A stretch of DNA of 64,000 bases from Clostridia bacterium. Lineage in GTDB: Bacteria > Bacillota > TC1 > JBAXCZ01. Numbering within the stretch: the first letter of the stretch is position 1; each line of letters begins with the position of its first letter. Shown here piece by piece: positions 1 to 64,000 of this stretch. The notes under the pieces are model-generated. The model ran no database searches, had not been told where the DNA came from, and worked only from the letters and a program-made list of their open reading frames with translations. The stretch covers positions 37,043 through 101,042 of the forward strand of contig JBAXCZ010000004.1 in the NCBI GenBank assembly GCA_037141195.1. The letters run 5' to 3'. The position numbers were made by a program, and so were the translations under genes.

Positions 1-1
1 G

Positions 2-1063
2 TTGCAGAGCATGGAAGAGCTAATTGGTAATCCATCTAGCTTGCATAGTGAAGGTAGAATAGCTAAGCGAGCACTGCAAAAGGCTAGAGAGCAAGTAGCT
101 AAGCTTTTAGGATGTGAAGCCCATCAGTTATTTTTTTGTAGTGGAGGAACAGAGGCAAATAATTTAGCAGTCTTAGGTGCTTGTAGTTCTTGGCAAGGTA
201 AACATGCTATTCTATCTACAATAGAGCATCCTTCTGTACGTGATTTAGCAACAGAGATTAAACGATTAGGTGGAGAGGTAGATTTTTTATCAGTAAACGA
301 GCAGGGTATAGTTGAATTGGAAAAACTTGCCACACTAATTAAAAAGAATACGGTAATAGTTAGTGTAATGCTAGTTAATAATGAGACAGGATGCATCCAA
401 CCTGTAGAAGCAATAGCTAAAATAGCCAAACAAGCAGGAGTATTATGTCATTCTGATGGAGTACAAGCGGCAGGTAAGCTGAGTATTAATGTGCAAGAAT
501 TAGCTGTAGATTTACTATCAATTTCTAGTCATAAATTTTACGGACCAAAGGGTGTAGGTGTACTCTATGTTGGTCCTAATGTTGTCTTGCAACCACGCCA
601 AATTGGTGGCGGACAAGAGCGTAGAGTGCGGAGTGGTACCGAAAATCTTGTTGGTATTGTGGGATGTGGAGTAGCAGCAGAATTAGCGGAGCAGGAAATG
701 GTGTTAGAAAAAAAACGCATAACCAGTTTACAGCAATTATTACAACAAAATTTACAAGCATTAATAGTTGATGGCAAAATACAGCTTAATAGTACTGATG
801 TACAGGCTTTTCCGTGGATTTGCAGCTTTTCAGTATTAGCAGAAGATAATGGATTGCTTTTAAGAAAATTAGATATGCTAGGATTTGCAGTTTCAAGCGG
901 TTCCGCCTGTTCTGAAGGGGAAGCGAAAAATTCTCATGTATTAGTAGCTATGAGAAAAAAACAAAAGGAAATTGAAGGTGTGATTAGGGTAAGCTTAGGT
1001 AAATATCTGACAGCAGGGCAAATTATCACTTTTTGTCAAACTTTGAGAGGTTTATTACAATAA
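2..1063 (+). CDS. cysteine desulfurase (class V aminotransferase, NifS/IscS-like); 5' end lies outside the window
   Basis: The ORF is open to the window edge. It carries the PLP-lysine context SISSHKFYGPKG and the catalytic Cys loop SSGSACSEG. Confidence 0.85.
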   Translation: MQSMEELIGNPSSLHSEGRIAKRALQKAREQVAKLLGCEAHQLFFCSGGTEANNLAVLGACSSWQGKHAILSTIEHPSVRDLATEIKRLGGEVDFLSVNEQGIVELEKLATLIKKNTVIVSVMLVNNETGCIQPVEAIAKIAKQAGVLCHSDGVQAAGKLSINVQELAVDLLSISSHKFYGPKGVGVLYVGPNVVLQPRQIGGGQERRVRSGTENLVGIVGCGVAAELAEQEMVLEKKRITSLQQLLQQNLQALIVDGKIQLNSTDVQAFPWICSFSVLAEDNGLLLRKLDMLGFAVSSGSACSEGEAKNSHVLVAMRKKQKEIEGVIRVSLGKYLTAGQIITFCQTLRGLLQ

Positions 1064-1067
1064 ATAT

Positions 1068-1095
1068 TTGACAAATTGTAGGCTAATGATAAAAT
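1068..1095 (+). promoter_or_regulatory. sigma-A type promoter upstream of recA
   Basis: TTGACA at 1068-1073, a 16-nt spacer, then TAAAAT at 1090-1095. Confidence 0.55.
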
Positions 1096-1101
1096 AACAC
1101 T

Positions 1102-1115
1102 AGAACATATGTTTG
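1102..1115 (+). promoter_or_regulatory. LexA/DinR SOS box (Cheo box)
   Basis: AGAACATATGTTTG fits the Gram-positive consensus CGAAC-N4-GTTCG with one half-site mismatch. It lies between the -10 element and the recA RBS. Confidence 0.65.
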
Positions 1116-1133
1116 AATAGAGGAGTGAAAAAA

Positions 1134-2225
1134 GTGGCCGAAAAGAAAAATGAAAAAGTAACAGTTGACCGTTTTAATCCTGATAAATCTGCAGCCTTAG
1201 AGGTGGCATTAAAAGGTATAGAAAAGCAATTTGGCAAGGGAGCAATTATGAGATTTGGGGATCCAAATGCACATATGGAAATTGAAGTTATTCCTACAGG
1301 TGCAGTAGGGTTAGATATTGCGCTTGGTGTAGGAGGATTGCCACGGGGAAGAATTATAGAAATTTTTGGACCTGAATCTTCTGGTAAAACAACAGTTGCA
1401 CTGCATGTTGTAGCAGAGGCTCAAAAACTTGGAGGAAATGCAGCTTTTATTGACGCAGAGCATGCGTTAGATCCAATTTATGCCAAACATTTAGGTGTAA
1501 ATATTGATGAACTTTTGATCTCCCAACCAGATACAGGTGAACAGGGTTTAGAAATTGCTGAAGCTTTAGTTCGTTCTAGTGCAATTGATGTAATCGTAGT
1601 TGACTCTGTTGCAGCTTTAGTACCTAGGGCAGAAATAGAAGGGGAAATGGGAGACTCTCATATGGGACTTCATGCTCGCCTAATGTCTCAAGCCCTCAGA
1701 AAGCTTGCTGGTATAGTAAGCAAATCAAACACTTTGATTATATTTATTAATCAGCTAAGAGAAAAAGTTGGCGTAATGTATGGCAACCCAGAAACAACTA
1801 CGGGTGGACGTGCATTAAAATTCTATGCAAGCATTAGGCTTGATGTGCGTAAAATTGAGACAATGAAAAAAGGAACGGAAATGATTGGTAGTCGTACTCG
1901 AGTTAAGGTTGTGAAAAATAAGGTAGCTCCTCCCTTCAAACAAGCTGAATTTGATATTATGTACGGTGAAGGTATATCTATGGAGGGTAGTTTAATAGAT
2001 GTTGGTTTAGATCTTGAAATAATTAGTCGTGGCGGCGCTTGGTATTCCTACAATGGAGATCGCATTGGTCAAGGGCGTGAAAATGCTAAAACCTATTTGA
2101 AAGAAAACAAAGCGGTAGCTGGTGCTATTGATAGTGAAATCCGCAAAAAAATTAAAGAAAATCGGGATCTCTTAAACAAGTTTGATATTATAGGCGATGC
2201 AGATGACGGAAACTTTGAGGATTAG
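1134..2225 (+). CDS. recA: recombinase RecA
   Basis: Contains Walker [10 protein letters not shown] and full-length RecA motifs ([17 protein letters not shown]). I prefer the GTG at 1134, 8 nt after the GAGGAG RBS, over the track start at 1113. Confidence 0.97.
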
Positions 2226-2227
2226 GT

Positions 2228-2725
2228 ATGGAAGGTTATGAACGCTTAAAGCACAATGCCATGTATAAGCTAGGAAGACATGCCTATACTGAACAGGAGA
2301 TGCGCAAAAAGCTAAGAGAAGTAAGCGAGGATGAAGAAGCAATAGCTGCTGTTATTGCCTGGCTCTTAGACCATAGCTTTCTTTGTGATGCAAATTACAC
2401 AGAAAACTATATTCGTCAACACAAAAACTTACAAAAACATTCACCTCGTAGGATAGCTGCAGGTTTAAGAGAAAAAGGTATAGCAACAGATTTGATTAAG
2501 CTAGCTTTAGAAGAAGATTATAGCGAAGAAGAAGCGTTGAAGATAGCTCAAATGTTGCTGAATAAAAAATTTACTCGGCCTTGCGAAGAAAAAGTAGAAG
2601 CACTTAAGCAAAAACAGAAGATGTATCGTTTTCTACAAGGGAGAGGATTTAGCTCAGCAGTCATTATGAGTGTTATGCAAGCAAAATTGGAGGAATTTGC
2701 AGAAGAAATAGCCAACATCTCATAA
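2228..2725 (+). CDS. recX: RecA regulator RecX
   Basis: A 165-aa helical-repeat protein immediately downstream of recA. Size and synteny are typical of RecX. Confidence 0.8.
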   Translation: MEGYERLKHNAMYKLGRHAYTEQEMRKKLREVSEDEEAIAAVIAWLLDHSFLCDANYTENYIRQHKNLQKHSPRRIAAGLREKGIATDLIKLALEEDYSEEEALKIAQMLLNKKFTRPCEEKVEALKQKQKMYRFLQGRGFSSAVIMSVMQAKLEEFAEEIANIS

Positions 2726-2731
2726 TGTTTG

Positions 2732-2760
2732 TTGACACTTCCAATTTATAAAGGTAAAAT
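2732..2760 (+). promoter_or_regulatory. strong sigma-A promoter with no ORF behind it
   Basis: TTGACA at 2732-2737, a 17-nt spacer, then TAAAAT at 2755-2760. Confidence 0.55.
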
Positions 2761-2982
2761 AGATGCTAGGGACTAGAGTTAGTTTTTTAATTGTGATATT
2801 ACGATAATTCGTTGTAGATAAATAAATGACTTTACTGTTGAAAGATGTGTGTTAAGATAGGATATTTCTATAATAATAAAAAAACTGCAGTGAGTTTTTC
2901 ACTGTTAGAAATACACAACAAGAGACGGAAGAGGTATTTTTTAATACATTATTAATATCGATTATCATAAGCTAACATATTT

Positions 2983-3009
2983 AACCGAGTCCTGTACTCG
3001 GTTTTTTTT
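2983..3009 (+). terminator. intrinsic terminator ending the non-coding unit upstream of rny
   Basis: AACCGAGT-cctgt-ACTCGGTT followed by T6. Confidence 0.75.
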
Positions 3010-3062
3010 ATTTCTAAAAAAAATTATAAAATTATGTAGAACAGAAGAAGAGGAGGTGTAGC

Positions 3063-4616
3063 ATGGCAATATTTTTAAACCCAATTGTAGGTATCTTGAT
3101 AGCATTAGTAATTGGTTTTATTTTTTTTGCAATAGGATTTTTTGTAAGACGCTCATTAGCGGAGGCGAAAATAGGTTCTGCGGAAGTTGAATCAAAGCGT
3201 CTATTAGCAGAAGCAAAAACTGTAGCTGAGGCTAAAAAACGAGAAGCAATTGTCGAAGCAAAGGATGAAACTTATCGCCTACGTAATGAACTGGAAAAAG
3301 AAACAAAGGAAAGACGTAGCGAGCTCCAAAAAAATGAAAAACGCTTAATTCAAAAAGAAGAAACGCTAGACAGAAAGTTAGATTCAATTGAGCGTAAAGA
3401 AGAAAATCTACATCGCAAGGAGTCTGAGCTTGAACATCATAAAGAAGAAATTGATGCCTTAAAGGAAAAAGAAATAAGAGAACTGGAAAGAATTTCAGGA
3501 CTTACCTTTGAGGAAGCAAAAGATGTGCTCTTAAATAGCTTGCAAAACGAACTTACTCATGAGTCAGCTGTAATGATCAAGCAGATGGAGTTAGATACAA
3601 AAGAGCAAAGTGATAAAAAAGCTCGTGAAATTGTAGGTCTGGCAATTCAAAGATGTGCAGCAGATCATGTAGCAGAAAGTACAGTATCAGTGGTTGCATT
3701 GCCAAATGATGAAATGAAAGGTCGTATTATTGGCCGTGAAGGTAGAAACATACGCGCTCTAGAAACTTTAACAGGTATTGAATTAATCATCGATGATACT
3801 CCGGAAGCTGTTGTTTTATCCGGATTTGATCCAGTGCGTCGTGAAATTGCGAGAATTGCTCTAGAAAAACTAATTCTAGATGGAAGAATTCACCCTGCAC
3901 GAATCGAAGAAATGGTGGAAAAAGCTCGTAAAGAGGTGGACCAGATAATTCGTGAGGCTGGAGAACAAGCTTGTTTTGAAACAAATATTCATGGATTACA
4001 TCCGGAAATAGTGAAAATCTTAGGCAGATTGAAATATCGTACAAGTTATGGACAAAATGTCTTAAAGCATTCTGTTGAGGTAGCTCACTTAGCAGCTTTG
4101 ATGGCAGCTGAAATTGGTGCAGATGTAGCATTGGCTAAGCGTGCTGGACTTTTACACGATTTAGGCAAAGCTGTTGACCATGAAGTTGAAGGACCACATG
4201 TAACAATAGGTGCAGATTTAGCGAAAAAATACAAAGAATCAGCTATGGTAGTACATGCAATTGCAGCTCATCATAATGATATTGAACCACAAACAATGGA
4301 AGCAGTTTTAGTACAGGCTGCAGATGCAATTTCTGCGGCACGTCCTGGAGCAAGAAGAGAAACGCTACAAACATATATTAAAAGGCTGGAAAAATTGGAA
4401 GCAATTGCAGAGTCTTTTGACGGTGTGGAAAGATGTTTTGCTATTCAAGCAGGACGCGAAGTGCGTATCATGGTAAAACCAGATAAAATTAGCGAAGATA
4501 GTGCAATAATCTTAGCTAGGGATATTGTGAAGAATATCGAATCTGAAATGGAATATCCAGGCCAAATTAAAGTGGTAATAATTCGTGAAACAAGAGCAGT
4601 AGATTACGCTAAATAA
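3063..4616 (+). CDS. rny: ribonuclease Y
   Basis: Has an N-terminal TM helix, a coiled coil, a KH domain ([15 protein letters not shown]) and an HD domain (LLHDLGK). An AGGAGG RBS precedes it. Confidence 0.96.
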
Positions 4617-4628
4617 ATATTTTTGCTA

Positions 4629-4668
4629 AATCCACAGCAATTGCGCAAGCATTGTTGTGGATTTTTTA
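4629..4668 (+). terminator. intrinsic terminator after rny
   Basis: A 13-bp stem AATCCACAGCAAT / ATTGTTGTGGATT with one G-T pair, followed by a T-tract. Confidence 0.8.
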
Positions 4669-4706
4669 TTAAAAAACAATTTGAAAAGAGCTGTTTCTCG
4701 TTTTCC

Positions 4707-4735
4707 TTGCTTTAAGTCTGTAATATGCATATAAT
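4707..4735 (+). promoter_or_regulatory. sigma-A promoter for the 4798 ORF and ymdB
   Basis: TTGCTT at 4707-4712, a 17-nt spacer, then TATAAT at 4730-4735. Confidence 0.5.
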
Positions 4736-4797
4736 AAATATCAGAACAAAAAATTTGTAGAAAAAAAAGGCTGTAAATAGTCTAAGGATCGGTGTAA

Positions 4798-5325
4798 ATG
4801 AAAAGAAGCTTACATAAAAAATTAAAACTTAAAAAAAATGATGAATACTTAGGATTTTTTATTACACTACTGGTAAAGTATCCTGAAGTTGAAGTTGTAG
4901 AATTTGATCCGCGTGAGCGAACATTGAAGCTACAATTTGCCATGTTAAAGGATGCTATATCACAAGAAGAAGAGCAAAAAGCTCAAGAATTGGAAAAGGC
5001 AAGTTTAGCTTACCTCCATCTTGAACATCGAAAAGGTACTGTTTGTAAGAGTGAGATTACACTAGAGGATGGAGTAGCAATCCTCAGCATTGTAAGAGAC
5101 ATTGATTCTATTAGCAATATAGAGCTGCAAATGCTCTTAGCTTTGGTAGAAGAAAATTTTGATATGGAAGTATACTTAGAACAGGGTGAAGAAGAGCTTA
5201 TGGACGAGCCTTGGATGCTAGAAGAAACAGAAACTTATTTATTAGATTTGCTAAAACGGGCGAAGGTGAGTAAAACACTTTTTGCATTACGAGACAAAGG
5301 TAAAGTCATGATTTTAACAAAGTAA
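4798..5325 (+). CDS. hypothetical acidic protein, no family recognised
   Basis: A 175-aa ORF in the same orientation as rny and ymdB, lying 11 nt upstream of ymdB. I recognise no motif. Confidence 0.55.
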   Translation: MKRSLHKKLKLKKNDEYLGFFITLLVKYPEVEVVEFDPRERTLKLQFAMLKDAISQEEEQKAQELEKASLAYLHLEHRKGTVCKSEITLEDGVAILSIVRDIDSISNIELQMLLALVEENFDMEVYLEQGEEELMDEPWMLEETETYLLDLLKRAKVSKTLFALRDKGKVMILTK

Positions 5326-5336
5326 GGGAGATTATC

Positions 5337-6119
5337 TTGAAGGTATTAATATTAGGAGATATTGTAGGCACGCCGGGTATGAAAATTGCAGTTAAATATA
5401 TTCAACAACTACGAGAAGAATTTGCAATAGATTTTGTAGTTGCTAATGGTGAAAATATAGTAAGTAGTGGGCGTGGATTTACTAAGGAAACTGTAGCTGA
5501 ACTCTTAGCAAACGGAGTAGATTGTATTACCTTGGGAAATCATACCTGGGATAGGTTTGAGGCTGGAGATCTATTAGCAAGTAACAATAGATTGTTAAGA
5601 CCTTTGAATTATCCAATTGGTACAAAGGGTAAGGGCTACACTACATTAACAGCGAAAAATGGTGAAAAAATTTGTGTTATTAATGTATTAGGGCGCTATT
5701 TTATGGAACCTTTGCGCTGCCCATTTAAGGCGGCCGAGGAACTCTTGCCAGAAATACACACTGTTACCAGAAATATCTTGATAGACATGCATGCAGAAGC
5801 AACTTCGGAAAAACAAGCCTTTGCTTGGTTTATGGACGGAAAAGTGAGCTGTGTTTACGGAACCCACACCCATGTGCAAACCAATGACGATAGGCTGTTA
5901 CCAAAGGGAACTGCATATATTACAGATGTTGGCATGACAGGACCAAGAGATTCAGTTATTGGTACTAAGGTTGATGTAGCCCTTCGGAAATTCTTAACGC
6001 AAATGCCTATTCGCATGGAGGTTGCAGAAGGACCCTTAGAATTAAATGCCATCGTCATAGAATTGGAAAATGGTAAGGCTATCTCTATTACTAAGTTGCG
6101 AAGAAATTGCGAAGCATAA
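5337..6119 (+). CDS. ymdB: YmdB-family metallophosphoesterase (2',3'-cyclic-nucleotide 2'-phosphodiesterase)
   Basis: Shows MKVLILGDIVG, ANGEN, GNH and GTHTHVQT metallophosphoesterase motifs. The rny-ymdB synteny matches Bacillus. The start codon is TTG. Confidence 0.88.
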   Translation: MKVLILGDIVGTPGMKIAVKYIQQLREEFAIDFVVANGENIVSSGRGFTKETVAELLANGVDCITLGNHTWDRFEAGDLLASNNRLLRPLNYPIGTKGKGYTTLTAKNGEKICVINVLGRYFMEPLRCPFKAAEELLPEIHTVTRNILIDMHAEATSEKQAFAWFMDGKVSCVYGTHTHVQTNDDRLLPKGTAYITDVGMTGPRDSVIGTKVDVALRKFLTQMPIRMEVAEGPLELNAIVIELENGKAISITKLRRNCEA

Positions 6120-6148
6120 AGCAAACAAAAAAAATTAAAAGTCAAGCC

Positions 6149-6176
6149 TTAACATTTAAGAAATAAGTGTTATAAT
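6149..6176 (+). promoter_or_regulatory. extended -10 promoter driving the structured RNA
   Basis: TTAACA at 6149-6154, a 16-nt spacer ending in TGT, then TATAAT at 6171-6176. Confidence 0.55.
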
Positions 6177-6182
6177 TAAGTT

Positions 6183-6352
6183 GCCTGAGAGGTGCGCGTT
6201 TAAGCTTGCAGTATTTAAACCTACATCTATTATTCGGGAGCTCGGGTTCCATTGTGCTGTTGCCTTTATTGGCCGTTTATGTCCAGTGGATAGGGCACCC
6301 ACCTGTTATTACGCAGGGCGTTAAATACTGCGGTTAGCGGCCCCTTGGGTTT
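6183..6352 (+). ncRNA. ssrS: candidate 6S RNA; ends are approximate
   Basis: This is a non-coding stretch of about 170 nt. CCTGAGAGG (6184-6192) pairs with CCCCTTGGG (6341-6349), and GCAGTATTTAAAC (6208-6220) pairs with GTTAAATACTGC (6320-6331). These stems enclose an unpaired central region. The CGGGAGC and ACCCACCT segments resemble B. subtilis 6S-1 as I recall it. Confidence 0.45.
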
Positions 6353-6382
6353 TAATAAAATATAAGAGCTATAATAATAAAA

Positions 6383-6427
6383 AGAATTCCAGAAATGACA
6401 ATAAGTCATTCTTGGAATTCTTTTTTA
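6383..6427 (+). terminator. intrinsic terminator
   Basis: A 17-bp stem AGAATTCCAGAAATGAC / GTCATTCTTGGAATTCT followed by T6. Confidence 0.85.
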
Positions 6428-6477
6428 TTGGTAATTGATACTAAATAAGTATTATAAAAATAAATATTTTCCAGCTA

Positions 6478-6506
6478 TTGCGAAAAATTATAGGCTATGG
6501 TAAGAT
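6478..6506 (+). promoter_or_regulatory. putative promoter of the accessory cluster
   Basis: TTGCGA at 6478-6483, a 17-nt spacer, then TAAGAT at 6501-6506. Confidence 0.35.
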
Positions 6507-6514
6507 GTAAAAAA

Positions 6515-6538
6515 TAAGTAGTACAACTAAGTAGTACA
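6515..6538 (+). promoter_or_regulatory. direct repeat TAAGTAGTACA x2, candidate GntR/HutC operator
   Basis: Identical 11-mers sit at 6515-6525 and 6528-6538. Each contains the GTA-N-TAC core typical of GntR-family sites, and both lie just downstream of the putative -10. Confidence 0.35.
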
Positions 6539-6571
6539 TTTAAGTATAGCTTAAAAATTGGAGGAACAATA

Positions 6572-7531
6572 ATGTTTAGCTTAAGTAAAGATACAGTGAA
6601 AATAGTGCAAGAAAAAATATTACCAAAAGCTGAACAATTAAATTGTGCTGTTCATAATTTAAGCAATGGCGCAACTGTTGTCGATATGGGTATTCAAGCA
6701 GGTGGTAGCTGGGAAGCGGCTCAGCTTTTTACGGAAGTTACTTTAAGTGGCATGGGAATGGTAAGCTTTGGCAGATTCAAGTTAGGAAATATTGATTTGC
6801 CCTCGGTCAATGTACATATTAGCAAACCTCAAATTGCTTGTTTATCTTCGCAATTTTCTTCTTGGAAAATCCAAGCTGACGAAGAATATGAGATTACTGG
6901 CTTGGGTTCTGGGCCTGCGCGGGCACTTGCTCAAAATGATCATATAGCGGCTTTATGGGACTATCAAGATATGAATTTTGAAACTGTTTTTGCAGCTCAG
7001 ATGAGCAGCATTCCAGATGAAGAATTTGCGGAAAACATTGCAAAAGCCTGTAAAATAAAGCCTGAGAATTTATATATTATCGCTGCTAAAACAGGCAGTA
7101 TAGTAGGATCAGTACAAATTTGTGCAAGAATGATTGAAGCATCAATGTGGAGACTAAATTATGACGGATTTGACATAAAAAAAATCATCACTGCCTCGGG
7201 TTTTGCTCCAATTGCACCTTGTGTTAATAATGAACTGCTTGCTATGAATAGGGTGAATACAGCTGTATTATATGGTGCAACAGCAAGCTATATCGTGGAT
7301 TGTGAAGATGCAGAGATTGAAAGAATTCTTAATTCTTTAGCATTTTCATCCTCCAAGTTTTATGGTCGTGAGTTTTCAGACTTGTTTGATGAAGGTAGCA
7401 GGGATATTTTTAAGATGGATATTGATGCGCATAAAGTAGCCTGCATTGAAATTAATAATTATCGTACAGGAAGAAGTTTTAAGGTGGGAAATTTAAATGA
7501 GGAAATGCTTAGTAAGGCCTTCTTTAATTAA
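6572..7531 (+). CDS. methenyltetrahydromethanopterin cyclohydrolase (Mch) family protein, paralogue 1
   Basis: A 319-aa ORF. The NGATVVDMG..AGG, LSSQFS.W, GSGPARALA and GSIVGSVQICARMIE blocks, together with the length, match archaeal Mch as I recall it. A GGAGG RBS precedes the ORF. Confidence 0.7.
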   Translation: MFSLSKDTVKIVQEKILPKAEQLNCAVHNLSNGATVVDMGIQAGGSWEAAQLFTEVTLSGMGMVSFGRFKLGNIDLPSVNVHISKPQIACLSSQFSSWKIQADEEYEITGLGSGPARALAQNDHIAALWDYQDMNFETVFAAQMSSIPDEEFAENIAKACKIKPENLYIIAAKTGSIVGSVQICARMIEASMWRLNYDGFDIKKIITASGFAPIAPCVNNELLAMNRVNTAVLYGATASYIVDCEDAEIERILNSLAFSSSKFYGREFSDLFDEGSRDIFKMDIDAHKVACIEINNYRTGRSFKVGNLNEEMLSKAFFN

Positions 7532-7592
7532 GTTAGCTAAACCAAAATTTATGCATAAAATTATTAATAGTGAATTTTGAGGAGAGAACAAG

Positions 7593-8561
7593 ATGAATAA
7601 AGAAAACCTTATCAAGCTATATAGAGATATGCAGCTAATTCGGCGTTTTGAAGAAGAAGTCGATAAATGTGCAAAAAAGGGAATCATTCCCGGTTTTATT
7701 CACCTCAGTATCGGGCAAGAAGCGGCTCAAGCAGGAATGTGTCATGTCTTAAAAAAAACAGATTTCAAGTACCCTGATCACAGAGGTCATGGCGCAATAG
7801 TTTTGTGTGGTACCGAACCAAAACTTGTAATGGCAGAGATATTCGGTAAAAAAACAGGTATTAATGGTGGTAGAGGTGGCTCTATGCATATTAATGACTT
7901 GAAATGTGGAAATCTAGGATTTAATGGAATTCAAGGATCTACTCAGGTTACCGCACTTGGGACAGCTTTTGCTTCGGTTTATAAAAATAATGATGCAGTT
8001 TCAGTCATATTCATGGGCGATGGTACATTAGGTGAAGGTGCATGTCACGAAAGCATAAACATGGCCGCAACCTGGAAATTACCTATTATCTATTGCTTAA
8101 TAAATAATCAATATGCAATTTCAACACACTATCATGAAGCTCACCCTCAAAAAGAATTAAAAACCTGGGGCGAAGGCTATGAAGTTCCATCTTTTAGAAT
8201 TGATGGTAATGACGTGGAGGCAGTTGTTGCAGCAGCAGAGATTGCAGTACAGAGAGCTCGTGATGGCATGGGACCAACTTTATTAGAATTAATGAGTTAT
8301 CGCTGGCAAGGACATTTTTCTGGAGATCCAGCCGCCTATAGACCAGATGAAGAAGTGGCGTATTGGAAGGCTAAAGATCCACTTAAGATTACCAAGGAAA
8401 GATTATTAAACCTGCATGGTGTTAGCGAAAACGATCTTCTTGTTATAGAACAAGAAGTGGAATTGATTATTAAGGATGCAGTAGAATTTTCTATTTCCAG
8501 TCCAGAACCAGATGAGCAAGATGGACTCCTATATGTCTATGCTGATATGGAGGTGCAATAA
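7593..8561 (+). CDS. TPP-dependent dehydrogenase E1 alpha subunit (AcoA/PdhA-like)
   Basis: Shows the GFIHLSIGQEA, GGRGGSMH and GDGTLGEG...NNQYAIST TPP-binding motifs. Confidence 0.85.
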   Translation: MNKENLIKLYRDMQLIRRFEEEVDKCAKKGIIPGFIHLSIGQEAAQAGMCHVLKKTDFKYPDHRGHGAIVLCGTEPKLVMAEIFGKKTGINGGRGGSMHINDLKCGNLGFNGIQGSTQVTALGTAFASVYKNNDAVSVIFMGDGTLGEGACHESINMAATWKLPIIYCLINNQYAISTHYHEAHPQKELKTWGEGYEVPSFRIDGNDVEAVVAAAEIAVQRARDGMGPTLLELMSYRWQGHFSGDPAAYRPDEEVAYWKAKDPLKITKERLLNLHGVSENDLLVIEQEVELIIKDAVEFSISSPEPDEQDGLLYVYADMEVQ

Positions 8562-8563
8562 GC

Positions 8564-9544
8564 ATGAGTGAAAGAATAATATCTTTCTCAAAAGCAATTA
8601 ACGAAGCATTGATTCAGGAAATGACACGTGATGATAAAGTTTTTATTATCGGAGAAGATGTAGGAAAAATGGGTGGAGATTTCGGTGTTACCAGCGGTAT
8701 TTGGACAAAATGGCCACATCGTGCGAAAGACACAGCACTTTCTGAATCTGCAATTATTGGTCTTTGCTGTGGTAGTGCAATTTGTGGTTTGCGACCTGTA
8801 GCAGAAATGATGTTTGCTGATTTTATTGGGGTTGCATTTGACCAAGTAGTAAATAACGCTGCTAAATTACGCTATATGTTTAATGGAGAGGTAGGAGCAC
8901 AAATTGTTATCCGCGCAGTACAGGGTGGAGGTATTCGTTGTGCTTATCATCATTCTCAATGTATAGAGCCTTGGTTTATGAACACACCAGGCTTGGTTAT
9001 TGTAGCTCCAGCAACGCCTGCAGAGGCAAAAGGTTTACTGATAGCTTCTATAAGGAGTGATAATCCAGTAATCTTTTTAGAACATAAAATGCTCTATAAT
9101 AATAAAGGTATTGTAGATGAAGCCTGTGAAGAAATGCCATTATACAAAGCTCATATTGAGTGTGAAGGTAGTGACATTACGGTAATAGCAGCCATGACTA
9201 TGTTGCCTTTAGCCTTAGAAGCTTCAAAAATATTAAAAAAAGAGGGTATATCTTTAGAGGTAATTAATCCACGCACTATTGTACCATTAGATAAAGCAAC
9301 AATTCTTGCTTCAGTTGCTAAAACTGGGAGATTAGTTATTGTGCAAGAAGGCCCTAAGGTTTTGGGCTATGCGGCAGAAATATCTGCAATGTTGGCTGAA
9401 GATTTATTTGAATATCTTAAAGCGCCAATTAAAAGAGTAACCTCAAAAGATGTGCCTATGCCATTTGCACCAAAAATGGAAGATTACGTTTTGCCGAAAA
9501 GTTCCGATGTTCTTCGCGCCTGCAGAGAAACGATGAATTTTTAG
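8564..9544 (+). CDS. TPP-dependent dehydrogenase E1 beta subunit (AcoB/PdhB-like)
   Basis: Transketolase-like pyrimidine-binding and C-terminal domains. The gene follows the alpha subunit with a 2-nt gap. Confidence 0.85.
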   Translation: MSERIISFSKAINEALIQEMTRDDKVFIIGEDVGKMGGDFGVTSGIWTKWPHRAKDTALSESAIIGLCCGSAICGLRPVAEMMFADFIGVAFDQVVNNAAKLRYMFNGEVGAQIVIRAVQGGGIRCAYHHSQCIEPWFMNTPGLVIVAPATPAEAKGLLIASIRSDNPVIFLEHKMLYNNKGIVDEACEEMPLYKAHIECEGSDITVIAAMTMLPLALEASKILKKEGISLEVINPRTIVPLDKATILASVAKTGRLVIVQEGPKVLGYAAEISAMLAEDLFEYLKAPIKRVTSKDVPMPFAPKMEDYVLPKSSDVLRACRETMNF

Positions 9545-9610
9545 AACAAAAAATGGCAGTTAGAAGTTCTAAAAATGGTGCACTTCTTTAGCAAGGGTGG
9601 TGATGATTAG

Positions 9611-10777
9611 TTGAAAGAGTTTTTGGAATTTGATGTAGTTGTAATTGGAGCTGGTGTTTGCGGCATTGCAACAGCCTTAAGTTTAGCAGAGACAGGTGCT
9701 AAGGTAGCTGTATTAGAGAAAGGAGAAATATGTTCTGGTGCATCTAGCACTAATCCTGGATTTTGTGTGCTTAGTTACAGGGAAGATGCTTACTTAATGC
9801 AACTTGCTTTGGACCAGCAAAAACAATGGGTAGAATTTGCTGCACGGATTGGCTGTGAACTGGAATATAAGCAAAAAGGCGGCTTAATTATCTTGAATAA
9901 TCAAGAAGAATCAGCTGCTTTAGAGCAGTTGATGGAGAAATGTCGAAGTTTTGGCTTGAAAGAGATTGAAATGTTAAATAGCAAAAAAACTAAATTAATT
10001 GAACCTTACATTAATGAAAAAGCTATTGTAGGCAGTGTGTATTGCCAAGCAGAAGGAATGATTAATCCGTTCAAGTTAAATATTGCAATGGCTGATTATG
10101 CAAAAAAATTAGGGGTTGAGTTTTTTCTTTGTACTCAAGTTAATGGATTTGAAAAAAATAAGCAAGAAATAACTCTGATTAAAACAAATAGAGGAAACTT
10201 TAAGTCTAGCTTAGTAGTATTAGCTGCTGGCGCTTGGACTAGTCCAATAATAGAGCTTTTGCAAGAAAAAATTCCAGTTTTTTTCGATAAAGGTGAAGCA
10301 ATGGTTAGTATGCAAGTTGATAAGTTAGTTTATCACTCGATAACTGACGGCGGGTTGTTCATCCCATCAAATGAAAAAATGGTAATTGGAGCTTGCTTGG
10401 GGCAAACGAATTCTGGAAATATTGTGTTAGCACAAGCAACCACCAAGACAAATAAATATGATACAGCATCCACACCAACGGGAATGTCTAAGGTAGCAGA
10501 AAAGGCAGTTAGCTTATTCCCAAAATTAGCAGAAATAGATATTTTGCGGATGTGGAGTGGATTAATAGCATATACACAAGATCGAAAACCGGTTTTTGGA
10601 TTTATGAATGGTATAAATAACCTGCTGATAATTGCTGGTTTCCACAGTGCTATTGGAATTTCTCCGAAAATTGGAGCATTAGTTGCAGAATATTATATGA
10701 CAGGAAAATTACAGCAAGGTGTCTTGGGGTATTCACCAAAGAGGTTTGATGTTTTGAAAAAAAATGACAGCACTTAA
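9611..10777 (+). CDS. FAD-dependent oxidoreductase, DAO family (HcnC/OoxB/SoxB-like)
   Basis: N-terminal dinucleotide fold DVVVIGAGVCG...VLEKG..CSGAS. The ORF is 388 aa and starts with TTG. Confidence 0.8.
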   Translation: MKEFLEFDVVVIGAGVCGIATALSLAETGAKVAVLEKGEICSGASSTNPGFCVLSYREDAYLMQLALDQQKQWVEFAARIGCELEYKQKGGLIILNNQEESAALEQLMEKCRSFGLKEIEMLNSKKTKLIEPYINEKAIVGSVYCQAEGMINPFKLNIAMADYAKKLGVEFFLCTQVNGFEKNKQEITLIKTNRGNFKSSLVVLAAGAWTSPIIELLQEKIPVFFDKGEAMVSMQVDKLVYHSITDGGLFIPSNEKMVIGACLGQTNSGNIVLAQATTKTNKYDTASTPTGMSKVAEKAVSLFPKLAEIDILRMWSGLIAYTQDRKPVFGFMNGINNLLIIAGFHSAIGISPKIGALVAEYYMTGKLQQGVLGYSPKRFDVLKKNDST

Positions 10778-10901
10778 AAATCTTAAGAACTAAAAAGTTA
10801 AAAAACCAAGAGTGTACCTAGAGAAATAAGCAGATAAGCAGATAATAAGTATATGAGAATAGGATGTATTTACAAGAATGAGAAATAGGGGATGTTGAGG
10901 C

Positions 10902-11711
10902 ATGAGTTTAATTGAGTATCATCCAGGAAAATCATTTATGCATAAACTAGATCCAAGAGTTAAAATATTCATGATGTCAATATTAACAATTGTGATATTT
11001 ATGGTACAAAATTTTTATGTGATAGCAGCATTGTTTATTACATTTTTAGCATTATGGAATAATGCTAAATTACCAGCTAAAAATCTCAAAAATTACTTCA
11101 TATTCATGATAGGCTTACTAGGTTTTATTATATTATTGCAAACCTTATTTTATCCAGGAAGCCATTACATCCTCAAACCTCTAATTCCGAATTTTGTACC
11201 ATTGATAGGTGGAATGGGAGCATTGAAATGGGAAGGATTTCTATTCGGTTTATTATTAGGCCTTAGATTAATAACATTAATAGTATTAATGCCATTAGTA
11301 ACCATGACAACACCAATACATTTATTAGCATTAGGGTTAGTTAGACTAGGAATGAGTTACAAAATAGCCTTTATGACAACTACAGCTATTAACCTAATTC
11401 CAACCTTTGAAAGTGAAACACAAGTAATAATGGATGCGCAAAAAATGCGAGGAATGAAAGATTTCGAAGAAGGCGGAATATTAAAAAAAATGAAAGCTTA
11501 CCCAGCATTAGTAGTTCCTTTAGTAATAGGAGCCATGAGAAGAGCTCAAATGATGGGAGTAGCCATGGATGCTAGAGCATTTGGCGCATATCAGACTAGA
11601 ACCTACATTGAAGATATAAAAATGCAAAAAAAAGATTATCTAGTAATTATTTTGATAGCCATTTATGCAGTAGCTGCAGTAGTAATAAACTATATGCTAC
11701 AAGGGAGGTAA
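10902..11711 (+). CDS. ECF transporter transmembrane T component (EcfT/CbiQ family)
   Basis: Polytopic membrane protein with the C-terminal MRRAQMMGVAMDARAFG coupling motif. Confidence 0.85.
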   Translation: MSLIEYHPGKSFMHKLDPRVKIFMMSILTIVIFMVQNFYVIAALFITFLALWNNAKLPAKNLKNYFIFMIGLLGFIILLQTLFYPGSHYILKPLIPNFVPLIGGMGALKWEGFLFGLLLGLRLITLIVLMPLVTMTTPIHLLALGLVRLGMSYKIAFMTTTAINLIPTFESETQVIMDAQKMRGMKDFEEGGILKKMKAYPALVVPLVIGAMRRAQMMGVAMDARAFGAYQTRTYIEDIKMQKKDYLVIILIAIYAVAAVVINYMLQGR

Positions 11712-11714
11712 GAA

Positions 11715-12578
11715 ATGGCAGAAGCAATGATAAAAATAGAAAATTTGAGTTATCGGTACCCAAGAACAAAGAAGTGGGTATTAAAAGATATTAGTATAGA
11801 AATTCATAAAGGTGAGTTTATTGCTATTATGGGAGAAAATGGTGCTGGCAAAACAACTTTTTGCCAATGTCTAAATGGAGTAATCCCACATTCACATGAA
11901 GGAAAACTAAAAGGTGTAGTGATTGTAGATGGAATGGTGACTGCAGAAACACCAATTTCCAAGTTAGCTGATAGCATAGGTATGGTATTAGAAGATCCAG
12001 AAACACAATTATTTACTACAATAATTAGAAACGAAGTAGCGTTTGGTCCAGAAAACCTCAACATTCCCATCGATGAAATCAAACGAAGAGTAAACTGGGC
12101 ATTAGAGGTAGTAGGACTAACGGAATATATTGATGAAGCTCCAACGGCACTATCTGGGGGGCAGAAACAAAGATTAGCTATAGCTGCTGCTTTAGCCATG
12201 TTACCTAAAGTATTAGTATTAGATGAACCAACCTCTCAACTAGACCCAATTGGTACGAGAGAAGTTTATAATGTAATCCGCGAAATCAGAGAAAAGCATG
12301 ATATTACCATCGTGATGGCAACCCATAAAAGTGAAGAAATAGCAGAATTTGCCGATAAGGTATTAGTAATCAAGGATGGCCAAGTAGCTGCATTTGATAA
12401 ACCCTGGAATATCTTTAACGATGAACAACTACTAAAAGACAATTGGATAAGACCGCCACAAGTCTCAGCATTAACCAATTACCTAAATGATCGAGGAGAA
12501 ATGTTGGAAAAATTTCCAGTTTTATTAGAGGATGCAGTAACAGAAATAATGAAGTGGTATAAAGGAGAACGAGTATGA
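11715..12578 (+). CDS. ECF transporter ATPase component A
   Basis: Walker A GENGAGKTT, signature LSGGQKQR and Walker B LVLDEPTS. Confidence 0.9.
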   Translation: MAEAMIKIENLSYRYPRTKKWVLKDISIEIHKGEFIAIMGENGAGKTTFCQCLNGVIPHSHEGKLKGVVIVDGMVTAETPISKLADSIGMVLEDPETQLFTTIIRNEVAFGPENLNIPIDEIKRRVNWALEVVGLTEYIDEAPTALSGGQKQRLAIAAALAMLPKVLVLDEPTSQLDPIGTREVYNVIREIREKHDITIVMATHKSEEIAEFADKVLVIKDGQVAAFDKPWNIFNDEQLLKDNWIRPPQVSALTNYLNDRGEMLEKFPVLLEDAVTEIMKWYKGERV

Positions 12579-13405
12579 AGAGCGTTGTCTTGAAAATCGA
12601 TGATTTAAGCTATAAATATAGCACTGGGAGCACGGCCTTAGAGCATATAAATATAGAAATTTATGAAAACGAATTTGTGGCAATTATTGGTCAGAATGGA
12701 GCAGGCAAATCCACCCTGCTAAAGAATATTACTGGGTTATTAACACCAACAGTAGGAAATACATATGTAAATGGAAGAAATACAAAAGATCTCACCGTAT
12801 CAAAAATAGCTATGGAAATAGGGTTTGTCTTACAGAATCCTGATCGACAATTATTTGCTGAAACAGTAGAAGAAGAAGTAGCTTATGGACTAAAAAATGC
12901 AAAGTTACCAGCAGATTTAATAGAACAGAAGGTGGTAGAATCACTAACTGCAGTTGGCTTACAAGATAAAAGGAAAGAATTTCCACCAGCATTAAGTAAA
13001 GGAGATAGAGCAAAAGTAGTAATTGCCTCTGTAATTGCTATGGGGGCAAAGATCATAATATTAGATGAGCCAACAAGTGGTCAAGATTATCGGGGCTGTT
13101 ATCAAATTATGAACATAGCGAAGGAATTACATAAAATGGGAAGAACAATAGTTTTTGTTACCCATAATATGTCCTTAGTAGCAGAGTATGCCAAGCGAAT
13201 CATCGTAATGTCTAGAAAAAGAGTGATGATGGATAGCGATGCAGAAGATGTTTTTAGCCAGCCAGAAAAATTAGCAACCACCAATATAACACCTCCGCAA
13301 ATAACTTTATTAGCAAGTAAACTGCAGGAATTCATACCCATAAAAAAGACGGTGCTTTTTATAGATGAGCTTGGCGATGAATTACTCGTGCTTCATAGAA
13401 AGTAG
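12575..13405 (+). CDS. ECF transporter ATPase component A'
   Basis: Walker A GQNGAGKST and Walker B IILDEPTSGQD. The start overlaps the upstream stop by 4 nt. Confidence 0.9.
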   Translation: MKSVVLKIDDLSYKYSTGSTALEHINIEIYENEFVAIIGQNGAGKSTLLKNITGLLTPTVGNTYVNGRNTKDLTVSKIAMEIGFVLQNPDRQLFAETVEEEVAYGLKNAKLPADLIEQKVVESLTAVGLQDKRKEFPPALSKGDRAKVVIASVIAMGAKIIILDEPTSGQDYRGCYQIMNIAKELHKMGRTIVFVTHNMSLVAEYAKRIIVMSRKRVMMDSDAEDVFSQPEKLATTNITPPQITLLASKLQEFIPIKKTVLFIDELGDELLVLHRK

Positions 13406-13412
13406 GCGATGT

Positions 13413-14198
13413 ATGCGGATTGATGCTCATACACATATTACTTATCCAGCAAATATTTTATATGAAAAAATGCGGGCATTAAACTTTAATAAAGTAGTTG
13501 TATGCTCTGCTGGAGTTGCAAGAGGAGAAAAAATCACAACTTTCTCAGCTGCTAAAACAATGATGAGAAAAATTGGCTTAGCACAAAACCATGCTCAGTC
13601 CCAAACTATTGCAGAAATAAATAAGGAATTAGCAGAAGTAATTTCAGGGTATCAAGACCTTTTCATTGGTTTTGCAAAGCTGGATTTATTTCAAGAAAAC
13701 ATGAAAATGGATTTAGCGAGAGCAGTAGATTTAGGATTACAAGGCATTGGGGAAATAATTGGCATTCATCAAAACATAGATAAACTTGAGCTTGTTTTAC
13801 AGGTTGCCCATGAAGCTGAACTACCAGTATTTATTCATTGCGATTATCCAGTAGATAGTAACGATTTGACAAGCTTATTTAAGATTATTCCGAAATATAC
13901 TCAAGCTAAGATTATAATTGGTCACTTAGGTGGAGATTATTGGTTAGAGGTAATTGAACAAGCAAAAAAAATTAGCAATGTATACGTTGACACTTCAGAG
14001 GTGGTTAATCAGATTGCTTTACAAGTTGCAGTAAATACATTGCCAGAAAGGGTTTTATACGCTTCTGATTTCCCATGGGATGCTCCAGAAGCAATGCTGA
14101 CCAGAATAAATTGCTTAAAAAATAATGATGGTGTGAAAGCACAAGTTTTGGGTTTGAATTTTTTAAGAATCTTAAAGGGCGAAAAGCTCGTAAGATAA
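13413..14198 (+). CDS. amidohydrolase_2 (PF04909-like) TIM-barrel metal hydrolase/decarboxylase family
   Basis: Has the MRIDAHTHI N-terminus typical of this family. I prefer the ATG at 13413, after the upstream stop, over the overlapping track start at 13365. Confidence 0.6.
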   Translation: MRIDAHTHITYPANILYEKMRALNFNKVVVCSAGVARGEKITTFSAAKTMMRKIGLAQNHAQSQTIAEINKELAEVISGYQDLFIGFAKLDLFQENMKMDLARAVDLGLQGIGEIIGIHQNIDKLELVLQVAHEAELPVFIHCDYPVDSNDLTSLFKIIPKYTQAKIIIGHLGGDYWLEVIEQAKKISNVYVDTSEVVNQIALQVAVNTLPERVLYASDFPWDAPEAMLTRINCLKNNDGVKAQVLGLNFLRILKGEKLVR

Positions 14199-14220
14199 AA
14201 AATTTCAAGGGGGCAAGAAG

Positions 14221-14961
14221 ATGAAAGAGAACAAAGTTGGAGACAAAAGACTGTTAGGAAGCATCCATCCAGCGGTAATAGCAGTGTGGGCAGCTGTAAT
14301 CGCAGCATCATGCATGTTACCATCAATCCCGCTACTAGGAACAGGTGGGACATTTTCCATTGCTACAGCACTAGTTCCATTGGCAGGTGTTTTATTTGGG
14401 CCAATTGGAGGAGCAATATGTGCAGCAATAGGAGGATTTATTGGACAATTGATTGCTCCACATATTGCCTGGATGGGATTAGCAACATTTTCCATTGGCG
14501 TAATCAATGCATTTTGTTCAGGTCTAATTAGCAGAGGTAAATGGCCATATGCAGTAGGCGTTCTAGGAATTGGAACAGTATTATGGTTTAGTACTGCAAC
14601 CGGTAGAGCAGTACCACTCTTTGCCATAGTATTTTATGGCGCTGGCTTACTTGTAACTGTTGTAGGTGGAATGTTCGCGAAAAAATGGTTACTTGGCAAA
14701 AATATTGCTTTAAAAACAGTAGCTGTATGGATATGTTCATTTGCAGGATTAGTAGGCGCAGCATCTATCGCTAATTATTTTGCCTTGACTATGTTCCAAA
14801 CACCAGCAGAGGTTTGGACAGTATTAACAGTAATGTCACCAATTGAGCGGACAATATTTGCAGTAGGCTCAGCAATAGTAGGGGTACCTTTGCTAGTTGG
14901 TTTGCCAAAGATTGGAATTTTCGTAGGACCACAGACAGTAGAAGTGGATGACGAAGAATAG
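14221..14961 (+). CDS. ECF S-component-like integral membrane protein, substrate unknown
   Basis: A 246-aa Gly/Ala-rich protein with about 6 TM helices, adjacent to ecfT/A/A'. An AAGGGGG RBS precedes it. Confidence 0.6.
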   Translation: MKENKVGDKRLLGSIHPAVIAVWAAVIAASCMLPSIPLLGTGGTFSIATALVPLAGVLFGPIGGAICAAIGGFIGQLIAPHIAWMGLATFSIGVINAFCSGLISRGKWPYAVGVLGIGTVLWFSTATGRAVPLFAIVFYGAGLLVTVVGGMFAKKWLLGKNIALKTVAVWICSFAGLVGAASIANYFALTMFQTPAEVWTVLTVMSPIERTIFAVGSAIVGVPLLVGLPKIGIFVGPQTVEVDDEE

Positions 14962-14987
14962 AAATATAGTTAGCAATTAATTAGGAG

Positions 14988-15051
14988 GGAGTTGCATGCT
15001 CTTTAGTTTACAAAAAAAGTAACCTAGAAATTGTGTGCAGCTCCTTTTTTT
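14988..15051 (+). terminator. weak terminator-like hairpin with a large loop
   Basis: GGAGTTGCA pairs with TGCAGCTCC across a 39-nt loop, followed by T7. Confidence 0.3.
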
Positions 15052-15077
15052 AATTCGATCGCAAAGAGGAGTAGATA

Positions 15078-15398
15078 ATGGCTAGAGTAAGTAAACATCC
15101 AATTCTAGAAATAAAGCAAAAAAAAGAATTTTATATAACTTACAATGCACAACAGCTAAAGGCCTTAGAAGGTGAGACAATTGCCGCAACTCTTTTAGCA
15201 AATGGGATAAGAATATTTAGATATACAAGTAAATATCAGGAACCGCGAGGTCTTTTTTGTGGAATAGGTCAGTGTACAGATTGCATCATGGAAGTAAATG
15301 GAAAGCCAAATATCAGAACATGTATCACAATTGTCGAACCAGATATGAAGGTATGCACTCAAGTAGGATCTGGCAAATGGGGTGAAAAAAATGCGTGA
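15078..15398 (+). CDS. (2Fe-2S)-binding small subunit (HcnA / sarcosine-oxidase-alpha N-terminal-like)
   Basis: A 106-aa ORF with the Cys cluster CGIGQCTDCIMEVNG...RTC. Confidence 0.75.
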   Translation: MARVSKHPILEIKQKKEFYITYNAQQLKALEGETIAATLLANGIRIFRYTSKYQEPRGLFCGIGQCTDCIMEVNGKPNIRTCITIVEPDMKVCTQVGSGKWGEKNA

Positions 15399-16476
15399 AT
15401 ATGATGTGATAATCATTGGAGCAGGGCCAGCGGGGCTAGGAGCTGCGATTGAATTAGCTAAGGCCGGAGCGAGGCCATTGCTAATTGATGAAAACTCTAA
15501 GCCAGGAGGGCAACTATTCAAACAAATTCACAAATTTTTTGGCTCGAAGGAACACTATGCAGGTACTAGAGGCTATATAATTGGTGAAAATCTATTAAAA
15601 GAAGCAGCTGAATTAGGAGTAGAAATTCTCTTAAATACAAGAGTTTGGGGAATCTATCCAGATAATAGCATAACAATAGTAACAGCAGCATACAGCGAGC
15701 GATTAAAGGCTAGATTTATCATTATAGCAACAGGAGCATCAGAAAATGCACTTAGTTTTCCTGGTTGTACCATGCCAGGAGTAATAACTGCAGGAGCAGC
15801 ACAGACATTTGTAAATATTTATCATGTTTTACCTGGCAAGAAAGTTGTTGTAGTTGGGTCTGGAAATGTAGGACTTATAGTAGCGTATCAATTAATGCAA
15901 GCAGGAGCAAAAGTTGAGGCTATTATTGAAGCAATGCCAAAAATTTCTGGCTACGCAGTACATGCAGCAAAAGTAAAAAGAGCTGGAGTTCCAGTGATAT
16001 TAAGTCATACAATAGTAAAAGCTGTTGGTGATAGCGAGCTCGAGGGAGTTATTATTGGCAAGCTAGATGATCAAATGCAGCATATCCAAGGTTCAGAAAA
16101 GTTAATTGAAGCAGATACTATATGCATAGCAGTAGGCTTAACCCCAAGAATAGAGCTTGCAGCTTTGGGAAATTGCAAGCTGCAATATTCACCTATCCTA
16201 GGTGGAATGTTGCCATGGCATAACAGTAATTTGGAAACAAGTCAAGAGAGCATCTTTGTGGCAGGTGATGTGGCAGGAATTGAAGAAGCCAGCACAGCCT
16301 TAGATGAAGGTCGCTTAGCAGGAGTTACAGTCGCACTAAAATTAGGGTTAATAGATGTCAAAGTTTTCAAAATACAAGATGAAATAATCAAGAATAGGCT
16401 CAACTCTTTAAGGCAAGGTACTTTTGGTGAAAAGCGCAGAAAAGCGAAACATGAAATCTGGGAAGCTAAAAATTAG
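15391..16476 (+). CDS. NAD(P)/FAD-dependent oxidoreductase (HcnB/OoxA/PDH1-alpha-like)
   Basis: Two dinucleotide folds, DVIIIGAGPAG and VVVVGSGNVG. The ATG at 15391 overlaps the upstream stop (ATGCGTGA), and the RBS is GGGGTGA. Confidence 0.8.
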   Translation: MREYDVIIIGAGPAGLGAAIELAKAGARPLLIDENSKPGGQLFKQIHKFFGSKEHYAGTRGYIIGENLLKEAAELGVEILLNTRVWGIYPDNSITIVTAAYSERLKARFIIIATGASENALSFPGCTMPGVITAGAAQTFVNIYHVLPGKKVVVVGSGNVGLIVAYQLMQAGAKVEAIIEAMPKISGYAVHAAKVKRAGVPVILSHTIVKAVGDSELEGVIIGKLDDQMQHIQGSEKLIEADTICIAVGLTPRIELAALGNCKLQYSPILGGMLPWHNSNLETSQESIFVAGDVAGIEEASTALDEGRLAGVTVALKLGLIDVKVFKIQDEIIKNRLNSLRQGTFGEKRRKAKHEIWEAKN

Positions 16477-16486
16477 GGGTGACTGC

Positions 16487-16771
16487 ATGGATAGAGAAGA
16501 AGTCTGCAGATGCGAGGAAGTTACAAGAGAAGATATATTAAGCAGTATTAAGAATGGTGATAGAAGTTTAGAAGCGGTAAAAAAACGTACAAGAGCAGGC
16601 ATGGGATTCTGTCAAGGAAGAACATGTAAAAGGCTAATAGCAAGAATACTAAGTGAATATTATGATTTACCAATAGATACTTTTTTACCTGGTAGTATTC
16701 GTATACCAGTTGGTCCTTTAAGCTTAAAAATGATTGCAACTACTAAGGGTGGAGCGGACGCTGATAACTAA
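16487..16771 (+). CDS. BFD-like (2Fe-2S)-binding domain protein
   Basis: CRCEEVT...GFCQGRTC motif. I prefer the ATG at 16487, with an AGGGGTGA RBS, over the overlapping track start at 16424. Confidence 0.7.
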   Translation: MDREEVCRCEEVTREDILSSIKNGDRSLEAVKKRTRAGMGFCQGRTCKRLIARILSEYYDLPIDTFLPGSIRIPVGPLSLKMIATTKGGADADN

Positions 16772-16951
16772 TTTCCTCCAAATCTTGCTAGTGTCTGTGA
16801 TGAAGAAACATATTTTGTTATTTTCTATTTATCCAGAAAAAGGTTACTTTTATGGCTGTAGATAATTGCTTGAAGAAATAAAAAAATATTTAGCTTGAGA
16901 GTACTTATGCTTAGATTCCATCAAAGTCTGAGAAAATTGTGGGGTGAGTTG

Positions 16952-18298
16952 ATGATTTTAATTAAGAATGCTAGTTATCTTGTTCAAAATCAGGACGAAA
17001 TATTAGAAAATGTAGATATTCTTGTTAAAGATAATAAGATTTTTAAGATTGGAAAAGATTTAGGACTAAATTATCCTTATGAAAAGGTTATTGATGCAAC
17101 CAATAAGATTGTTGCGCCTGGCTTTATCAATATGCATACGCATTTATATCAAAATATGTTGAAGGGAATGCGCGATGATTTAGGGCTTAAAGACTGGTGT
17201 GAAAATGTGACATTTCCTTTTGCGATGATTATTCGCTCACAAGATAAAGAACATAATAATCAAGATTTAGCTTATTATTATGGATTATTAGGAGCAATTG
17301 AAATGCTCAAAAGTGGGATAACTACTTTTGTAGATATGGATATAATCTATGATAGTCTTTTCCAGTCATGGCAAGATTTAGGAGTACGAGGGATAGGAGC
17401 AATACAAGCGGTAAATCGCTGGGTACCCAAAGAATTAATGGACACAGATGAAAAAAGAATGGAAGGTATTAAAGCAACAGTAGAGAAATGGCATAATCAG
17501 GGCATTCTAAAAGTAGCAATTGCACCATCTACTCCATTTGCCTGTACGCCTGATTTTCTAGAATGGTTAAAAAATTTAAGCATAGAAAAGGATTTAGGTA
17601 TCTATATCCATATTTCTGAAACTCTTTGGGAGGTGGAGCAGTCGCTTGCAGATTGTGGACTTACCCCACTAGCTTATCTAGACAGTATAAACTTTTTATC
17701 AAAACAAATTTGCGCAATTCATGGTGTGCATTTTACAGAAAAAGAAATGCAAATTGCCAAGGAAAAGCAGGTAACCATTTGCTACAATCCCAAAAGTAAT
17801 GCCAAATTAGGTAGTGGCATAGCACCAATGGTCGAGTATAAAAAACTGGGAATAGATATTTGTTTAGCAACAGACGGTGCAGCATCAAATGATTTATTGG
17901 ACATTTTTGAAGAGATGCGTTTTGGTGTTATGCTGCAGAAAGCCAAATATCAGGATCCTGCTTGTTTTATAGCTGAGGATATTTATCAGATGGCAACTAA
18001 AGCAGGAGCAAAATATTTAGATATCGATGCTGGAGAACTGAAGGAAGGGAAACTTGCAGATATCATAATTTTAGCAACGGAAGAAGCACATTTTGCACCA
18101 GTGCATAATATTATTCAGCAAATTGTCTACTGTGGGAAAGAAAAATCGGTAGAAACCGTTTTAATCAATGGCAAAATAGTAATGGAAGATCGAAAGATCA
18201 AAGGGGTTGATGAAAGTTCAGCCGTAAAAAAAGCAGTAGAATTAGCGAAACAACGATATGGTGAGACTAGTAGAAAAAAATTAAGTGCAGAATTTTAG
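16952..18298 (+). CDS. amidohydrolase, COG0402-type (aminohydrolase/deaminase/chlorohydrolase family)
   Basis: PGFINMHTHLYQ metal-binding motif and a 448-aa fold typical of this family. The ATG at 16952 follows a GGGGTGAG RBS. Confidence 0.8.
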   Translation: MILIKNASYLVQNQDEILENVDILVKDNKIFKIGKDLGLNYPYEKVIDATNKIVAPGFINMHTHLYQNMLKGMRDDLGLKDWCENVTFPFAMIIRSQDKEHNNQDLAYYYGLLGAIEMLKSGITTFVDMDIIYDSLFQSWQDLGVRGIGAIQAVNRWVPKELMDTDEKRMEGIKATVEKWHNQGILKVAIAPSTPFACTPDFLEWLKNLSIEKDLGIYIHISETLWEVEQSLADCGLTPLAYLDSINFLSKQICAIHGVHFTEKEMQIAKEKQVTICYNPKSNAKLGSGIAPMVEYKKLGIDICLATDGAASNDLLDIFEEMRFGVMLQKAKYQDPACFIAEDIYQMATKAGAKYLDIDAGELKEGKLADIIILATEEAHFAPVHNIIQQIVYCGKEKSVETVLINGKIVMEDRKIKGVDESSAVKKAVELAKQRYGETSRKKLSAEF

Positions 18299-18310
18299 GA
18301 GCTGATCAAT

Positions 18311-18730
18311 ATGAAAAAGGTATTTATTGATTGTCCAGAATTAATTCCTTGTAACCCATGTGAATCAGCTTGTTCTTTTGGCGCAATCATTATTGGAAAA
18401 AATATCATAGACCTTCCACAAGTAGACCTACTTAAATGTACAGGGTGTGGAAAATGTGTAGCTGCCTGTCCCGGGCAAGCTTGCTTTGTTGTTGATGAAG
18501 ATTATCAAGATGATTTAGCTACGATTGATTTCCCATATGAATATCTTCCAGAGCCTGTTGTAGGGCTGCAAGTCTATGCAAGAGATAATGAAGGTAGAGA
18601 TATTTGTAAGGGGGAAGTAATTAAAGTAATTAAAAATAAAAATAATCAACAAACAACAATAATTAGGTTAGCAGTTCCCAAAAAAAATGTTTATCAAGTA
18701 AGAGGTATAGGGATTATTGAGGAGGGTTAA
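18311..18730 (+). CDS. 4Fe-4S ferredoxin-domain protein
   Basis: CTGCGKCVAACP motif plus an N-terminal CNPCESAC. The ORF is 139 aa. Confidence 0.7.
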   Translation: MKKVFIDCPELIPCNPCESACSFGAIIIGKNIIDLPQVDLLKCTGCGKCVAACPGQACFVVDEDYQDDLATIDFPYEYLPEPVVGLQVYARDNEGRDICKGEVIKVIKNKNNQQTTIIRLAVPKKNVYQVRGIGIIEEG

Positions 18731-18731
18731 A

Positions 18732-19535
18732 ATGTATGTAATCAGCGGGGTTCTGAACACTAGTCTGGCAGGCGTAAGCGAAATAATCAATGAAAGAAAA
18801 AAGAACTTGTTATTAGAAGTGGTCAGAGAGCAAATTGCTGGTGGAGCACATTGTATTGCCTTAAATTGTGGAACACATATCACTACAGAAGTGGAGGATA
18901 TGGAATGGTTAGTAAAAACCATTCATGGGGAGCTGGAAATTCCAATTTGTATAGATTCTCCTAATGCTTTAGTACAAGAAGTAGGATTGAAAAACAACAA
19001 GTGTGGGAGAGCACTTGTAGATTCAATTACATTAGAACAATCAAGAATCAATGCTATTACACCACTAGTAAAAAAGTATAATGCCAAGGTAATTGTGTTA
19101 CTCCATGATGAAAGTGGAATGCCAAAAAATTCAGAGGAGAGACTTGCCTTACTCCCAAAACTTGAAACTGTTGTGCAAGAATTTGACTTACAAAAAGCTG
19201 ATATTTTTATTGATAGTTTGGTTTTTCCACTTGCAGTTAATACTGAAAACTCCAATATATATTTAGCTTCAGTTCAAGAAGCAAGAAAAAGATATCCCGG
19301 CTATCAATATTGCTGTGGATTAGATAATATTTCATTTGGACTCCCTCAACAAGAATTACTTAATATTGCTATGTTAGGAATGTTGGTAGGTATCAAGCAG
19401 GAAGCAGTAATAATTAAATTAACGCCTGCCGTGGTGGCTTTTATGCATACAATGCAAGGGCTAAGTGGATTGGATGTTGATATGAAAAAATATTTGCAAG
19501 CTTTTAGGAGTAAAAAATTAGAAGTTTTAAGATAA
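18732..19535 (+). CDS. pterin-binding domain protein (AcsE/MeTr, methyl-THF methyltransferase-like)
   Basis: Collinear with Moorella MeTr as I recall it: MEWLV, IDS, GMPK..EERL, IDSLVFP and GLDNISFG. The ATG lies 1 nt after the upstream stop and is preceded by a GGAGGG RBS. Confidence 0.7.
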   Translation: MYVISGVLNTSLAGVSEIINERKKNLLLEVVREQIAGGAHCIALNCGTHITTEVEDMEWLVKTIHGELEIPICIDSPNALVQEVGLKNNKCGRALVDSITLEQSRINAITPLVKKYNAKVIVLLHDESGMPKNSEERLALLPKLETVVQEFDLQKADIFIDSLVFPLAVNTENSNIYLASVQEARKRYPGYQYCCGLDNISFGLPQQELLNIAMLGMLVGIKQEAVIIKLTPAVVAFMHTMQGLSGLDVDMKKYLQAFRSKKLEVLR

Positions 19536-19545
19536 GGTGTTAATT

Positions 19546-20100
19546 ATGAAAAAAATGTTTTTAACCTTTGATGGAGCACCAAATTCACAAGGTACCCCGA
19601 AAATTCTAGAAATATTAAATAAATATCAAATACAAGGAACTTTTTTTCTAGAAGGTAAGCGCCTAGAGTCTAATCAGCAGCTTGCTCAAGAAATAATTAA
19701 AGCGGGGCATAGCATTGGAAATCATTCCTATAGTCATACGGAATTTGATAAATTAGAGCTTGCCGAATGTCTTGCAGAAGTAGAAAACACAGATAATTTG
19801 ATAAGAAATATTCTAGGCATCAAAACAAGGCTAATAAGACCACCTGCAGGGAAAATCACAGAAATAGAGCAAAAGTACTTAGAAAAGCTTGGTTATATCA
19901 TTAGCTTATGGAATATCAGTATTAAAGATTGGCTAGGACCAGATGCAGCTAGCATTGCTGCTAGGTTGGTGAAAGAGTTAGGAAAAGATGAAATAATTTC
20001 AGTGATGCATGATCATGTGGAGTGGATACCAGAGGTTTTAGACATTTCAATTCCCTACATCAAAGCAAATGGTTATGAATTTTTACCAATGAAAATGTAA
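19546..20100 (+). CDS. CE4 / NodB-homology (polysaccharide deacetylase family) protein, short and cytoplasmic
   Basis: FLTFDGAP and GNHSYSH motifs. There is no signal peptide and the protein is about 184 aa. Confidence 0.75.
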   Translation: MKKMFLTFDGAPNSQGTPKILEILNKYQIQGTFFLEGKRLESNQQLAQEIIKAGHSIGNHSYSHTEFDKLELAECLAEVENTDNLIRNILGIKTRLIRPPAGKITEIEQKYLEKLGYIISLWNISIKDWLGPDAASIAARLVKELGKDEIISVMHDHVEWIPEVLDISIPYIKANGYEFLPMKM

Positions 20101-20156
20101 ATGAGGAATAAATAGCTAACTTAATATAAATTTGATAAATTGGAAGGAGCTTGACT

Positions 20157-21119
20157 ATGTTTAGTATCAACCAAGAGGCAGTAAGAATAGTTAAAGAGAA
20201 AATAATTCCTAATGTGGAAATGCTCAATTGCAAGTTACATTTATTGAAAAATGGGGCAACAGTTATAGATATGGGAGTAGAAATGCCTGGCGGATTTCTT
20301 GCCGGAAAATTATTTGTTGAAGCAACAATTGGTGGTATGGGTCATGTGGATTTTGGTAGATTTCAGTGTGGTGCTATTGATTTACCATCGATAGATGTAT
20401 ATATTGATCAACCACAGACAGCAACATTATCATCGCAATTCTCTGGTTGGAAAATGCCGGGAAAAAATTTAGATGGCTGGATTAATCCAATTGGTTCTGG
20501 ACCAGCAAGGGCAATTGCGAAGAATGATATTTTTGCTCAAAGTTGGAGCTATCAAGATCAGCATCATGAAACTGTTTTTGCCGCACAAACAGTAGAGCTA
20601 CCCGACGAAGAAATGGCAGAAATTATTGCCAAAGCATGTAAAATATCAGCATGTAATGTATATATTTTAGCAGCACGCACAGGGAGCCTAACAGGTTCAA
20701 TTCAAGTTTGTTCTCGTACGGTAGAGGCTTCAACATGGAGAATTTGTCGTAAAGGATTTGATATAGCTAAGATTATTAGTGGCATGGGTACTTGCCCAAT
20801 AGCTCCACCAATAAAAGATGAATTAAGGGCAATGGATAGAGTAAACACAGCATTATTATATGGAGTAACCGTGCGTTATTTAGTAGACTGTGCTGATTTA
20901 GAAATAACAAGTATAATTGAACAATTACCATTCAATGCCTCAAAAAGATATGGAGAAGAATTTATCGACTTATTCGAAGAAGGAAAACGCGATTTTTATA
21001 TAGTCGATAAGGATATCCACACAGTAGCTCGATATGAGATTACCAACATCGCCACAGGTAATACATTTAAGGCTGGAGTGCTCAGGGAAGATCTACTAGA
21101 AAAATCTTTGTTTCACTAG
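20157..21119 (+). CDS. methenyltetrahydromethanopterin cyclohydrolase (Mch) family protein, paralogue 2
   Basis: Collinear with the 6572 ORF at roughly half identical residues by eye: NGATVIDMG, LSSQFSGW, GSGPARAIA and GSIQVCSRTVE. The ATG at 20157 follows a GGAAGGAG RBS. Confidence 0.7.
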   Translation: MFSINQEAVRIVKEKIIPNVEMLNCKLHLLKNGATVIDMGVEMPGGFLAGKLFVEATIGGMGHVDFGRFQCGAIDLPSIDVYIDQPQTATLSSQFSGWKMPGKNLDGWINPIGSGPARAIAKNDIFAQSWSYQDQHHETVFAAQTVELPDEEMAEIIAKACKISACNVYILAARTGSLTGSIQVCSRTVEASTWRICRKGFDIAKIISGMGTCPIAPPIKDELRAMDRVNTALLYGVTVRYLVDCADLEITSIIEQLPFNASKRYGEEFIDLFEEGKRDFYIVDKDIHTVARYEITNIATGNTFKAGVLREDLLEKSLFH

Positions 21120-21150
21120 ATTCAAAGGATAAGCTAAGGATGGTAGAAGC

Positions 21151-22290
21151 ATGGAAAAAACTAGAGTTCTAATTATAGGTGGAGGCATATTAGGAGCAAC
21201 TACAAGCTATTATTTAGCAAAGCAAGGTTATGCAGTTACAGTGCTAGAAAAAAATGAGCTAGCTTCAGGAGCCTCAGGTGCTAATCTAGGGCAAATTTCT
21301 ATTATAGATAGAGATGAACCCTGGCACCTTAAATTAGCATTAGAATCTCTAACTATATATGAAAACTTAAATCGAGAAACGCCCATAGCATATAAACAGT
21401 CTGGCGGGACAGTTGTCTTAATTAATGAAGAACAGGTAGAAGCAGCCAAACTTATGGCAGCGTATTTAGCTGCATATGGCATAGAGATTAGTTTTTATCA
21501 AGGTAAAGATATGCTGCGAATTGAACCATTTCTTGATTATACGAAAGTGCAAAGCCTAGCTTACTGTGCCCTAGAAGGAAAAATTGACCCTCTTGCAGCA
21601 ACCCTTACATTTTTTTCTAAGGCTAAAGAGCTTGGGGTAGAGATATTCACTAATACTTGTGTGGATAGTTTTGAGGTGGAAAATGGTAAAATTACGAAAG
21701 CTATTGCTAAGGAAAAAGAATATTTTGCAGATATTTTTATTAATGCAACTGGTGCCTGGGCAGGAGGCATAGGAGAACTTCTATGTCTAAAAATACCAAT
21801 TTGTTATCATCGTGGAACAGCTTTTGTTTCTCAACCTATAGCAAGTGTAATAAATGGGCCTGTTGTAGGTGGTGGTTTCATTTTGAAAAGTAGACTTGCT
21901 AGCGAAAAATTGAGAATTGGCTTGGCAGCAGTGCAAAATACCAATGGTAGTATCATCATAGCGCAAGCTACTGAAGAAAGCGAAGTTGATAGTAAAGAAA
22001 TAACAGCACAGGGGCTAACCTTAACGGCAGAAAAATTTATCACATATTTTCCAGCTCTAGCAGAATTGGAAATTGTCCGCGCATGGTCAGCAGTAACTCC
22101 ATACACAAAAGATGGGTTGCCTATATTTGGCTTTACTAAAAGCATCCAAAATTTCTTTGTAGTTGCTGGATTTAAGGGTGCCTTCTCAACTGCTCCAGCT
22201 GTTGGAAAAGCAGTGGCAAGAGCAATCAAGACAGGAATTGCCTATGAAAACAATAGTTTTTCTCCTGACAGAGAAATGCTGGAAAGCTAA
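21151..22290 (+). CDS. FAD-dependent oxidoreductase, DAO family, second copy
   Basis: RVLIIGGGILG...VLEKN..ASGASG dinucleotide fold. The ORF is 379 aa. Confidence 0.8.
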   Translation: MEKTRVLIIGGGILGATTSYYLAKQGYAVTVLEKNELASGASGANLGQISIIDRDEPWHLKLALESLTIYENLNRETPIAYKQSGGTVVLINEEQVEAAKLMAAYLAAYGIEISFYQGKDMLRIEPFLDYTKVQSLAYCALEGKIDPLAATLTFFSKAKELGVEIFTNTCVDSFEVENGKITKAIAKEKEYFADIFINATGAWAGGIGELLCLKIPICYHRGTAFVSQPIASVINGPVVGGGFILKSRLASEKLRIGLAAVQNTNGSIIIAQATEESEVDSKEITAQGLTLTAEKFITYFPALAELEIVRAWSAVTPYTKDGLPIFGFTKSIQNFFVVAGFKGAFSTAPAVGKAVARAIKTGIAYENNSFSPDREMLES

Positions 22291-22387
22291 AGCTCTTGCC
22301 TTGACAGCTAATATAAAAAAACATCTAGCAAAGACAATAAAATATTGAACTTAAACCGTTGCTTAAAGTGAGAGGTGAGTACACCAA

Positions 22388-24526
22388 TTGAATATCATAC
22401 CTGAAGATTATATAGAAAAAGTTTATGCTGGCTGGCTAGGAAAACTGATTGGAATACGGCATGGAGCTCCTATAGAAGGGTGGACCTATGAAAAAATAAA
22501 GAGAGTACACGGTACAATAACAGATTATCTAGTAGACTACAATGATTTTGCTGCTGATGATGACAGTAATGGACCTGTATTTTTTCTGAGAGCATTAGAA
22601 GATTATGATTATACACTCAAACTCACACCTGAGCAAATTGGTTTGACTTGGCTAAACTATGCACCATATGAACATGGTTTTTATTGGTGGGGAGGCTACG
22701 GAAAATCCACCGAACACACAGCATATTTGAATATGCGTAATGGTATCATGGCTCCAAAATCAGGTTCTATCCAGCAAAATGGGGTAACAGTAGCCGAGCA
22801 GATAGGTGGTCAAATTTTTATCGATACTTGGGGACTAGTAGCACCAGCTAATCCAAAACTTGCGGCAGCATATGCCAGAAAAGCAGCAAGTGTATCACAT
22901 GATGGAAATGGTATATTTGGTGGGATGTTTATTGCAGCATGTATAAGTGCGGCCTTTATTCAAGAAAATATCAAAGACATATTAGAAAGTGGCTTTTCTG
23001 TAATTCCGGCAGATTGCGATTATACATTAGTTATGCGTAGTGTTATGAGTTTTCACGAAAAATATCCAGAAGACTGGGAAAAATGTTTTAATTTTATTGA
23101 TGCTAATTATGGCTATGATAAATATCCAGGCAACTGTCATATAATTCCCAACGGAGCAGTTATGATTCTCGCGCTGCTATATGGTGAAAAAGATTTTACT
23201 AACTCCATTAACATCTGCAACATGTGTGGTTGGGATACGGATTGTAATGTAGCCAACATAGGCACGATATTAGGCGTGGCAAATGGCATCATCGGTCTTG
23301 ATTATAATAAGTGGCGAAAGCCCATTAATGATTTTTTTATATGCTCAAGCGTTATTGGCTCGCTAAATATCCAAGATGCGCCACAATTTACTACCTACAT
23401 CGCAAAATGGGGATATAAAATTGCGGGGCAAGAGCCGGAGAATAAATGGAAAAAAATATTATTTGGGGGCGCAGCAAGATTCCACTTCCAGCTTCCTGGT
23501 TCGACACATGGGTTTAGAGTAGCATCAGATTCGCTAACAAAACTGGAATATGCTCTGGTAAATACAAATATAGCAAACATGAATCTAAATGGATCACTTA
23601 AGGTCTCAGTGAACGGAATTGCTGCAGGGGAAGACTTTCGTATCTTCACAAAAACATATTATCGGCCTGAAGATTTTCATGATAGTAGGTATGATCCGTC
23701 TTTTTCGCCTGTTCTTTATCCAGGACAAAGCATCTCAGCTATGGTTATGCTACCTGAATGGTTAGAAAAATCTGAAATACTTGTTAGCATGTATGTGAAA
23801 GATGGGAATTACAACAAATATTTCGATTCAGAAAAAACCTTGCTGACAAGGGGAAAATGGAATCTATTAAATTTTAAGCTACCAAATATGGAGGGTGCTT
23901 GCTTAGAAGAGGCAGGCATAAGAGTAACTGTAAAATCAAATCAGAGGTTTTTGGATAATTCTCTAGTTATATATATTGCTAACTTGGATTTTTCAGGTAA
24001 GCCTAACTATACAATTGATTTTTCCAAAGAGCGGATGGAGTTTTGGAACGGATTACATCAGGAGGTAAGCCAGTTTACTTATCTCAAAGGAAACTGGGAA
24101 CTTGTAGATGATGAATTAGTTGGCAGCGCCTGTGATTTTGGAGAAGCATATACAGGGTCTTATGATTGGGAAGATTATACATTTGAGGCAACCTTAATAC
24201 CAGTAACTGGAGAATCTCATTATATGAATTTCCGAGTGCAAGGAGCAATTCGTTCATATGCATTTGGATTGGAATCAGATGGTAAGGCAATGCTTCGCAA
24301 GAACAACAACGGGTATTCAAAGCTAAGTGGAATAGACTTTGCATGGGAATACAATCATGAATACAGGTTTAGAGCTGAGGTAAAGTATAATTCAATCAGA
24401 ATATGGCATGAAAATATTCTGCTTGTTGAGTATTTTGATAATGATAACCCTTATCTCCAAGGCCAAATTGGTTTTTCTGTGTATAATGGAAGTCGTTGTA
24501 AGTTTAAGGAGTTGAGCATTTATTGA
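22388..24526 (+). CDS. ADP-ribosylglycohydrolase-family domain fused to a C-terminal DUF1080/LamG-like jelly-roll domain
   Basis: N-terminal GWLGKLIGIRHGAPIEG and GWDTDCNVANIGTILG motifs of the ARH family. The C-terminal region of about 200 aa resembles 3-keto-disaccharide hydrolase/DUF1080. The TTG start lies 8 nt after a GAGAGGTGAG RBS. Confidence 0.7.
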   Translation: MNIIPEDYIEKVYAGWLGKLIGIRHGAPIEGWTYEKIKRVHGTITDYLVDYNDFAADDDSNGPVFFLRALEDYDYTLKLTPEQIGLTWLNYAPYEHGFYWWGGYGKSTEHTAYLNMRNGIMAPKSGSIQQNGVTVAEQIGGQIFIDTWGLVAPANPKLAAAYARKAASVSHDGNGIFGGMFIAACISAAFIQENIKDILESGFSVIPADCDYTLVMRSVMSFHEKYPEDWEKCFNFIDANYGYDKYPGNCHIIPNGAVMILALLYGEKDFTNSINICNMCGWDTDCNVANIGTILGVANGIIGLDYNKWRKPINDFFICSSVIGSLNIQDAPQFTTYIAKWGYKIAGQEPENKWKKILFGGAARFHFQLPGSTHGFRVASDSLTKLEYALVNTNIANMNLNGSLKVSVNGIAAGEDFRIFTKTYYRPEDFHDSRYDPSFSPVLYPGQSISAMVMLPEWLEKSEILVSMYVKDGNYNKYFDSEKTLLTRGKWNLLNFKLPNMEGACLEEAGIRVTVKSNQRFLDNSLVIYIANLDFSGKPNYTIDFSKERMEFWNGLHQEVSQFTYLKGNWELVDDELVGSACDFGEAYTGSYDWEDYTFEATLIPVTGESHYMNFRVQGAIRSYAFGLESDGKAMLRKNNNGYSKLSGIDFAWEYNHEYRFRAEVKYNSIRIWHENILLVEYFDNDNPYLQGQIGFSVYNGSRCKFKELSIY

Positions 24527-24615
24527 TGGTTTATCAGTCTTGTAAGCAAAAACACTCTGAACAATCGTAGCAGATAGTAAAGTAAGCATAACAACTAAGG
24601 AAAAAAGGAGAAGCT

Positions 24616-24639
24616 ATGAAAATTGCCATTAACCCATAG
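24616..24639 (+). CDS. 7-codon upstream mini-ORF (MKIAINP)
   Basis: A strong AAGGAG RBS lies 6 nt upstream. The stop is 12 nt before the main ATG, which has no RBS of its own. Confidence 0.25.
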   Translation: MKIAINP

Positions 24640-24651
24640 CTGAGTGTATAT

Positions 24652-25623
24652 ATGCGAGTAGCTATATTATTTAACCCTAACGCAGGTGGTAATAGTCACT
24701 ATACTAATATTGGAAAGATTTTGGGAGAACGATTAAAAGGCTGTAAAATAAAAACATACCCAGGACTTTATGGTCAAACATATATAGAAAATGCTGAAAT
24801 TGTCTCAAGGGTGAATGCTACTGGAGATTACCTTAAAGATCTTTATTCTATAATAATGGAGGTTATCAAAACAAATCCTGAGCTTTTAGTTTGTGTGGGC
24901 GGTGATGGGTTTTTAGCATATATAGCAGATGCAATGATTAGAAACAACATCAAGATTCCACTGCTAGGGATAGCGGGAGGAACTGCAAATGTAGGACCGC
25001 TGATCAATTTTACAGCTGCCAGCTTAATGAGGCTTGATTTAGCTAAAATCAAATTGTCACCAGTCGGTGCTTTGGAAGTAGCCCTTAATAAGAGTATCAA
25101 AGGATACGCTTTTAATGATGTGATAATTGGAAATACTTTTCTTGGGATGCTAAATGAACAAATGTCCAATATTGGTGTAGAAACCTTTATACAAACTGGA
25201 ATTAAAAAAAAGCTAGCACCGTCAACAGATATTGTGCTAGACTATTTTCAGATTGCAAAAAACGAGTTAACATTGCAGTTTAACATGAAAAAGCCTGCTC
25301 AAATTGTAATATCTCCAATTGAAGGAAAAAATTATCTAGGAAAAGCGATAACTGGTTTATTATGTCATGCAACTTTGACAAAAAGTAAAGCGGCATTAGC
25401 ATTACTTGACCGAGTAATAGTAAGCATGGAATCTGAGAACAAAGACAATGAGCTGATGTCGATTGAACAGCTGATTTTTACGGAAGAAGATAAGCTAAGT
25501 ATTTCAGGACTTTCTCGGAATGGTCATGTGATAATTGACGGAAATCCATTTATCAGACAAGCTAAAGAAGCGGTGAATATCAGGTGCATTGCAAATGCCG
25601 TTATTGGTGTTAATATGCTTTAG
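24652..25623 (+). CDS. NAD kinase / diacylglycerol kinase catalytic-fold protein (AcoX-like)
   Basis: VCVGGDGF and GIAGGTAN motifs of the ATP-NAD kinase fold. The ORF is 323 aa. Confidence 0.6.
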   Translation: MRVAILFNPNAGGNSHYTNIGKILGERLKGCKIKTYPGLYGQTYIENAEIVSRVNATGDYLKDLYSIIMEVIKTNPELLVCVGGDGFLAYIADAMIRNNIKIPLLGIAGGTANVGPLINFTAASLMRLDLAKIKLSPVGALEVALNKSIKGYAFNDVIIGNTFLGMLNEQMSNIGVETFIQTGIKKKLAPSTDIVLDYFQIAKNELTLQFNMKKPAQIVISPIEGKNYLGKAITGLLCHATLTKSKAALALLDRVIVSMESENKDNELMSIEQLIFTEEDKLSISGLSRNGHVIIDGNPFIRQAKEAVNIRCIANAVIGVNML

Positions 25624-25792
25624 ACTAGCTCAATAAATCATAATAAATTGTTACTATTAAAAGTAGATATATTAAGTATAAATTGAAGATATTAAGTGGA
25701 CAAATGCTAGTTGTGTAAAGATTTTAGTAGAGTTATAAACTAAAAAGATATGATTTTAATACTTTAACTTGCACTTCAGGGGGAAATATTGC

Positions 25793-26710
25793 ATGCCAAG
25801 GATAACCGTAATAGGCAGCTTAAATATGGATATGGTGATAACTACGCCTAAGATACCAGTAATTGGAGAAACTGTTTTGGGAAGCGGATTTGCGATGTTT
25901 CCTGGTGGTAAAGGTGCAAACCAAGCAGTTGCGGCAGCAAGACTCGGTGGTGATGTGACCATGATTGGGTGTGTGTGTGAAGATTTTTTCGGAAAAGAAT
26001 TAATTAGTAATCTTGCTAATAATGGAGTAAATATTTCACATATTCAGAAAACAGATAATTGTGCTACAGGTGTTGCGATGATAGTCGTTAAAGACGGCGA
26101 CAACCTAATTATTGTTGATCCAGGAGCTAATAGTAAACTTGAGGAGCAACAAATTCAAAATATGGAATTGATCATTGCAGAAAGTAAAATGCTTATTATA
26201 CAATTAGAAATACCTCAAAAAACTGTATTGAAAGCAATGCAATTAGCAAGAAAACATAATGTGCAAGTACTCTTAAATCCTGCACCTGCTAGTAAACTTA
26301 GCGATGAATTGTTAGCCTTAGTGGATATTTGCACTCCAAATGAAACTGAATGTGAAATCCTTACTGGGATAACTATCAAGCAAATAAAGGATGCAGAAAA
26401 AGCCGTGCGCTACTTAAATAAAAAAGACATACCAATAGTAATTGTGACAATGGGAGCAAAAGGCGTAGTATACAATCAAGGAGATAAAATTGTTCATAAG
26501 AAGGCAACTAGGGTTAGGGCAGTGGATACAACTGGGGCAGGTGATGCTTTTTCCGGCGCAATTGCTGTAGCATTAACTCAAGGGGTAGCTTTAGCTGATG
26601 CAATAGATTTTGCGAGTATGGTAGGAGCCATAACAGTTACTAAGAGGGGCGCGCAAGCTTCCTTTCCGAGTATTGAGGAAGTAAGAGCTTTTAAGGCAGA
26701 AATAATATAA
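25793..26710 (+). CDS. rbsK: ribokinase
   Basis: GGKGANQAVAAARLG and DTTGAGDAFSGA PfkB/ribokinase signatures. The ATG at 25793 follows an AGGGGGAAA RBS. Confidence 0.85.
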   Translation: MPRITVIGSLNMDMVITTPKIPVIGETVLGSGFAMFPGGKGANQAVAAARLGGDVTMIGCVCEDFFGKELISNLANNGVNISHIQKTDNCATGVAMIVVKDGDNLIIVDPGANSKLEEQQIQNMELIIAESKMLIIQLEIPQKTVLKAMQLARKHNVQVLLNPAPASKLSDELLALVDICTPNETECEILTGITIKQIKDAEKAVRYLNKKDIPIVIVTMGAKGVVYNQGDKIVHKKATRVRAVDTTGAGDAFSGAIAVALTQGVALADAIDFASMVGAITVTKRGAQASFPSIEEVRAFKAEII

Positions 26711-26844
26711 TGTGTGAATTGAAATCTTTCATTTATAGATTAATTCTTTGAATTTAATTACTTATTATTTATGAAGATACAACTTAAAATTGCCAATAGT
26801 TGTTTATTTAGGATCTGTGATAAGCTAGAGCATGACAAGAGAGG

Positions 26845-27579
26845 GTGAAGAGTTTGAAAAAAGAAAGCTTATTCTTACAAAAGAAAAAAGAACTATATCA
26901 ATATATTAAGACACAGAAGTTTGCAGGAGGGAAATTGCCTACAGAAGAAATTTTTGCTGAGCAATTTGGGATTTCTCGAAACATGCTTAGAGAACTTATG
27001 CGGGATTTAGAACGAGAAGGGTATCTGAGCAAGCAACAAGGATTGGGAAATTTTGTACATACAAGTGCCTTAAATAAGAAGATGAGAATTGATTTAATTA
27101 ATGATTTTTCTATGATGTTAACTGAAGCAGGCATGAATGTCAGCTATAATAGGTTGGAGGCAAGTGAAAGAGATATTGAAAACATGTATATGCTGCAAAA
27201 AGATTTTCCGAATTACAAAATTGAAGATTTTTTTCTTGAAGGGCGCATGTATTTAATTGATCAGATACCAGGAATATATAGCATGATTTATATTCCTAAG
27301 GATATCATGTTGTTAGAGACAGGTGCAGAAAAGCGAGCAGAAGCTAAAGGATTTTTCGAATATTTAGACCTTTACTGTAATCAAAAGATTGAACAGATGA
27401 TTATTGACTTTGATGTATTATCTGCAGATGAATGGTTAGCTGATAAAATGCAACTAAAACTTCATGCGCCAGTTATGCAATGGTATGAAATTTATTATAA
27501 TTTTTTTGATGAAGCAGTTTGTGCATCTATAAGTTACTTTAATCCACAAATAATAAAATTTAGCATGTTAAGAAAATAG
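26845..27579 (+). CDS. GntR-family transcriptional regulator, HutC/UTRA-like
   Basis: N-terminal winged helix LPTEEIFAEQFGISRNMLRELMRDLEREGYL. The start is uncertain: GTG at 26845 or TTG at 26854. Confidence 0.75.
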   Translation: MKSLKKESLFLQKKKELYQYIKTQKFAGGKLPTEEIFAEQFGISRNMLRELMRDLEREGYLSKQQGLGNFVHTSALNKKMRIDLINDFSMMLTEAGMNVSYNRLEASERDIENMYMLQKDFPNYKIEDFFLEGRMYLIDQIPGIYSMIYIPKDIMLLETGAEKRAEAKGFFEYLDLYCNQKIEQMIIDFDVLSADEWLADKMQLKLHAPVMQWYEIYYNFFDEAVCASISYFNPQIIKFSMLRK

Positions 27580-27644
27580 TATTCGTTCCAATGTTTTTTT
27601 ATAGAAAGCTATCACTAAGACTTAATTTAAAAGGTTTCTTTTGA

Positions 27645-27669
27645 AGAATACCACTTTTTGTGGTATTCT
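27645..27669 (+). repeat. perfect 10-bp inverted repeat with a 5-nt loop, upstream of alaS
   Basis: AGAATACCAC-ttttt-GTGGTATTCT with no clear T-tract. It could terminate the gntR transcript or act as an operator. Confidence 0.5.
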
Positions 27670-27720
27670 ATCTGTATATATGAGCAAAAATATTTACTAG
27701 ATTATACTTGGAGGTTAGCG

Positions 27721-30363
27721 ATGCAAGGGAAAGAAATCCGCAGTAAATTTTTAGATTATTTTATAAGTAAAGGACATACTAAGCAACCTAGTTCTTCTCT
27801 TGTACCACATAATGATCCAACACTTTTGTTTACAAATGCTGGTATGGTACAATTTAAGGATGTTTTTTTAGGGTTAGATAAAAAAGAATATAAACGTGCA
27901 ACTACATCACAAAAATGCGTGCGAGCCGGAGGCAAACACAATGACTTGGATACAGTAGGGCGAACAGCACGTCATCATACTTTTTTTGAAATGTTAGGAA
28001 ATTTTTCTTTTGGAGATTACTTCAAAACCGATGCTATTAAATATGCTTGGGAGTTTTTAACAGTAGAGCTTGGTTTACCAAAAGAAAAGCTTTATGTTAC
28101 TGTTTTTGAAACTGATGATGAAGCAGAAAGTATTTGGCAAAGGGAAACGGATGTATTGCCTACTCAAATCGTAAGGTTAGGAGAAAAAGATAATTTTTGG
28201 TCAATGGGTGAAACTGGACCTTGTGGCCCTTGCAGTGAAATTATTATTGACCGTGGCGTAGAATACTCCTGTAAAGAAGAAATATGTGCATTAGGAGCCT
28301 GTGATTGCGATCGCTGGCTAGAAATTTGGAATCTAGTTTTTATGCAATATGAAAGAGATATTAACGGTACCATGACAGCATTACCGCGTCCTAGCATCGA
28401 TACAGGTATGGGACTTGAGCGTATAACAGCAGTAATGCAAAATGTGAGCAGTAATTATGAAACAGATTTGATTGCACCTTTAATTCAAAAAGTAGAAGAA
28501 ATAAGCGCTAAAAAATATGACAAGGGTGAGGCGGGTTTTCCTTTCCGTGTGATAGCTGACCACGCAAGAAGTTGCACCTTTCTAATTGCGGATGGTATTT
28601 TGCCTGGAAACGAAGGTCGTAGCTATGTGCTCAGACGTATTTTGCGAAGAGCAGTACGCTTCGGTAAATTTTTAGGTATCGAAAAGATTTTCCTCTACCG
28701 CTTTGTGGAGGTTGTTGAGGCATTAATGAGTGATGTTTATCCGGAAATTAGTGAGAAAAGGGATTATATTGAAAGTGTCATCCGTATGGAAGAAGAGCGT
28801 TTTCAAGAAACTCTACAGGATGGACTAAGTGTAATTCAGGATATGATAAAACGTGCTCAAGCAATGAAAATCAATACGATTACTGGCAAGGAAGCCTTTC
28901 TTTTATATGATACATATGGTTTTCCCATGGATTTAACTGAGGATATTGCAGAAGAACATAAAATGCTTGTTGATAAAGCTGGTTTTACAGCTGCCATGGC
29001 AGAGCAAAAGAATCGCTCAAAAGAAGCTCATGCCCAATCAAAAAATTTGGATAACATGACAGCGCTAAATAATATTTTAGCTGAATTTCCTGCAACTAGC
29101 TTTGTGGGATACACGGATTTTTCGACTAAATGTCGACTTTTAGCTTTAGTGCAAAACAATCAACTAGTGCAAGAACTTTCAGAGGGAGAGGCAATTGCTA
29201 TTTTTGATAAAACCCCTTGCTATGCTGAAAGCGGAGGACAGGTTGGCGACGGAGGAGTGGTTATTGGCGCATTTGGTAAAGCAGAAATAACTGATACTCA
29301 AAAATTACCGGATGGTAAATTCATCCATATGCTAAATCTTATAACAGGAACAATAACTGCAGCTACAGATGTTATTGTGGAAATTGCTGATGAAGAACGG
29401 ATGGCTTCTGCAAGAAACCATTCTGCAACACATCTTCTCCAAAGAGCATTGAAAGAGGTAGTAGGGGACTTTGTGAATCAAGCAGGTTCCTACGTGTCAC
29501 AGGAACGCTTTCGCTTCGATTTTAATAATTTTGAACCATTAACTGGAGATCAAATTACACAGATAGAAGTTAAAGTTAACGAGGCTATTTATCGGAATAT
29601 GTCTGTGCAAACCCAGGTAATGCCAATTGCTGATGCAAAAAAGCTTGGTGCAATGGCATTGTTTGGTGAAAAGTACGGGGACCAAGTGCGAGTTGTAAGC
29701 ATGGGAGATTATTCAAGGGAACTCTGCGGTGGTACACATGTGCAAAATACGGGGTCAATTGGACTATGCAAAATAATCAGTGAAACTGGTATTGGGTCTG
29801 GCTTGCGTAGAATTGAAGCTGTTACTGGTAAAGGAGCTATTGCCTATTACCGTAAAGAAGAACAAGAATTAAAAAATATAGCGAACCTCCTAAAAGCTGC
29901 AAGTCTGAATCAATTGCCAGAAAAAGTAGATGCAGTACTAAAAGAAAGCAAAGAAAAAGATCGAGAAATTGATCGCTTAAATGTGGAATTAGCCAAATAT
30001 CAAAGTGATGATTTACTTAGTCAAGTACAAATAGTTAAAGGCATTCAAGTTTTAGCCGTTGCAGTATTGTCTAAAGATCTAGATACATTAAGGAATGTTG
30101 CAGATATGTTTAGAGACAAATTAGGAAGCGGAGTAATTGTCTTAGGCGCTGTGGCAGATGATAAAGTGAATTTTGTTGTTATGCTTACTAAGGATGTACA
30201 AGAAAAAGGACTGCATGCAGGCAAAATAATTAAAGAGGTTGCCACCATTGCCGGTGGTAGCGGAGGTGGGCGTCCTGATATGGCGCAAGCTGGAGGAAAA
30301 CAGCCTGAAAAGTTAGCTGAAGCTTTAGCTGCAGTTGCGGGTATAGTAGATAAGAGTATCTAA
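27721..30363 (+). CDS. alaS: alanine--tRNA ligase
   Basis: Full-length AlaRS with FTNAGM, the HHTFFEMLGNFS motif and a C-terminal DHHA1 domain. The ATG at 27721 follows a GGAGG RBS. Confidence 0.97.
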   Translation: MQGKEIRSKFLDYFISKGHTKQPSSSLVPHNDPTLLFTNAGMVQFKDVFLGLDKKEYKRATTSQKCVRAGGKHNDLDTVGRTARHHTFFEMLGNFSFGDYFKTDAIKYAWEFLTVELGLPKEKLYVTVFETDDEAESIWQRETDVLPTQIVRLGEKDNFWSMGETGPCGPCSEIIIDRGVEYSCKEEICALGACDCDRWLEIWNLVFMQYERDINGTMTALPRPSIDTGMGLERITAVMQNVSSNYETDLIAPLIQKVEEISAKKYDKGEAGFPFRVIADHARSCTFLIADGILPGNEGRSYVLRRILRRAVRFGKFLGIEKIFLYRFVEVVEALMSDVYPEISEKRDYIESVIRMEEERFQETLQDGLSVIQDMIKRAQAMKINTITGKEAFLLYDTYGFPMDLTEDIAEEHKMLVDKAGFTAAMAEQKNRSKEAHAQSKNLDNMTALNNILAEFPATSFVGYTDFSTKCRLLALVQNNQLVQELSEGEAIAIFDKTPCYAESGGQVGDGGVVIGAFGKAEITDTQKLPDGKFIHMLNLITGTITAATDVIVEIADEERMASARNHSATHLLQRALKEVVGDFVNQAGSYVSQERFRFDFNNFEPLTGDQITQIEVKVNEAIYRNMSVQTQVMPIADAKKLGAMALFGEKYGDQVRVVSMGDYSRELCGGTHVQNTGSIGLCKIISETGIGSGLRRIEAVTGKGAIAYYRKEEQELKNIANLLKAASLNQLPEKVDAVLKESKEKDREIDRLNVELAKYQSDDLLSQVQIVKGIQVLAVAVLSKDLDTLRNVADMFRDKLGSGVIVLGAVADDKVNFVVMLTKDVQEKGLHAGKIIKEVATIAGGSGGGRPDMAQAGGKQPEKLAEALAAVAGIVDKSI

Positions 30364-30394
30364 TTATAGCTACTTAAGTAGAAAGGAAGGGGAG

Positions 30395-30673
30395 TTGAAA
30401 ATGGGTGCGGATTTTGAAAAAAACCTTGAAAGCACGGTAATGTTTAGAAGCAATGATGAGGATAGAAATAAAAGTAGACAGGTGATGCTTGATGTATATG
30501 AAGCATTAGAAGAAAAGGGTTATAATGCAGTTAATCAATTGGCGGGATATATGTTAGCTGGAGATCCAGCTTATATTACTAGCTATAAAGATTCAAGAGC
30601 CCTAATCAGCAAACTTGAACGCGATGAAATCATGAAAGACATGTTATTATTCTACCTAGGCAAACAGGAATAA
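30395..30673 (+). CDS. IreB/UPF0297 family protein (YrzL-like)
   Basis: The EKGYNAVNQLAGYMLAGDPAYITS block matches the YrzL family. The alaS-yrzL-ruvX synteny is also typical. Confidence 0.8.
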   Translation: MKMGADFEKNLESTVMFRSNDEDRNKSRQVMLDVYEALEEKGYNAVNQLAGYMLAGDPAYITSYKDSRALISKLERDEIMKDMLLFYLGKQE

Positions 30674-31089
30674 TGCGGATTGTCAGCTTAGATGTGGGCA
30701 CAAAAAGAATAGGTGTAGCGGTTAGCGATCCAATGGGAATGATTGCTCAGCCATATACCGTAATCTATGTTCTGCATCAAAAGGAAAAAACATGGCAAAA
30801 GCTGGCGGAACTCTTACAACTATTAGAAGCAGAACTAATTGTAATAGGATTGCCACGCAACATGAACGGAAGCTATGGCCCTAAAACCGAAGAAATAAAA
30901 GCATTCGCTACCGAGTTGCAATTGTATACCAAGTTAGAAATTGTCTTTATCGATGAACGATTAACTACGGTAATAGCTAATAAAGCTTTGCTAGAAGGCA
31001 ATGTAAGCCGTAAAAATCGTAAAGAAGCAGTAGATGCGATGGCTGCTGCTTTAATCTTACAGACTTATTTAGATCAAAGGAAAAATTAG
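30673..31089 (+). CDS. ruvX: Holliday junction resolvase-like RNase RuvX/YqgF
   Basis: MRIVSLDVGTKRIGVAVSD N-terminus. The ORF is 138 aa. Confidence 0.9.
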   Translation: MRIVSLDVGTKRIGVAVSDPMGMIAQPYTVIYVLHQKEKTWQKLAELLQLLEAELIVIGLPRNMNGSYGPKTEEIKAFATELQLYTKLEIVFIDERLTTVIANKALLEGNVSRKNRKEAVDAMAAALILQTYLDQRKN

Positions 31090-31168
31090 CGGATTTACTT
31101 TACTTTTTTAGCTGTATCAGTTATCCTTAGATACAGACTAGAAAATGTCTAAGAAAAGAGGTAGAAGA

Positions 31169-31528
31169 ATGAAAGAGATAAATGAGGATTTTGTAGAAGA
31201 GTACGATGAATTAGATTTTGCTGACGATGTGATTATTTTAACAGATGATGAAGGCAAAGATCATGAGTTTGGCATTATAGATGTTGTAGAAGTTGAAGAC
31301 TCTCGATATGTTATTCTGATGCCTATTGATGATGAAGAAGGCGAAGCCATCGTTATGAAGGTTGAAGTTAACGAAGACGAGGAAGAAGTCATCGTAGAAA
31401 TCGAAGACGATGTAGAATGGGAAAAAGTTCAGGCTGCATTAGAGCAAATGTTTTGTGAAGAAGAGGAAGAAGAAGAAAAAGCAGAAAAAGTAAAAAAAGA
31501 GAAAAAAGCGAAAAAAGAAAAAAAATAA
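31169..31528 (+). CDS. DUF1292 family protein (YrzB-like) with an acidic/Lys-rich tail
   Basis: The LTDDEGKDHEF...YVILMPIDDEE pattern fits this family. The ATG at 31169 follows an AGAGG RBS. Confidence 0.7.
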   Translation: MKEINEDFVEEYDELDFADDVIILTDDEGKDHEFGIIDVVEVEDSRYVILMPIDDEEGEAIVMKVEVNEDEEEVIVEIEDDVEWEKVQAALEQMFCEEEEEEEKAEKVKKEKKAKKEKK

Positions 31529-31605
31529 ATTAGAAAAAATTTGAGAAGCCGTCTAAGAAAGCTTAGGCGGCTTCTGTGCGAAAAATAAAGTTCGGGGAGA
31601 ATATT

Positions 31606-32394
31606 ATGCCAGCTATTGCAGCTCATTATTATTTTGGACAGGAGGTGTATGATCAGTTACCTAACAAAATAAAAAATACCATAGATAAGAGCAAGGATGC
31701 CTTTGACTTAGGGTTACAGGGACCAGACATATTTTTCTATTATCAACCTTATAAGAAAAATATTGTTGAGAAATTCGGACAAAATCTCCATAAAGAGCAA
31801 GTGTTTAATTTCATTGAAAAAGCTGTAACTTTATTAAAAAATAAATCTAACAAATATATCTTTTCATACCTACTTGGTTTTAGTTGCCATTTTATCCTGG
31901 ATAGTAGCTGTCATTCGCTTATTAATAAGCTTGCCCCAAGTACAATTGAGCATTTTCAATTAGAGACTGAACTGGATAGAATGATAATAGAAAAAAACGG
32001 CTTTGCTGCAGCTGAAAGTTTTAAGAGGTGGAAGCTAATTCCAGCATGTGAGAAAATACCCCAGGCGTTAGCACTCATTTACCAACCAAGAACAAAAGCA
32101 GAAATCGATACTGCTATTAAAAGCATGGTATTTTATAGCAGGCTGCTCTATAGTCCTAGAGGTATAAAAAAGGGCTTGCTACTTGCCATAGAAAAGTGCT
32201 TGGGAAAAACTGGCTTATTCACTAGTCTTATTATAGCGAAGAAACCTTATGAGCGATATACAGAGCCAGCAAGAGAAATCATGCCACTTTATGATTTGGC
32301 TCTAGATGTAGCAGTCTTGCAATTAGAAAATATTTATGTAGCAGTGAAAGAAGATATAGTTTTAAGTGAGAGATTAAAAAGAACATTTGAATAA
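31606..32394 (+). CDS. zinc-dependent phospholipase C-like family protein
   Basis: MPAIAAHYYFG...GPDIFFY...HFILDSSCH His-rich pattern. The ATG at 31606 follows a GGGGAG RBS. Confidence 0.5.
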   Translation: MPAIAAHYYFGQEVYDQLPNKIKNTIDKSKDAFDLGLQGPDIFFYYQPYKKNIVEKFGQNLHKEQVFNFIEKAVTLLKNKSNKYIFSYLLGFSCHFILDSSCHSLINKLAPSTIEHFQLETELDRMIIEKNGFAAAESFKRWKLIPACEKIPQALALIYQPRTKAEIDTAIKSMVFYSRLLYSPRGIKKGLLLAIEKCLGKTGLFTSLIIAKKPYERYTEPAREIMPLYDLALDVAVLQLENIYVAVKEDIVLSERLKRTFE

Positions 32395-32395
32395 C

Positions 32396-32435
32396 AAAAG
32401 CACCTACGAAAAATTATTTTTCGTAGGTGCTTTTT
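32396..32435. terminator. bidirectional intrinsic terminator between convergent genes
   Basis: AAAAGCACCTACGAAAAA-tta-TTTTTCGTAGGTGCTTTTT. Confidence 0.85.
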
Positions 32436-32444
32436 GAGTTTCAG

Positions 32445-32759
32445 CTAGCCCTTAAAAATTTTACCACAAATCTGAGAGTCAAAATCAATCATGTTCTTGC
32501 TACCCTTACCGCGGTAAAGCTCTCCTTTAATCACACCAAAAACCTCGAGAGTGCCTCCGTTATTAAAAACGTTCCCCCATACCTCACCGTGGATAATAGT
32601 TGTAGCGCCTGCTTCAATATTAAGGTTTTTTTCTAAGATGCCTGATAGAATAAATTTTGCCGGTGGCAAAACGGTTATAGTAGATTTAGCAGTAGCCAGA
32701 AGTTCCGTATCTTCAGTAATGATAAGTCTGTTGTAGATATCACTTTTTAATAATTGCAT
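32445..32759 (-). CDS. small hypothetical protein, possibly a beta-helical/bactofilin-like fold
   Basis: A 104-aa ORF with an AAGGAG RBS 7 nt upstream. It shows repetitive G-x-[IV] beta-strand-like periodicity, but the family assignment is weak. Confidence 0.45.
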   Translation of the reverse strand: MQLLKSDIYNRLIITEDTELLATAKSTITVLPPAKFILSGILEKNLNIEAGATTIIHGEVWGNVFNNGGTLEVFGVIKGELYRGKGSKNMIDFDSQICGKIFKG

Positions 32760-32951
32760 AGCTAGCTCCTTTATTTTTAATAAATACTAAATTATTAACT
32801 TAATAATAACTAAAAGTGCTAATACTGTCAATGATTTCTGAACTTCTAAGCTGAAATATACTGAGTATGAACAAAGTTGAACCTAAAAGTTGAAGCTGTG
32901 GTTAGTAAGGTTTGTGTAATCTAATCAAAAAAACTTTTAGACATGAAAAAA

Positions 32952-33731
32952 TCAAACAAGATGCAGCTCGATACCTAAGGCTAAAATAATATCACACCAT
33001 TCTTGTGAGAGACTATCATCAGTAACAATCACATCAATATCAGAAAGATTACAAAAAAAAGCACACTTTACACTGCCAAATTTGCTAGAGTCTGCAACTA
33101 AAATATGTTCCATGGATGAACCTAGCACAGCCTGTTTGCCTGGAACCTCATATTGGTTAGCACAGGTTATGCCTAAGCTGCTATGAATGCCAGCAGCAGA
33201 GAGAAAGAGCTTCTGAGCTCTGATACCTCGAATGAATTCAATACCTTCAGGAGATTCAAATAATTGAGTGTTAGCATGATAAATTCCGCCGGCTAGAATA
33301 ATCTGAATATCAGTTCGGCGGTGGAGCTTGGTTAGGATATTCATATTATAGCAGAGTATAGTTAAGTTGGAATTTTTTGGAATGAAGGGAACTATTTTTT
33401 CAGTAGTTGAACCAGTATCCAAAATTATTATTTCTCCTTGTTTAATTAAAGAAGCAGCAAACTGCGCAATAGCATTTTTTTGCACAAAATGTTTATCATG
33501 CTCAGAGCTGAGATTATACTCACTTTGGGTAGGCGATGTCTCTTGGAAGGAGTTGTAAACAGAAATCCCAGCAATGTTCTCAGCAATCTGTTTGGATTTT
33601 AAAATTTCCAAATCGCGTCTTATGGTCATTTCTGAAACTTCTAAGTGAGAGGCTAGTTCTTTAACTGAAACATAGTGCCGAACTTTTAAGATTTCAATTA
33701 ACTGATTAAGGCGTTGGATTTTTTTATTCAT
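32952..33731 (-). CDS. DeoR-family transcriptional regulator
   Basis: The HTH VSVKELASHLEVSEMTIRRDLEIL plus a DeoR C-terminal sensor domain. The ATG at 33731 follows a GGGGGGAA RBS. Confidence 0.85.
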   Translation of the reverse strand: MNKKIQRLNQLIEILKVRHYVSVKELASHLEVSEMTIRRDLEILKSKQIAENIAGISVYNSFQETSPTQSEYNLSSEHDKHFVQKNAIAQFAASLIKQGEIIILDTGSTTEKIVPFIPKNSNLTILCYNMNILTKLHRRTDIQIILAGGIYHANTQLFESPEGIEFIRGIRAQKLFLSAAGIHSSLGITCANQYEVPGKQAVLGSSMEHILVADSSKFGSVKCAFFCNLSDIDVIVTDDSLSQEWCDIILALGIELHLV

Positions 33732-33819
33732 GATAATTCCCCCCCATTTACCCATAAATCTCAAGCTTTCTGAGAAAATAATAACATGCTAGTATAAAAG
33801 TGTAAAGAGTTTTGATAGG

Positions 33820-33853
33820 AAAATGGTAAAATAGCAACATAAAATGGTAAAAT
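33820..33853 (+). promoter_or_regulatory. direct repeat AAAATGGTAAAAT x2 with 21-nt phasing, candidate DeoR operator
   Basis: Identical 13-mers at 33820-33832 and 33841-33853, immediately upstream of the deoC -35 element. Confidence 0.4.
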
Positions 33854-33867
33854 GCTTACATGTATTG

Positions 33868-33896
33868 TTGACATTCTATCATTAACTTGTTAGTAT
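33868..33896 (+). promoter_or_regulatory. deoC operon promoter
   Basis: TTGACA at 33868-33873, a 17-nt spacer, then TAGTAT at 33891-33896. Confidence 0.5.
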
Positions 33897-33936
33897 TAAT
33901 CTAGTAAGAAAAAGAGCATAAATGGAAGGAGTTAGT

Positions 33937-34599
33937 ATGGAGCAAGCAGATATTTTTAAGCACATTGACCATACCTTATTAAAGGCAGTTGCTGATTGGG
34001 AAATGATTAATAAACTGTGCAAAGAAGCCCTTGTGTATAACATGGCAAGTGTATGTATTCCACCAACTTATGTTGCGCGTGTTTATCAAGCTTATCCAGA
34101 GTTGAATATTTGCACGGTAATTGGTTTTCCATTGGGCTACAACAACACAAAAGTTAAGTTATTAGAGACCGAGACAGCTTTGCATGACGGAGCAAATGAA
34201 ATAGACATGGTGGTCAATTTAGGCGATGTAAAGAACGGAGAGTTTGAGAAAATCACGGCAGAAATTGCAACTCTTAAACATGCAACTGGTCAGAAAATTC
34301 TTAAAGTAATCATTGAAACGTGCTATTTGACAGAAAAAGAAAAGATAGAACTCTGTAGTTGTGTAACTAAAGGTGGAGCAAATTTTATCAAAACTTCAAC
34401 TGGTTTTGGCACCGGTGGAGCTATAATGGAGGATGTGTTGCTTTTCAAAAAACATCTTGGACCAGGCATTAAAATTAAGGCAGCAGGCGGAGTAAAGACA
34501 AGGGATGATTTAGAAGCCTTTCTTGTAGCTGGCTGTGAAAGGATTGGTACTAGCTCAGCAATTTCAATCTTAAATGCGAATATGGCTGGAACTTATTAA
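33937..34599 (+). CDS. deoC: deoxyribose-phosphate aldolase
   Basis: IDHTLLK, the FIKTSTGF Schiff-base lysine context and IKAAGGV. A GGAAGGAG RBS precedes the ORF. Confidence 0.92.
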   Translation: MEQADIFKHIDHTLLKAVADWEMINKLCKEALVYNMASVCIPPTYVARVYQAYPELNICTVIGFPLGYNNTKVKLLETETALHDGANEIDMVVNLGDVKNGEFEKITAEIATLKHATGQKILKVIIETCYLTEKEKIELCSCVTKGGANFIKTSTGFGTGGAIMEDVLLFKKHLGPGIKIKAAGGVKTRDDLEAFLVAGCERIGTSSAISILNANMAGTY

Positions 34600-34664
34600 A
34601 GGATTATCATAGGCATTTCTAGGGGTGCCTATATAAAAAATATAAAATTATAGGAGGAACAAAA

Positions 34665-35786
34665 ATGAAAAAGATGTTAGCGATTATTTTATTAGTAGCA
34701 ATGGTATTCTCAATGGTAGCATGTAGTGGCGGAAGCACTACGCCGGCAACTACAGATACTACTACTACACCAGCAGCAACTGATAATACAGCAGAATTAG
34801 CAATGATTACAGATATCGGAACAATTGACGATAAATCTTTCAATCAAGGCACTTGGGAAGGCTTGAAAAAATATGCTGAGGAAAACAAAATTACTCATAA
34901 ATATTATAAGCCTACTGAGAAAACCACAGATGCTTATCTTTCAGCAATTGACCTTGCGGTAAAAGGCGGAGCAAAGGTTATTGTTACACCTGGTTTCCTT
35001 TTTGAGGAGCCTATCTTTATTGCACAAGACACCTATCCAGATGTAAAATTCATCCTTATTGATGGTAATCCACATAATGCCGACTACAGTGTATATAAAA
35101 CTGGTAATAATGCAGTAGGAATACTTTTTGCTGAAGAGCAAGCAGGCTTCCTTGCTGGATATGCTGCAGTAAAAGATGGCAATACTAAGTTAGGTTTCTT
35201 AGGTGGCATGGCAGTTCCTGCAGTTGTTCGTTTTGGTTATGGTTTTGTACAAGGTGCAGAATTAGCAGCTAAAGAAATGAACATAGCACAAATAGATTTG
35301 AAATACCATTACACTGGTGGCTTCGATGCAACTCCAGAAGCGCAAGCATTAGCAGCTTCTTGGTATCAAGGCGGGACAGAAGTAATCTTTGGTTGTGGCG
35401 GAGCTGTAGGAAATTCAGTAATGGCTGCTGCTGAACAAGCAAAAGCAAAAGTTATTGGTGTTGACGTTGATCAATCAGCCGAAAGCCCAACAGTAATTAC
35501 TTCAGCAATGAAGGGTTTAGGAGAAGCTGTATACACATTACTTGGAGATTTTTATGCAGATAAATTCCCAGGTGGACAGAATCTTGTTTTTGATGCTTCA
35601 AATAAGGGCGTTGGACTTCCAATGGCAACTTCTAAGTTTACAAAATTCACACAAGCAGATTATGATAAAATCTTTATTCAGTTAGTTAATGACACCAATA
35701 AAATTTCTTCAGGTATGATGAAGGATGTCGAAAAATTAGTAACAGATATTCCAGTAAAAATCGTAAAAGTAACAGAAGTTAAATAA
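34665..35786 (+). CDS. BMP-family (PnrA/Med-like) nucleoside-binding lipoprotein of an ABC importer
   Basis: Lipobox SMVAC followed by a Thr/Pro-rich linker. DKSFNQG and the BMP fold are present. Confidence 0.85.
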   Translation: MKKMLAIILLVAMVFSMVACSGGSTTPATTDTTTTPAATDNTAELAMITDIGTIDDKSFNQGTWEGLKKYAEENKITHKYYKPTEKTTDAYLSAIDLAVKGGAKVIVTPGFLFEEPIFIAQDTYPDVKFILIDGNPHNADYSVYKTGNNAVGILFAEEQAGFLAGYAAVKDGNTKLGFLGGMAVPAVVRFGYGFVQGAELAAKEMNIAQIDLKYHYTGGFDATPEAQALAASWYQGGTEVIFGCGGAVGNSVMAAAEQAKAKVIGVDVDQSAESPTVITSAMKGLGEAVYTLLGDFYADKFPGGQNLVFDASNKGVGLPMATSKFTKFTQADYDKIFIQLVNDTNKISSGMMKDVEKLVTDIPVKIVKVTEVK

Positions 35787-35801
35787 TTCGGCATAAATTG
35801 G

Positions 35802-35846
35802 GGGCTGTTGCAAAGTGTAAACAATCCTTTGCAGCAGTCCTTTTTA
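35802..35846 (+). terminator. intra-operon hairpin/partial terminator after the binding-protein gene
   Basis: A 14-bp stem GGGCTGTTGCAAAG / CTTTGCAGCAGTCC with two G-T pairs, followed by T5. Confidence 0.6.
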
Positions 35847-35911
35847 TGTATCAATAAACAGTACATTTTATTGTCGTTTGCTGTGAAGTATCAAATGGAA
35901 GGAGCTAAAAT

Positions 35912-37447
35912 ATGGAAAGTGTGGAATATATTATAGAAATGCTAGGAATCACCAAGGAATTTCCTGGTATTATAGCAAATGATAATATTACAGTTCAATT
36001 AAAAAAAGGTGAAATTCATGCTTTGCTTGGAGAAAACGGTGCAGGTAAATCCACACTAATGAGCGTACTCTTTGGGATGTATCAGCCAGAGCAAGGTGAA
36101 ATTCACAAAAATGGTAAACTAGTTAAAATTAATAATCCTGCTGATGCCAATCGTCTTGGAATCGGTATGGTACACCAACATTTTAAGCTAGTGCATAATT
36201 TTACGGTATTAGAAAATATTATTTTAGGTGTGGAAACAACAAAAGGTGGATTTCTTCAACTTGATGGAGCGCGAGAAAGAGTTGTAAAGCTTTCAGAGCA
36301 ATATGGACTCAAAGTGGAGCCAGATGCACTAATCTCTGATATCACAGTTGGGATGCAGCAAAGAGTTGAAATTTTAAAAATGCTTTACCGGGACAACGAA
36401 ATCTTAATTTTTGATGAACCAACCGCAGTTTTAACTCCTCAAGAAATCAAAGAATTGATGAAAATTATGAAAAATCTTGCTGCAGAAGGCAAATCATTAT
36501 TATTCATAACCCATAAACTAGAAGAAATAAAAGAGGTAGCCGATCGCTGTACAGTCTTAAGGAAAGGTAAATACATTGGCACAATAGATGTGGATGCAAC
36601 TTCTAAGGAAGAAATGTCAGAAATGATGGTTGGACGCAAAGTAAACCTAGCAGTGGACAAAAAAGAGAAGGAGCCGGGGGAAATTATCCTGCAAGTTGAG
36701 CATTTGTCAGTGAAAAACAGGGTGAATTCCAAAAATGCCGTACACGAAGTATCTTTTAAGGTGCGCTCAGGTGAAATTGTTTGTATTGCAGGTATTGATG
36801 GCAATGGACAGTCAGAGCTAGTCTATGGTCTGACGGGACTCATCCCCATCGCAGAGGGAACGGTAAGTCTGAAGGGCAAGGACATTAGTACATTATCAGT
36901 TAGGGAACATAGTATGGCAGGGTTAGGACATATTCCGGAGGACAGACACAAATTTGGTTTAGTACTTGACTATAATTTAGCCTATAACTTAGTGCTGCAA
37001 AGCTATTTTAAGCCACAGTTTTGCCAGGGTGGTTTTCTGAAATATGAGGCAATTTACCAGTATGCAGATAAACTCATAGCAGCTTTTGATATTCGTAGTG
37101 GACAAGGAGCTAAAACGTTAGCGCGCAGCATGTCTGGAGGAAATCAACAAAAAGCCATCGTTGCAAGAGAAATTGATCGCAACCCTGAGCTTTTAATTGC
37201 CGTACAGCCAACAAGAGGGCTAGATGTGGGCGCAATAGAATATATTCACAAAAAACTTGTAGAAGAAAGAGATGCTGGTAAGGGCATTCTTTTGGTTTCT
37301 TTGGAGTTAGATGAAGTGATGAATCTTAGCGATAGGATTTTGGTAATCTACGAAGGTGAAATAGTCGCCGACTTAAATCCAAAAACAGCAACTATTCAGG
37401 AGTTAGGGCTATACATGGCTGGTGCAAAAAGGGAGGAAGGAAGATGA
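35912..37447 (+). CDS. ABC transporter ATP-binding protein with duplicated ATPase domains (nucleoside/sugar type)
   Basis: Walker A GENGAGKST and a degenerate second NBD with SGGNQQK. The ORF is 511 aa. Confidence 0.9.
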   Translation: MESVEYIIEMLGITKEFPGIIANDNITVQLKKGEIHALLGENGAGKSTLMSVLFGMYQPEQGEIHKNGKLVKINNPADANRLGIGMVHQHFKLVHNFTVLENIILGVETTKGGFLQLDGARERVVKLSEQYGLKVEPDALISDITVGMQQRVEILKMLYRDNEILIFDEPTAVLTPQEIKELMKIMKNLAAEGKSLLFITHKLEEIKEVADRCTVLRKGKYIGTIDVDATSKEEMSEMMVGRKVNLAVDKKEKEPGEIILQVEHLSVKNRVNSKNAVHEVSFKVRSGEIVCIAGIDGNGQSELVYGLTGLIPIAEGTVSLKGKDISTLSVREHSMAGLGHIPEDRHKFGLVLDYNLAYNLVLQSYFKPQFCQGGFLKYEAIYQYADKLIAAFDIRSGQGAKTLARSMSGGNQQKAIVAREIDRNPELLIAVQPTRGLDVGAIEYIHKKLVEERDAGKGILLVSLELDEVMNLSDRILVIYEGEIVADLNPKTATIQELGLYMAGAKREEGR

Positions 37448-38598
37448 AGACAAGGCTGAAAGATTTAATGCCAAGAGCTGGCATTTCTAGCTTGCTCTCT
37501 TCGCTTATGGCCATAGCCGTGGGACTTCTAGTAGGATTTATCATCCTTTTAGTAAGTAACCCAGCACAAGCAGTGGATGGATTTAAGGCTATTCTTGTGG
37601 GAGGGTTTGTAGATAAAAAGAACTTGGGACAGGTGCTTTATTTTGCTACGCCGATAATTCTCACTGGCTTATCAGTAGGGTTTGCCAATAAAACCGGACT
37701 TTTTAATATCGGTGCCTCTGGACAGTTTATCGCTGGTGCCTATGCAGCTGTATTTGTAGGGGTTAAATTCGTCTTTTTACCACCTAGCATTCATTGGGTA
37801 GTAGCACTCTTAGCAGCACTCTTAGCAGGTGCTATTTGGGGGTTACTTCCAGGTTTATTAAAAGCATATTATAATGTAAATGAAGTTATTTCCTGTATCA
37901 TGATGAATTATATTGGTATGTATATGGTTAATTTTCTTGTGGTACGCACAATTTTTGACTCCTTAAAAAATCAAAGTAAAAGGATAGCAGTGAGTGCAAT
38001 TATTCCCAAACTGGGAATGGAAAAATTCTTTAAGACTGGAGCAAGTTCATCTAGTGCAAATGCAGGAATTTTAATTGCTATAATTGCAGGCATTATAATC
38101 TATATAATACTTGAGAAAACAAAATTTGGCTTTGAGTTAAAAGCATGTGGATATAACCGCGATGCTAGCCGTTATGCAGGTATAAATGAAAGAAAGAGTA
38201 TTATTTCATCTATGATGATTGCTGGAGCTCTAGCTGGACTAGGTGGAGCACTCTTATACCTAGCAGGATCGGGGAAAGGCATTGAGGTTGTTGATGTATT
38301 AGCGATAGAAGGTTTTAATGGGATTGCAGTTGCCCTACTCGGACTAAACAATCCATTAGGTATTATCCTAGCGGGCTTATTCGTTGCACATCTAAATGTT
38401 GGTGGTTTTAATATGCAACTATATAATTTTGTACCTCAGGTAATTGAAATAATTATAGCAGTAATTATTTATTTCAGTGCGTTCGCCTTACTTTTAAAGG
38501 GCTTAATTAGTATACTATGGAAAAAGTCCGATGAGGAAAATGCCAATGCAGAATTAGTTAAAGAGGATAAAGCAGACAAAGGAGGATTGCAATCATGA
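37444..38598 (+). CDS. ABC transporter permease (BMP-type system)
   Basis: Polytopic membrane protein whose start overlaps the upstream stop by 4 nt. Confidence 0.85.
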   Translation: MKTRLKDLMPRAGISSLLSSLMAIAVGLLVGFIILLVSNPAQAVDGFKAILVGGFVDKKNLGQVLYFATPIILTGLSVGFANKTGLFNIGASGQFIAGAYAAVFVGVKFVFLPPSIHWVVALLAALLAGAIWGLLPGLLKAYYNVNEVISCIMMNYIGMYMVNFLVVRTIFDSLKNQSKRIAVSAIIPKLGMEKFFKTGASSSSANAGILIAIIAGIIIYIILEKTKFGFELKACGYNRDASRYAGINERKSIISSMMIAGALAGLGGALLYLAGSGKGIEVVDVLAIEGFNGIAVALLGLNNPLGIILAGLFVAHLNVGGFNMQLYNFVPQVIEIIIAVIIYFSAFALLLKGLISILWKKSDEENANAELVKEDKADKGGLQS

Positions 38599-39548
38599 GT
38601 ACCTTTTATTTTTTAGTGCAACAAACCATGTATTTTTCGATTCCTTTGTTGATTGTAGCTTTAGGAGCAATGTTTTCTGAGCGAAGTGGAGTTGTGAATA
38701 TTGCCTTAGAAGGGATTATGGTTATTGGTGCTTTTAGCAGTATCTTAGTTATAAGTTATTTCCAAGCAATCTTACCAGGTCAGTCTATCCTTTTAATTGG
38801 AATTATTATAGCAGCAGTTTCTGGTTTGGTATTATCACTTGCTCATGCTTATGCGTCAATTAATATGAAAGCCGACCAGATTATAAGCGGTACAGCTATA
38901 AACATGTTTGCACCAGCATTTGCTATCTATGTAGCTCGAATGATCCGCACAGTTCAGCAAATACCCTTTGTCAATCAATTTAGGATTGAAAAGGTTCCAG
39001 TGCTAGGAGACATACCAGTTCTAGGACCAATGTTTTTTAGAAACACATATATCACGACATATTTAGGATTTATTGTACTCATAGTTGCTTGGATAGTGCT
39101 TTACAAAACAAGATTTGGTTTGCGATTACGCTCTTGCGGGGAACATCCTCAGGCAGCAGATTCTGTGGGTATTAATGTAAAAAAGATGCGTTACATAGGT
39201 GTAATGATTTCTGGGGCATTAGCAGGTGTAGGAGGATTGGTGTTTGTTGTTCCAACCTCAACAAATTTTAATGCAACCGTAGCAGGATATGGTTTCTTAG
39301 CCTTAGCTGTTTTAATTTTTGGTCAGTGGAAGCCGTCAAGAATACTTTTCGCCGCATTTTTCTTTGGTCTCATGAAAACTATTGCTTCAGCTTATTCGGG
39401 TATTCCATTACTTGTGGACTTGAAAATACCTAGTGAAATTTTTAAGATGACACCTTACCTAGCAACAATAGTTGTGTTAGCCTTCTCCTCAAGAAATTCG
39501 CAAGCGCCTAAAGCAGTTGGAATTCCTTATGATAAAGGAGGAAGATAA
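38595..39548 (+). CDS. ABC transporter permease (BMP-type system)
   Basis: Polytopic membrane protein whose start overlaps the upstream stop by 4 nt. Confidence 0.85.
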   Translation: MSTFYFLVQQTMYFSIPLLIVALGAMFSERSGVVNIALEGIMVIGAFSSILVISYFQAILPGQSILLIGIIIAAVSGLVLSLAHAYASINMKADQIISGTAINMFAPAFAIYVARMIRTVQQIPFVNQFRIEKVPVLGDIPVLGPMFFRNTYITTYLGFIVLIVAWIVLYKTRFGLRLRSCGEHPQAADSVGINVKKMRYIGVMISGALAGVGGLVFVVPTSTNFNATVAGYGFLALAVLIFGQWKPSRILFAAFFFGLMKTIASAYSGIPLLVDLKIPSEIFKMTPYLATIVVLAFSSRNSQAPKAVGIPYDKGGR

Positions 39549-39962
39549 ATGATGGACTACAAAGCTTTGATTCAGGCTGCCTTTTCTGCCAGATTAAATG
39601 CTTACGCACCTTATTCCAGTTTTCAGGTAGGTGCTGCACTTTTAGGTAAAAATGGCAAAGTATATCTTGGTTGCAATGTGGAAAATGCAGCCTTTGCACC
39701 AACTAATTGTGCTGAACGCACAGCTGTTTTTTCTGCGGTTTGTGACGGTGAACAGGAATTTATTGCAATAGCTATTGTGGGAGGCAAAGAGCAGACTAAA
39801 AATTTTGCTGATTGTTTTCCATGTGGTGTCTGTCGACAAGTATTACAGGAATTTTGTCACCCTGATTTTTCTATAATAGTGGCAAAAAGTGATGATGACT
39901 ATCAGATTTATAGTTTAGCTGAGCTTTTACCTCACGGCTTTGGCAAGACTGATTTACATTAA
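39549..39962 (+). CDS. cdd: cytidine deaminase
   Basis: CAERTA and PCGVCRQ zinc-binding motifs. The ORF is 137 aa. Confidence 0.92.
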   Translation: MMDYKALIQAAFSARLNAYAPYSSFQVGAALLGKNGKVYLGCNVENAAFAPTNCAERTAVFSAVCDGEQEFIAIAIVGGKEQTKNFADCFPCGVCRQVLQEFCHPDFSIIVAKSDDDYQIYSLAELLPHGFGKTDLH

Positions 39963-39979
39963 GGAAGGAGAACCTGGCA

Positions 39980-41302
39980 ATGCGTATGTATGATGTGATT
40001 ATGAAAAAGCGCAACGGCGAAATCCTCACAGATGAGGAGATTGCTTACTTTATTCAAGGCTATACCAAAAATGAAATTCCAGATTATCAAATATCGGCTC
40101 TGATGATGGCTATCTATTTTCAAGGTATGAATGAGCATGAAACTGCAGTACTTACTCAAGAAATGGCTAGTTCTGGAGATATGGTGGATCTTTCGCCTAT
40201 TCCAGGTATCAAGGTGGATAAGCATAGTACTGGCGGTGTTGGAGATAAGACTAGCCTAGTCATTGGACCTATTGTAGCGGCTTGTGGCGTACCAGTTGCC
40301 AAGATGAGCGGTAGGGGACTAGGGCATACAGGAGGAACTTTAGATAAACTAGAATCAATCCCAGGACTATCGGTAACAGTAGAGCGGGAACGTTTTTTTG
40401 AAATTGTACGAGATGTTGGACTAGCTATCATTGGTCAAAATGGCAATATAGCCCCAGCGGATAAAAAACTCTATGCCCTTAGAGATGTGACAGCAACAGT
40501 AGATAATATTTCTTTAATTGCCGGTTCAGTCATGAGCAAAAAGCTAGCCGCAGGATCAAATGCAATTGTGCTCGATGTGAAAACAGGTAGTGGAGCTTTT
40601 ATGAAAACCCTTGAAGAATCTATTGCCTTGGCTCAAGCTATGGTAAAAATTGGCGAACACAATGGTAGACATATGGTGGCATTAATCACAGACATGGACT
40701 TGCCTTTAGGGTATGCCATTGGCAATTCACTTGAAGTAATTGAGGCAGTACATACATTGCAAGGCACAGGTCCAGAGGATTTAACTAGAGTATGTATAGA
40801 GCTATCTGCCAATATGTTGTTCTTAGCAAAAAAAGGCGAGCTTGCTTTTTGCCGCAAAATGGCAGAAGAGGCAGTTGCCAGTGGTAGAGCCTTTGCTAAG
40901 TTCAAGGAAATGGTAACTGCACAAGGCGGTGACACTTCAGTGCTAGATGATACCAATAATTTTCCCAAGGCTCCCATAATTGTTGATGTAATAGCAGAAA
41001 AGAGTGGCTGGATAACTCATATGCAAACTGAAGAATGTGGATTAGCCTCTGTCATACTGGGAGCTGGTCGTGCAAATAAGGATGATCAGGTGGATGCAAG
41101 TGCAGGGATACTACTACTTAAAAAAACAGGTGACCAAGTAAAAAGCGGAGAAATTCTAGCTAAGCTCTTCACATCCAACCAAGCAAAAGTAGCAGAAGCT
41201 AGCGAAAAATTAATTCGTGCTATGGAAATTGGTGAAAAAGCACCTGCAGCAGAAAAATTGATATATGCACGAGTAACTATGGAAAAGGTTGAAAGATATT
41301 AG
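39980..41302 (+). CDS. pdp: pyrimidine-nucleoside (thymidine) phosphorylase
   Basis: VDKHSTGGVGDKTS and SGRGLGHTGGTLDKLE signature motifs. Confidence 0.93.
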   Translation: MRMYDVIMKKRNGEILTDEEIAYFIQGYTKNEIPDYQISALMMAIYFQGMNEHETAVLTQEMASSGDMVDLSPIPGIKVDKHSTGGVGDKTSLVIGPIVAACGVPVAKMSGRGLGHTGGTLDKLESIPGLSVTVERERFFEIVRDVGLAIIGQNGNIAPADKKLYALRDVTATVDNISLIAGSVMSKKLAAGSNAIVLDVKTGSGAFMKTLEESIALAQAMVKIGEHNGRHMVALITDMDLPLGYAIGNSLEVIEAVHTLQGTGPEDLTRVCIELSANMLFLAKKGELAFCRKMAEEAVASGRAFAKFKEMVTAQGGDTSVLDDTNNFPKAPIIVDVIAEKSGWITHMQTEECGLASVILGAGRANKDDQVDASAGILLLKKTGDQVKSGEILAKLFTSNQAKVAEASEKLIRAMEIGEKAPAAEKLIYARVTMEKVERY

Positions 41303-41314
41303 TAGTAATGCAGA

Positions 41315-41366
41315 TAAAAAAACCAGCTGCACAAATCAATGATTGATTTGTGCAGCTGGTTTTTTT
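41315..41366. terminator. bidirectional terminator shared by pdp and tRNA-Pro
   Basis: A6, then the 20-bp perfect palindrome AACCAGCTGCACAAATCAAT / ATTGATTTGTGCAGCTGGTT, then T6. Confidence 0.85.
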
Positions 41367-41442
41367 GGTCGGGACGACTAGATTCGAACTAGCGGCCTCT
41401 ACCACCCCAAGGTAGCGCTCTACCAAGCTGAGCCACGCCCCG
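41366..41442 (-). tRNA. tRNA-Pro (anticodon GGG)
   Basis: The reverse complement folds as a cloverleaf. The acceptor stem is CGGGGCG/CGTCCCG, the anticodon loop is TTGGGGT, the T-loop is GTTCGAATC, and CCA is encoded. Confidence 0.9.
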
Positions 41443-41558
41443 ACAGTTACAAGAAAAATTATAGGGAATATTAGCTGGAAATGCAAGCTAAATTTTACCA
41501 TGGATTCTAGCTGAGAACTAGGATGACTGCAAATAAACAAAAAAATATAAAATGCTTC

Positions 41559-41587
41559 TTGCTTTTAGAGTCAGCAGGTTGTATAAT
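41559..41587 (+). promoter_or_regulatory. promoter of the tRNA-His/tRNA-Lys unit
   Basis: TTGCTT, a 17-nt spacer, then TATAAT. Confidence 0.55.
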
Positions 41588-41619
41588 TAACAATGTTGTT
41601 GTAGGAGATAATTGTATAT

Positions 41620-41696
41620 GGTGGATGTAGCTCAATCGGTAGAGCATCAGATTGTGGTTCTGAGGGTCGTGGGTTCAATCCCCATCATTCACCCCA
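41620..41696 (+). tRNA. tRNA-His (anticodon GTG)
   Basis: The extra G at position -1, the anticodon loop TTGTGGT and the T-loop GGTTCAATCC are present, and CCA is encoded. Confidence 0.9.
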
Positions 41697-41733
41697 CTTT
41701 TTATCTTGCAAGTAACTAAATATGTTGGAGCAA

Positions 41734-41809
41734 GAGCCATTAGCTCAGTTGGTAGAGCACCTGACTTTTAATCAGGGAGTCCCGCGTTCGAGTCGCGGAT
41801 GGCTCACCA
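41734..41809 (+). tRNA. tRNA-Lys (anticodon TTT)
   Basis: GAGCCATTAGCTCAGTTGGTAGAGC, the anticodon loop CTTTTAA and the T-loop GTTCGAGTC are present, and CCA is encoded. Confidence 0.92.
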
Positions 41810-41811
41810 GT

Positions 41812-41839
41812 AACCTACAGTTAACTGTAGGTTTTTTTT
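41812..41839 (+). terminator. intrinsic terminator after tRNA-Lys
   Basis: AACCTACAG-ttaa-CTGTAGGTT followed by T7. Confidence 0.85.
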
Positions 41840-41885
41840 GTAGCACGGAATATTTTCTTTATTTTTGTGTAAAGGAGCATGGATA

Positions 41886-43277
41886 ATGAGTCTTTTTAAC
41901 AAAAAACGCATATCTATTGAGACTTTCAAGATGACATCAGATATTGTAGATAAGCTACGCAAAGGGTGGTATTCAGATGAATACTTCAATCAAACGGTAC
42001 AAGTGCTTAATCTCATGGCAAAAGATGGGTACCAGTTTGGTAGTAATCCTAATGATTTAGATGGGATAGTTGATGTTAGTCAAGTGGAAATCGGCAATCT
42101 AGAAGTGGAGATGCAGTTTTTTACGAGAAGAAAACCTTTTTCTGTAGTTGCAGGAATTGATGAAGCCATTGCAATTTTACAAGAGTGCACCGGATATTAT
42201 GAGATGGATAATAGTTTTGTCAATACATATGATAAATTGGAAGTATTGGCAGTAGAAGATGGCGAAATGGTGCATTATCACGGAAATGCGAAAAGTGTAC
42301 AACCAGTACTCAAGGTGAGAGGTCGTTATCGCGACTTTGGTCATTTGGAAACAGCCCTATTAGGGGTGATGGCGGTACAAACTCGTATTGCAACAAATGT
42401 CTATAATGTGTTAGTAGCGGCGAAGAGCAAGCAGGTGCTTTATTTCCCAGCCCGTTTTGACCATTATAAAATGCAGGGCATTAGTGGTTATGCATACTGG
42501 ATTGCCGTAAATCGTTATGACTACGATTATGATACAGCTTCTAAGACTTCCATTTCTACCTGGGAGCAAGGAGACTGGTGGGGCGGCAAGGCCGGAGGTA
42601 CTATTTCTCATTCATCTATTGCTTGCTTTTTGGGCAACACAGCAGAAACAATGCTGCAATATGCCAAATATATAGATGTAGAAAAACCAAGGATCGCTTT
42701 AGTGGATTTTCACAATGACTGTGTGAAAGATATTAAAGCAGTAATCGAAGCTATGTGGGAAAAATATTGGCTTTATAGTTGTGCCGGCGATTACAAAACA
42801 GCATCACGCTACAAGCTCTTTGCTGTGAGACCAGATACTAGTAAAAACATGATAGATGCTAGTATAGAACCTATCTATAGCGTGAAAAATGACAGCGGTG
42901 TAACACCGCGCCTAGTGTATAATATTAGAGAGTGCCTAGATACACATTGGCTTGTTTTGGTAGAAAAATATGGCACTGGATTAAATGAAGGATCATTGCA
43001 AGCGTTAGAAAACGCAGCAAGAGCTTATTGTCAGGAAATTAAGATTGTTGTAACAGGTGGGTTTAATGCAGATCGCATTCGTGCCTTTGAAGAAGTAGGC
43101 GTGCCGGTGGATATTTATGGCGTAGGCTCAAGCTTACTGGAAAATTCCTCGGCGAATAACACCAATAATGATTTTACTGCTGACATTGTCAAAGTCAAAA
43201 TCGGAGCTAGCTACTATGAATTAGCTAAGGTTGGCAGAAAGAGCTGTGAAAACGACCATTTGCAGAAGGTTCAATAA
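41886..43277 (+). CDS. nicotinate/quinolinate phosphoribosyltransferase-family protein (NAPRTase-like)
   Basis: Size of about 463 aa, with the N-terminal YSDEYF..T and central GGTISHS patterns reminiscent of NAPRTase. The ATG at 41886 lies 8 nt after an AAAGGAG RBS. Confidence 0.5.
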   Translation: MSLFNKKRISIETFKMTSDIVDKLRKGWYSDEYFNQTVQVLNLMAKDGYQFGSNPNDLDGIVDVSQVEIGNLEVEMQFFTRRKPFSVVAGIDEAIAILQECTGYYEMDNSFVNTYDKLEVLAVEDGEMVHYHGNAKSVQPVLKVRGRYRDFGHLETALLGVMAVQTRIATNVYNVLVAAKSKQVLYFPARFDHYKMQGISGYAYWIAVNRYDYDYDTASKTSISTWEQGDWWGGKAGGTISHSSIACFLGNTAETMLQYAKYIDVEKPRIALVDFHNDCVKDIKAVIEAMWEKYWLYSCAGDYKTASRYKLFAVRPDTSKNMIDASIEPIYSVKNDSGVTPRLVYNIRECLDTHWLVLVEKYGTGLNEGSLQALENAARAYCQEIKIVVTGGFNADRIRAFEEVGVPVDIYGVGSSLLENSSANNTNNDFTADIVKVKIGASYYELAKVGRKSCENDHLQKVQ

Positions 43278-43295
43278 GAGAGAATAGAGGATTTT

Positions 43296-44951
43296 ATGGA
43301 AAATTTATTATTTAAGGATTTACAGGTTTCAAAAGAAGTATTAAAGGGTATTGAACAGATGGGATTTGAGGAATTAACACCAATCCAAAGCCAAGCTATA
43401 CCACCAATGTTAGAGGGCTTAGATTTGATAGCTCAAGCACCAACGGGCACAGGTAAAACATGTGCGTTTGGTATCCCACTAATTGAAAAAATTGATGTGC
43501 ATAATGAGATGATTCAAATTCTCATACTCTGCCCAACAAGAGAATTAGTAATTCAAACAGCAGAAGAATTAAAAAATGTAGCTGCTTTCAAAAAAGGCAT
43601 CCGCAGCGTACCAATTTATGGTGGACAACAAATAGATCGTCAAATTATGGGACTGAAAAAGCGTCCGCAAATAATAATCGCCACGCCAGGTCGTTTAATG
43701 GATCATATGCGTCGCAAAACAATTAAGTTAGAGCATTTAACCATGGTGGTCCTAGATGAAGCTGATGAAATGCTCAACATGGGCTTCCGTGAAGATATAG
43801 ACTTGATTTTAGCAACTGCACCCAAAGATCGTCAGACGGTATTATTTTCAGCTACAATTTCCAAAGAAATCATGGAAATTGCCCGCATGTATCAAAAAGA
43901 CGCACAAGTAGTAAGAGTTACACATAAGGAACTGACAGTTCCAACAATTGAACAGTTTTACTTAGAGGTTCGTAGCAAGAATAAGTTGGACGTGCTTACC
44001 CGTTTAGTTGATATGAACAGATTTAAATTATCTTTAGTTTTTTGCAACACTAAGCGCATGGTTGATGAGCTTACAGCAAATCTTGGTGCCCGTGGATATT
44101 CCGCAGAAGGCTTGCATGGAGATATGAAACAAAGTCAGCGGGATAGAGTAATGGAGCGTTTTCGTAAAGGGATCGTAGAGATATTAATAGCTACAGATGT
44201 TGCTGCTCGTGGTCTAGATGTAGATGATGTAGATGCAGTATTCAACTATGATATTCCAAATGATGAAGAGTATTATGTACATCGTATCGGTCGTACTGGC
44301 CGCGCAAAAAGAAAAGGTATTTCCTATACATTTGCTTCAGGCAAAGAAATGATGAAACTGAAAGATATTATGCGTTACACAAAAGCAAAAATCAATTTTA
44401 TGCCAGTTCCAGCAGTTTCAGATGTAGAAGAAGTGAAGATTTCATCTATTGCACAGGAAATCATTAAAGTTGCCAAAACTACTAAGATTACACAATATGT
44501 CAATCATATTGAGAGTATGATTAACAATGATGATAGCAACGATTTAACCACCTTAGAAATTGCCGCTGCACTGCTCTTTATGCAAATCGGACCAATTGAC
44601 AAGATAGAAGAAATTCCTAGAGGTCAAGCAGCAGATGAGCCAACCCGTCGTCGTGAAGAAAGAGGAACTGGTAAAAGTACAGGAGCTCGAAAAATCAATA
44701 GAGATAAAAACATGACACGTATGTTTCTGAACATAGGTACCTTTGATAAGATTAAGTCAAATCAAATAATCGAAATGATTGCTAATAATACCAGTGTAAA
44801 ACCAAATCAAATTGGCTTTGTTGAGGTTTATGATAAGTTTTCATTTTTAGAATTACCAAAGGACAAATGTGATGAGGTAATGCAAGATATTTCAGGTTTA
44901 GAATTCCGTGGTAGAACAGTTAGCATGGAAAAAGCTAATAAAAAGAAATAA
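43296..44951 (+). CDS. DEAD-box ATP-dependent RNA helicase with a DbpA-like C-terminal RNA-binding domain
   Basis: AQAPTGTGKT, DEAD, SAT and HRIGRTGRA motifs. Confidence 0.93.
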   Translation: MENLLFKDLQVSKEVLKGIEQMGFEELTPIQSQAIPPMLEGLDLIAQAPTGTGKTCAFGIPLIEKIDVHNEMIQILILCPTRELVIQTAEELKNVAAFKKGIRSVPIYGGQQIDRQIMGLKKRPQIIIATPGRLMDHMRRKTIKLEHLTMVVLDEADEMLNMGFREDIDLILATAPKDRQTVLFSATISKEIMEIARMYQKDAQVVRVTHKELTVPTIEQFYLEVRSKNKLDVLTRLVDMNRFKLSLVFCNTKRMVDELTANLGARGYSAEGLHGDMKQSQRDRVMERFRKGIVEILIATDVAARGLDVDDVDAVFNYDIPNDEEYYVHRIGRTGRAKRKGISYTFASGKEMMKLKDIMRYTKAKINFMPVPAVSDVEEVKISSIAQEIIKVAKTTKITQYVNHIESMINNDDSNDLTTLEIAAALLFMQIGPIDKIEEIPRGQAADEPTRRREERGTGKSTGARKINRDKNMTRMFLNIGTFDKIKSNQIIEMIANNTSVKPNQIGFVEVYDKFSFLELPKDKCDEVMQDISGLEFRGRTVSMEKANKKK

Positions 44952-44960
44952 TAAAATGCT

Positions 44961-44987
44961 AATGCGCCCAAATAGGGCGCATTTTTT
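44961..44987. terminator. intrinsic terminator between convergent helicase and tyrA genes
   Basis: AATGCGCCC-aaata-GGGCGCATT followed by T6. Confidence 0.8.
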
Positions 44988-44996
44988 ATGTTTAAT

Positions 44997-45833
44997 TTAC
45001 TTATTTAAGCTAGCAATCTTTTTTGCGCTACCATCTGCTAATAATTGGATTAGAGCTGCTTCGTCATCATTGGTCAAAGCAGTATGATACTCCGATAGGT
45101 GGTTTTGCAGCTCTTCTAATTCCCTCAGCAGAGCTACTCTATTGAGGAGAAATAACTGGCTCCACATGGTGGGATTTAGCTGCGCAACCCTGGTCATATC
45201 ATGAAAACTACCAGCACTAAAACCATGTTCATTGGCTAAGGTAGGGCTTTTTACATAGGCACTAGAGACTAAGTGAGCCAGCTGTGAGGTGTAAGCAACC
45301 CTTTGATCATGTTCCTCTGGTGACGCTAGAATAACCTCTCCAAAGCCAAGACTTAAAGCAAAGGAACTTACAAAATCGACAATCCGCTGAGGAGTATGAG
45401 CAGTTGGCGTAATAATAAAACTCGCACCTTGAAAAAGTTCGGCGAGTGCAGCAGCAAAGCCACTTTGCTCACGACCAGCCATAGGATGAGTGCCTACAAA
45501 AAAGACACGATGTTCTGCTAAAAGTTCAGTAAGCATGGATACATGTGGTGCTTTCACGCCGCAAATATCTAGAACTATACTACCTGGGCGAAAACTTGTT
45601 TTGTGTTGTAAAACAAAATTGATAGTTTCGGATGGGCTAAGACAAACAAGGGTCAAATCCAATCTTTCCAGTTCATCAAGGCTTAGCTGCTCCTGAATAC
45701 AACCGTCTTCTAAGGCGGCAGATAAGACTTCCTTTTGTATATCATAACCTGCACAAGAGTGGTCAGTATAGCCAGTAATAGCCTTAGCTAAAGAGCCACC
45801 CATCAGACCAAGACCGATAATCCCGATTTTCAC
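44997..45833 (-). CDS. tyrA: prephenate dehydrogenase
   Basis: KIGIIGLGLMGGS NAD fold and the HPMAG motif. The GTG at 45833 lies 1 nt after the aroF stop and is preceded by a GAGGGGAGAG RBS. Confidence 0.88.
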   Translation of the reverse strand: MKIGIIGLGLMGGSLAKAITGYTDHSCAGYDIQKEVLSAALEDGCIQEQLSLDELERLDLTLVCLSPSETINFVLQHKTSFRPGSIVLDICGVKAPHVSMLTELLAEHRVFFVGTHPMAGREQSGFAAALAELFQGASFIITPTAHTPQRIVDFVSSFALSLGFGEVILASPEEHDQRVAYTSQLAHLVSSAYVKSPTLANEHGFSAGSFHDMTRVAQLNPTMWSQLFLLNRVALLRELEELQNHLSEYHTALTNDDEAALIQLLADGSAKKIASLNK

Positions 45834-45834
45834 C

Positions 45835-46842
45835 TTAAACTCTCCCCTCAAGTTTGATATATGGTTTGCACGTTTGCATGACATGGTCAAATTCTGCAGG
45901 AGTTAAGGATTGAGCTCCATCACACAATGCTTCAGCTGGATTATTATGAACCTCAATCATTAGTCCATCAGCTCCGGCTGCAATGCTAGCCTTAGCTAAG
46001 GGTTCAATTAACCAGGTAATACCAGTTGCATGGCTAGGATCAACAATAATTGGCAAATGAGATAAGCGTTTAATTATTGGAACTGCTGCTAAATCCAAAG
46101 TATTGCGAGTCATAGTTTCAAAGGTGCGAATACCACGCTCGCAAAGAATTACATTACTATTACCACCAGCCATAATATATTCAGCACTCATTAGCCATTC
46201 TTCAATAGTATTAGCAAGACCTCTTTTTAAGAGAATTGGTTTATTGCATTCGCCAAGTGCCTTTAAGAGTTCAAAGTTTTGCATATTACGAGCACCAACC
46301 TGAATTAGATCCACATCATCAAAAAGATCTAAGTGATTAATATTCATAATTTCAGTAACGATAGGAAGACCTGTTTCTTTTTTGGCTATACTTAAAAGGC
46401 GCATACCCTCACCGTGTAAACCTTGAAAAGCATATGGTGAACTTCGCGGCTTAAAAGCACCACCACGCAGAAAAGTAGCTCCACTTTTTTTAATTTCTTT
46501 AGCAATCGTAGTCAGCTGATCTTCACTTTCAATAGAACAAGGTCCAGCCATAAAATGGAAGTTACCTGCACCAACAAGTTGATTACCCACAGGGATTAAA
46601 GAGTCTGCTGGATGAAATTTGCGATTGGTTGATTTGTATGGTTCGGAAATGCGTTTTACATCCTCAATAAATGGCAAAGCGCGGAGGTTGTTTACATCTA
46701 AGGCAGTAGTATCCCCAATCAAACCCATAATCGTAGTTTGGACACCTTGACTTAGATGGATAGAAATGCCTTTTTCCTCCATAAATAGCCGTAATTTTTC
46801 AATACTAGCTTGGTCTGTATTTTGTTTCAAAATAATAATCAT
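45835..46842 (-). CDS. aroF: 3-deoxy-7-phosphoheptulonate (DAHP) synthase, type I-beta, with an N-terminal ferredoxin-like regulatory domain
   Basis: The KPRSSPYAFQG and DPSH motifs match KDO8P/DAHP type I-beta enzymes. I prefer the ATG at 46842 (MIIILKQ), after a GGAAAGGTGAG RBS, over the track start at 46896. Confidence 0.88.
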   Translation of the reverse strand: MIIILKQNTDQASIEKLRLFMEEKGISIHLSQGVQTTIMGLIGDTTALDVNNLRALPFIEDVKRISEPYKSTNRKFHPADSLIPVGNQLVGAGNFHFMAGPCSIESEDQLTTIAKEIKKSGATFLRGGAFKPRSSPYAFQGLHGEGMRLLSIAKKETGLPIVTEIMNINHLDLFDDVDLIQVGARNMQNFELLKALGECNKPILLKRGLANTIEEWLMSAEYIMAGGNSNVILCERGIRTFETMTRNTLDLAAVPIIKRLSHLPIIVDPSHATGITWLIEPLAKASIAAGADGLMIEVHNNPAEALCDGAQSLTPAEFDHVMQTCKPYIKLEGRV

Positions 46843-46882
46843 ATAACTCACCTTTCCTTCATATAGAGTACAATAAGATAAG

Positions 46883-46920
46883 AAAAAAGCCACCATTTAG
46901 GATTGCACCTAAATAGTGGC
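46883..46920 (-). terminator. intrinsic terminator (attenuator) in the aroF-tyrA leader
   Basis: On the minus strand, GCCACTATTTAGG-tgcaat-CCTAAATGGTGGC followed by T6. It lies 40 nt upstream of the aroF start. Confidence 0.8.
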
Positions 46921-46994
46921 AAATATATCAAGCATTTGCTCTTACTAGGTGCAACACAATTAGCGTTCACACCTATAAGCATAGGAAGAGAACG

Positions 46995-47036
46995 CTACCT
47001 GTAATAATAAGAGTTTTTAAAAATAATCGCGGACAT
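46995..47036 (-). CDS. 13-codon leader peptide MSAIIFKNSYYYR
   Basis: The minus strand reads ATG TCC GCG ATT ATT TTT AAA AAC TCT TAT TAT TAC AGG TAG. A GAAAGGGG RBS lies 8 nt upstream. Three consecutive Tyr codons end 1 codon before the stop. Confidence 0.6.
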   Translation of the reverse strand: MSAIIFKNSYYYR

Positions 47037-47064
47037 AATAATGACCCCTTTCAATTGCAAACTC

Positions 47065-47093
47065 ATCATAGCACATTTGTTTTTTCTTGACAA
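47065..47093 (-). promoter_or_regulatory. promoter of the aroF-tyrA leader
   Basis: On the minus strand, TTGTCA, a 17-nt spacer, then TATGAT. Confidence 0.5.
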
Positions 47094-47196
47094 GTAGAAA
47101 GAAGTGTCTTTCTTTTTCATTGCTGAAGAAAGCAAAGTAGATTATAATCAAAATATATTTAAGTAAAATATTAAGAGCATATTAGGAGGCTTAGCC

Positions 47197-48552
47197 ATGG
47201 CAATAATCATCAAGAATGGAAGCGTAGTAACAGAAAAAGAAGTTGCAACAGTGGACTTAAAGATAGAGGGTGAAAAAATAACTTTTATTGCAAAAGATAT
47301 CTTAGCCTCACCTGAGGATACAATAATTGATGCCACGGGAAAAATCGTCATGCCAGGTGGTATTGATGCTCATGTGCATTATTATATGTTGTCAGGGGAT
47401 GAACGCACTATTGATTCTTTTGAAAGTGCTTCTAAAGCAGCAATTATGGGAGGGGTTACCAGCGTAGTAGATTACGCTGAACCAGAGCATGAAGCAAATC
47501 TCTTGGAAGTTTTTAAAACACGTCTTAATGAAGCAAACAAACATATTTTTACAGATTTCAATCTACATATGGTAGTGAATGATAGTTTTGCTTATAGCCT
47601 AGATGAACTTACTAAAGTAAGAGCAGCAGGTATGAACTCACTGAAAATTTTCACAACATATGGTAGCTCTAGAACATACGAGGCAAACATTACCAAGCTT
47701 TTAGTAGCAGCAAAGGCAGCCGGAATGTTTGTGACAATCCATGCTGAAGATGATGATACGGTTGAACAAGCAAAGAAAGCTCTAATCGCAGCAGGCAAAG
47801 CAACACCTGCTTATCATGGCGAATGCAGACCACTAGCAGCAGAGCTGATTGCTGTAAAAAATTTAATTGAAATGGCTAAAGCAGCAGATGCAACCATCTA
47901 TATAGTTCACACATCTTCCGGTTCTGCAGCAAGTTTGATGAGAAATGCTCAACTTGCAGGAGTTGAGATTTACGGTGAAACCTGCCCGCATTATTTAGTC
48001 TTAGATCTGAACCTTTTTAAAGGTGAGCATGGTCAATGGATGATTATGTCTCCTCCTCTGCGCCAAAAAGAAGAACAGCGTGAGCTTTGGGAAGCACTAG
48101 CTGATGGTACAATAGAAAGCATCACTACAGATCATTGTTCCTTTTCAGTAGCGCAAAAAGAAAGTGCAAAAACATGTTATGAAACTAAAGGTGGTATTCC
48201 AGGTACAGAAACCATGTTGCCGATTATCTTTAGTGAAGGAGTGCAAAAAGGTAGAATCAGTTTAGAAAAATTTGTGCAAATATGCTCAACTAATCCAGCA
48301 AAACGCTTTGGTTTATATCCAACAAAAGGTGTTCTAGCAGTTGGAAGTGATGCAGATGTGACAATTATTGATCCGGAAAAAAAGGTAGTATTACAAGGTA
48401 AAGAGTTACATTCTTTAGCGGGCTACACACCTTTCGAAGGCTTACAGGTGCAGGGATATCCTGTATTTACAATGCTGAGAGGAAAAATTATGATGGAGAA
48501 CGGTAGTTTTTTAGCAGAAATGCCAACAGGAAAGTTTATACCAGTTAAATAA
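47197..48552 (+). CDS. cyclic amidohydrolase (D-hydantoinase/dihydropyrimidinase, HyuA-like)
   Basis: GGIDAHVHYYM metal-binding motif and a 451-aa hydantoinase fold. A TAGGAGG RBS precedes the ORF. Confidence 0.85.
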   Translation: MAIIIKNGSVVTEKEVATVDLKIEGEKITFIAKDILASPEDTIIDATGKIVMPGGIDAHVHYYMLSGDERTIDSFESASKAAIMGGVTSVVDYAEPEHEANLLEVFKTRLNEANKHIFTDFNLHMVVNDSFAYSLDELTKVRAAGMNSLKIFTTYGSSRTYEANITKLLVAAKAAGMFVTIHAEDDDTVEQAKKALIAAGKATPAYHGECRPLAAELIAVKNLIEMAKAADATIYIVHTSSGSAASLMRNAQLAGVEIYGETCPHYLVLDLNLFKGEHGQWMIMSPPLRQKEEQRELWEALADGTIESITTDHCSFSVAQKESAKTCYETKGGIPGTETMLPIIFSEGVQKGRISLEKFVQICSTNPAKRFGLYPTKGVLAVGSDADVTIIDPEKKVVLQGKELHSLAGYTPFEGLQVQGYPVFTMLRGKIMMENGSFLAEMPTGKFIPVK

Positions 48553-48702
48553 TACCTATAATAATTAAATAGAATTTAAAAAAATAGCTTTTATTTTTAG
48601 AAACTATAAGCTATAATAGGGCAGTAGTATGATTGAAACTTAGCAATATGCAGCATATTAGCTGAAAAATGAAGAGATAATATACATTTAGGAGGAAAAT
48701 TA

Positions 48703-49644
48703 ATGTCTAAAGGAACAGTAGTAGTAGCATTAGGCGGAAACGCAATTTTAAAACCAAAGCAAGCAGGTACAATCGAGGAACAAATGGCTAATGTCAATGA
48801 AGCTTGTCACAATATCGCAAATTTGATTGAGCAGGGTTATGATGTAGTTATTGCCCATGGTAATGGACCACAAGTTGGCAATATTCTTTTACAGAACGCA
48901 GCAGCACGCAAGGATGTACCAGCAATGCCGTTAGAAGTATGTGGTGCAGAGAGCCAAGGCTTAATTGGTTATATGATTCAACAAAACATGCGCAAAGAAT
49001 TACGCAAAAAAGGTATCGATAAGCCAGTAGCAACAGTACTTACACAAGTAATTGTAGATGCTAATGATGCTGCCTTCAAAAATCCAACAAAACCAATTGG
49101 TGCTTTTTATAGCGAAGCAGAAGCTAAAGAGAACATGGAGAAAAAAGGCGAAACTTGGAAAGAGGATTCTGGTAGAGGATGGAGAAAAGTTGTAGCTTCT
49201 CCTATGCCAATAGATGTAGTTGAGCTTGCAACCGTTAAAACCCTAATCGCAGCAGGAACTGTTGTTATTACTATTGGTGGAGGTGGCATTCCAGTTATCT
49301 TGAAAGACGGAGATTTAGTGGGAGTAGAAGCTGTGATTGATAAAGATTTAGCTAGTGCATTATTAGCTAAAGAATTAGATGCTGATATTCTCTGCATCGC
49401 AACTGATGTTGCTAATGTAGCTATTAATTTTGGCAAACCTGATCAAAAGAACCTAGAAACAATTACAGTAGCTGAAGCTAAAGCCTATGATGCTGATGGT
49501 CAATTTGGTAAAGGTAGCATGGGTCCTAAAGTACAAGCAGTTGTCAGCTTCGTTGAACATGGTGGTACAGGACTAATTACTGCCTTAGCTAACCTTAAAG
49601 ATGCAGTAACAGCAAACGCTGGCACAAAAATTATCAAAGGGTAA
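48703..49644 (+). CDS. arcC: carbamate kinase
   Basis: VVALGGNAI, HGNGPQVG and GGGGIPV motifs. Confidence 0.92.
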   Translation: MSKGTVVVALGGNAILKPKQAGTIEEQMANVNEACHNIANLIEQGYDVVIAHGNGPQVGNILLQNAAARKDVPAMPLEVCGAESQGLIGYMIQQNMRKELRKKGIDKPVATVLTQVIVDANDAAFKNPTKPIGAFYSEAEAKENMEKKGETWKEDSGRGWRKVVASPMPIDVVELATVKTLIAAGTVVITIGGGGIPVILKDGDLVGVEAVIDKDLASALLAKELDADILCIATDVANVAINFGKPDQKNLETITVAEAKAYDADGQFGKGSMGPKVQAVVSFVEHGGTGLITALANLKDAVTANAGTKIIKG

Positions 49645-49770
49645 GCAGCGATTTAGTCAAGAAAGATTAGATGTCTATATAGATGTCTATAGCTTTTTAC
49701 AACCGCTGAAATAAAATGTCTAATTGAGTTAAATAATACTAAAATTTCTGGAAATATTTTAAAATAATAC

Positions 49771-49799
49771 TTCCAATAGCATGAATTATCAGTTATAAT
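49771..49799 (+). promoter_or_regulatory. putative promoter of the ygeW-like operon leader
   Basis: TTCCAA, a 17-nt spacer, then TATAAT. Confidence 0.35.
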
Positions 49800-49882
49800 A
49801 GCTTGGAAGAGAAGAATAAAACTAAATATGTCGCAAATGGGATTCGGAACCGGGAACCGTATACCAGACAAAGTAGCCCTTT

Positions 49883-49919
49883 AAGAGCATTGCCGGTTTT
49901 AATCGGTGATGCTCTTTTT
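49883..49919 (+). terminator. leader terminator upstream of the ygeW-like gene
   Basis: AAGAGCAT-TG-CCG-gttttaat-CGG-TG-ATGCTCTT followed by TTT. It lies 88 nt before the start codon. Confidence 0.7.
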
Positions 49920-50006
49920 CGACGAAATAGCCCGAAAAACATGATTTAAATTCCCATTAGGGATTTAAAATAAATTTAGGAAAATAGTCAGGAGGAATTG
50001 AGACCA

Positions 50007-51020
50007 ATGAACACACTTTTAAAAGGCAAACATTTTTTATGTGAGCAAGATTGGACAAACGAGGATTACGACACATTATTTAAGGTGATTGAAAGATTGA
50101 AAATGGAATATGCTATGGGCATTGACCATGAATTCTGCAAGAACAAATCTTTATTTATGTTGTTCTTTGAAGAATCAACCAGAACAAGAAATGCATTTGA
50201 GTGCGGTATTACCCAATTAGGCGGACACGGTAACTATTTAACTCCAAGCATGACACAAATCAGCCATGGTGAAACACCAAAAGATACTATGGAAGTATTA
50301 AGCCGTATGGGTCACGGTCTTGGCGTAAGAACAACAGTTAAGGGTGGCCAAGTATACATGAGAAAATTAGCTGAGCACAGCAAAATTCCTGTATACAATA
50401 TGCAATGCGATATTTGGCATCCAACACAATCATTAGCTGACATCGTAACTATCCGTGAAAAATTCGGTGCTGACTTAAGAGGCAGAAAATTCGTTATTTC
50501 TTGGACTTCTGCTCCAAACTACATTCGCCCATTATCAATGGCAAACAGCTTAGTATCCTTAATGCCACGTTTTGGTATGGATGTTGTACTTGCTCATCCA
50601 AAAGGTTTTGAATTAGATGAGATTGCTTTACAATATGCTAAAGAGAATGCTGTTCGTTACGGCGGAACATTCAAAATCGTTAACGATATGGACGAAGCTG
50701 TAAAAGATGCTGATGTTGTATACGCTAAAGGTTGGGGCCCAGTTAATACAACTGGCGATGGCGAAAGCCCTGAAAGCTTAGCAGCTGGTCTTGCAATGAT
50801 CAATGCTAACCCAGGTTGGGTAGTAACAGCTCAGAAAATGGCTCTTGCTAAACCAACAGCTATCTACATGCACTGCATGCCAGCTGACCGTGATATCGAG
50901 GTTACTTCTGAAGTTATGGATGGACCACAATCAGTACTTTATGATCAAGCTGAAAACAGAATGCACACAGTTAAAGCATTAATGGCTTTAACTATGGGTA
51001 ATGTACAAAGCAGAAGATAA
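50007..51020 (+). CDS. carbamoyltransferase, YgeW-like (oxamate/ornithine carbamoyltransferase superfamily)
   Basis: The ESTRTR carbamoyl-phosphate motif, an SHGET block resembling YgeW, and HCMP. I prefer the ATG at 50007 over the TTG at 49998. Confidence 0.8.
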   Translation: MNTLLKGKHFLCEQDWTNEDYDTLFKVIERLKMEYAMGIDHEFCKNKSLFMLFFEESTRTRNAFECGITQLGGHGNYLTPSMTQISHGETPKDTMEVLSRMGHGLGVRTTVKGGQVYMRKLAEHSKIPVYNMQCDIWHPTQSLADIVTIREKFGADLRGRKFVISWTSAPNYIRPLSMANSLVSLMPRFGMDVVLAHPKGFELDEIALQYAKENAVRYGGTFKIVNDMDEAVKDADVVYAKGWGPVNTTGDGESPESLAAGLAMINANPGWVVTAQKMALAKPTAIYMHCMPADRDIEVTSEVMDGPQSVLYDQAENRMHTVKALMALTMGNVQSRR

Positions 51021-51227
51021 TTATTAACTAAATATTTTATTGTATTTATGGAACGGGAAGGGCAATGCGCTTCCCGTTTCTAATATAACTAATAACTAGG
51101 TCATACAAACTACTAAATAATTCTATTACAAAGAAAATTAAAGCTGAATATTTTTTAACAAAACTAACTTTGAAAATTAGCTACATCTGTAGCTTTTTAT
51201 ATTACTCTGTTCTTGAGAGGAGATTTA

Positions 51228-52541
51228 ATGATGGCAACTATATTAAAAGGCGCTTGGGTTATGACTCGCGAAGGTTTGAAAAAAGATTGGGGAGTTAAAG
51301 TAGAGGGCAACAAAATTGTAGAAGTTGGACCTAATGCATCACTAACCATGCAAGAAGGAGATAAAATTGCCGACCATACAGAGCAAATTATTATGCCTGG
51401 GTTTATCAATGGTCATCAGCACATGTACGGAGTTTTATCCCACGGAATTACAACTGAAGCTTTGGTTACAGAATTCTCTAGCTTTTTAGATGATTTTTGG
51501 TGGCCCTATGTGGAAGATCGTCTTGATCATCAAATAGTAGAAACAACTAGTCGTTGGGCATGTGTAGAAATGATTAGAAGTGGAATAACTTCCTTCATGG
51601 ATGTATTAGAAGGACCTAATTCTATTCCAGGTGCCTTAAATGTGGAAAAAAAGGTTATTGAAGAGGCTGGACTCAGAGGTATTCTTACCTTCGAAGCTTG
51701 TCAACGCATGAGTGAAGCTAACGCACAACTTGGCTTAAAAGAAAATTATGATTTTTGCAAAGCAAATAATTCCGAAGACGGATTAATCAAAGGGATGATG
51801 TGTATACATACGCTCTTTACAGGCTCTAAAGAATATGTAATGCAAGCAAAAAAAATGGCAGATGAACTTGGTGCTGATATCCATATGCATATGTCTGAAA
51901 GTGTTTATGAGCCTAATTGGTGCTTGGATAAATACGGGAAAAGAACCGTTGATGTATATAATGAAATAGGCTTCCTCGATAATAAAGTATTCGCTTCACA
52001 AGCAGTACAAGTGGAGCCAGCAGAATTGGATATCTTAGCAGAAAAAGGTACCCGTTTAGTTTCTATGCCCCTCTCTAATTGCGAGGTTGGCGGAGGTTTT
52101 GCTCCCGTACCTGGGATGCTAGAGCGCGGAATCAAGGTAGGTCTTGGAACTGATGGATATGTGAATAATTTCTTTGAAGTAATGCGGGGTGCATTTTTAA
52201 TGCACAAAGCAGTACACCAAAACCCCATGGTGATGCCAGCACAAGTTACCTATGAAATGGCTACTTGGAGAGGTGCAGAGGCAATGGGCTTTAATGATGT
52301 TGGCGCTTTAGAGGTTGGCAAAAAAGCGGATTTATTCACAATGAATATCGATACACCAACCCCAATTAATGAACATAACTGCTATGACCAAATCATACTA
52401 TTTAGAAATCCAAGTGATATTACAGATGTAATGGTTGATGGTAAATGGATAGAACAAGCTGGAGAATTACTAACAATAGATGAAAAAGCAGCGAAAGTGG
52501 CAACCAGAGCATGTGCAACAAAATTCTGGACATTAAGCTAA
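51228..52541 (+). CDS. SsnA-like aminohydrolase (COG0402 amidohydrolase)
   Basis: PGFINGHQHMYG metal-binding motif. The ATG at 51228 follows a GAGAGGAG RBS. Confidence 0.8.
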   Translation: MMATILKGAWVMTREGLKKDWGVKVEGNKIVEVGPNASLTMQEGDKIADHTEQIIMPGFINGHQHMYGVLSHGITTEALVTEFSSFLDDFWWPYVEDRLDHQIVETTSRWACVEMIRSGITSFMDVLEGPNSIPGALNVEKKVIEEAGLRGILTFEACQRMSEANAQLGLKENYDFCKANNSEDGLIKGMMCIHTLFTGSKEYVMQAKKMADELGADIHMHMSESVYEPNWCLDKYGKRTVDVYNEIGFLDNKVFASQAVQVEPAELDILAEKGTRLVSMPLSNCEVGGGFAPVPGMLERGIKVGLGTDGYVNNFFEVMRGAFLMHKAVHQNPMVMPAQVTYEMATWRGAEAMGFNDVGALEVGKKADLFTMNIDTPTPINEHNCYDQIILFRNPSDITDVMVDGKWIEQAGELLTIDEKAAKVATRACATKFWTLS

Positions 52542-52559
52542 AATTTAGGAGGTGGAATT

Positions 52560-54902
52560 ATGCCACTCATGGGAAAGAAAAAGTTTAATGTAATTAATCA
52601 AGCAAAAAAGCGAGTAGATGCAGCCGATAAAGTTACAGGTCGGGCAAAATATGCTGGAGATGTAGTTTTTCAAGATATGCTCATTGCAGGTTGTTTACAC
52701 GGTCATAGAGCACATGCTAAAGTTGCAAAAATAGATACAAGCAAAGCAAAAGCTCTTGACGGAGTACACGCAGTTTTAACTGCCGCAGATATTTTAAAAC
52801 CACAAAGCTGGGCAGATTACTATTATATTACAGACCATGTGAAATATATTGGAGATGTTGTGGCGATTGTTGCAGCAGAAACAAAAGAAATCTTAGAAGA
52901 TGCCCTAAAGGCTATCGAAGTAGAATATGAGGATATGCCAGGAGTCTTTACAGTGGATGAAGCTTTACAAGCAGATGCACCGCAAATTCGCGAAAAAGGT
53001 GTAGGCTTAGTAGACGGCATTCCAACTAAAGGCACTAAAGGAAATATCTTTTTTGAAAGCTATTATGCTTTAAGGAAAGGCAATATAGCAGAAGGCTTTG
53101 CACAGTGCGATGTAGTGATAGAAAAAGAATACCGCACACAGTTTGTAGAACATGCTTATATTGAGCCAGAAGCAGTAATAGCCATCTCAGATCCCTTTGA
53201 TGGATTAATGACAGTGCATGCTTCCTCGCAAAATCCTTACTTTACCAGACGCTATGTGGCTGATGCCCTAGGTATTACCATGAATAAAGCGAGAATTGTT
53301 CAGCGTACACTTGGTGGATCATTTGGCGGCAAAGAAGAATTAGTAGGCTTGATTGCAGGCAGAGCAGCTATTCTTGCTAAAGCAACTGGCAGACCTGTTC
53401 GCTTAGTTGTTAGCAGAGAAGAATCAATGATAGAAAGCCCTAAGCGTCACCCATTTAAGTTCAATTACAAAATTGGGGCAACCAAAGCTGGGCAGATTTT
53501 AGCATTAGAGGGAATACTTGTTGATAATAGTGGAGCATATAATAACCAAACACAATTCTTGAATTGTAGAGCAATGATTCACTCAGCTGGCCCATATAAT
53601 ATTCCCAATATAAAAACAGATACTTATGGAGTATTTACCAATAATGTACATTCTGGTGCTTTCAGAGGCTATAGCTCACCCCAGGTAATTTTTGCTGGAG
53701 AGCAATTGATTGAAGAGTTAGCAGAAGCATTAAATATGGATATCGTAGAATTAAAACGCAAAAATATCTTAAGATATGGTGATTTAACAGCTACTAGTCA
53801 GCGGCTATCTCAGGAAACAATCTTTGCTGATATGATGGAAGATGTCATAGCTAAAACGGATTATCAAGCAAAGTTTGCAGCAAATGCAGTGCAAACTGGG
53901 GAAATAAGAAAAGGCGTTGGACTTGTTACTTGTTACCGCGGAGCAGGCTTAGGAGCAGAAACAGCAGATGCTGGCGGTTCCTTAGTAACGGCCTTAGAAG
54001 ATGGTAGCTTTATCATAAATTCCGGTATCACAGAAAATGGTCAAGGATTAAAAACTGCATATACACAAATTGCAGCAGAGGCAATGGGCATCAAGTTTGA
54101 AGATATCAATTTAATGGGTATAGATACCCACTCCGTTGCCGATAGTGGAATGACAGTTGCGTCAAGAGGCACGGTAATGGCAGCTCAATCCATGAAAAAA
54201 GCTGGAGCATCAATGAAAAAGCTCTTACTGGAAACTGCTAGAATGCTGCTTTCAGCTACCTCCTTAGAAGAAGTGGATATGATAGATAGTGTGGCTTTTG
54301 TTATTGGACAGCCAGAGCGTAGTATCTCTGTAGCCGCTATCAATAATTGTCGTCTTTGGACAGGCAAACAATTATCCGTTTATGAATGGAATGAGCCAAA
54401 AGAACTCTTAATGAACCACCATACCGGTCAAGGAAATGCCTTCCCAACCTATGCTTATGGAGTATGCGTAGCTGAAGTTGAGGTAGATACAGCAACTGGT
54501 TATGTTGATGTTAAAAAAGTAACATCAGCTCATGATTTAGGTACAGTTATAAATCCAGATACAGTAAAAGGTCAAATCTATGGCGGTATAGCTATGGGTA
54601 TGGGTTTTGCAACCACAGAAGAAATTGAAGTAAGTCAAGGTAAAGTTGGCAATCACAACTTTGATTCATATATTTTCCCTACATCAATGGATATGCCAGA
54701 AATGGACGCCATACTTTACGAGTGTGAGGATCCTGAAGGAACATACGGTGCAAAAAGTGTGGGAGAACCTGCAACTGAAGCTGTAGGTGCAGCAATAGCA
54801 CTTGCCATTGCTAACGCCACAGGTAAACGCATTAAAAGATTACCTGCAGATTTAGAAAGAGTATTGCTTGGAAAGAGTTTGAGAGCAGGAGGTGACGCTT
54901 AA
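52560..54902 (+). CDS. molybdopterin-binding subunit of a xanthine dehydrogenase-family enzyme (XdhD-like)
   Basis: VDAADKVTGRAKYAGD a/b-hammerhead N-terminus, GGSFGGK and the C-terminal GEP motif. The ORF is 780 aa. Confidence 0.9.
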   Translation: MPLMGKKKFNVINQAKKRVDAADKVTGRAKYAGDVVFQDMLIAGCLHGHRAHAKVAKIDTSKAKALDGVHAVLTAADILKPQSWADYYYITDHVKYIGDVVAIVAAETKEILEDALKAIEVEYEDMPGVFTVDEALQADAPQIREKGVGLVDGIPTKGTKGNIFFESYYALRKGNIAEGFAQCDVVIEKEYRTQFVEHAYIEPEAVIAISDPFDGLMTVHASSQNPYFTRRYVADALGITMNKARIVQRTLGGSFGGKEELVGLIAGRAAILAKATGRPVRLVVSREESMIESPKRHPFKFNYKIGATKAGQILALEGILVDNSGAYNNQTQFLNCRAMIHSAGPYNIPNIKTDTYGVFTNNVHSGAFRGYSSPQVIFAGEQLIEELAEALNMDIVELKRKNILRYGDLTATSQRLSQETIFADMMEDVIAKTDYQAKFAANAVQTGEIRKGVGLVTCYRGAGLGAETADAGGSLVTALEDGSFIINSGITENGQGLKTAYTQIAAEAMGIKFEDINLMGIDTHSVADSGMTVASRGTVMAAQSMKKAGASMKKLLLETARMLLSATSLEEVDMIDSVAFVIGQPERSISVAAINNCRLWTGKQLSVYEWNEPKELLMNHHTGQGNAFPTYAYGVCVAEVEVDTATGYVDVKKVTSAHDLGTVINPDTVKGQIYGGIAMGMGFATTEEIEVSQGKVGNHNFDSYIFPTSMDMPEMDAILYECEDPEGTYGAKSVGEPATEAVGAAIALAIANATGKRIKRLPADLERVLLGKSLRAGGDA

Positions 54903-55765
54903 TGTTTAGATTTACTTATGAGCGCCCGACTACAATAGCAGATGCCTGTGCAATACTAGCTGCTAGCAGCGGTAAAGCAAAGGTCATCGCGGGTGGAACT
55001 GACTTAATTATTGGACTCAGAGATGAAGATAAAAAAGTTGCCCATGTAGAAAAGGTGGTAGATATTACCCATATCGCAGCCTTAAAGTATATAAAAACAG
55101 ATGGTGAAGTGATTCGTGTGGGAGCATTAGTAACCCATGATGAGATTTTTAATTCACCTATCCTTAAATCTAGCGTTCCATTTTTTACAGAAGCAACAAA
55201 TACTGTTGGGTCACCACAAATTAGGCATAGAGGAACAATTGGCGGAAGTATATGTAATGCTTCACCAGCGGCAGATCCAGTGCCACCACTTATTGCCTTA
55301 GATGCAGAAGTGACACTTATCAGCGCTAAAGGCAAAAGAATTATGAAACTAGCAGACATTTATGACCGTCCCTATAAGCCAACAATAGGCACAGATGAAC
55401 TCTTAACAGAAGTGAGCTTTAAGGTTCCAGCAGGGGCTAAAACGGCTTTCGTCAAGCTGGGCAGAAGAAAAGCCTTAGCTATTGCGAGAATGAATGTAGC
55501 AGTACTGGCGGTAAAAAAAGCAGGGATTGTAGAGGATATTCGAATTGTGCCTGGTTCAGTTTTACCAAAAACAATGCGAGTAGAGGCTGCAGAAGCTTTA
55601 CTAATAGGAAAGCAAGCAACTCAAGAGACAATTGCCCAAGCTGCAAGAAAAGTAGCTGAGGTAATGCTAGAAATGTCTGGAGTTCGTTGGTCTACACCAT
55701 ATAAAGAGCCTGTAATTGAAGCCTTAACAAGAAGAGCATTAGCTCAAGCTTTGGAGGTGGAATAG
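54902..55765 (+). CDS. FAD-binding subunit of a xanthine dehydrogenase-family enzyme (YgfM/CoxM-like)
   Basis: The AGGTDL and GTIGGS motifs are present. The start overlaps the upstream stop. Confidence 0.88.
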   Translation: MFRFTYERPTTIADACAILAASSGKAKVIAGGTDLIIGLRDEDKKVAHVEKVVDITHIAALKYIKTDGEVIRVGALVTHDEIFNSPILKSSVPFFTEATNTVGSPQIRHRGTIGGSICNASPAADPVPPLIALDAEVTLISAKGKRIMKLADIYDRPYKPTIGTDELLTEVSFKVPAGAKTAFVKLGRRKALAIARMNVAVLAVKKAGIVEDIRIVPGSVLPKTMRVEAAEALLIGKQATQETIAQAARKVAEVMLEMSGVRWSTPYKEPVIEALTRRALAQALEVE

Positions 55766-56230
55766 ATGGAAAAAATCGGATTAAAAATGATCGTTAATGG
55801 CACACCTGTTAGTGTTGAGGTCAGCCCATTTGCCAGATTATTAGATGTATTAAGAGAAGATTTGCACCTAACTGGAACCAAAGAAGGTTGCGGAGTTGGT
55901 GAATGTGGTGCCTGCACCGTGATTGTTGACGGGGAAACAGTGAATACCTGTCTAACCTTAGCGGCTTCAATGGAGGGTAAATGCATTACAACAATTGAGG
56001 GAGTAGCAGCAAATGAAGAGCTTCACCCAATTCAACAAGCATTTATTGATTATGCAGCATTGCAATGTGGGTTTTGCACACCGGGCTTAGTGTTGAGTGC
56101 CAAAGCTTTATTAGATAAAACTCCACACCCAAGCAAAGAAGAAATCAAAGTAGCAATATCTGGTAATTTGTGCCGTTGCACCGGCTATCAGCAAGTTGTA
56201 GAGGCAATAGAAGCAGTGGCAAATAGGTAA
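55766..56230 (+). CDS. (2Fe-2S)-binding subunit of a xanthine dehydrogenase-family enzyme
   Basis: GCGVGECGACTV and QCGFCTPG...CRCTGY motifs. Confidence 0.92.
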   Translation: MEKIGLKMIVNGTPVSVEVSPFARLLDVLREDLHLTGTKEGCGVGECGACTVIVDGETVNTCLTLAASMEGKCITTIEGVAANEELHPIQQAFIDYAALQCGFCTPGLVLSAKALLDKTPHPSKEEIKVAISGNLCRCTGYQQVVEAIEAVANR

Positions 56231-56310
56231 AACAGTTTAACCTTTGATGTTAAACTTTTGCAAATACTACAAACAAAAAAAATTCATAGAAAAATTTGGA
56301 GGTGCATTTG

Positions 56311-58926
56311 ATGGACTTAAAACAAATCAAATGGAAAAAAGACTTACCTAAAGATTTTGCAGGAGCAGATATCTCTGCAGAATTTTGTGGCGTAAAATTA
56401 CAAAGCCCAATCATTCTTTCTTCAGGCCCACTTTCCTTTGCTGCCGAGGGCTTAATTCGTGCCCACGAAGCAGGAGCAGGCGCAGTAGTTACAAAAACCA
56501 TCAGGTTGGATAGAGCAATCAATCCGTATCCACACATTGCAGCCATGAACAGTGATTCCTTAATCAACTGTGAAAAATGGGCTGACAGTGACCGACTTGT
56601 TTGGTATGAAAGAGAAATTCCTATGACCAAAGCCGCAGGTGCAGTAGTTATAGCCAGCGTAGGTCATACCTTAGAAGAATCTGCTAACATAGTAGCAGAT
56701 TGCCAAAAGGCTGGAGCAGATTTTATCGAATTAGTATCCTATACAGATGATACCATGATTCCAATGTTAGCTGATGCTTTGAAAAAAGTAACAATTCCAA
56801 TTATTTGCAAGCTTTCCAGCAACTATCCTGCATGGGCAGATCCTGTGGGTACTGCTAAGCGTTGCTTAGATATGGGAGCAGCTGGTATTGCAGCAATCGA
56901 CTCTATTGGACCAACCCTGAAAATTGATATTTTCAATAAAAAACCTGCAATGGGTTCTGAGGATGGTTTTGGCTGGATGTCTGGCGGTGCCATGCGACCT
57001 ATCTCCATGAGGATTAACTCACTTATTGCTCGTCTCGGCTTTGAAAACCTTAACCTTTATGGTATTGGTGGCGTGACCTGCGCAGAAGATATGGTAGAAT
57101 ACTTAATGACAGGCTGTAAAGCTGTGGGCGTTTGCTCAATTGGTATTATTAAAGGTATCGAATACTTCACAACCTTGAATAAAGATTTAGCAGTACTCTT
57201 AAAACAATTAGGCTATAACTCCTTACAAGAAGCAATTGGTGTAGCACTGCCTAATTTCCCTACAAAAGGTGCTTATCCAGTAAAAGGGGAGTATGAAAAA
57301 AATGTAGAAGCAGACTTAAAAATTCAGTTCAAGTATGAGCCTGACTTTGCACCTTGTCAAGAAACCTGCCCAGCAGGCGTAGATGTACCTCTCTATGTTG
57401 ATCAAGTGCGTCGCGGAAGTTATCTCGATGCCTACAACACAGTAAGTGTAAATAATCCATTCCCAGCTATTTGCGGTAGAGTATGCGATCATCCATGTGA
57501 GGCTAATTGCCGTCGTGGTAAAGTTGATGAGCCTATCTCCATCCGTTTAATCAAGCGTGCAGCTTCTGATGAAGTTTACGCTGCTTGTGGCAATGCACTT
57601 CCACTGCCAGCAATGCTTACAAAAAATGGCAAAAAAATTGCCATCATTGGGGCAGGACCAGCAGGACTTTCTGCAGCTTACTATCTGGCGCGCAAAGGCT
57701 ATCAAGTTAAGGTTTTCGAGAGTCTGCCAGTTGCAGGTGGGATGCTTGCAGTAGGTATTCCAGATTATCGCTTACCAAGAGATATTATGAATAAAGAAAT
57801 AGCTCGTTTAGAAGCTATGGGCGTAGAAATTCGTTTAGGCGTAACCGTAGGCAAGGACATTTCTCTTGCTGAGCTTACACAAATGGGTTATGAAAGAATA
57901 TTAATTGCTACAGGCGCACATGGTGACCCTGCAATGGGTGTTGCTGGTGAAGAATTAGCAGGTGTACTTTCAGGCATTAAATTCTTAAAGGATGTAAATT
58001 TAGGACAAATTCGTTTAGATGAGCAAAAAGTAATTGTAGTTGGTGGTGGTAACGTTGCTGTTGACGCTGCTCGTGCAGCATTACGAGTGGGCGCTGCAGA
58101 AGTTACTATTGTTTACCGTCGTGATAAGGCAGCTATGCCTGCCTATGCTGAAGAAATTGAGCATGCAGAGCAAGAAGGAATTAAGTTTGCTTTCTTAGCA
58201 GCACCTGCGGCAATTAAGAACAATGCTTTCTCAGGACTTGATTTTGAATATACACCGATGGTTTTAGGAGAAAAAGATGCTTCAGGCAGACGTTCTCCAA
58301 AAGCTTCTGGAGCAGCAAATGTAACAATGAAGGTTGATGCAGTAATTGCAGCAACAGGACAAAAAGTGATTACAGACTTTATGCCTAAAGTAGTATCACT
58401 AGAATCTGGAGCTACAGCATCTGCAAATATTTATGTAGCTGGTGACTGTGCAACAGGCCCAGCATCTGTGATTAAATCCATTGCCATGGGTCGTAAAGCA
58501 GCAGAAGCTATGGACGCTTCCTTAGGCGGAGACGGCGTAGTAATGGAAGCTATTACAGCAGAGCACCTGCATTTTGTAGATATTGCTGATGATAATAAAC
58601 CTCGCATGCAAGCAAGCTTAATTCCAGTTGCAGACCGTGTACCAGGATTCACTGAAGTGGAAAATGGTTTAGGTTCAAGTAATGCCGCTAAAGAAGCTGA
58701 GCGTTGTATGCATTGCGGTTGCACAAACTGCGGACGTTGTGTAGAAGCTTGCTCATATGATGCTAGAGTAATGGATTTCCCAGGTATGACTATGGACAGA
58801 GATCTTTGCCGTAACTGCGGCTTCTGCCTAACAGTTTGTCCTACAGGCGCATTATCCGGAACAATCGTTACGAAATTCTCTGCAGATGCAGATCAAAAAT
58901 TAAATCAAATAGGTATCTTTAGCTAG
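56311..58926 (+). CDS. YgfK-like multidomain Fe-S flavoprotein: DHODH/DPD-type FMN barrel, GltD-like FAD/NAD(P) module and 2x[4Fe-4S]
   Basis: An N-terminal DHODH-like barrel of about 330 aa, then CPAG...CGRVCDHPCE, then IAIIGAGPAGLSAA, then the C-terminal CMHCGC..CGRC and CRNCGFCLTVCP. The ATG at 56311 follows a GGAGGTG RBS. Confidence 0.8.
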   Translation: MDLKQIKWKKDLPKDFAGADISAEFCGVKLQSPIILSSGPLSFAAEGLIRAHEAGAGAVVTKTIRLDRAINPYPHIAAMNSDSLINCEKWADSDRLVWYEREIPMTKAAGAVVIASVGHTLEESANIVADCQKAGADFIELVSYTDDTMIPMLADALKKVTIPIICKLSSNYPAWADPVGTAKRCLDMGAAGIAAIDSIGPTLKIDIFNKKPAMGSEDGFGWMSGGAMRPISMRINSLIARLGFENLNLYGIGGVTCAEDMVEYLMTGCKAVGVCSIGIIKGIEYFTTLNKDLAVLLKQLGYNSLQEAIGVALPNFPTKGAYPVKGEYEKNVEADLKIQFKYEPDFAPCQETCPAGVDVPLYVDQVRRGSYLDAYNTVSVNNPFPAICGRVCDHPCEANCRRGKVDEPISIRLIKRAASDEVYAACGNALPLPAMLTKNGKKIAIIGAGPAGLSAAYYLARKGYQVKVFESLPVAGGMLAVGIPDYRLPRDIMNKEIARLEAMGVEIRLGVTVGKDISLAELTQMGYERILIATGAHGDPAMGVAGEELAGVLSGIKFLKDVNLGQIRLDEQKVIVVGGGNVAVDAARAALRVGAAEVTIVYRRDKAAMPAYAEEIEHAEQEGIKFAFLAAPAAIKNNAFSGLDFEYTPMVLGEKDASGRRSPKASGAANVTMKVDAVIAATGQKVITDFMPKVVSLESGATASANIYVAGDCATGPASVIKSIAMGRKAAEAMDASLGGDGVVMEAITAEHLHFVDIADDNKPRMQASLIPVADRVPGFTEVENGLGSSNAAKEAERCMHCGCTNCGRCVEACSYDARVMDFPGMTMDRDLCRNCGFCLTVCPTGALSGTIVTKFSADADQKLNQIGIFS

Positions 58927-58942
58927 TCTTAGTTAAGGGTGC

Positions 58943-58977
58943 AAAAGCCGCTAGCAAATTTGCTAGCGGCTTTTTTT
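58943..58977 (+). terminator. intrinsic terminator
   Basis: The perfect palindrome GCCGCTAGCAAA/TTTGCTAGCGGC followed by T7. Confidence 0.9.
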
Positions 58978-59000
58978 AGAAAGATAAGGGAGTGAGAACT

Positions 59001-59837
59001 TTGTTAAATATTGGTTGTCATCTATCAGTTTCCAAAGGTTTTCAGGCAATGGGCAAGGAGGCTTTAAGTATTGGAGCCAATTGTTTTCAATTTTTCACGA
59101 GAAATCCTAGAGGTGGAAAAGCAAAAGAATTAGATCCCAAGGATGTAGAGGCGCTGTTATCATTATTAAAAGCACATAATTTTGCAGAAATTTTAGCACA
59201 TGCGCCATATACCTTAAACGCCTGCTCCATAGAGGAAAGAACTCAAGCCTTTGCTTGGCTCATAATGGAGGATGATCTTAGGAGAATGGAGCAGTTGCCT
59301 GGAAATTTTTATAATTTCCATCCAGGAAGTCATGTGGGACTTGGAGTAGAGCAGGGAATTAAGCAGATAGCTAAGCTCTTAAATCATCTGCTGACAACTA
59401 CACAGACAACCACCATACTCTTAGAAACCATGGCTGGTAAAGGTAGCGAAGTGGGCAGCAGCTTTACAGAGCTGCGGGAGATCATCAAGCAGGTGGAACT
59501 TGCTGACAAGCTAGGAATCTGTTTAGATACCTGCCATGTTTACGATGCAGGCTATGATATAGTCCAAGATTTAGACGGAGTCTTAGCAGAATTCGATCAG
59601 ATAATTGGTCTAAATAAATTGCGGGCTATCCATCTTAATGATAGTAAAAATTCTTTTGCTAGCCATAAGGATCGACATGAAAAAATAGGAGAAGGTAGGA
59701 TTGGTTTAGCAGCAATCAGCCGCATTATCAATCATCCACAGCTTAGACATCTACCGTTTTATTTAGAAACACCAAACGAAATCTCCGGCTATGCAGCAGA
59801 AATAAAGCTCTTAAGAGCAAATTACCAAGAAAAATAG
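59001..59837 (+). CDS. nfo: deoxyribonuclease IV (endonuclease IV)
   Basis: HAPY, ETMAGKG, LDTCH and HLNDSK motifs. I prefer the TTG at 59001, 8 nt after an AAGGGAG RBS, over the GTG at 58992. Confidence 0.9.
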
Positions 59838-59855
59838 AACAAGAATTCTAGGGGT

Positions 59856-60740
59856 TTAATGGGAGCGTTCAGTAATAAAAACTCCCAAAATAATGCATAT
59901 TGCACCAAGCGCCATGTAGATTGTCAGTTGCTCTCCCAATAAAAGGAAAGCGAAAAATAGACTGATTAAAGGCACAAAGTAGATAAAATTATTTGCTCTC
60001 ACAGGGCCTAAATGGTGCATAACAATGTTCCAGACAAAATAGCCTAGGGCAGATGCAAAAACACTGAGATAGAGCAGATAAATCAGCACAGAAGGATTAG
60101 TAAAAGCAGCAAAGCTCCAATCGAAATTAGGTGTTAGACTAAGGGGTAGACTGGTTAAAAAGGCATACAGAAAAACCTTTTTAGTAATATAGACACTTGG
60201 AAAACGGGTAGCTATTTTTTTAATAGCAAGAGCATACAAAGCCCAAGAAAAGGCAGCAAGCAGCGCCAATAAATCGCCTAAAGGGCGTATTTGAAAGCTA
60301 AAATTACCATTGAGCACAATACAGGCTACACCAAATAAGGCAAGAGTAGAGCCTAAAATTATGCCACGAGTAATCTTTTCATTAGGTGAAGCATAGCGAA
60401 TGACGATAGCCGTAAAAAGTGGGGCTGTAGCAGTTAAAAGTCCTACATTAGAAGCGGTAGAAAAGCTCAGGGCAAAATTCTCCCCTAAATAATATAGCGT
60501 GCCACCAGTTAAACCAGCAGCTAGAAATAAAAGTTCTTCTCGCCAAGTACTCTTAATCCTTTTAGGAGCAAAGCAGAGCAGCACAAGATAAGAAAAGAAA
60601 AAGCGGTAAATCAGCAGCGTAATTGGTGGAATAAAAGAGAGCAAAATTTTAGTGGCAGCAAAAGTACTGCCCCAAACAATGATTGTAAACAAGGCCAAAG
60701 CAAAATAGAGCCAATTTAATTTTTTTGGCATGAGCTTCAC
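59856..60740 (-). CDS. EamA/DMT-family transporter
   Basis: A protein with 10 TM helices and two EamA-like repeats. The ORF is 294 aa. Confidence 0.8.
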   Translation of the reverse strand: MKLMPKKLNWLYFALALFTIIVWGSTFAATKILLSFIPPITLLIYRFFFSYLVLLCFAPKRIKSTWREELLFLAAGLTGGTLYYLGENFALSFSTASNVGLLTATAPLFTAIVIRYASPNEKITRGIILGSTLALFGVACIVLNGNFSFQIRPLGDLLALLAAFSWALYALAIKKIATRFPSVYITKKVFLYAFLTSLPLSLTPNFDWSFAAFTNPSVLIYLLYLSVFASALGYFVWNIVMHHLGPVRANNFIYFVPLISLFFAFLLLGEQLTIYMALGAICIILGVFITERSH

Positions 60741-60799
60741 ATCTTTTCCTCAGTAGCATCATCAATAATAATAGTATCTTATCATAGATGCAAGCTGAA

Positions 60800-60870
60800 G
60801 AAAAGGTTGCGTGCTTTTTAGATAGAAAAGGTTGCGTGCTTTTTAGATAATGTATGTGCTTTTTCAGATA
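60800..60870 (+). repeat. perfect 25-nt tandem duplication plus a degenerate third copy
   Basis: GAAAAGGTTGCGTGCTTTTTAGATA occurs at 60800-60824 and again at 60825-60849. ATGTATGTGCTTTTTCAGATA follows at 60850-60870. Confidence 0.9.
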
Positions 60871-60918
60871 ATCTATGTTATGCTAAATTCCAAGATTAAA
60901 CTTTAGAGGAGACGCCAT

Positions 60919-62085
60919 ATGCGCTATAATTTTGATGAATTCATCACAAGAAAAGATACGGATTGTGAAAAATGGGATAGTTTAGAAGAATTATTTGGAG
61001 ATGGAGCAGCCTTACCTTTGTGGGTAGCAGATATGGATTTTCCTTGTGCAGAACCAATCATTTCTGCGCTCAAGGCACGCATAGCGCATCCGGTTTTCGG
61101 TTATCCAAGAGTTCCTAAAGCTCTCTATGACGCCGTAATTGGATTTTATCAGCGACATCATAATTGGGAAATTCAACCGGAATGGTTGGCAACTAGCGGA
61201 GGTATTGTCCATGGAATTAATATGGCAATCCAAGCTTTTACCCAGCCAGGGGATAAAATAATCGTACAAACACCAGCTTATCATCCGTTTTTTACAGCAG
61301 TTAATAATAATGATCGCGAGCTAATAACTAATCCACTGCTAGAAGAGCAGGGACATTATTATATGGATTTTGATGATTTAGAAGCTAAACTGCAAGACGG
61401 AGCTAAGACTATCCTCTTTTGTAGCCCGCAAAACCCTACAGGTCGAGTTTGGCTACCTAAAGAATTAAAAAGGCTAGCAGATTTAGCTCTCGATTATGAT
61501 GCTTTGATAATTTCTGATGAAATTCACGGAGATATAGTCCATGCAGGACATCAGCATCAGACCTTAGCTAGCATAGCGCCAGAACTAGCAAAAAATATTG
61601 TAACCTTTGTAGCCCCAAGTAAAACCTTTAATATTGCAGGACTTGCTACATCCTTTGCAGTCATCCCAGATTTAACTAGACACAGTGATTTTCGCAGAGT
61701 ACTAAAACAAACTGGCTATAGTGGACCGACAGTCTTTGGGATAACCGCGGCAACGGCAGCGTATAGCTCCTGTGATGATTGGTTAGCGCAAATGAAAGTA
61801 TATTTGCAAAACAATTTGGAATATTTACGCTTTTATGTTCATGGCATGTTGCCAGGAGTGCGCTTAATCGAGCCAGAGGGTACCTTTCTTGCTTGGCTAG
61901 ATTTTCGCGAATTAGGGCTTGAACATACAGAATTAAAACATAAATTAATCAAGCAAGGCAAAGTTGCCCTGTCTGATGGCTGTTTTTTTGGTCAGGAAGG
62001 AGATAGATTTATGCGTCTTAATTTTGCTTGCCCCAGAAGTATGCTCCAAAGTGGCTTAGCAAGTATTAGGAGGGCGATTACTTAA
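60919..62085 (+). CDS. PatB/MalY-type PLP-dependent C-S lyase (cystathionine beta-lyase-like aminotransferase)
   Basis: KWD...LPLWVADMDF, NPTG and the SKTFN PLP-lysine motif. Confidence 0.85.
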   Translation: MRYNFDEFITRKDTDCEKWDSLEELFGDGAALPLWVADMDFPCAEPIISALKARIAHPVFGYPRVPKALYDAVIGFYQRHHNWEIQPEWLATSGGIVHGINMAIQAFTQPGDKIIVQTPAYHPFFTAVNNNDRELITNPLLEEQGHYYMDFDDLEAKLQDGAKTILFCSPQNPTGRVWLPKELKRLADLALDYDALIISDEIHGDIVHAGHQHQTLASIAPELAKNIVTFVAPSKTFNIAGLATSFAVIPDLTRHSDFRRVLKQTGYSGPTVFGITAATAAYSSCDDWLAQMKVYLQNNLEYLRFYVHGMLPGVRLIEPEGTFLAWLDFRELGLEHTELKHKLIKQGKVALSDGCFFGQEGDRFMRLNFACPRSMLQSGLASIRRAIT

Positions 62086-63206
62086 TGCGATTTTTACATA
62101 CATCTGATTGGCATTTAGGGAAAAACTTGCATGGCTATGCTTTGCTTGCAGAGCAGCGGGAGCTGCTTTGGCAAATTCTCACAATTGCTCGTGAGGAAAA
62201 AGTAGCAGCTATTTTATTATGCGGAGATCTTTATGATAATAGTCTCGCTAGTGAAGAAGCAATAGTGCTTTTCAATGAATGGTTAAATGCTTTTTGTGAG
62301 TTGAAAATCCCACTCCTCATGATCAGCGGAAATCATGATAGTAGTGTGCGAGTAGCATATGCAAACGAACAACTAGAGCAGAGTAAAATCTATGTCAGAG
62401 GAAGCTGGCAAACAAATCTAGAACCTATTAACTTAGAAGATGAATTTGGCACAGTCGCTTTTTACTTATTACCCTTTGCAGATAAAGCAAGACTTCGTCA
62501 ATATCTACAGGATGAAGAAATTCGCAGTCAAGCAGATGCTTATATCAAGATAAATGCCCAAATTGCCCAGCATAGTGCAGAGCGGAAAGTAGCACTTGTG
62601 CATTGCTTTGTTGCTGGAGGCACAGCAAGTCAGTCAGAAAGAGATATCACAGTTGGTGGGTTAGAAACAATCCCAGTAAGAGCCTTTAGTAGCTTTAACT
62701 ACACAGCACTTGGTCATTTACACAAAAGACAAGTATTGCAAGAGGGAAAAGTAGTCTATTGCGGTTCGCTCTTTCCGTATTCTTTTAACGAGGCGAACAA
62801 TGAGCCAGGAGTAGAAGTAGTAGACATAGGAGCAGATGGCAGCATCCAAACCAAGCGGTGTAAATTTACGCTGCCAAAGAAATTAAGAGTATTTACAGGA
62901 GAATTTGCCGAGCTGATGCAAGAACCGGTAAATCTTAATTATGTGCAAGTAAAACTGCAAGATACCAAGATGCTCCTGAATGTCCGGGAACGCTTAGCTA
63001 CAATTTTTCCATTTCTCTGTAGCATCGAACGCACAATCTTTAATCCAGAAATGAGTTCCCTGGGACGAGAAAAAGTTCAGGCTTCCATTTATGATTTATT
63101 TCCCCAGTTTTACGAAGAAATTAGTGGCGAAATTTGGCAAGCAAGCTGGCGAGAATATTTAGAGCGAGCAGTAGAGGAGGGTAATAAATGCGACCACTCC
63201 AATTAG
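62085..63206 (+). CDS. sbcD: exonuclease SbcCD, nuclease subunit D
   Basis: MRFLHTSDWHLG, GDLYD, GNHD and GHLH Mre11-type phosphoesterase motifs. Confidence 0.92.
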   Translation: MRFLHTSDWHLGKNLHGYALLAEQRELLWQILTIAREEKVAAILLCGDLYDNSLASEEAIVLFNEWLNAFCELKIPLLMISGNHDSSVRVAYANEQLEQSKIYVRGSWQTNLEPINLEDEFGTVAFYLLPFADKARLRQYLQDEEIRSQADAYIKINAQIAQHSAERKVALVHCFVAGGTASQSERDITVGGLETIPVRAFSSFNYTALGHLHKRQVLQEGKVVYCGSLFPYSFNEANNEPGVEVVDIGADGSIQTKRCKFTLPKKLRVFTGEFAELMQEPVNLNYVQVKLQDTKMLLNVRERLATIFPFLCSIERTIFNPEMSSLGREKVQASIYDLFPQFYEEISGEIWQASWREYLERAVEEGNKCDHSN

Positions 63207-64000
63207 AAATGCAAGAATTTGTTAGCTATCAAAAGGAAATAATTGATTTTGAACAACACACAGCCGAGGGGATTTTCTTGATTTGCGGAGTGACAGGCGC
63301 AGGGAAGACAGGACTCTTAGATGCAATCTGTTTTGCACTTTACGGTAGTTCTAGCGGAGGAGAGCGAGATGCAAAAATGCTTCGTCGTTTGCAAGCAGCG
63401 CCAGAGCTAGAAACAAAGGTTTCTTTAAGCTTTTCCTTGCATAATCTGCGCTACTTTGTAGAACGTAGACCAGAACAAGAACGCCCAGCAAAGGGCAATA
63501 GGGATCGTCTAGTTAAAGCAAAACCAGAAGCAGAGCTCTATCAGGAAATAAATGGTAGCAAAGAACTATTAGTAGAAGGCTATGAAAATGTAACAAAAAA
63601 AGTTGAAGAACTGATCGGACTGAACAGCGAGCAATTTCGCCAAATCATCATTTTACCCCAAGGTTCATTTAGACAGCTGCTTTTAGCAGATAGTAAAGAC
63701 CGAGAAAAAATCCTCGAAAAAATCTTTATGACAACTCAGATGAAAAAAATAGAAGATGCCCTAAAGGAAGCCGGACAACGCTTGAAGCTTGCTTGTGATC
63801 AACAGATTAGCTTTGTGCAGGTCTTATGGAAAGAAAGCGGAATGATAGCTGAGCTGAATATTTTTCAGTGGGAAGAACAGTATAACCAGGAAAAAGCACA
63901 AGTTTATCAGTTGCTAAACGAGGGCAAACTTGAGTTGACTAGCTTTCAGACCACAGTAGCAAGCTTGCGTCAAAAGGTTGCTCTACTAAGAGAAATCCAA
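63189..64000 (+). CDS. sbcC: exonuclease SbcCD, ATPase subunit C; 3' end lies outside the window
   Basis: I translated this manually, as it is not in the ORF track. It begins ATG at 63189 (MRPLQLEMQEFVSYQ) and carries Walker A GVTGAGKTG. It stays open to the window end and overlaps sbcD by 18 nt. Confidence 0.88.

Follow-up and report, generated by a model that had tools for sequence, protein, structure and literature searches.

A composite catabolic island with two Mch-family cyclohydrolases in a Clostridia bacterium, probably for breakdown of a purine- or pterin-like nitrogen ring

The reductive uric-acid, xanthinase and aerobic pterin/lumazine pathways each use enzymes other than those of the cluster described here (Table 1), and the search turned up no characterised pathway that has this combination of genes, in line with the original prediction. 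The cluster, from an anaerobic Firmicute, comprises 22 co-directional ORFs (21 in the earlier count) at positions 6572-27579 of the window, by which we mean the entire 64-kb stretch of DNA that was analysed. Flank scans confirmed recA, recX, rny, ymdB and 6S RNA upstream and alaS, ireB and ruvX downstream, and the GC content of the cluster does not differ from that of its flanks. The short or overlapping junctions predicted for the whole cluster are present inside sub-blocks but not elsewhere: gaps of 116-124 bp precede the EcfT, Fer2_4 and COG0402 genes, and the last four genes, from the ARH fusion to GntR, are spaced by gaps of 97-145 bp each. The promoter-like site that precedes Mch1 comes after the 6S RNA terminator, and the repeat that follows it, which has no further exact copies in the window, is a candidate operator.

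Table 1. Positions of the cluster genes and of upstream features in the window, with domain calls from Pfam and NCBIfam scans of the ORFs
Feature	Position	Strand	Basis
6S RNA (upstream flank)	6179-6355		
Hairpin terminator of 6S RNA	about 6382-6428		
Promoter-like site, 5' of Mch1	6478..6506	+	TTGCGA, 17-nt spacer, TAAGAT; consensus match only
Tandem repeat TAAGTAGTACA, two exact copies 13 bp apart	6515..6538	+	between promoter-like site and Mch1 ribosome-binding site
Mch1, Mch-family cyclohydrolase (block II)	6572..7531	+	PF02289, 329 bits; TIGR03120, 285.5 bits
TPP-dependent E1 alpha subunit (block II)	7593..8561	+	PF00676
E1 beta subunit (block II)	8564..9544	+	PF02779, PF02780
DAO1, DAO-family flavoprotein (block II)	9623..10777	+	PF01266, 201 bits; start codon from public gene call
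ECF transporter T (10902-11711), A (11715-12578), A' (12575-13405)	10902..13405	+	CbiQ, ABC_tran
Amidohydro_2-family metal hydrolase or decarboxylase, inside ECF operon	13413..14198	+	PF04909, E = 6.5e-19
ECF S component	14221..14961	+	PF07155, 40 bits
HcnA-like 2Fe-2S protein (Fer2_4)	15078-15398	+	Pfam/NCBIfam scan
HcnB/SoxA-N-like Pyr_redox_2 flavoprotein	15391-16476	+	soxA model, 164 bits, positions 169-484
BFD/SO_alpha_A3 protein	16487-16771	+	Pfam/NCBIfam scan
COG0402 amidohydrolase, deaminase type (AH1)	16895..18298	+	PF01979, 223 bits
Ferredoxin-like 2x[4Fe-4S] protein, C-terminal extension	18311..18730	+	Fer4 family matches
Pterin-binding TIM-barrel protein, MeTr/AcsE-like	18717..19535	+	PF00809
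Short cytoplasmic CE4 deacylase, 187 aa	19537..20100	+	PF01522, 105 bits
Mch2, Mch-family cyclohydrolase (block I), widely conserved orthologue	20151..21119	+	PF02289, 334 bits; TIGR03120, 270.5 bits
DAO2, DAO-family flavoprotein paired with Mch2 (block I)	21151..22290	+	PF01266, 203 bits
ARH-fold glycohydrolase with two beta-sandwich CBM-like domains, the last CBM66/DUF1080-like; 712 aa	22388..24526	+	PF03747, E = 5e-49
DAGK_cat/NAD-kinase-fold protein, uncharacterised small family	24652..25623	+	PF00781, 27.6 bits (cut-off 23.6)
Ribokinase	25769..26710	+	TIGR02152, 369.7 bits (cut-off 299.65); PfkB
GntR/HutC-type regulator, UTRA domain	26845..27579	+	PF00392, PF07702

All of the earlier family calls, including Mch, pterin-binding and ARH, were reproduced, and the four chemistries read from them (hydrolysis of cyclic amidines or amides, oxidation of secondary or tertiary amines, pterin C1 handling, and ribosyl cleavage leading to ribose phosphorylation) are reasonable. 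The cluster had been treated as a single unit; judged from comparative loci, it is instead a composite catabolic island whose three modules differ in distribution. Block I (10902-22290; ECF importer, Amidohydro_2, HcnA/B-like Fe-S/NAD proteins, COG0402 deaminase, ferredoxin, MeTr-like protein, CE4, Mch2 and DAO2) recurs in Bacillota, Chloroflexi and further anaerobe metagenome loci. Block II (6572-10777; Mch1-E1α-E1β-DAO1) is found elsewhere with E2/E3, and parts of block III (22388-27579; ARH+CBM-like fusion, DAGK-like kinase, ribokinase and GntR) recur in sugar-type operons, with Mch never among their genes. Because blocks of the cluster are syntenic in many unrelated metagenome/MAG loci, the arrangement goes beyond chance. 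Blocks I and II are the conserved core, whose parts are an Mch-family cyclohydrolase, a COG0402 deaminase-type amidohydrolase, a DAO-family flavin dehydrogenase, a special cytoplasmic CE4, a MeTr-like pterin-binding protein and a dedicated importer; the families they belong to, the retention of catalytic residues and the recurring association of the genes are shown by the alignments and loci.

Alignments of Mch1 and Mch2 with solved Mch structures span the whole proteins (for Mch1, full length with PDB 1QLM, E = 3e-62). Both proteins retain the catalytic Arg/Glu pair as well as the SGPARA motif; for Mch1, this motif and Q182/R186/E189 are invariant. Mch2 shares 71-79% identity with Mch from L014, L016, L019, L025, L031 and other loci across phyla; the sole close relative of Mch1 is in L101, where a COG0402 gene also follows. 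Of 74 positions with conservation of at least 90% in canonical Mch, the window's Mch clade keeps only 46, and some substitutions (E143Q and F287H, for example) are fixed across all bacterial groups, which suggests that the specificity of this clade is altered. The main rival to the purine-type degradation proposed below is that the same enzymes oxidise pterin-bound C1 units, with Mch acting on its canonical kind of substrate. Both proteins indeed score above 228.8, the TIGR03120 cut-off for an equivalog assignment as true Mch, and related loci carry Ftr/Fhc-like genes as well as Mer-like and MeTr-like ones (32% and 37% of the 19 flanked loci described below), families known to act only on pterin-bound C1. 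Two to four Mch paralogues per locus (L004, L005, L021, L045 and L065) are easier to reconcile with several distinct ring substrates than with one C1 carrier. We regard this alternative as only somewhat less likely than the purine-type reading.

The relatives were sampled as 19 loci from the Mch clade of the window, each flanked by 4 kb or more in both directions; they are phylogenetically non-independent, with ORFs called by a simple script, and on that footing COG0402 is present in 89%, DAO in 79% and CE4 in 47% of them. The immediate neighbour of Mch is COG0402 in nine and DAO in eight, and a Bmp-type or ECF importer accompanies it. Since a Bmp-type (nucleoside-type) ABC importer stands in place of ECF in 58%, the earlier argument from vitamin-type import is weakened. 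Of the 40 bacterial loci that span 9 kb or more, 15 have genes for XDH, dihydropyrimidinase or PreA/YgfK-like proteins; L003, L005 and L042 show the gene order AH1, PreA-like, Mch. The window itself also carries a deo/Bmp nucleoside operon (32952-41302) and homologues of the reductive uric-acid pathway (47197-58926; PMC12507026).

With its archaeal-type Mch, deaminase and flavin amine dehydrogenases, the core probably serves the breakdown of a purine- or pterin-like nitrogen ring. A more specific but tentative reading is reductive, hydrolytic purine-type degradation, in which Mch would open cyclic formamidine rings to N-formyl products and CE4 would free formate; both the tight linkage of COG0402 and DAO to Mch as substrate-level enzymes and the purine and nucleoside genes just listed back it. 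For the substrate, the order of the reactions and their direction we infer the following scheme. A purine-type base or nucleoside would be imported and its exocyclic amine removed by the COG0402 enzyme, after which a flavin/Fe-S complex would shift the ring's oxidation state, by reduction of C4=C5 or by oxidation to N-CH=N of an N-CH2-N group or a cyclic amine. The product would be a non-aromatic cyclic formamidine of the imidazoline or tetrahydropyrimidine type, with the same chemistry as the imidazolinium ring in methenyl-H4MPT. Mch2 would hydrolyse its ring carbon to N-formyl, Mch1 would do likewise at a second formamidine carbon, and the formyl group would be released as formate by CE4 or handed to the pterin-binding protein. 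Amidohydro_2 would then open or decarboxylate the leftover ring, and DAO1 with E1 alpha/beta would turn the residual amino-acid skeleton into an acyl unit, with a 2-oxo acid as intermediate. Among the three substrates originally suggested, purine intermediates gain most from this context; methanopterin-type pterins may be the substrate, and cationic methylated purine nucleosides have no specific support.

The redox proteins back the purine-type scheme. DAO2 most resembles the beta subunit of the L-proline dehydrogenase from Pyrococcus (1Y56_B, its top PDB match, E = 1e-37), an enzyme whose substrate is a cyclic secondary amine, and the Pyr_redox_2 protein is nearest to the N-terminal part of SoxA; the best PDB matches of the three proteins at 15078..16771 are the N-terminal part of sarcosine oxidase alpha and 1Y56_A. 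The HcnA/HcnB/BFD/ferredoxin-like Fe-S proteins would connect the DAO dehydrogenase with NAD(P) or ferredoxin. Orthologues of the ferredoxin-like protein are 43-45% identical in L014 and L055. The top models for DAO1 are ThiO and SoxB, all below cut-off, and it is 45-47% identical to Mch-adjoining DAO proteins in L003-L005, L042, L045 and L046.

E1 alpha is 61-68% identical to its Mch-adjoining counterparts in L004, L051, L065 and L072; PDH E1-alpha models score below their own cut-offs. E1 beta passes NF006667 (PDH E1 beta subfamily; 331 bits, cut-off 321), and in relatives the pair is accompanied by E2, E3 and lipoate ligase, which again favours purine-type degradation; the absence of E2 and E3 from the 64-kb window weakens it. 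It is weakened further by the COG0402 specificity loop, which is unlike that of all characterised relatives: HxH, HxxE and Asp are present, and a 7-aa insertion replaces the WPxE Glu. This protein, earlier considered a possible pterin deaminase, is nearest to MTA/SAH/5'-deoxyadenosine deaminases.

CE4, the proposed deformylase, has a TFDG(A)P motif in place of canonical TFDDG and no signal peptide, features common to all 18 CE4 proteins of Mch loci, which form one cytoplasmic subfamily. That this subfamily adjoins Mch across phyla (L015, Acidimicrobiales; L021, L025, L027 and L038) supports the purine-type scheme. The best matches of the pterin-binding protein are MeTr/AcsE (PDB 4O0Q, 2YCI and 1F6Y, E around 1e-28); it scores 206 bits against NF005719, below the cut-off of 259, and the cluster encodes no corrinoid protein. 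The best models for ECF A/A' are ECF_ATPase_1 and ECF_ATPase_2. In L014, L019, L035 and L053, ECF T/A/A' have counterparts 57-65% identical and the S component has orthologues 54-63% identical; the latter has no match in NCBIfam or in a PDB sequence search. The Amidohydro_2 gene, whose product has 3CJP ("dihydroorotase-family amidohydrolase", E = 3e-27) as top PDB match, has the same position in L014.

Block III is an independently recurring ribofuranoside/sugar module, and would at most supply the base from a ribosylated form. Its families recur without Mch in sugar-ABC, glycoside-hydrolase and kinase operons and its ARH protein has CBM-like domains, so the N-ribosyl cleavage originally built into the pathway, and with it the link to a "ribosylated heterocycle", comes down to adjacency. 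In the predicted ARH-DUF1080 fusion the ARH part stands, whereas DUF1080 (PF06439) is sub-threshold by sequence (E = 0.02) and draws support from precomputed matches in homologues and from the AlphaFold model (pLDDT 86.7). Foldseek gave target-normalised TM values of about 0.7 for matches of this model to MJ1187, ARH3 and DraG, and of about 0.8 for the match of its C-terminal domain to CBM66. The fusion family has >7,600 members and lacks a link to Mch. The DAGK-like protein has about 120 homologue clusters, every one named "hypothetical", with GntR, DeoC, NCS1 permease, ADH, sugar ABC transporter, ARH and GlpA-like genes as neighbours. GntR/UTRA genes are also present in Mch loci L014, L025, L031 and L054 and in ARH/DAGK-like loci.

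The Mch island is probably a nitrogen-heterocycle catabolic island, and its unusual, conserved and uncharacterised heart is the Mch module. Its ORF listing gives 22 consecutive genes on the plus strand (6572-27579) rather than the 21 of the original prediction, and the cluster itself and every domain call made for it were reproduced with Pfam and NCBIfam. The chemical themes that had been read from it (hydrolysis of cyclic amidines and amides, amine oxidation, pterin-bound C1 handling and N-ribosyl cleavage) are reasonable, but the cluster does not make up a single pathway, and the ribosyl link is weak; comparison with related loci shows that the island is a composite of three modules with different relatives (blocks II, I and III in the table). 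Short or overlapping junctions are found inside sub-blocks, for example -4 to 22 bp between the EcfT, A, A' and S genes, but not throughout the cluster as had been supposed, and the block III genes lie 97-145 bp apart. The GC content of the island is about that of its flanks, and there is no compositional sign of recent transfer.

Features of the window in and around the Mch island
Feature	Position	Remarks
Class-V aminotransferase, recA, recX, rny, 175-aa ORF, ymdB		Upstream flank; Pfam
175-aa ORF	4798-5325	Between rny and ymdB
Near-consensus promoter of 6S RNA	6149-6176
6S RNA	6179-6355	Rfam, 59.9 bits
Long perfect hairpin terminator, strong	~6382-6428	Between 6S RNA and the promoter-like site of the island
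Promoter-like site	6478-6506	Directly downstream of the 6S RNA/terminator stretch 6179-6428
TAAGTAGTACA exact tandem repeat, candidate operator	6515-6538	After the promoter-like site
Block II	6572-10777	Mch1, DAO1, E1α/β
Block I	10902-22290	Mch2, DAO2, ECF, COG0402, CE4, MeTr-like pterin binder
Block III	22388-27579	ARH fusion, kinases, GntR
alaS, ireB, ruvX		Downstream flank
deoR-deoC-Bmp-ABC-cdd-pdp nucleoside operon	32952-41302	DeoR on minus strand
tRNAs Pro-GGG, His-GTG, Lys-TTT	41366-41809	Pro minus strand; His and Lys plus strand
470-aa nicotinate-phosphoribosyltransferase-like ORF	41865-43277	After the tRNAs; then a DeaD-type helicase
Second catabolic cluster	47197-58926	Families of the reductive uric-acid/2,8-dioxopurine pathway

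The TAAGTAGTACA repeat was found only upstream of Mch1 and no motif is common to the intergenic regions of the blocks, so a shared operator tying block III to blocks I and II was rejected. Consensus promoter and terminator scans for operon boundaries gave counts at or below shuffle expectation; the terminator scan found none in the intergenic gaps inside the cluster. At gathering thresholds, Rfam reports 6S RNA and three tRNAs and nothing else in the whole window, and nothing at all in seven related loci; no riboswitch that might serve as a ligand clue was found in either. The 175-aa ORF of the upstream flank has no Pfam match even at E <= 5, and it is kept in L011 and L012, both of the other public contigs that carry this region.

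Both Mch proteins match the TIGR03120 profile over its full length and exceed its equivalog cut-off of 228.8 (Mch1 285.5 bits, Mch2 270.5 bits), and the alignment of Mch1 to M. kandleri Mch (1QLM; E = 3e-62) runs over the whole protein. R186, E189 and the SGPARA loop (S113-A118) are invariant in 26 sequences including archaeal Mch; R186 and E189 are the counterparts of A. fulgidus R183/E186, the catalytic Arg/Glu pair of that enzyme. Full length, the Q/R/E residues and the SGPARA loop are common to these proteins and to Mch of methanogens, Archaeoglobus and methylotrophs (1QLM, 4GVQ/4GVS, 4FIO). Textbooks restrict Mch to methanogenesis, anaerobic methane oxidation and H4MPT-dependent methylotrophy. 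Canonical Mch genes have Ftr, Mtd, Mer and Fwd as neighbors, whereas those of the window are duplicated and lie with COG0402, DAO, CE4 and importer genes, and their host, unlike those of canonical Mch, is an anaerobic Firmicute in whose 64 kb no H4MPT genes can be seen (tblastn for Ftr, FhcA-like and Mer-like proteins and Pfam/NCBIfam scans found no H4MPT/methanofuran genes in the window). When 32 Fwd/Ftr-linked Mch sequences were used as a canonical set, in which 74 columns are at least 90% conserved, the window's Mch clade was found to retain 46 of the 74 and to have changed 28; some substitutions, among them E143Q and F287H (Mch1 numbering), are fixed across every bacterial group. The clade is 71-79% identical across Bacillota, Chloroflexi and other anaerobes, and 35-38% identical to archaeal Mch and about 30% to Mch of the one recovered planctomycete locus.

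It is very improbable that the island encodes canonical H4MPT-dependent formaldehyde oxidation or detoxification that merely happens to lie beside unrelated amidohydrolase genes. The equivalog-level Mch scores and the Fhc-like genes of some relatives would fit such a function, and H4MPT/methanofuran genes are already on record for genomes of Firmicutes and Chloroflexi (PMC5020050). On the other hand, Fae, MtdB, Fhc and H4MPT biosynthesis genes were not seen in the scanned parts of the window, the deaminase/DAO/CE4/importer synteny is conserved across phyla, and the Mch genes are duplicated; the gene set of methylotroph-type H4MPT modules also differs from that of the island. H4MPT-type genes in Firmicutes are not new; what is new here is a tight Mch-COG0402-DAO-CE4-importer module, 71-79% conserved over phyla and in the company of purine genes.

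This module was defined by comparison with 10 loci from species-representative genomes and 80 from metagenomes, with annotated contexts added for selected homologues; ORFs were called by a simple script, clustered and mapped. Many Mch loci stem from bioreactor, sediment and fermentation metagenomes. Among the 19 loci of the window's Mch clade with at least 4 kb on both sides, a COG0402 amidohydrolase gene occurs in 89% (directly beside Mch in 9) and a DAO gene in 79% (directly beside Mch in 8), followed by genes for a Bmp-type ABC importer (58%), Fer2_4 (53%), Pyr_redox_2 (47%), CE4 (47%), the MeTr-like pterin binder (37%), a Mer-like protein (32%), ECF (26%), XDH (21%) and E1αβ (16%); such locus counts are indicative only, because the loci are phylogenetically non-independent and the ORF caller misbehaves in high-GC loci. 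In a wider set of bacterial loci (40, each at least 9 kb long), 15 have a gene for XDH, dihydropyrimidinase or a PreA/YgfK-like protein, 13 have another pterin-C1 family, and 8 have at least two Mch genes. The maximum is four in L065, a bioreactor contig on which four Mch paralogues (three subgroups) lie around E1α-E1β-E2 and an SDR gene (5651-12695).

Bacillota MAGs and bioreactor contigs (L014, L019, L035/L053 and L025) contain close syntenic relatives of block I, with identities of 74-79% for Mch2, 54-65% for the ECF parts, 54-70% for Fer2_4/Pyr_redox_2/BFD, 37-60% for COG0402, 43% for CE4 and 43-49% for DAO2. In five Chloroflexi-type contigs (L016, L023, L037, L061 and L063) about 75% Mch2 identity is retained, a Bmp-type ABC importer replaces ECF and a Mer-like gene is added. 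Mch with a deaminase, DAO, CE4 and an importer is kept in synteny across phyla. A public metagenome protein, P0081, was considered as an Mch-DAO Rosetta-stone fusion and rejected; its similarity to Mch is lost about 40 residues before the DAO Rossmann motif, so that a frameshift in a gene called at the end of a contig is the probable origin. The relatives of block II are different and lie in Christensenellaceae, Oscillospiraceae, Lachnospiraceae and other loci (L003-L005, L051, L065, L072), where the E1 pair is 61-68% identical and is accompanied by E2, E3 and lipoate ligase. The window has E1 alpha/beta alone, with no E2, E3 or LplA homologue, unlike L004, L051, L065 and L072, in which these are present. 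The sole close relative of Mch1 (77% identical, in L101) is likewise followed by a COG0402 gene.

The island lies in a nucleobase-catabolic neighborhood, as do the Mch genes of L003-L006, L013 and L042. Downstream of it, the nucleoside operon encodes a DeoC aldolase, a Bmp-family binding protein, an ABC ATPase, two BPD_transp_2 permeases, cytidine deaminase and pyrimidine-nucleoside phosphorylase. The second catabolic cluster encodes dihydropyrimidinase and carbamate kinase (both above cut-off), an SsnA-like COG0402 protein, an OTCase-family carbamoyltransferase intermediate between OTC and YgeW, XdhA-like large, medium (FAD) and small (2Fe-2S) subunits, and an 876-aa PreA/GltD/YgfK-like fusion. 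With this deo/Bmp operon and uric-acid-pathway-type set in the window, the organism is a nucleoside and purine fermenter.

What Mch, COG0402 and CE4 have in common is the chemistry of formamidines and formamides. A cyclic N-CH=N+ group is turned into N-formyl by Mch, and COG0402 enzymes, of which HutF is one, convert amidines or amino-heteroaromatics to the oxo form and ammonia. The COG0402 protein of the island is nearest to MTA/SAH/5'-deoxyadenosine deaminases, with HutF among the weaker matches, and its residues H81/H83, H239-E242 and D327 align with those of 4F0R (HxH, HxxE, His, Asp). The Glu of the W..WPxE loop, reportedly the ribose-diol binder of MTA/SAH deaminases in the TM0936 work, is not conserved among the Mch-linked COG0402 orthologues, and this loop has a 7-aa insertion. 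The 18 CE4 proteins in Mch loci (a few fragments included) form one short cytoplasmic subfamily with (T/S)FDG(A/S)P for TFDDG; the cluster protein reads TFDG(A)P and so lacks the second Asp, it keeps RPP and, for H(S/T)xxH, HSYSH, and no signal peptide is present, unlike in secreted polysaccharide deacetylases.

We tentatively propose, as the preferred reading but one that itself falls short of probable, that the core of the island degrades a purine-type ring by means of the formamidine/formamide chemistry of Mch, COG0402 and CE4. The ring would be deaminated first and then made non-aromatic by the flavoprotein, a step that in L003, L005 and L042 might fall instead to a PreA/YgfK-like reductase. 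Reduction of C4=C5 in a purine with C2-H and/or C8-H should give one or two cyclic formamidines chemically equivalent to the ring of methenyl-H4MPT; Mch2 and Mch1 could open these, and CE4 (elsewhere Ftr/Fhc-like proteins) would convert the N-formyl product to an amine and formate. The leftover three-carbon amino or oxo acid may then be processed by Amidohydro_2, DAO1 and E1αβ. Such a route would account for the adjacency of Mch and the deaminase, the Mch paralogues, the altered positions, the purine context and the nucleoside-type importers. If Mch does act directly on rings of a reduced purine type, the island would represent a fourth anaerobic route of the purine type, one that does without molybdenum/selenium hydroxylases, with a bearing on gut urate and purine turnover and on the nitrogen cycle of digesters and sediments. 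Whichever substrate Mch has, the module offers a well-defined target made up of two soluble enzymes, a binding protein, and a repressor with its candidate operator.

A literature search that included xanthinase and methanopterin catabolism returned only unrelated pathways and no characterised one with this gene set. The known reductive uric-acid pathway comprises XdhD, YgfK, SsnA, HyuA, YgeY, YgeW, YqeA and YgeX (PMC12507026; bioRxiv 10.1101/2025.04.24.650524). It resembles the route proposed here in that anaerobic purine reduction is followed by stepwise hydrolysis, but it has no Mch, DAO/HcnAB-like protein, CE4 or pterin binder, and its ring carbons exit as ureido or carbamoyl rather than formyl groups (PMC12507026). 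Identification of the island itself with this pathway or with the xanthinase pathway was rejected, the defining enzymes being absent from 6478-27579: no XdhD, YgfK, SsnA, HyuA, YgeW or YqeA homologue lies there, and homologues are in the second catabolic cluster, 20 kb downstream of the island (the same families lie beside Mch in L003-L006, L013 and L042). Homologues of YgeX and YgeY were not identified among the window ORFs that were scanned. Clostridial xanthinase fermentation breaks purines down by hydrolysis, and its end products include pterin-bound C1 units (formimino, methenyl and formyl). The genes of this (Rabinowitz) route, reportedly described by Tong et al. in Cell Chem Biol in 2023 (cited in PMC12507026), are said to encode five hydrolases and a prenyl-FMN decarboxylase; the island cluster differs in having no such UbiD-type decarboxylase. 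The histidine HutF/HutG branch and FolD share only the logic of formamidine to N-formyl to formate, and in the island other enzymes would serve, with Mch as ring opener and CE4 as deformylator.

The redox proteins of the island have the make-up of an amine dehydrogenase, with a DAO-type catalytic subunit and a Pyr_redox_2/2Fe-2S partner. Among solved proteins, DAO2 best matches the beta subunit of Pyrococcus L-proline dehydrogenase (1Y56_B; E = 1e-37), and the Pyr_redox_2 protein matches 1Y56_A and the N-terminal part of sarcosine oxidase alpha. Sarcosine oxidase, HcnABC and the Pyrococcus enzyme (1Y56, 2GAG) share with the island a DAO subunit and SoxA-like 2Fe-2S, Pyr_redox_2 and A3/BFD parts; unlike heterotetrameric sarcosine oxidase, the island has its alpha subunit split over three genes and has no SoxD or SoxG. 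Sarcosine oxidase alpha also has a folate-binding GCV_T domain, which was not matched in any scanned ORF (Pfam); instead, the island encodes a MeTr-like pterin binder on its own, along with a 2x[4Fe-4S] protein. By analogy, the flavin/Fe-S complex could oxidise cyclic or N-methyl secondary amines, and in an anaerobe the reductive direction is equally possible. The pterin binder is a Pterin_bind TIM barrel that matches methyl-THF:corrinoid methyltransferases, and no B12-binding domain that would mark a corrinoid partner is present in any cluster ORF.

These proteins suggest the main rival to purine-type ring degradation, namely that the DAO/HcnAB-like enzymes strip an N-methyl or other C1 unit from an imported N-heterocycle or nucleoside onto a tetrahydropterin (THF or an H4MPT-like one) bound to the MeTr-like protein, a function that we consider doubtful. 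A Mer-like protein or DAO would oxidise methyl or methylene to methenyl, Mch would carry it to formyl, and CE4 or Ftr/Fhc would release formate. Equivalog-level Mch scores with catalytic residues kept agree with this, as does the gene order DAO, PterinB, Mer-like, DAO in the five Chloroflexi-type contigs (for their Mer-like protein, Mer is by far the best model at 180 bits, below the cut-off of 276). Ftr, FhcA-, FhcB- and FhcC-like and ATP-grasp genes lie near Mch in L051, and FhcA-like and ATP-grasp genes in L004 and L048; the Fhc-like genes of these three loci appear to replace CE4, and the occurrence of H4MPT/methanofuran genes in Firmicutes and Chloroflexi (PMC5020050) points the same way. 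However, a carrier needs one Mch, yet loci hold 2 to 4; the tightly paired COG0402 deaminase has no role on a carrier; 28 of the 74 canonical positions are altered; and the 64-kb window has no Mer, Ftr or Fhc. In addition, no Mtd/FolD-type methylene-pterin dehydrogenase and no Fae was recognised among the clustered neighbor families annotated near Mch. Were C1 transfer on a pterin the true function, it would be the first physiological role for the H4MPT-type genes of Firmicutes and Chloroflexi.

The L051-type genes together constitute a formyltransferase/hydrolase-like module in anaerobic Firmicutes. In L051, a Clostridia-type contig, FhcA-like (Amidohydro_3), FhcC-like (GXGXG) and RimK-type ATP-grasp genes lie beside Mch, E1/E2 and XDH (13904-19902). 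L004 and L048 are similar, with FhcA-like, FhcC-like and ATP-grasp genes and no Ftr in the fetched stretch, and L051 alone adds Ftr (PF01913/PF02741), a weak FhcB-like ORF and a second ATP-grasp gene.

Block III stands apart from this chemistry. ARH enzymes cleave alpha-ribofuranosyl bonds, and the ARH protein of block III is a 712-aa cytoplasmic fusion (PF03747, E = 5e-49) in which the motifs D57-D59 and D283-T284-D285 are invariant in 26 homologues. Its AlphaFold model (pLDDT 86.7) has an N-terminal ARH fold by Foldseek (MJ1187, ARH3 and DraG, target-normalised TM about 0.7); two beta-sandwich modules come after it, and the second of them matches CBM66 at about 0.8. Assignment of the C-terminal part to DUF1080 in the original prediction is sub-threshold by sequence, but homologues and the confident model back it. 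The N-terminal fold and the acidic metal-site motifs are common to ARH3, DraG, MJ1187 and the island protein, which shares its C-terminal domain with CBM66/DUF1080 and differs from ARH3, DraG and MJ1187 in its two beta-sandwich domains and in belonging to a family found mainly in sugar-utilisation operons. Over 7,600 proteins belong to that family, with identities of 55-67% for those of Caldanaerobius, Clostridium thermosuccinogenes, Paenibacillus and Neobacillus, and in the examined contexts its members lie with sugar-ABC, GH172, GH20, ROK and PfkB genes and never beside Mch. The DAGK-like protein belongs to a small uncharacterised family found near GntR, DeoC, NCS1-permease, ADH, sugar-ABC, ARH and GlpA-like genes, and the ribokinase scores above the TIGR02152 equivalog cut-off. 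PDB sequence searches with the ARH fusion and the DAGK-like protein gave nothing usable. Since its families sit in sugar-type clusters without Mch, block III is an independent ribofuranoside/sugar-type module, tied to the heterocycle chemistry by adjacency only.

This independence bears on two substrates that had been suggested for the whole cluster. The first, an imported C1-loaded reduced pterin (methanopterin of methanogen necromass, or folate), is unlikely. Mch, DAO, the pterin binder and CE4 would unload the C1 unit, the amine dehydrogenase would cut the C-N10 bond, E1 would take off an acetyl-type side chain, the deaminase would attack the pterin, and the ARH protein and kinases would handle the alpha-ribofuranosyl-ribitol tail. 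The ECF importer, a group I (dedicated) type with T, A, A' and S in one operon, is of the vitamin class (its S component has a weak PF07155 match of 40 bits and no NCBIfam or PDB sequence match); Mch loci contain up to four pterin-related families, bacterial Mch is nearer to archaeal Mch than to that of the one planctomycete locus, many loci come from bioreactors, sediments and fermentations, and the ARH fold found by Foldseek suits the tail. The single pathway known for pterin degradation leads to xanthine (PMC12391406), so the purine-gene context is compatible with such a substrate; this aerobic pterin/lumazine pathway uses quite different enzymes (PMC12391406). Against these points, the deaminase is nearest to adenosine-analogue and not pterin deaminases, most relatives have Bmp-type importers (characterised Bmp proteins bind nucleosides), and the ARH/DAGK-like module is independent of Mch and common in Paenibacillus-type genomes. 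The specific version in which a Firmicute imports methanogen-released methanopterin-type cofactor by ECF and borrows it as C1 carrier or dismantles it seems slightly less likely still; its tools would be archaeal-derived Mch paralogues, DAO dehydrogenases, a deformylase, an alpha-ribofuranosidase and, to deal with the acetyl-type side chain, a TPP enzyme. If true, it would amount to piracy or recycling of a cofactor across domains, and no catabolic fate of methanopterin would have been described before it.

The second substrate, a cationic methylated purine nucleoside, is quite improbable. Mch would open the imidazolium or amidinium ring of m7G or m1A types, CE4 would deformylate the product, DAO would move the N-methyl group to folate, and the ARH protein and ribokinase would recover ribose. 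From what is known of its family, Mch chemistry suits cationic formamidinium rings, the deaminase is kin to adenosine-type deaminases, relatives have nucleoside-type importers, and a ribokinase gene is adjacent; but the ribose-binding Glu of MTA/SAH deaminases is not conserved in the cluster's deaminase, the ARH and ribokinase genes are outside the conserved module, and nothing points specifically to methylated bases.

Two other annotated contexts, L102 (3420-16723) and L103 (5028-19211), have a conserved, uncharacterised cluster around a DAGK-like kinase gene, with genes for GntR/UTRA, DeoC, an NCS1 permease and Zn-ADH. This cluster also includes a sugar ABC transporter, AP_endonuc_2, a 335-aa ARH protein and a GlpA-like DAO+BFD protein with Pyr_redox_2 and DUF1667.

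Follow-up and report, generated by a model that had tools for sequence, protein, structure and literature searches.

Mch-fold proteins of a separate bacterial clade in catabolic gene clusters: possible cyclohydrolases for a purine-type heterocycle

The gene considered here, Mch1, lies at 6572..7531 on the forward strand of the window, by which we mean the whole 64-kb stretch of DNA that was analysed. It starts with ATG, 8 nt downstream of a GGAGG Shine-Dalgarno sequence, and encodes 319 amino acids. The initial annotation had assigned it to the Mch (methenyl-H4MPT cyclohydrolase) family, and this call is borne out for a full-length, intact protein by profile matches, by the fold and by the catalytic Arg/Glu pair. 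The PF02289 (MCH) profile scores 329 bits against a cutoff of 25 (E = 3.8e-98), residues 3-317 being aligned to profile positions 1-311 of 311, and the NCBIfam equivalog TIGR03120 scores 285.5 bits, which is over its cutoff of 228.8. The solved Mch structures 1QLM (213 bits), 4GVQ, 4GVR and 4FIO align with Mch1 end to end, and all of the sequence blocks that had been named in the initial annotation (NGATVVDMG, LSSQFSSW, GSGPARALA, SIVGSVQICARMIE and PIAP) are found in the protein. An AlphaFold2 model of Mch1 (pLDDT 95.2, pTM 0.93) has the two-domain Mch fold and superimposes on 1QLM and 4GVQ with a TM score of 0.93 and an rmsd of 1.9-2.1 Å; a structural search of the PDB with this model matched no fold other than Mch entries. 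Because the open reading frame is full length and intact and the confidence of the model is high, we rule out that Mch1 is a decaying pseudogene.

Mch1 shares one co-directional cluster of about 20 kb with a second Mch gene, Mch2. The gene classes in this cluster include an ECF importer, a cog0402 amidohydrolase, a CE4 hydrolase, SoxAB/HcnABC-like dehydrogenases, a PDH-type E1, an ADP-ribosylglycohydrolase and a ribokinase. The genes, with the functions suggested by their profile matches, are the following:

6572..7531, + strand: Mch1, Mch-fold cyclohydrolase of the bacterial Q140/H280 superclade, subgroup B (PF02289, TIGR03120, predicted fold)
7593..8561, + strand: E1 alpha subunit of a TPP-dependent 2-oxoacid dehydrogenase, PDH type (PF00676, 259.5 bits)
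8564..9544, + strand: E1 beta subunit (PF02779, PF02780; NF006667 at 331 bits, above the cutoff of 321)
9611..10777, + strand: DAO1, FAD amine oxidoreductase of the SoxB / proline dehydrogenase beta type (PF01266, 201 bits)
10902-11711, 11715-12578 and 12575-13405, + strand: ECF transporter T component and two ATPases (PF02361 CbiQ; ABC ATPase sequences)
13365..14198, + strand: hydrolase or decarboxylase of the Amidohydro_2 family, lying within the transporter module (PF04909, 69 bits)
14221..14961, + strand: ECF S (substrate-capture) component (PF07155, 40 bits)
15078-15398, 15382-16476 and about 16424-16771, + strand: split SoxA-N-terminal/HcnAB-like set, namely Fer2_4, Pyr_redox_2 and BFD/SO_alpha_A3
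16895..18298, + strand: AH1, cog0402-type amidohydrolase, relative of MTA/SAH/8-oxoguanine deaminase, TRZ/ATZ and SsnA (PF01979, 223 bits)
18311..18730, + strand: small 4Fe-4S ferredoxin-like protein (Fer4 families)
18717..19535, + strand: MeTr-like pterin-binding protein (PF00809, 60 bits; NF005719 at 206 bits, below the cutoff of 259)
19537..20100, + strand: short CE4 hydrolase (polysaccharide deacetylase fold), proposed deformylase (PF01522, 105 bits)
20151..21119, + strand: Mch2, second Mch-fold paralogue, subgroup A (PF02289, 334 bits; TIGR03120, 270.5 bits)
21151..22290, + strand: DAO2, second FAD amine oxidoreductase (PF01266, 203 bits)
22388..24526, + strand: ADP-ribosylglycohydrolase-family protein (PF03747, 168 bits, residues 15-302 only)
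24652..25623, + strand: DAGK_cat-like kinase-fold protein, a weak match (PF00781, 27.6 bits)
25769..26710, + strand: ribokinase (TIGR02152, 369.7 bits, above the cutoff of 299.65)
26845..27579, + strand: GntR-family regulator, candidate regulator of the cluster (PF00392)

Parts of this arrangement recur elsewhere. The order MCH-E1a-E1b(-E2) is repeated in three related loci (L017, L013, L062), the ECF T and ATPase module in four (L012, L021, L023, L050), and the Amidohydro_2 gene, for which a search of NCBIfam gave no match, keeps its position within the transporter module in L012, L021 and L023. The ferredoxin-like gene is kept in L012, L022, L023 and L030, and GntR genes stand beside the equivalent clusters of L012, L023, L025, L030 and L050. 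The S component has an orthologue of 60% identity in L021, and a search of the PDB gave no relative of it. Several other assignments are to be read at the level of the family: E1 alpha scores 324 bits with TIGR03182, under the cutoff, AH1 and the CE4 gene are under all NCBIfam equivalog cutoffs and all NCBIfam cutoffs respectively, and DAO2 resembles ThiO, SoxB and D-amino-acid dehydrogenase, each under its cutoff. The CE4 gene probably does not encode a PuuE-type allantoinase, since no such NCBIfam match was obtained and the domain is only 187 aa long. The ADP-ribosylglycohydrolase-family protein has a C-terminal extension of about 400 aa with no assigned domain, and no sequence relative of this protein was found in the PDB.

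The flavoenzyme genes resemble heterotetrameric sarcosine oxidase, HcnABC and the Pyrococcus proline dehydrogenase PDH1. DAO1 is beta-like, its nearest PDB chain being 1Y56_B (125 bits), with glycine and sarcosine oxidases coming next, and the Fer2_4, Pyr_redox_2 and SO_alpha_A3 proteins together resemble the N-terminal half of SoxA, with matches to PF13510, PF07992, PF04324 and PF17806, partial matches to TIGR01372 (soxA) and an alignment to residues 129-446 of PDB 2GAG_A. The cluster thus has the composition of a SoxAB-type enzyme, a DAO-type beta subunit with 2Fe-2S, FAD/NAD and A3 domains (PF01266, PF13510, PF07992, PF17806). It differs from sarcosine oxidase in that it lacks the C-terminal half of SoxA, the GCV_T part that binds folate, and encodes a separate MeTr-like pterin-binding protein instead. 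This MeTr-like gene had been overlooked in the initial annotation.

The low-GC Gram-positive setting that had been proposed for the gene agrees with a GC content of 0.33-0.42, with the recA-recX-rny-ymdB-6S RNA region upstream and with relatives in a Defluviitaleaceae MAG, where the nearest Mch relatives were found. Recent horizontal acquisition is not indicated, because the GC of the cluster is like that of its surroundings. A riboswitch search over 6000-27700 found nothing except 6S RNA, even at E <= 1, and a scan for promoters and terminators gave no more matches than shuffled sequence did and showed no terminators inside the cluster that would mark sub-operons. A tandem TAAGTAGTACA repeat 5′ of Mch1, a candidate operator, is unique in the window and not above chance.

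The window also contains a deoC-Bmp-cdd-pdp nucleoside operon and, at about 47-59 kb, a canonical reductive uric-acid-type cluster of its own. The Bmp-type binding protein is nearest to the purine-base binders AtzT and BMP and not to PnrA or RfuA; its best structural relative is 7X0R, 'Lbp'. We defined a reductive uric-acid cluster by an XdhD-type Mo enzyme, YgfK/UacX, SsnA, HyuA, YgeW/UacY, YgeY and YgeX occurring together. The Mch1-Mch2 cluster (6.5-27 kb) is without XDH, hydantoinase, carbamoyltransferase and YgeX, and is therefore not such a cluster.

Mch1 is 34-38% identical to the solved canonical Mch enzymes (EC 3.5.4.27; 1QLM, 4GVQ/4GVR/4GVS, 4FIO), with which it shares the Pfam/TIGRFAM family, the length and the two-domain fold. 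R186 and E189 of Mch1 align with Arg183 and Glu186 (A. fulgidus numbering), which we take to be the catalytic residues of Mch. The roles of these residues were reportedly set out by Upadhyay and colleagues in 2012. PDB entries 4GVR and 4GVS are the E186Q variant of 4GVQ, and of 233 family members 229 retain the R/E pair. Mch1 further shares with canonical Mch Q93, the SGP-R113 motif, Q179 and N226. Its chemistry is presumably also that of canonical Mch, in which water adds to an amidinium carbon and an N-formyl product results.

Two positions set the bacterial proteins apart. Q143 and H287 of Mch1 stand at canonical E140 and F280, which, like A95, are found in 30 out of 30 sequences of the canonical set (archaeal and planctomycete). 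Each bacterial subgroup retains Q93, S109-G110-P111, Q179, R183 and E186, yet has E140Q and F280H/D; over the whole family the sequence counts are 106 for the E/F signature and 91 for Q/H. Mch1 has further changes at canonical invariants (G223N, D227T, G49A and A95S), those at 223 and 227 being variants at the level of the clade (G223N/D, D227T/S). In the active-site segment 93-95, which reads Q-K-A in the solved archaeal enzymes, Mch1 keeps the Q and has K94 replaced by F and A95 by S; position 94 is variable in some archaeal homologues as well. When only canonical invariants other than Gly and Pro are counted (n=23), subgroup A retains 18. The phylogenetic placement that had been called for agrees with this division, as Mch1 and Mch2 fall, in a neighbour-joining tree calculated without support values, into a bacterial superclade apart from the Mch of M. 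kandleri, A. fulgidus, Methanobacterium and a planctomycete.

The view of the gene as an isolated oddity did not hold: Mch1 heads a conserved catabolic cluster, has paralogues and is a member of an unstudied bacterial clade of wide distribution. Mch2, about 13 kb downstream and 55% identical to Mch1, had been overlooked earlier; an exact-sequence look-up of Mch2 returned no matching record, and its orthologues (64-82% identical) occur in Bacillota, Chloroflexota, Acidimicrobiia and Spirochaetes. Four further Mch genes lie elsewhere in a MAG whose sequence agrees with that of the window at 100.000% identity along 21.4 kb, so that the genome has at least six copies. All members of the Q140/H280 superclade come from MAGs. 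For the comparison of loci a broad alignment (A1) was too diverse, and a narrower one (A2) gave the related loci that we describe.

Among 55 loci of the Mch clade, the neighbours are a cog0402 amidohydrolase in 37, transporters in 35, DAO enzymes in 30, CE4 in 23, a Mer-like gene in 16, an XDH-family gene in 13 and a MeTr-like Pterin_bind gene in 12, the last mainly in Anaerolineae. The cog0402 amidohydrolase, the commonest of these, is mostly directly adjacent. Within subgroup A (25 loci) CE4 is found in 17, directly 5′ of the Mch gene in 10 of them, a Mer-clade homologue in 13 (Chloroflexota, Actinomycetota) and Pterin_bind in 10; CE4, a SoxAB-like set and the Mer-like and MeTr-like genes are what this subgroup adds to the amidohydrolase. 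The Mer-clade homologue has six Mer structures as its top PDB matches (76-136 bits), with the next family at 46 bits. Subgroup C (n=11) has its Mch gene between AH1 and DAO genes, in the company of xanthine dehydrogenase (9/11), hydantoinase (7/11), UacX-like (5/11) and YgeY genes and without CE4, Mer-like or Pterin_bind genes. A divergent Mch stands after SsnA-like and UacX-like genes, and Mch genes lie in or beside purine islands in Oscillospiraceae, Christensenellaceae, Lachnospiraceae and Anaerolineae MAGs. The UxaC, PfkB, MBL and PHO4 genes 5′ of the Anaerolineae clusters probably reflect the shared synteny of related genomes and are not pathway members.

These neighbourhoods bear on the simplest explanation, that the proteins serve ordinary H4MPT-dependent C1 metabolism, with H4MPT or dephospho-H4MPT as cofactor and the other pathway genes elsewhere in the genome. 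The intact catalytic residues, the TIGR03120 score over the equivalog cutoff and the database labels, which call all relatives methenyl-H4MPT cyclohydrolase, would agree with it. However, profile searches over the whole 64-kb window found no fae, mtd, ftr/fhc or H4MPT-biosynthesis gene, nor did those over 21 kb of L017, and genes of these kinds are equally absent from the 10 kb around Mch in the 55 related loci. The earlier statement that no H4MPT-pathway gene is visible thus stands for fae, mtd, ftr and fhc, and needs a small correction for pterin-related genes, since the MeTr-like Pterin_bind gene at 18717..19535 lies in the cluster and a Mer-like gene is present in related clusters. In the tree the clade stands apart from the archaeal, Methanobacterium and planctomycete sequences, two canonical invariants are replaced, and the genes are multi-copy members of catabolic operons with transporters, amidohydrolases and flavoenzymes, unlike those of canonical Mch. 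A planctomycete locus (L010), meant to provide the neighbourhood of a canonical bacterial Mch, lies on a short contig on which no H4MPT genes were seen, and is therefore uninformative as a control. The genes are carried by fermentative Bacillota, Anaerolineae and comparable taxa, in which H4MPT is not known to occur. We consider the ordinary pathway highly improbable; the earlier doubt about it is supported by the missing partners, in the window and in the related loci, and by the separate clade. Mch1 probably opens another ring than the methanogen enzyme does.

Our results suggest an alternate explanation that we favour, though tentatively, in which Mch1 and Mch2 would be cyclohydrolases for a purine-type substrate, whose cyclic formamidine ring they would open so that an N-formyl product is formed. 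They would be functional Mch-fold enzymes outside tetrahydromethanopterin C1 metabolism, and the ~20-kb cluster would import and then dismantle a purine-type nitrogen heterocycle, either a base or a nucleoside. We infer the following reaction and order of steps. A water activated by the glutamate, as in canonical Mch, would attack the ring carbon of an -N=CH-N- (formamidine/formamidinium) group, yielding an N-formyl amine. The attacked carbon would be one of the imported heterocycle itself, such as the C8-H in the imidazole or imidazoline ring of a purine that is reduced or cationic. AH1 may open or deaminate the other ring, the CE4 enzyme beside Mch2 may release formate from the N-formyl product, oxidation of amine and 2-oxoacid fragments may fall to the SoxAB/HcnABC-like dehydrogenases, the DAO enzymes and the PDH-type E1, and the ADP-ribosylglycohydrolase and ribokinase may handle a ribosyl part. 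As candidate substrates we weighed 7-methylguanosine, 1-methyladenosine, xanthine/hypoxanthine, folates and methanopterin, and none was singled out. Hydrolytic ring opening of this type, in which the carbon of an N=CH-N unit ends up in an N-formyl group, has parallels in ArfA (GTP cyclohydrolase III), IMP cyclohydrolase and FolD, and after ArfA a separate deformylase, the formamide hydrolase ArfB, follows the ring opening, to which the pairing of MCH and CE4 may be analogous. These enzymes differ from Mch in their unrelated folds and catalytic devices, and they are biosynthetic and not catabolic.

The purine reading is favoured by the occurrence of subgroup C and divergent Mch genes in islands with enzymes of the reductive uric-acid pathway, by the likeness of the Bmp protein to purine-base binders, by AH1, whose nearest PDB entry is 4F0R (192 bits) and whose nearest kin are purine and adenosine-analogue deaminases, and by the nucleoside operon and the reductive uric-acid-type cluster in the same window. 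In the published reductive (2,8-dioxopurine) uric-acid pathway, SsnA and HyuA form a ring-opening pair (10.1101/2025.05.19.654654; 10.1101/2025.04.24.650524). The Mch loci resemble it in having a cog0402-type amidohydrolase by a reductase (UacX, YgfK or F420 luciferase-like), followed by a second ring-opening hydrolase, and Mch would replace the hydantoinase where the ring carbon is at the formate, and not the carbonate, oxidation level. They differ in that the published route uses a hydantoinase on the 8-oxo ring together with ureido hydrolases, and the AH1 genes next to Mch are under the SsnA cutoffs. Several points count against the purine reading. The three tetrahydropterin-C1 enzyme families found together in subgroup A argue for a pterin-type substrate, and the retention of 18 of the 23 invariants in that subgroup fits a similar substrate head group. 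Aromatic purine C8 is a poor electrophile, so that a prior reduction or alkylation must be assumed. XDH or hydantoinase genes almost never occur in the subgroup-A clusters. Finally, the evidence from Mch1's own context is thin, as this subgroup-B protein has only one close relative.

The presence of pterin-related genes raises the possibility of a C1 module on the side of the cofactor, in which Mch1 and Mch2 would be methenyl-tetrahydrofolate cyclohydrolases. The SoxAB-like dehydrogenase would move an N-methyl or N-alkyl C1 unit of the imported compound onto tetrahydrofolate on the MeTr-like subunit. Oxidation of methylene- to methenyl- to formyl-H4folate and the release of formate would then be the work of the Mer-like enzyme (or DAO), of the Mch-like enzyme and of CE4. 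Mch-like, Mer-like and MeTr-like genes do accompany CE4 across phyla, a CE4-MCH-Mer-like trio occurs with no further partners in Acidimicrobiia (L016, L047), most canonical invariant positions are kept, and DAO with Fer2_4, Pyr_redox_2 and SO_alpha_A3 resembles the beta and alpha subunits of sarcosine oxidase, which make methylene-H4folate. There is also a published precedent, as the haloarchaeal Mch and Mer homologues HVO_2573 and HVO_1937, in organisms without methanopterin, were proposed to have switched to tetrahydrofolate (PMC8305020), and a Mch-like/Mer-like pair is likewise found in the Chloroflexota and Actinomycetota clusters. However, the haloarchaeal proteins are thought to be housekeeping C1 enzymes and not members of transporter-linked catabolic clusters, and haloarchaeal-like sequences, identified by their acidity only, retain E140/F280, which the Q/H clade does not, so that Q/H is not simply a signature of folate use. 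A C1 module leaves unexplained the directly adjacent amidohydrolase that is the commonest partner, the six paralogues in one genome, and the subgroup C and divergent copies in XDH/hydantoinase/UacX-like islands that have no pterin-binding or Mer-like gene. Pterin_bind and Mer-like genes occur in just the 12 and 16 loci given above, the MeTr-like gene comes without a corrinoid protein, and FolD is the usual bacterial enzyme for the cyclohydrolase step. We regard this explanation as unlikely.

The same genes could alternatively serve to scavenge a cofactor, which corresponds to the imported H4MPT-like molecule of the initial annotation. A C1-loaded tetrahydropterin (folate, or methanopterin or sarcinapterin shed by nearby methanogens) would be imported, the Mch-like, Mer-like, MeTr-like and CE4 enzymes would remove the C1 unit, and AH1 would be a pterin deaminase. 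The SoxAB-like dehydrogenase would cut the pterin-CH-NH-aryl bond, the ADP-ribosylglycohydrolase and ribokinase would take the alpha-ribosyl side chain, and DAO and E1 the hydroxyglutarate/2-oxoglutarate. This would cover nearly all gene classes of the subgroup-A clusters, AH1 and the Mch/Mer/MeTr-like trio included, and ECF importers typically carry vitamins and cofactors. Known pterin catabolism, in which a deaminase gives lumazine and a Mo-dehydrogenase then gives xanthine, joins purine degradation (PMC12391406), which would explain the XDH-family neighbours. The carriers are all MAGs, several with isolate names of digester or groundwater type, and one contig was binned as Methanothrix. On the other hand, six paralogues are not needed for one methenyl-pterin species, the Bmp protein resembles purine-base binders, the clade-wide E140Q/F280H speaks against an unchanged H4MPT head-group pocket, subgroup C is without CE4, Mer-like and Pterin_bind genes, and no enzyme of such a pathway was found described in the literature searched. 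Scavenging of this kind seems doubtful to us. Of the two alternatives first offered for Mch1, an imported H4MPT-like molecule and a different cyclic amidinium ring, both survive, with the gene context favouring the ring.

Only a single role has been known for the Mch fold until now, namely that in methanogens, in other archaea and in methylotrophs. A literature search for a bacterial, non-H4MPT Mch clade found no paper; a preprint on Lost City Chloroflexi and one on acetate oxidisers mention Mch for methanogens only. In a large bacterial branch that has kept its catalytic residues, shows a diagnostic change at two positions and lies in a catabolic context, this fold would have a new activity. 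Annotation pipelines name the Q/H-clade proteins methenyl-H4MPT cyclohydrolase because they score over the TIGR03120 equivalog cutoff. Several metagenomic papers on methanogenic communities mention this enzyme, and bacterial paralogues, up to six per genome, would inflate mch counts in metagenomes. The anaerobic pathways by which gut and digester bacteria break down purines were solved only in 2025, and neither of the two papers (10.1101/2025.05.19.654654; 10.1101/2025.04.24.650524) mentions these Mch genes, a cyclohydrolase or a formyl intermediate. The Mch genes, which lie in or beside islands of this kind, may point to a branch of these pathways, or to a range of substrates, that has yet to be described. 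A wider proposal, which we put forward as a possibility only, is that the Q140/H280 clade as a whole consists of catabolic purine (imidazole/imidazoline) cyclohydrolases that form, with the adjacent cog0402 amidohydrolase and, in subgroup A, with a CE4 deformylase, a new hydrolytic and formate-releasing route for C8-H or cationic methylated purines in anaerobes. If this is true, the route would parallel the hydantoinase branch of the 2,8-dioxopurine pathway, and the Mch fold would have its first function beyond tetrahydropterin C1 chemistry.

The open reading frame at 6572..7531 (+), Mch1, encodes a 319-residue protein and has a GGAGG Shine-Dalgarno sequence 8 nt 5′ of its ATG. The initial annotation had placed it in the Mch family (methenyl-H4MPT cyclohydrolase) and had staked that call on a PF02289 match; the call stands, since the Pfam profile covers the protein across its entire length (329 bits, E = 3.8e-98) and the NCBIfam model TIGR03120 scores 285.5 bits, above its equivalog cutoff of 228.8. 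All solved Mch structures align with it end to end, 1QLM first (213 bits), then 4GVQ, 4GVR/4GVS and 4FIO. An AlphaFold2 model computed from an alignment of 48 sequences (pLDDT 95.2, pTM 0.93) matches both 1QLM and the H4MPT complex 4GVQ with a TM score of 0.93 and an rmsd of about 2 Å, and a fold search of the PDB with this model returned only Mch structures, the next-best TM score being 0.13. The oddity first seen in this gene is thus real, but it is not that of a lone gene: Mch1 belongs to a multi-copy clade found in catabolic clusters, and a paralogue, Mch2, lies in the same window.

About 35 nt 5′ of the Mch1 start is a perfect tandem repeat, TAAGTAGTACA-nn-TAAGTAGTACA (6515-6538, +), which is possibly an operator; the motif has no further occurrence in the window, and two copies are not beyond chance expectation. 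A 6S/SsrS RNA is found at 6179-6355 (+; Rfam, 59.9 bits), preceded by a strong promoter-like site (6149-6176; 11/12 matches, extended TG) and followed by a hairpin with a T-run (6381-6427) that looks like the 6S terminator and lies directly 5′ of the Mch1 promoter region.

From Mch1 through a ribokinase to a GntR regulator (6572-27579), all genes are on the + strand with short or overlapping intergenic gaps, and a scan of this cluster for terminators and riboswitches found no convincing internal terminator and no riboswitch.

Genes of the cluster at 6572-27579, in order
6572..7531, +, Mch1, first gene
after Mch1, +, PDH-type E1 alpha and E1 beta
after E1 beta, +, FAD amine oxidoreductase DAO1
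after DAO1, +, ECF transporter T, A and A′ components
between ECF A′ and ECF S, +, Amidohydro_2 protein
after Amidohydro_2, +, ECF S component
after ECF S, +, Fer2_4, Pyr_redox_2 and BFD/SO_alpha_A3 proteins, jointly the N-terminal half of sarcosine oxidase alpha (HcnAB-like)
after BFD/SO_alpha_A3, +, AH1, a cog0402 amidohydrolase akin to MTA/SAH, 5′-deoxyadenosine and 8-oxoguanine deaminases, TRZ/ATZ hydrolases and SsnA
after AH1, +, small 4Fe-4S protein
after the 4Fe-4S protein, +, MeTr-like pterin-binding protein
between the MeTr-like gene and Mch2, +, short CE4 hydrolase (polysaccharide deacetylase fold)
20151..21119, +, Mch2, followed by DAO2 (+)
22388-24526, +, after DAO2, ADP-ribosylglycohydrolase-family protein, 712 aa
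after that gene, +, weak DAGK-like protein
after the DAGK-like gene, +, ribokinase, exceeding the equivalog cutoff
last gene, ending at 27579, +, GntR regulator

Mch2, which the initial annotation did not list, is full-length (322 aa; PF02289, 334 bits; TIGR03120, 270.5 bits), is 55% identical to Mch1 and has the CE4 gene immediately upstream. In the 712-residue protein the ADP-ribosylglycohydrolase domain occupies the first 300 residues, and Pfam, NCBIfam and PDB sequence searches gave no match for the last ~400.

The rest of the window also holds catabolic genes. At 32952-41302 is a nucleoside catabolism operon with a divergent DeoR regulator, deoC, a Bmp-type ABC transporter, cytidine deaminase (cdd) and pyrimidine-nucleoside phosphorylase; tRNA-Pro (-), tRNA-His and tRNA-Lys lie downstream of it at 41366-41809. 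The genes at 47197-58926 (+) encode a hydantoinase that passes its TIGR02033 cutoff with 447 bits, carbamate kinase, a carbamoyltransferase, an amidohydrolase resembling SsnA, a xanthine dehydrogenase (XDH) of three subunits and an 876-residue fusion of DHO_dh and GltD-like parts that looks like UacX joined to YgfK. By gene content this is a cluster of the reductive uric-acid (2,8-dioxopurine) type, following the definition in 10.1101/2025.05.19.654654. Profile annotation confirmed the earlier remark that H4MPT-pathway genes are missing: no fae, mtd, ftr/fhc or H4MPT-biosynthesis family occurs anywhere in the 64 kb, and we regard canonical H4MPT metabolism as a very improbable role for Mch1.

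Window 42560-64000 has a 100.000% identical counterpart, 21,441 bp long, in a contig of the MAG GCA_964510155.1. A second contig of that MAG (L017, CAZEBG010000002.1) carries four more PF02289 genes at 5010-12755, three in tandem, with products of 319, 321, 331 and 238 aa; they adjoin GntR and LacI regulators, an SDR, E1 alpha/beta/E2, an FMN reductase and a Bmp-type ABC transporter. Provided that the binning is accurate, the source organism carries six or more Mch paralogues. A Defluviitaleaceae MAG (order Lachnospirales, Bacillota) holds the closest relatives of both Mch1 (77%) and Mch2 (82%).

The PF02289 family is small (910 clusters at 50% identity among 1.84 billion representatives). Placement relative to archaeal Mch, which the initial annotation had called for, puts both paralogues in a bacterial superclade (subgroups A-G) separate from the canonical clade of M. 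kandleri, A. fulgidus, Methanobacterium and one planctomycete, in a neighbour-joining tree that carries no support values. Subgroup A is the Mch2 type, its members 64-82% identical across Bacillota, Chloroflexota, Acidimicrobiia and Spirochaetes; B holds Mch1 and one relative only, C is the "triad" type, D-F comprise the L017 paralogues and their relatives, and G consists of very divergent copies.

Among 42 positions at least 87% conserved in 30 canonical sequences (A. fulgidus numbering), G110, P111, Q179, R183 and E186 are retained in every bacterial subgroup, as are D37, Q93, S109, R113 and N226 except in the divergent groups F or G. E140 (30/30 canonical) is Q in all bacterial subgroups and F280 (30/30) is H, or D in subgroup F; subgroups A-C additionally show A95S, G223D/N and D227T/S. 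Positions 140/280 split the 233 family members almost cleanly (E/F 106, Q/H 91), and the R183/E186 pair is retained in 229 of them. Glu186 is reported to be the general base of Mch with Arg183 as its partner (Upadhyay and co-workers, 2012), and structures 4GVR/4GVS differ from 4GVQ by E186Q, in agreement with that role. Retention of R183/E186 points to an intact catalytic apparatus, with two invariant positions that appear to be non-catalytic (140 and 280) changed, which is the pattern expected if unchanged chemistry acts on another substrate.

A profile-based search in which each GTDB species was represented by one genome gave 53 loci, every one of them in a MAG, and the neighbouring ORFs of 55 loci were clustered and annotated. 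Within 10 kb of the Mch gene, the one universal adjoining partner is the cog0402 amidohydrolase AH1 (37/55 loci), followed by ABC ATPases (35/55), DAO (30/55), Bmp-type permeases (29/55), CE4 and the Bmp binding protein (23/55 each), Pyr_redox_2 (18/55), luciferase-like proteins (16/55), Fer2_4 (15/55), the XDH Mo subunit (13/55) and Pterin_bind (12/55). The binding protein resembles AtzT and BMP, which bind purine bases, more than PnrA (nucleoside) or RfuA (riboflavin).

Neighbours of subgroups A and C, loci of at least 15 kb
Subgroup A, 25 loci: AH1 19, CE4 17, DAO 16, Pyr_redox_2 14, luciferase-like 13, Pterin_bind 10, XDH 2, hydantoinase 0; directly upstream CE4 or transporter permease, directly downstream AH1 (17)
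Subgroup C, 11 loci: AH1 10, DAO 9, XDH 9, hydantoinase 7, UacX-like 5, CE4 0, Pterin_bind 0, luciferase-like 0; directly upstream AH1 (9), directly downstream DAO (10)

The Christensenellaceae locus L062 reads E1a-E1b-E2-E3-SsnA-like-UacX-like-MCH (divergent)-AH1-MCH-DAO-hydantoinase-XDH-YgeY-XDH, the hydantoinase being on the strand opposite to the rest. A 387-residue database protein (P0081) joins Mch to the beginning of a DAO domain; because the junction looks frameshifted, the fusion is probably an assembly or gene-calling artefact mirroring the conserved MCH-DAO adjacency. In the locus L032, two genes at 18697-20178 (-; c18, 493 aa) and 20384-20908 (-; c26, ~174-249 aa) have no Pfam or NCBIfam match; both are conserved at the end of Anaerolineae clusters.

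The published reductive uric-acid pathway opens the two rings of the reduced purine with different enzymes, one with SsnA, of the cog0402 type, and the other with the hydantoinase HyuA (10.1101/2025.05.19.654654). Given this precedent and the universal AH1 partner, the likeliest role in our view, at a little under an even chance, is that the Mch1 clade supplies a second ring-opening hydrolase for heterocycles with a formamidine (-N=CH-N-) ring carbon in place of a urea carbon. Opening of the formamidine ring by the Mch-clade enzyme would give an N-formyl amine, the CE4 enzyme of subgroup A would deformylate it, and the fragments would go on to the amine dehydrogenases and PDH-type E1(/E2/E3). 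Such a role accounts for the expansion of paralogues, the location in purine islands, the kind of transporter and the changes at invariant residues. Cyclohydrolases, formyl intermediates and Mch are absent from both the uric-acid paper and the 2,8-dioxopurine paper (10.1101/2025.04.24.650524).

The luciferase-like partner (e.g. L032 16360-17313, -; equivalents in 16 loci), which in Chloroflexota, Acidimicrobiia and others is encoded next to genes of the Mch2 type, reaches 182 and 165 bits with the two Mer models, below the equivalog cutoffs, and at most 81 with other luciferase-like families. Its best six PDB matches are all Mer (methylene-H4MPT reductase), and it is a genuine member of the Mer clade. 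This protein may correspond to the "F420-dependent luciferase family" enzyme described beside SsnA homologues, which replaces YgfK/UacX in Chloroflexota (10.1101/2025.05.19.654654). Two pterin-centred explanations stay serious, since subgroup-A clusters bring Mch-like, Mer-like and MeTr-like proteins together and the clade retains most of the invariant positions of canonical Mch. One, which we consider unlikely, is a folate-bound C1-oxidation module supplied by a SoxAB-like N-demethylase; a precedent is the untested proposal that folate is used by haloarchaeal Mch and Mer (PMC8305020). Sequences of haloarchaeal-like acidic composition retain E140/F280, a weak argument against reading Q/H simply as a folate form of Mch. 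The other, which we consider equally unlikely, is the breakdown of pterin cofactors loaded with C1 units (folates, or methanopterin of methanogen origin), and it would fit a pterin route that joins purine catabolism via lumazine and xanthine (PMC12391406).

A 5-kb contig labelled Methanothrix sp. bin.308 (L049, RPOO01000226.1) has a luciferase-CE4-MCH-ABC arrangement of bacterial type, its Mch 64% identical to Mch2. Its presence in a methanogen bin is probably a binning error from co-abundance, and misbinning of this kind could lend a methanogen MAG an apparent extra mch gene. The anomaly of Mch1 is larger and more structured than first described, that of a multi-copy, uncharacterised bacterial Mch branch within N-heterocycle catabolic clusters, whose members at present carry a methanogenesis-type enzyme annotation everywhere.

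Follow-up and report, generated by a model that had tools for sequence, protein, structure and literature searches.

Three adjacent genes, coding for a ferredoxin-like protein, a pterin-binding protein of the MeTr/MT2 fold and a CE4 (NodB-fold) protein, do not form a self-contained unit. They are parts of a larger catabolic island that is common to anaerobic Clostridia and Anaerolineae (Chloroflexi). In the window, which is the whole 64 kb stretch of DNA analyzed here, they are contained in a co-oriented run of ~21 kb with 22 genes (6.5–27.6 kb, Table 1). Their grouping exceeds chance: the Fer4-to-Pterin_bind adjacency is found again in locus L052 and the CE4–Mch2 adjacency again in eight other loci from two phyla.

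Organization of the island

The open reading frames of the three genes and the gaps between them were read from the sequence. The stop codon of the 4Fe-4S gene (18728–18730) is separated by 1 nt from the ATG of the pterin gene (18732). The stop codon of the pterin gene (19533–19535) lies 10 nt before the ATG of the CE4 gene (19546), with AAGGTG found at 19534–19539. The original prediction called these genes translationally coupled. Because the gaps are short, a compact operon on the plus strand stands, while the coupling itself is what we infer from it. Predicted promoters and terminators are at or below the shuffle expectation, and the sole notable site is a near-consensus promoter at 6149–6176, upstream of Mch1. 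In metatranscriptomes of the same lake samples, four short RNA contigs with 100% identity are found in the Amidohydro_2, EcfS, DAO2 and ARH genes, and none over the ferredoxin, pterin and CE4 genes.

Table 1. Features of the island and their positions in the window
Feature	Position	Strand	Evidence or remark
Mch1, TPP-dependent E1 alpha and beta, DAO1	6572–10777	+	Upstream part of the co-oriented run
Dedicated ECF importer: EcfT 10902–11711, EcfA 11715–12578, EcfA' 12575–13405, S component 14221–14961	10902–14961	+	Pfam
Amidohydro_2	13365–14198	+	Between ECF importer genes; Pfam
Fer2_4 15078–15398, Pyr_redox_2 15382–16476, BFD/SO_alpha_A3 16484–16771	15078–16771	+	Pfam; TIGR01372 soxA partial matches
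TRZ/ATZ-type amidohydrolase (Amidohydro_1), deaminase-like core gene	16895–18298	+	PF01979 222.8 bits
Ferredoxin-like protein, 139 aa, 2x[4Fe-4S] and conserved C-terminal domain	18311–18730	+	Several Fer4 Pfam models
Shine–Dalgarno-like GAGGAGGG	18719–18726	+	Inside the ferredoxin gene, 5 nt before ATG 18732; read from sequence
MeTr/MT2-fold pterin-binding protein, 267 aa	18732–19535	+	PF00809, PDB matches, AF2 model
CE4 (NodB-fold), 184 aa, cytoplasmic, candidate N-deformylase	19546–20100	+	PF01522 104.5 bits, E 5e-30
Mch2, methenyl-H4MPT-cyclohydrolase family, island signature gene	20157–21119	+	PF02289 333.9 bits, E 1e-99
DAO2, FAD-dependent beta-type catalytic subunit	21151–22290	+	PF01266 203 bits; 1y56_B E 1e-37
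ADP-ribosylglycohydrolase-domain protein (712 aa), DAGK-like protein, ribokinase, GntR	22388–27579	+	Island downstream end
Ribokinase, bona fide	25769–26710	+	TIGR02152 369.7 vs cutoff 299.65
GntR regulator	26845–27579	+	Island downstream end

Orthologues of the TRZ/ATZ-type amidohydrolase are found in most Mch2 loci, and its best NCBIfam models are nucleoside or base deaminases, all below cutoff. A block similar to Mch1/E1/DAO1 is present in L042, together with E2 and E3. PDB sequence searches with the ECF S component and with the ARH-like 712-aa protein returned nothing. Our literature search on the island (Mch in Firmicutes, Clostridia and Anaerolineae, methanopterin catabolism, ADP-ribosylglycohydrolase) found nothing relevant.

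The pterin-binding protein

The motifs DMEWLV, CIDSPN, GMPKNSEERL, FIDSLVFP and CGLDNISFG, on which a full-length MeTr-like protein had been proposed, are all found in the ORF. PF00809 is matched with an E-value of 3.8e-16 (59.9 bits, cutoff 25.5), while PF02007 (MtrH), the model it was to be weighed against, gives no match at E ≤ 0.01. The full-length assignment is borne out by PDB sequence matches to 4o0q, 2yci and 2e7f (E 1e-28 to 1e-29) and by an AF2 model (pLDDT 92) that superimposes on the three structures with TM scores of 0.87–0.91 (0.90 to 4o0q). The (beta/alpha)8 pterin-binding fold is thus shared over the whole length with MT2-DH of the Desulfitobacterium hafniense O-demethylase (4o0q/4o1e/4o1f) and with MeTr/AcsE of Moorella thermoacetica (2e7f) and Carboxydothermus hydrogenoformans (2yci), at 26–29% identity. 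In the structural ranking the best 38 matches are all cobalamin-dependent folate modules. A role like that of DHPS was ruled out, since DHPS structures appear only from rank 39 on (TM 0.60–0.70, 12–17% identity) and no DHPS model is among the NCBIfam matches.

In Moorella MeTr, we take Asp75, Asn96 and Asp160 to be the pterin-ring ligands and Asn199 to be the N5-activating residue. These roles rest on the equivalent residues in the MtgA paper (PMC7154762), on the titles of the PDB entries and on general background. The original prediction had left the pterin contacts to be checked, and they are only partly conserved. Asp75, Asp161 (Asp160 in Moorella numbering) and Asn199 are retained, as in MT2-DH and MeTr/AcsE. 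Unlike in MT2-DH and MeTr/AcsE, however, Asp97 replaces Asn96, so that the full ligand set is incomplete, and Gln207 is found at the position of Arg207. Asn is found at position 96 in 140 (93%) of 151 family representatives and Arg at position 207 in 135 (89%). The window protein lacks the canonical D-N-D-N-R quintet, which 119 of the representatives have. The protein also scores below the cutoffs of both NCBIfam methyltransferase models (NF005719, 206.4 bits versus 259; NF040758, 74.9 versus 370).

The claim that the cluster has no corrinoid partner holds in the whole 64 kb and in about 80 related loci except one (a corrinoid protein is absent from 80/82; the named exception is L001). Nearly every ORF of at least 70 aa in this stretch was scanned with Pfam, and no B12-binding, URO-D/MtaA or activase domain was detected. 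A tblastn search with an actual B12-binding protein, taken from L001, is negative as well, and so is a regular-expression search for DxHxxG...SxL...GG. Unlike the genes of MT2-DH and MeTr/AcsE, the window gene therefore has no corrinoid protein, MT1 or activase beside it and is embedded in an amine-dehydrogenase/Mch/CE4 island. A corrinoid protein could lie outside the 64 kb, and the protein might then be an ordinary methyl-THF:corrinoid methyltransferase (MT2/MeTr), with its corrinoid protein, MT1 and activase elsewhere in the genome and an incidental gene order. This would agree with the cobalamin-dependent folate modules among all 38 best structural matches, with the presence of the catalytic Asn199 and Asp75/Asp160, and with the homologue in L001, which is found 1.3 kb from a DxHxxG B12-binding protein. 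However, that homologue, the sole one with a B12 neighbour, retains Asn96, while the clade of the window has Asp. Together with the missing quintet, the scores below both cutoffs, the lack of corrinoid proteins in the related loci and a synteny with dehydrogenase, Mch or ECF genes that is kept across phyla, this makes an ordinary methyltransferase improbable.

The amine dehydrogenase and its ferredoxin

The best PDB match of DAO2 is 1y56_B, the beta subunit of Pyrococcus horikoshii PDH1, and the Fer2_4/Pyr_redox_2/BFD region matches 2gag_A and 1y56_A, with Pyr_redox_2 matching the TSOX alpha subunit (2gag_A). A DAO-type beta subunit and Fer2_4, NAD/FAD and A3 domains are thus encoded together, as in SoxABDG (2gag) and PDH1 (1y56). 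The soxA model is matched solely at positions 12–95 and 169–484 of 996, and Pfam and NCBIfam scans find no GCV_T domain in the island. Taken together, Fer2_4, Pyr_redox_2 and BFD correspond to sarcosine oxidase alpha over its N-terminal two thirds. Unlike SoxA, this alpha part is divided over three genes and is devoid of the C-terminal GcvT-type THF domain. In TSOX, THF is the acceptor of the C1 unit. The only nearby folate-type module in the window has the MeTr fold, not the GcvT fold. The dehydrogenase genes of the window are interleaved with other island genes.

The ferredoxin carries two [4Fe-4S] motifs (C8/C14/C17/C21 and C43/C46/C49/C53), whose eight cysteines are invariant in 62 homologues. 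In L003, L043, L047, L048 and L049, the loci in which the five-gene dehydrogenase module is found again, its orthologues (45–55% identity) either separate Pyr_redox_2 from BFD or follow BFD. Because they sit inside Fer2_4–Pyr_redox_2–(Fer4)–BFD–DAO operons, the ferredoxin is most probably the fifth subunit, for electron transfer, of a secondary/tertiary-amine dehydrogenase of the sarcosine-oxidase/PDH1 type. This 2x[4Fe-4S] subunit is additional to those of SoxABDG and PDH1. The adjacent pterin protein is not its partner, and reduction or activation of the pterin protein by the ferredoxin was ruled out, as the ferredoxin is fixed inside the dehydrogenase operon elsewhere.

Synteny does back the proposal that the pterin protein is linked to the amine dehydrogenase itself. 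Pterin_bind is found directly 3' of DAO in L003 and L043 and directly 3' of Fer4 in L052, and it is the first gene of the Fer2_4–Pyr_redox_2–DAO operon in at least nine Anaerolineae loci. It is located within 10 kb of Mch2 in 14 of the 23 loci with adequate flanks. An obligate pairing with the dehydrogenase was ruled out: several Clostridial loci have no Pterin_bind within 10 kb, the dehydrogenase module occurs without it in L047 and L049, and in L006 and L044 Pterin_bind is accompanied by only an ECF transporter and a LacI regulator.

The Mch paralogues and the CE4 protein

Two or three MCH paralogues are present per island. Mch1 and Mch2 of the window are 55% identical and both pass the TIGR03120 equivalog cutoff of 228.8 (285.5 and 270.5, respectively); the closest known enzyme is Mch of methanogens and methylotrophs (1qlm, 4gvq). 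Mch2 is 74–82% identical across two phyla, aligns with Methanopyrus kandleri Mch (1qlm) at 224 bits and resembles archaeal Mch as closely as genuine bacterial Mch enzymes do. In contrast to the methanogen and methylotroph enzymes, the hosts here are Clostridia, Anaerolineae and Acidimicrobiales, in which we know of no H4MPT synthesis. In Anaerolineae loci a Mer-like gene is found beside Pterin_bind. Its best model is methylene-H4MPT reductase, which brings the pterin-C1 enzyme families of the island to three. Neither the window nor the sampled loci showed Fae, Mtd, Ftr or Fhc.

The CE4 protein aligns with SpPgdA (2c1g) at an E-value of 2.5e-31 and has in common with it the NodB fold, the catalytic-base Asp, His-His, Arg, Asp-Trp and the acid His. 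Unlike SpPgdA, it is minimal and cytoplasmic, and Gly is found at the position of the Zn-ligand Asp276, both here and in 22 of 22 island orthologues. Motif 1 reads TFDGAP (TFDG(A/S)P in the subfamily) in place of the canonical TFDDGP, while the His-His, Arg, Asp and acid His motifs are intact in all 22. The Asp-His-His metal triad (TFDD, HSxxH) is thereby reduced to its His-His part, and the protein is no canonical metal-triad CE4 enzyme. The earlier observation that a signal peptide is lacking was correct: the domain begins at residue 2 and the catalytic motif 1 at residue 6, which leaves no room for one, and an alternative GTG start adds only 3 residues. The protein is neither secreted nor wall-associated.

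The analogy to PuuE is unsupported, as no PuuE model matched, and a PuuE-like ring opening was ruled out. For deformylation there is a precedent in NCBIfam, the CE4 N-deformylase family ArnD, whose name implies that this fold is able to hydrolyse a formamide. The window protein has the same fold, with a score of 18 bits against the 382 cutoff of the ArnD model NF011923 (E 1.4e-3), and it does not come near any of the NCBIfam CE4 equivalog cutoffs. It is regularly paired with Mch, not with glycan-synthesis genes. CE4 is present in about 21 of 27 Mch2 loci and is directly adjacent to Mch2 in nine, the window and L057, L058, L061, L063, L068, L070, L074 and L075. The suggested link to a cyclohydrolase is strongly backed by this adjacency, which is kept across Clostridia and Anaerolineae, and the adjacency supports a role of CE4 as a putative deformylase of the Mch product. 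In methylotrophs, Mch is followed by Fhc (formyl-H4MPT hydrolase). The proposed order of a cyclohydrolase and then a formyl hydrolase in the island would mirror this, with CE4 in the place of Fhc. An obligate CE4–Mch pairing was ruled out, since L042 has Mch without CE4.

A possible C1 relay and its alternatives

Of the roles considered for the pterin protein, we hold one to be the most likely, tentatively and aware that the chances are somewhat against the whole scheme: it would take part in a pterin-bound C1 relay that needs no corrinoid and has formate as its end product. An N-heterocycle would be imported, and the dehydrogenase would oxidise one of its N-methyl or N-methylene groups. The MeTr-like protein would hold a reduced pterin whose N5 catches the C1 unit, without cobalt as a carrier. 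Once this unit has been oxidised to the methenyl (cyclic amidinium) stage, Mch2 would open the ring to an N-formyl group, and CE4 would hydrolyse this formamide to formate, which gives back the amine or pterin. The pterin itself may come from the ECF importer, which in sister loci is accompanied by a RibD_C-like reductase. The pairing behind this relay is not obligatory, because the dehydrogenase often occurs without Pterin_bind and Pterin_bind occurs with ECF and LacI alone. In addition, the Clostridial version of the island has no candidate for a methylene-to-methenyl dehydrogenase, and we know of no precedent for a MeTr fold capturing formaldehyde or an iminium. For these steps the host bacteria are already equipped with THF enzymes, which leaves no obvious reason for Mch and CE4 unless a pterin other than THF is used.

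The two to three MCH paralogues per island also weigh against the C1 relay and suggest that Mch may act on a heterocyclic substrate, not on a cofactor. Mch and CE4 would then act on a cationic or amidine purine-like ring, e.g. a 7-methylguanine-type imidazolium, possibly as riboside. Mch would form a formamidopyrimidine, CE4 would deformylate it, the DAO complex would N-demethylate and the amidohydrolase deaminate, with Pterin_bind merely holding THF as a formaldehyde trap. The ABC importer of most loci is of the Bmp/PnrA type, which typically handles nucleosides, and the ARH-like hydrolase, the bona fide ribokinase, the base-deaminase models of the amidohydrolase, the divergence of the MCH paralogues and a host genome rich in purine and nucleoside catabolic genes all fit such a substrate. 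Ring opening followed by a separate deformylase is also familiar from archaeal GTP cyclohydrolase III and ArfB. However, the closeness of Mch2 to archaeal Mch and its score above the equivalog cutoff point to a methenyl-pterin-like substrate, the Mer-like gene of Anaerolineae is hard to fit, and we know of no enzyme of the Mch family that acts on purines. On balance a purine-like substrate appears unlikely.

The imported compound might instead be the pterin cofactor itself, methanopterin or sarcinapterin from methanogen necromass, or folate. Pterin_bind, the Mer-like protein, Mch and CE4 would remove the C1 units that it carries at the methyl, methenyl and formyl levels. A C–N bond would then be cut by the amine dehydrogenase, the TRZ/ATZ amidohydrolase would deaminate the pterin, and the ribose would be recovered, in the window, by the ARH-like hydrolase and the ribokinase. 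Orthologous ECF S components adjoin Pterin_bind in L006, L042, L044 and L004, and in L006 and L044 the two are translationally coupled in LacI-controlled mini-operons devoid of dehydrogenase, Mch and CE4. A DHFR-like RibD_C gene is found near in L001, L042, L044 and L071, and the titles of the MAG records indicate anoxic settings (groundwater, sediment, anaerobic membrane bioreactor). The TIGR03120 scores of both paralogues, the match of Mch2 to M. kandleri Mch and the Mer-like gene point in the same direction. The loss of Arg207 would fit a non-folate tail, as its likely equivalent in MtgA binds the THF glutamate (PMC7154762). Against a pterin cofactor as substrate are the nucleoside-type importers of most loci, the several MCH paralogues, which one cofactor would not need, the lack of a MtrH-family signal and of an identified phosphodiesterase or hydroxyglutarate-specific enzyme, and the absence of a precedent for bacterial methanopterin catabolism in our literature search. 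We regard it as rather unlikely. That the island scavenges methanogen-type pterins (methanopterin/sarcinapterin), with a high-affinity importer, C1 unloading at every oxidation state and subsequent mineralisation of the pterin, is a distinctly unlikely reading. The unloading would be carried out by a corrinoid-independent MeTr-like protein, a Mer-like reductase, the Mch paralogues and the Asp-less CE4 as "formyl-pterin hydrolase", and the mineralisation by amine dehydrogenase, deaminase and ribosyl hydrolase steps. If true, bacteria would be using an archaeal cofactor, or this would be the first catabolic route for it.

Implications

Enzymes commonly taken to indicate the C1 metabolism of methanogens or methylotrophs, namely Mch, the MeTr-like pterin protein and (in Anaerolineae only) the Mer-like reductase, occur together here in fermentative Clostridia and Anaerolineae. 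Their conserved island also codes for the amine dehydrogenase, a deaminase and the importer, but for no cobalamin proteins. Automatic annotation labels these genes "methenyl-H4MPT cyclohydrolase", "dihydropteroate synthase" or "methionine synthase", and "polysaccharide deacetylase", and metagenomic surveys may therefore mis-score C1 and methane-cycle potential. If the proposed C1 relay is true, it would mean a corrinoid-independent role for the MeTr fold, a new CE4 chemistry in which formamide is hydrolysed without the canonical metal triad, and a new pathway by which an N-heterocycle or cofactor is broken down in anoxic habitats.

Gene organisation and the search for a corrinoid partner

The window is of low GC (~37%) and carries almost all of its genes on the + strand. 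Between the housekeeping genes for RNase Y and YmdB upstream and AlaRS downstream, 22 genes follow one another in the same orientation without a break. In order, this run encodes the methenyl-H4MPT cyclohydrolase-family paralogue Mch1, E1-alpha, E1-beta, the DAO-type oxidoreductase DAO1, EcfT, EcfA, EcfA', Amidohydro_2, an ECF S component, Fer2_4, Pyr_redox_2, BFD/SO_alpha_A3, a TRZ/ATZ-type Amidohydro_1, the ferredoxin (Fer4), Pterin_bind, CE4, the second paralogue Mch2, DAO2, an ADP-ribosylglycohydrolase-domain protein, a DAGK-like protein, a bona fide ribokinase and GntR. The sole strong promoter-like site lies upstream of Mch1, and a promoter/terminator scan gave no convincing internal terminator. 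As originally predicted, Fer4, Pterin_bind and CE4 are separated by only 1 and 10 nt, the Pfam matches agree with the family assignments, and all the cited MeTr motifs are found in the pterin ORF. Its start is the ATG and not a TTG further upstream, as judged by homologue alignment. PF00809 is matched, and a Pfam scan gave no match of this protein to the MtrH model PF02007.

Pfam scans of essentially all ORFs of at least 70 aa in the 64 kb detected no B12-binding, URO-D/MtaA-type or activase domain, and no corrinoid protein was detected by tblastn, with a true B12-binding protein as query, or by a search for the pattern DxHxxG...SxL...GG. Because of these results, the predicted lack of a corrinoid partner holds for the window. 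The pterin-binding protein may instead be an ordinary corrinoid methyltransferase with partners encoded elsewhere; among the 82 related loci collected (L001-L082), a B12-binding homologue is found only in L001.

Coordinates of features in the window and in related loci
Feature	Locus	Position	Strand	Remarks
22-gene run	window	6572-27579	+	
Mch1 block	window	6572-10777		
Short RNA contigs	window	13649-13809, 14243-14400, 21717-21871, 22440-22614		100% identical
4Fe-4S protein	window	18311-18730	+	139 aa; several 4Fe-4S Pfam models
Shine-Dalgarno-like element, Pterin_bind	window	18719-18726		GAGGAGGG
Pterin_bind	window	18732 (ATG)-19535	+	267 aa; PF00809 E 3.8e-16
Shine-Dalgarno-like element, CE4	window	19534-19539		AAGGTG
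CE4	window	19546-20100	+	184 aa; PF01522 E 5e-30
Mch2	window	20157-21119		
ADP-ribosylglycohydrolase-domain protein	window	22388-26710 (with the DAGK-like and ribokinase genes)		712 aa
Nucleoside-utilisation operon	window	33922-41302		
Purine-type cluster	window	47197-58926		
B12-binding and AraC-type genes	L001	7933-8640, 8606-9802	-	overlapping
RibD_C-like gene	L001	11195-12178		
RibD_C-like gene	L042	10919-11908		
RibD_C-like gene	L044	100-1077		
RibD_C-like gene	L071	~2830-3780		
Third MCH paralogue	L054	7714-8715	-	
Third MCH paralogue	L071	1736-2734	+	
Luciferase-family (Mer-like) gene	L065	16304-17314	-	plus 9 further Anaerolineae loci
M20-family gene	L042	19130-19978		
M20-family gene	L072	17657-18997		
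M20-family gene	L076	14636-15844		

The Mch1 block holds TPP-dependent E1 alpha and beta and a second DAO-type oxidoreductase without E2 or E3; the related L042 also has E2 and an E3-like gene. The 712-aa protein joins an N-terminal ADP-ribosylglycohydrolase domain to a ~400-aa C-terminal extension, for which no PDB sequence match was found. Since this ARH-like protein is followed by the DAGK-like protein and the ribokinase, the order implies that free ribose is set loose from the island's substrate; none of the other loci was found to carry these three genes. Further downstream are a nucleoside-utilisation operon (divergent DeoR, DeoC, Bmp-type ABC transporter, cytidine deaminase, pyrimidine-nucleoside phosphorylase) and a purine-type catabolic cluster with two amidohydrolases, carbamate-kinase-like and OTCase-like genes, xanthine-dehydrogenase Mo/FAD/2Fe-2S subunits and an 876-aa DHO_dh-Fer4_20-Pyr_redox_2 protein. 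The organism is probably an anaerobe that degrades purines.

Fold, residues and neighbours of the pterin-binding protein

The MeTr-like assignment of the original prediction is confirmed by full-length PDB sequence matches (E 1e-28 to 1e-29) to the D. hafniense O-demethylase MT2 (4o0q) and to MeTr of C. hydrogenoformans and Moorella. The AF2 model (pLDDT 92) superposes on MT2/MeTr structures with TM 0.87-0.91. Its best 38 structural matches are all folate modules of cobalamin-dependent methyltransferases, and DHPS ranks after these with TM 0.60-0.70.

The expected pterin contacts are kept only in part: in Moorella numbering Asp75, Asp160 and Asn199 are present, but Asn96 is replaced by Asp97 and Arg207 by Gln. 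We take the roles of Asp75, Asp160, Asn199 and Asn96 to be those of the MeTr literature. According to the MtgA study (PMC7154762), these enzymes share their catalytic and pterin-binding residues, and the THF gamma-carboxylate is bound by an Arg shortly after the catalytic Asn. In a family alignment of the window protein and its 150 best representatives from a library of 1.84 billion proteins, the D-N-D-N-R quintet is found in 119 of 151, Asn at position 96 in 140 and Arg at position 207 in 135. Asp96 is the mark of the window's small clade, with only 53 representatives at E <= 1e-30; the Anaerolineae island version has Trp aligned at this position. The window protein falls under both NCBIfam methyltransferase cutoffs.

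Close homologues (40-52% identity) are observed in four settings. Pterin_bind lies immediately 3' of a dehydrogenase operon in L003 and L043, and in L052 immediately after Fer4, like in the window. In L006, L044 and L004 it overlaps the start of the orthologous ECF S-component gene in LacI-controlled mini-operons; the imported substrate may itself be a pterin, through methanopterin or folate scavenging. The third setting (L042, L051, L072) is a large island in which Mch, E1/E2/E3, Amidohydro_1 and RibD_C-like genes accompany it. In L001, finally, it lies 1.3 kb from a DxHxxG B12-binding protein gene, which overlaps an AraC-type regulator gene, and is the only close homologue keeping Asn96. This arrangement may reflect an ancestor that depended on a corrinoid, or the B12-binding and AraC-type proteins may form a B12-sensing regulator pair; the contig carries Mch2 too (seen via L054). 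Of the 23 loci with sufficient flanking sequence, 14 have Pterin_bind no more than 10 kb from Mch2. The RibD_C-like (DHFR-fold) protein of 325-329 aa, absent from the window, recurs beside Pterin_bind and ECF genes.

The ferredoxin as a dehydrogenase subunit

In all loci inspected, the ferredoxin gene belongs to a five-gene module of DAO, Fer2_4, Pyr_redox_2, SO_alpha_A3/BFD and Fer4. It stands between Pyr_redox_2 and BFD in L003 and L043, after BFD in L047 (Pseudoflavonifractor) and L048, and amid hydroxyproline-catabolic genes in L049. In the window, Amidohydro_1, Pterin_bind, CE4 and Mch2 simply lie between the genes of this module. The ferredoxin is thus part of the dehydrogenase rather than a partner dedicated to the pterin protein. 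Across 62 aligned homologues, the eight Cys of its two cluster motifs are invariant and a C-terminal domain is conserved. The closest solved relative of DAO2 is the P. horikoshii PDH1 beta subunit (1y56_B, E 1e-37), and Pyr_redox_2 matches the sarcosine oxidase alpha subunit (2gag_A) and PH1363. In contrast to sarcosine oxidase SoxA, however, the window genes match only the N-terminal and middle parts of the model, and by this comparison the GcvT-type folate domain is absent from the dehydrogenase.

CE4, Mch and the distribution of the island

Aligned to SpPgdA, the window CE4 has an intact catalytic-base Asp, HSxxH, RPPxG, DW and acid His, whereas Gly (TFDGAP) stands where SpPgdA has the Zn-ligand Asp. 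The motif (T/S)FDG(A/S)P is common to all 22 island orthologues. There is no room for a signal peptide, as had been noted, and a formamide hydrolase family, ArnD, is named within CE4 (NCBIfam). CE4 occurs in ~21 of 27 Mch2 loci with usable flanks and directly adjoins Mch2 in eight of these and in the window. The proposal that CE4 would process the Mch product thus has good comparative support, but the pairing is not obligatory, since L042 has Mch without CE4. The two enzymes may instead act on a purine-like cationic ring. M20-family peptidase/deacylase genes, present in three island versions and not in the window, might provide another enzyme for deformylation or a carboxypeptidase step.

An Mch2-anchored search with one genome per species gave 33 loci, in Oscillospiraceae, Lachnospiraceae, Peptococcaceae, Defluviitaleaceae and many Anaerolineae (Mch2 identity 74-82%). 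By protein search, Acidimicrobiales Mch2 is ~62-65% identical; all matches come from MAGs or metagenome contigs, and the best 120 include no cultured isolate. Blasting the window genes against these loci reveals a conserved island of Mch2, Amidohydro_1, the dehydrogenase genes, an importer (ECF or Bmp-type ABC), Amidohydro_2 and GntR. Mch1 and Mch2 are 55% identical, both above the TIGR03120 equivalog cutoff, and Mch2 scores 224 bits against M. kandleri Mch. Between Clostridia and Anaerolineae (L050-L082), Mch2 is 74-82% identical and its island neighbours only 26-47%, which suggests unusually strong constraint on the Mch2 sequence or its recent lateral spread alone. A third, distant MCH paralogue (PF02289 155 bits, ~23% identical to Mch1) adjoins GntR and the RibD_C-like gene in L054 and L071.

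A proposed corrinoid-independent C1 line

From the architecture, family and fold assignments, residue changes, absence of corrinoid genes and cross-phylum synteny, we infer a corrinoid-independent C1 line through the island. An N-methyl or N-methylene group would be oxidised by the amine dehydrogenase, and the C1 unit would be carried on a reduced pterin bound to the MeTr-like protein. Mch would then open the methenyl-level ring to a formamide, from which CE4 would free formate. The line has weak points: no candidate methylene-to-methenyl dehydrogenase was found in Clostridia, the modules are only facultatively associated, each island has several MCH paralogues, and the hosts are already THF-competent and have no obvious need for it. 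In Anaerolineae, a luciferase-family gene lies immediately upstream of Pterin_bind, conserved in 10 loci and absent from the window and Clostridial loci; its best models are methylene-H4MPT reductase (181 and 174 bits, under cutoff; next family 93).

The metagenomes that yielded the organism are of freshwater and lake origin. The few RNA contigs obtained from those lake samples match four island genes (Amidohydro_2, ECF S component, DAO2 and the ARH-like gene) and none of Fer4, Pterin_bind and CE4, which suggests low in-situ expression of these island genes, with DNA carry-over possible too.

The folds are all of known families, but each protein deviates from what defines its family: the MeTr-like protein has neither a corrinoid partner nor Asn96/Arg207, the CE4 lacks the metal Asp, and Mch is found in hosts not known to make H4MPT. 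The island, for which literature searches found no published description, may represent a new pathway.
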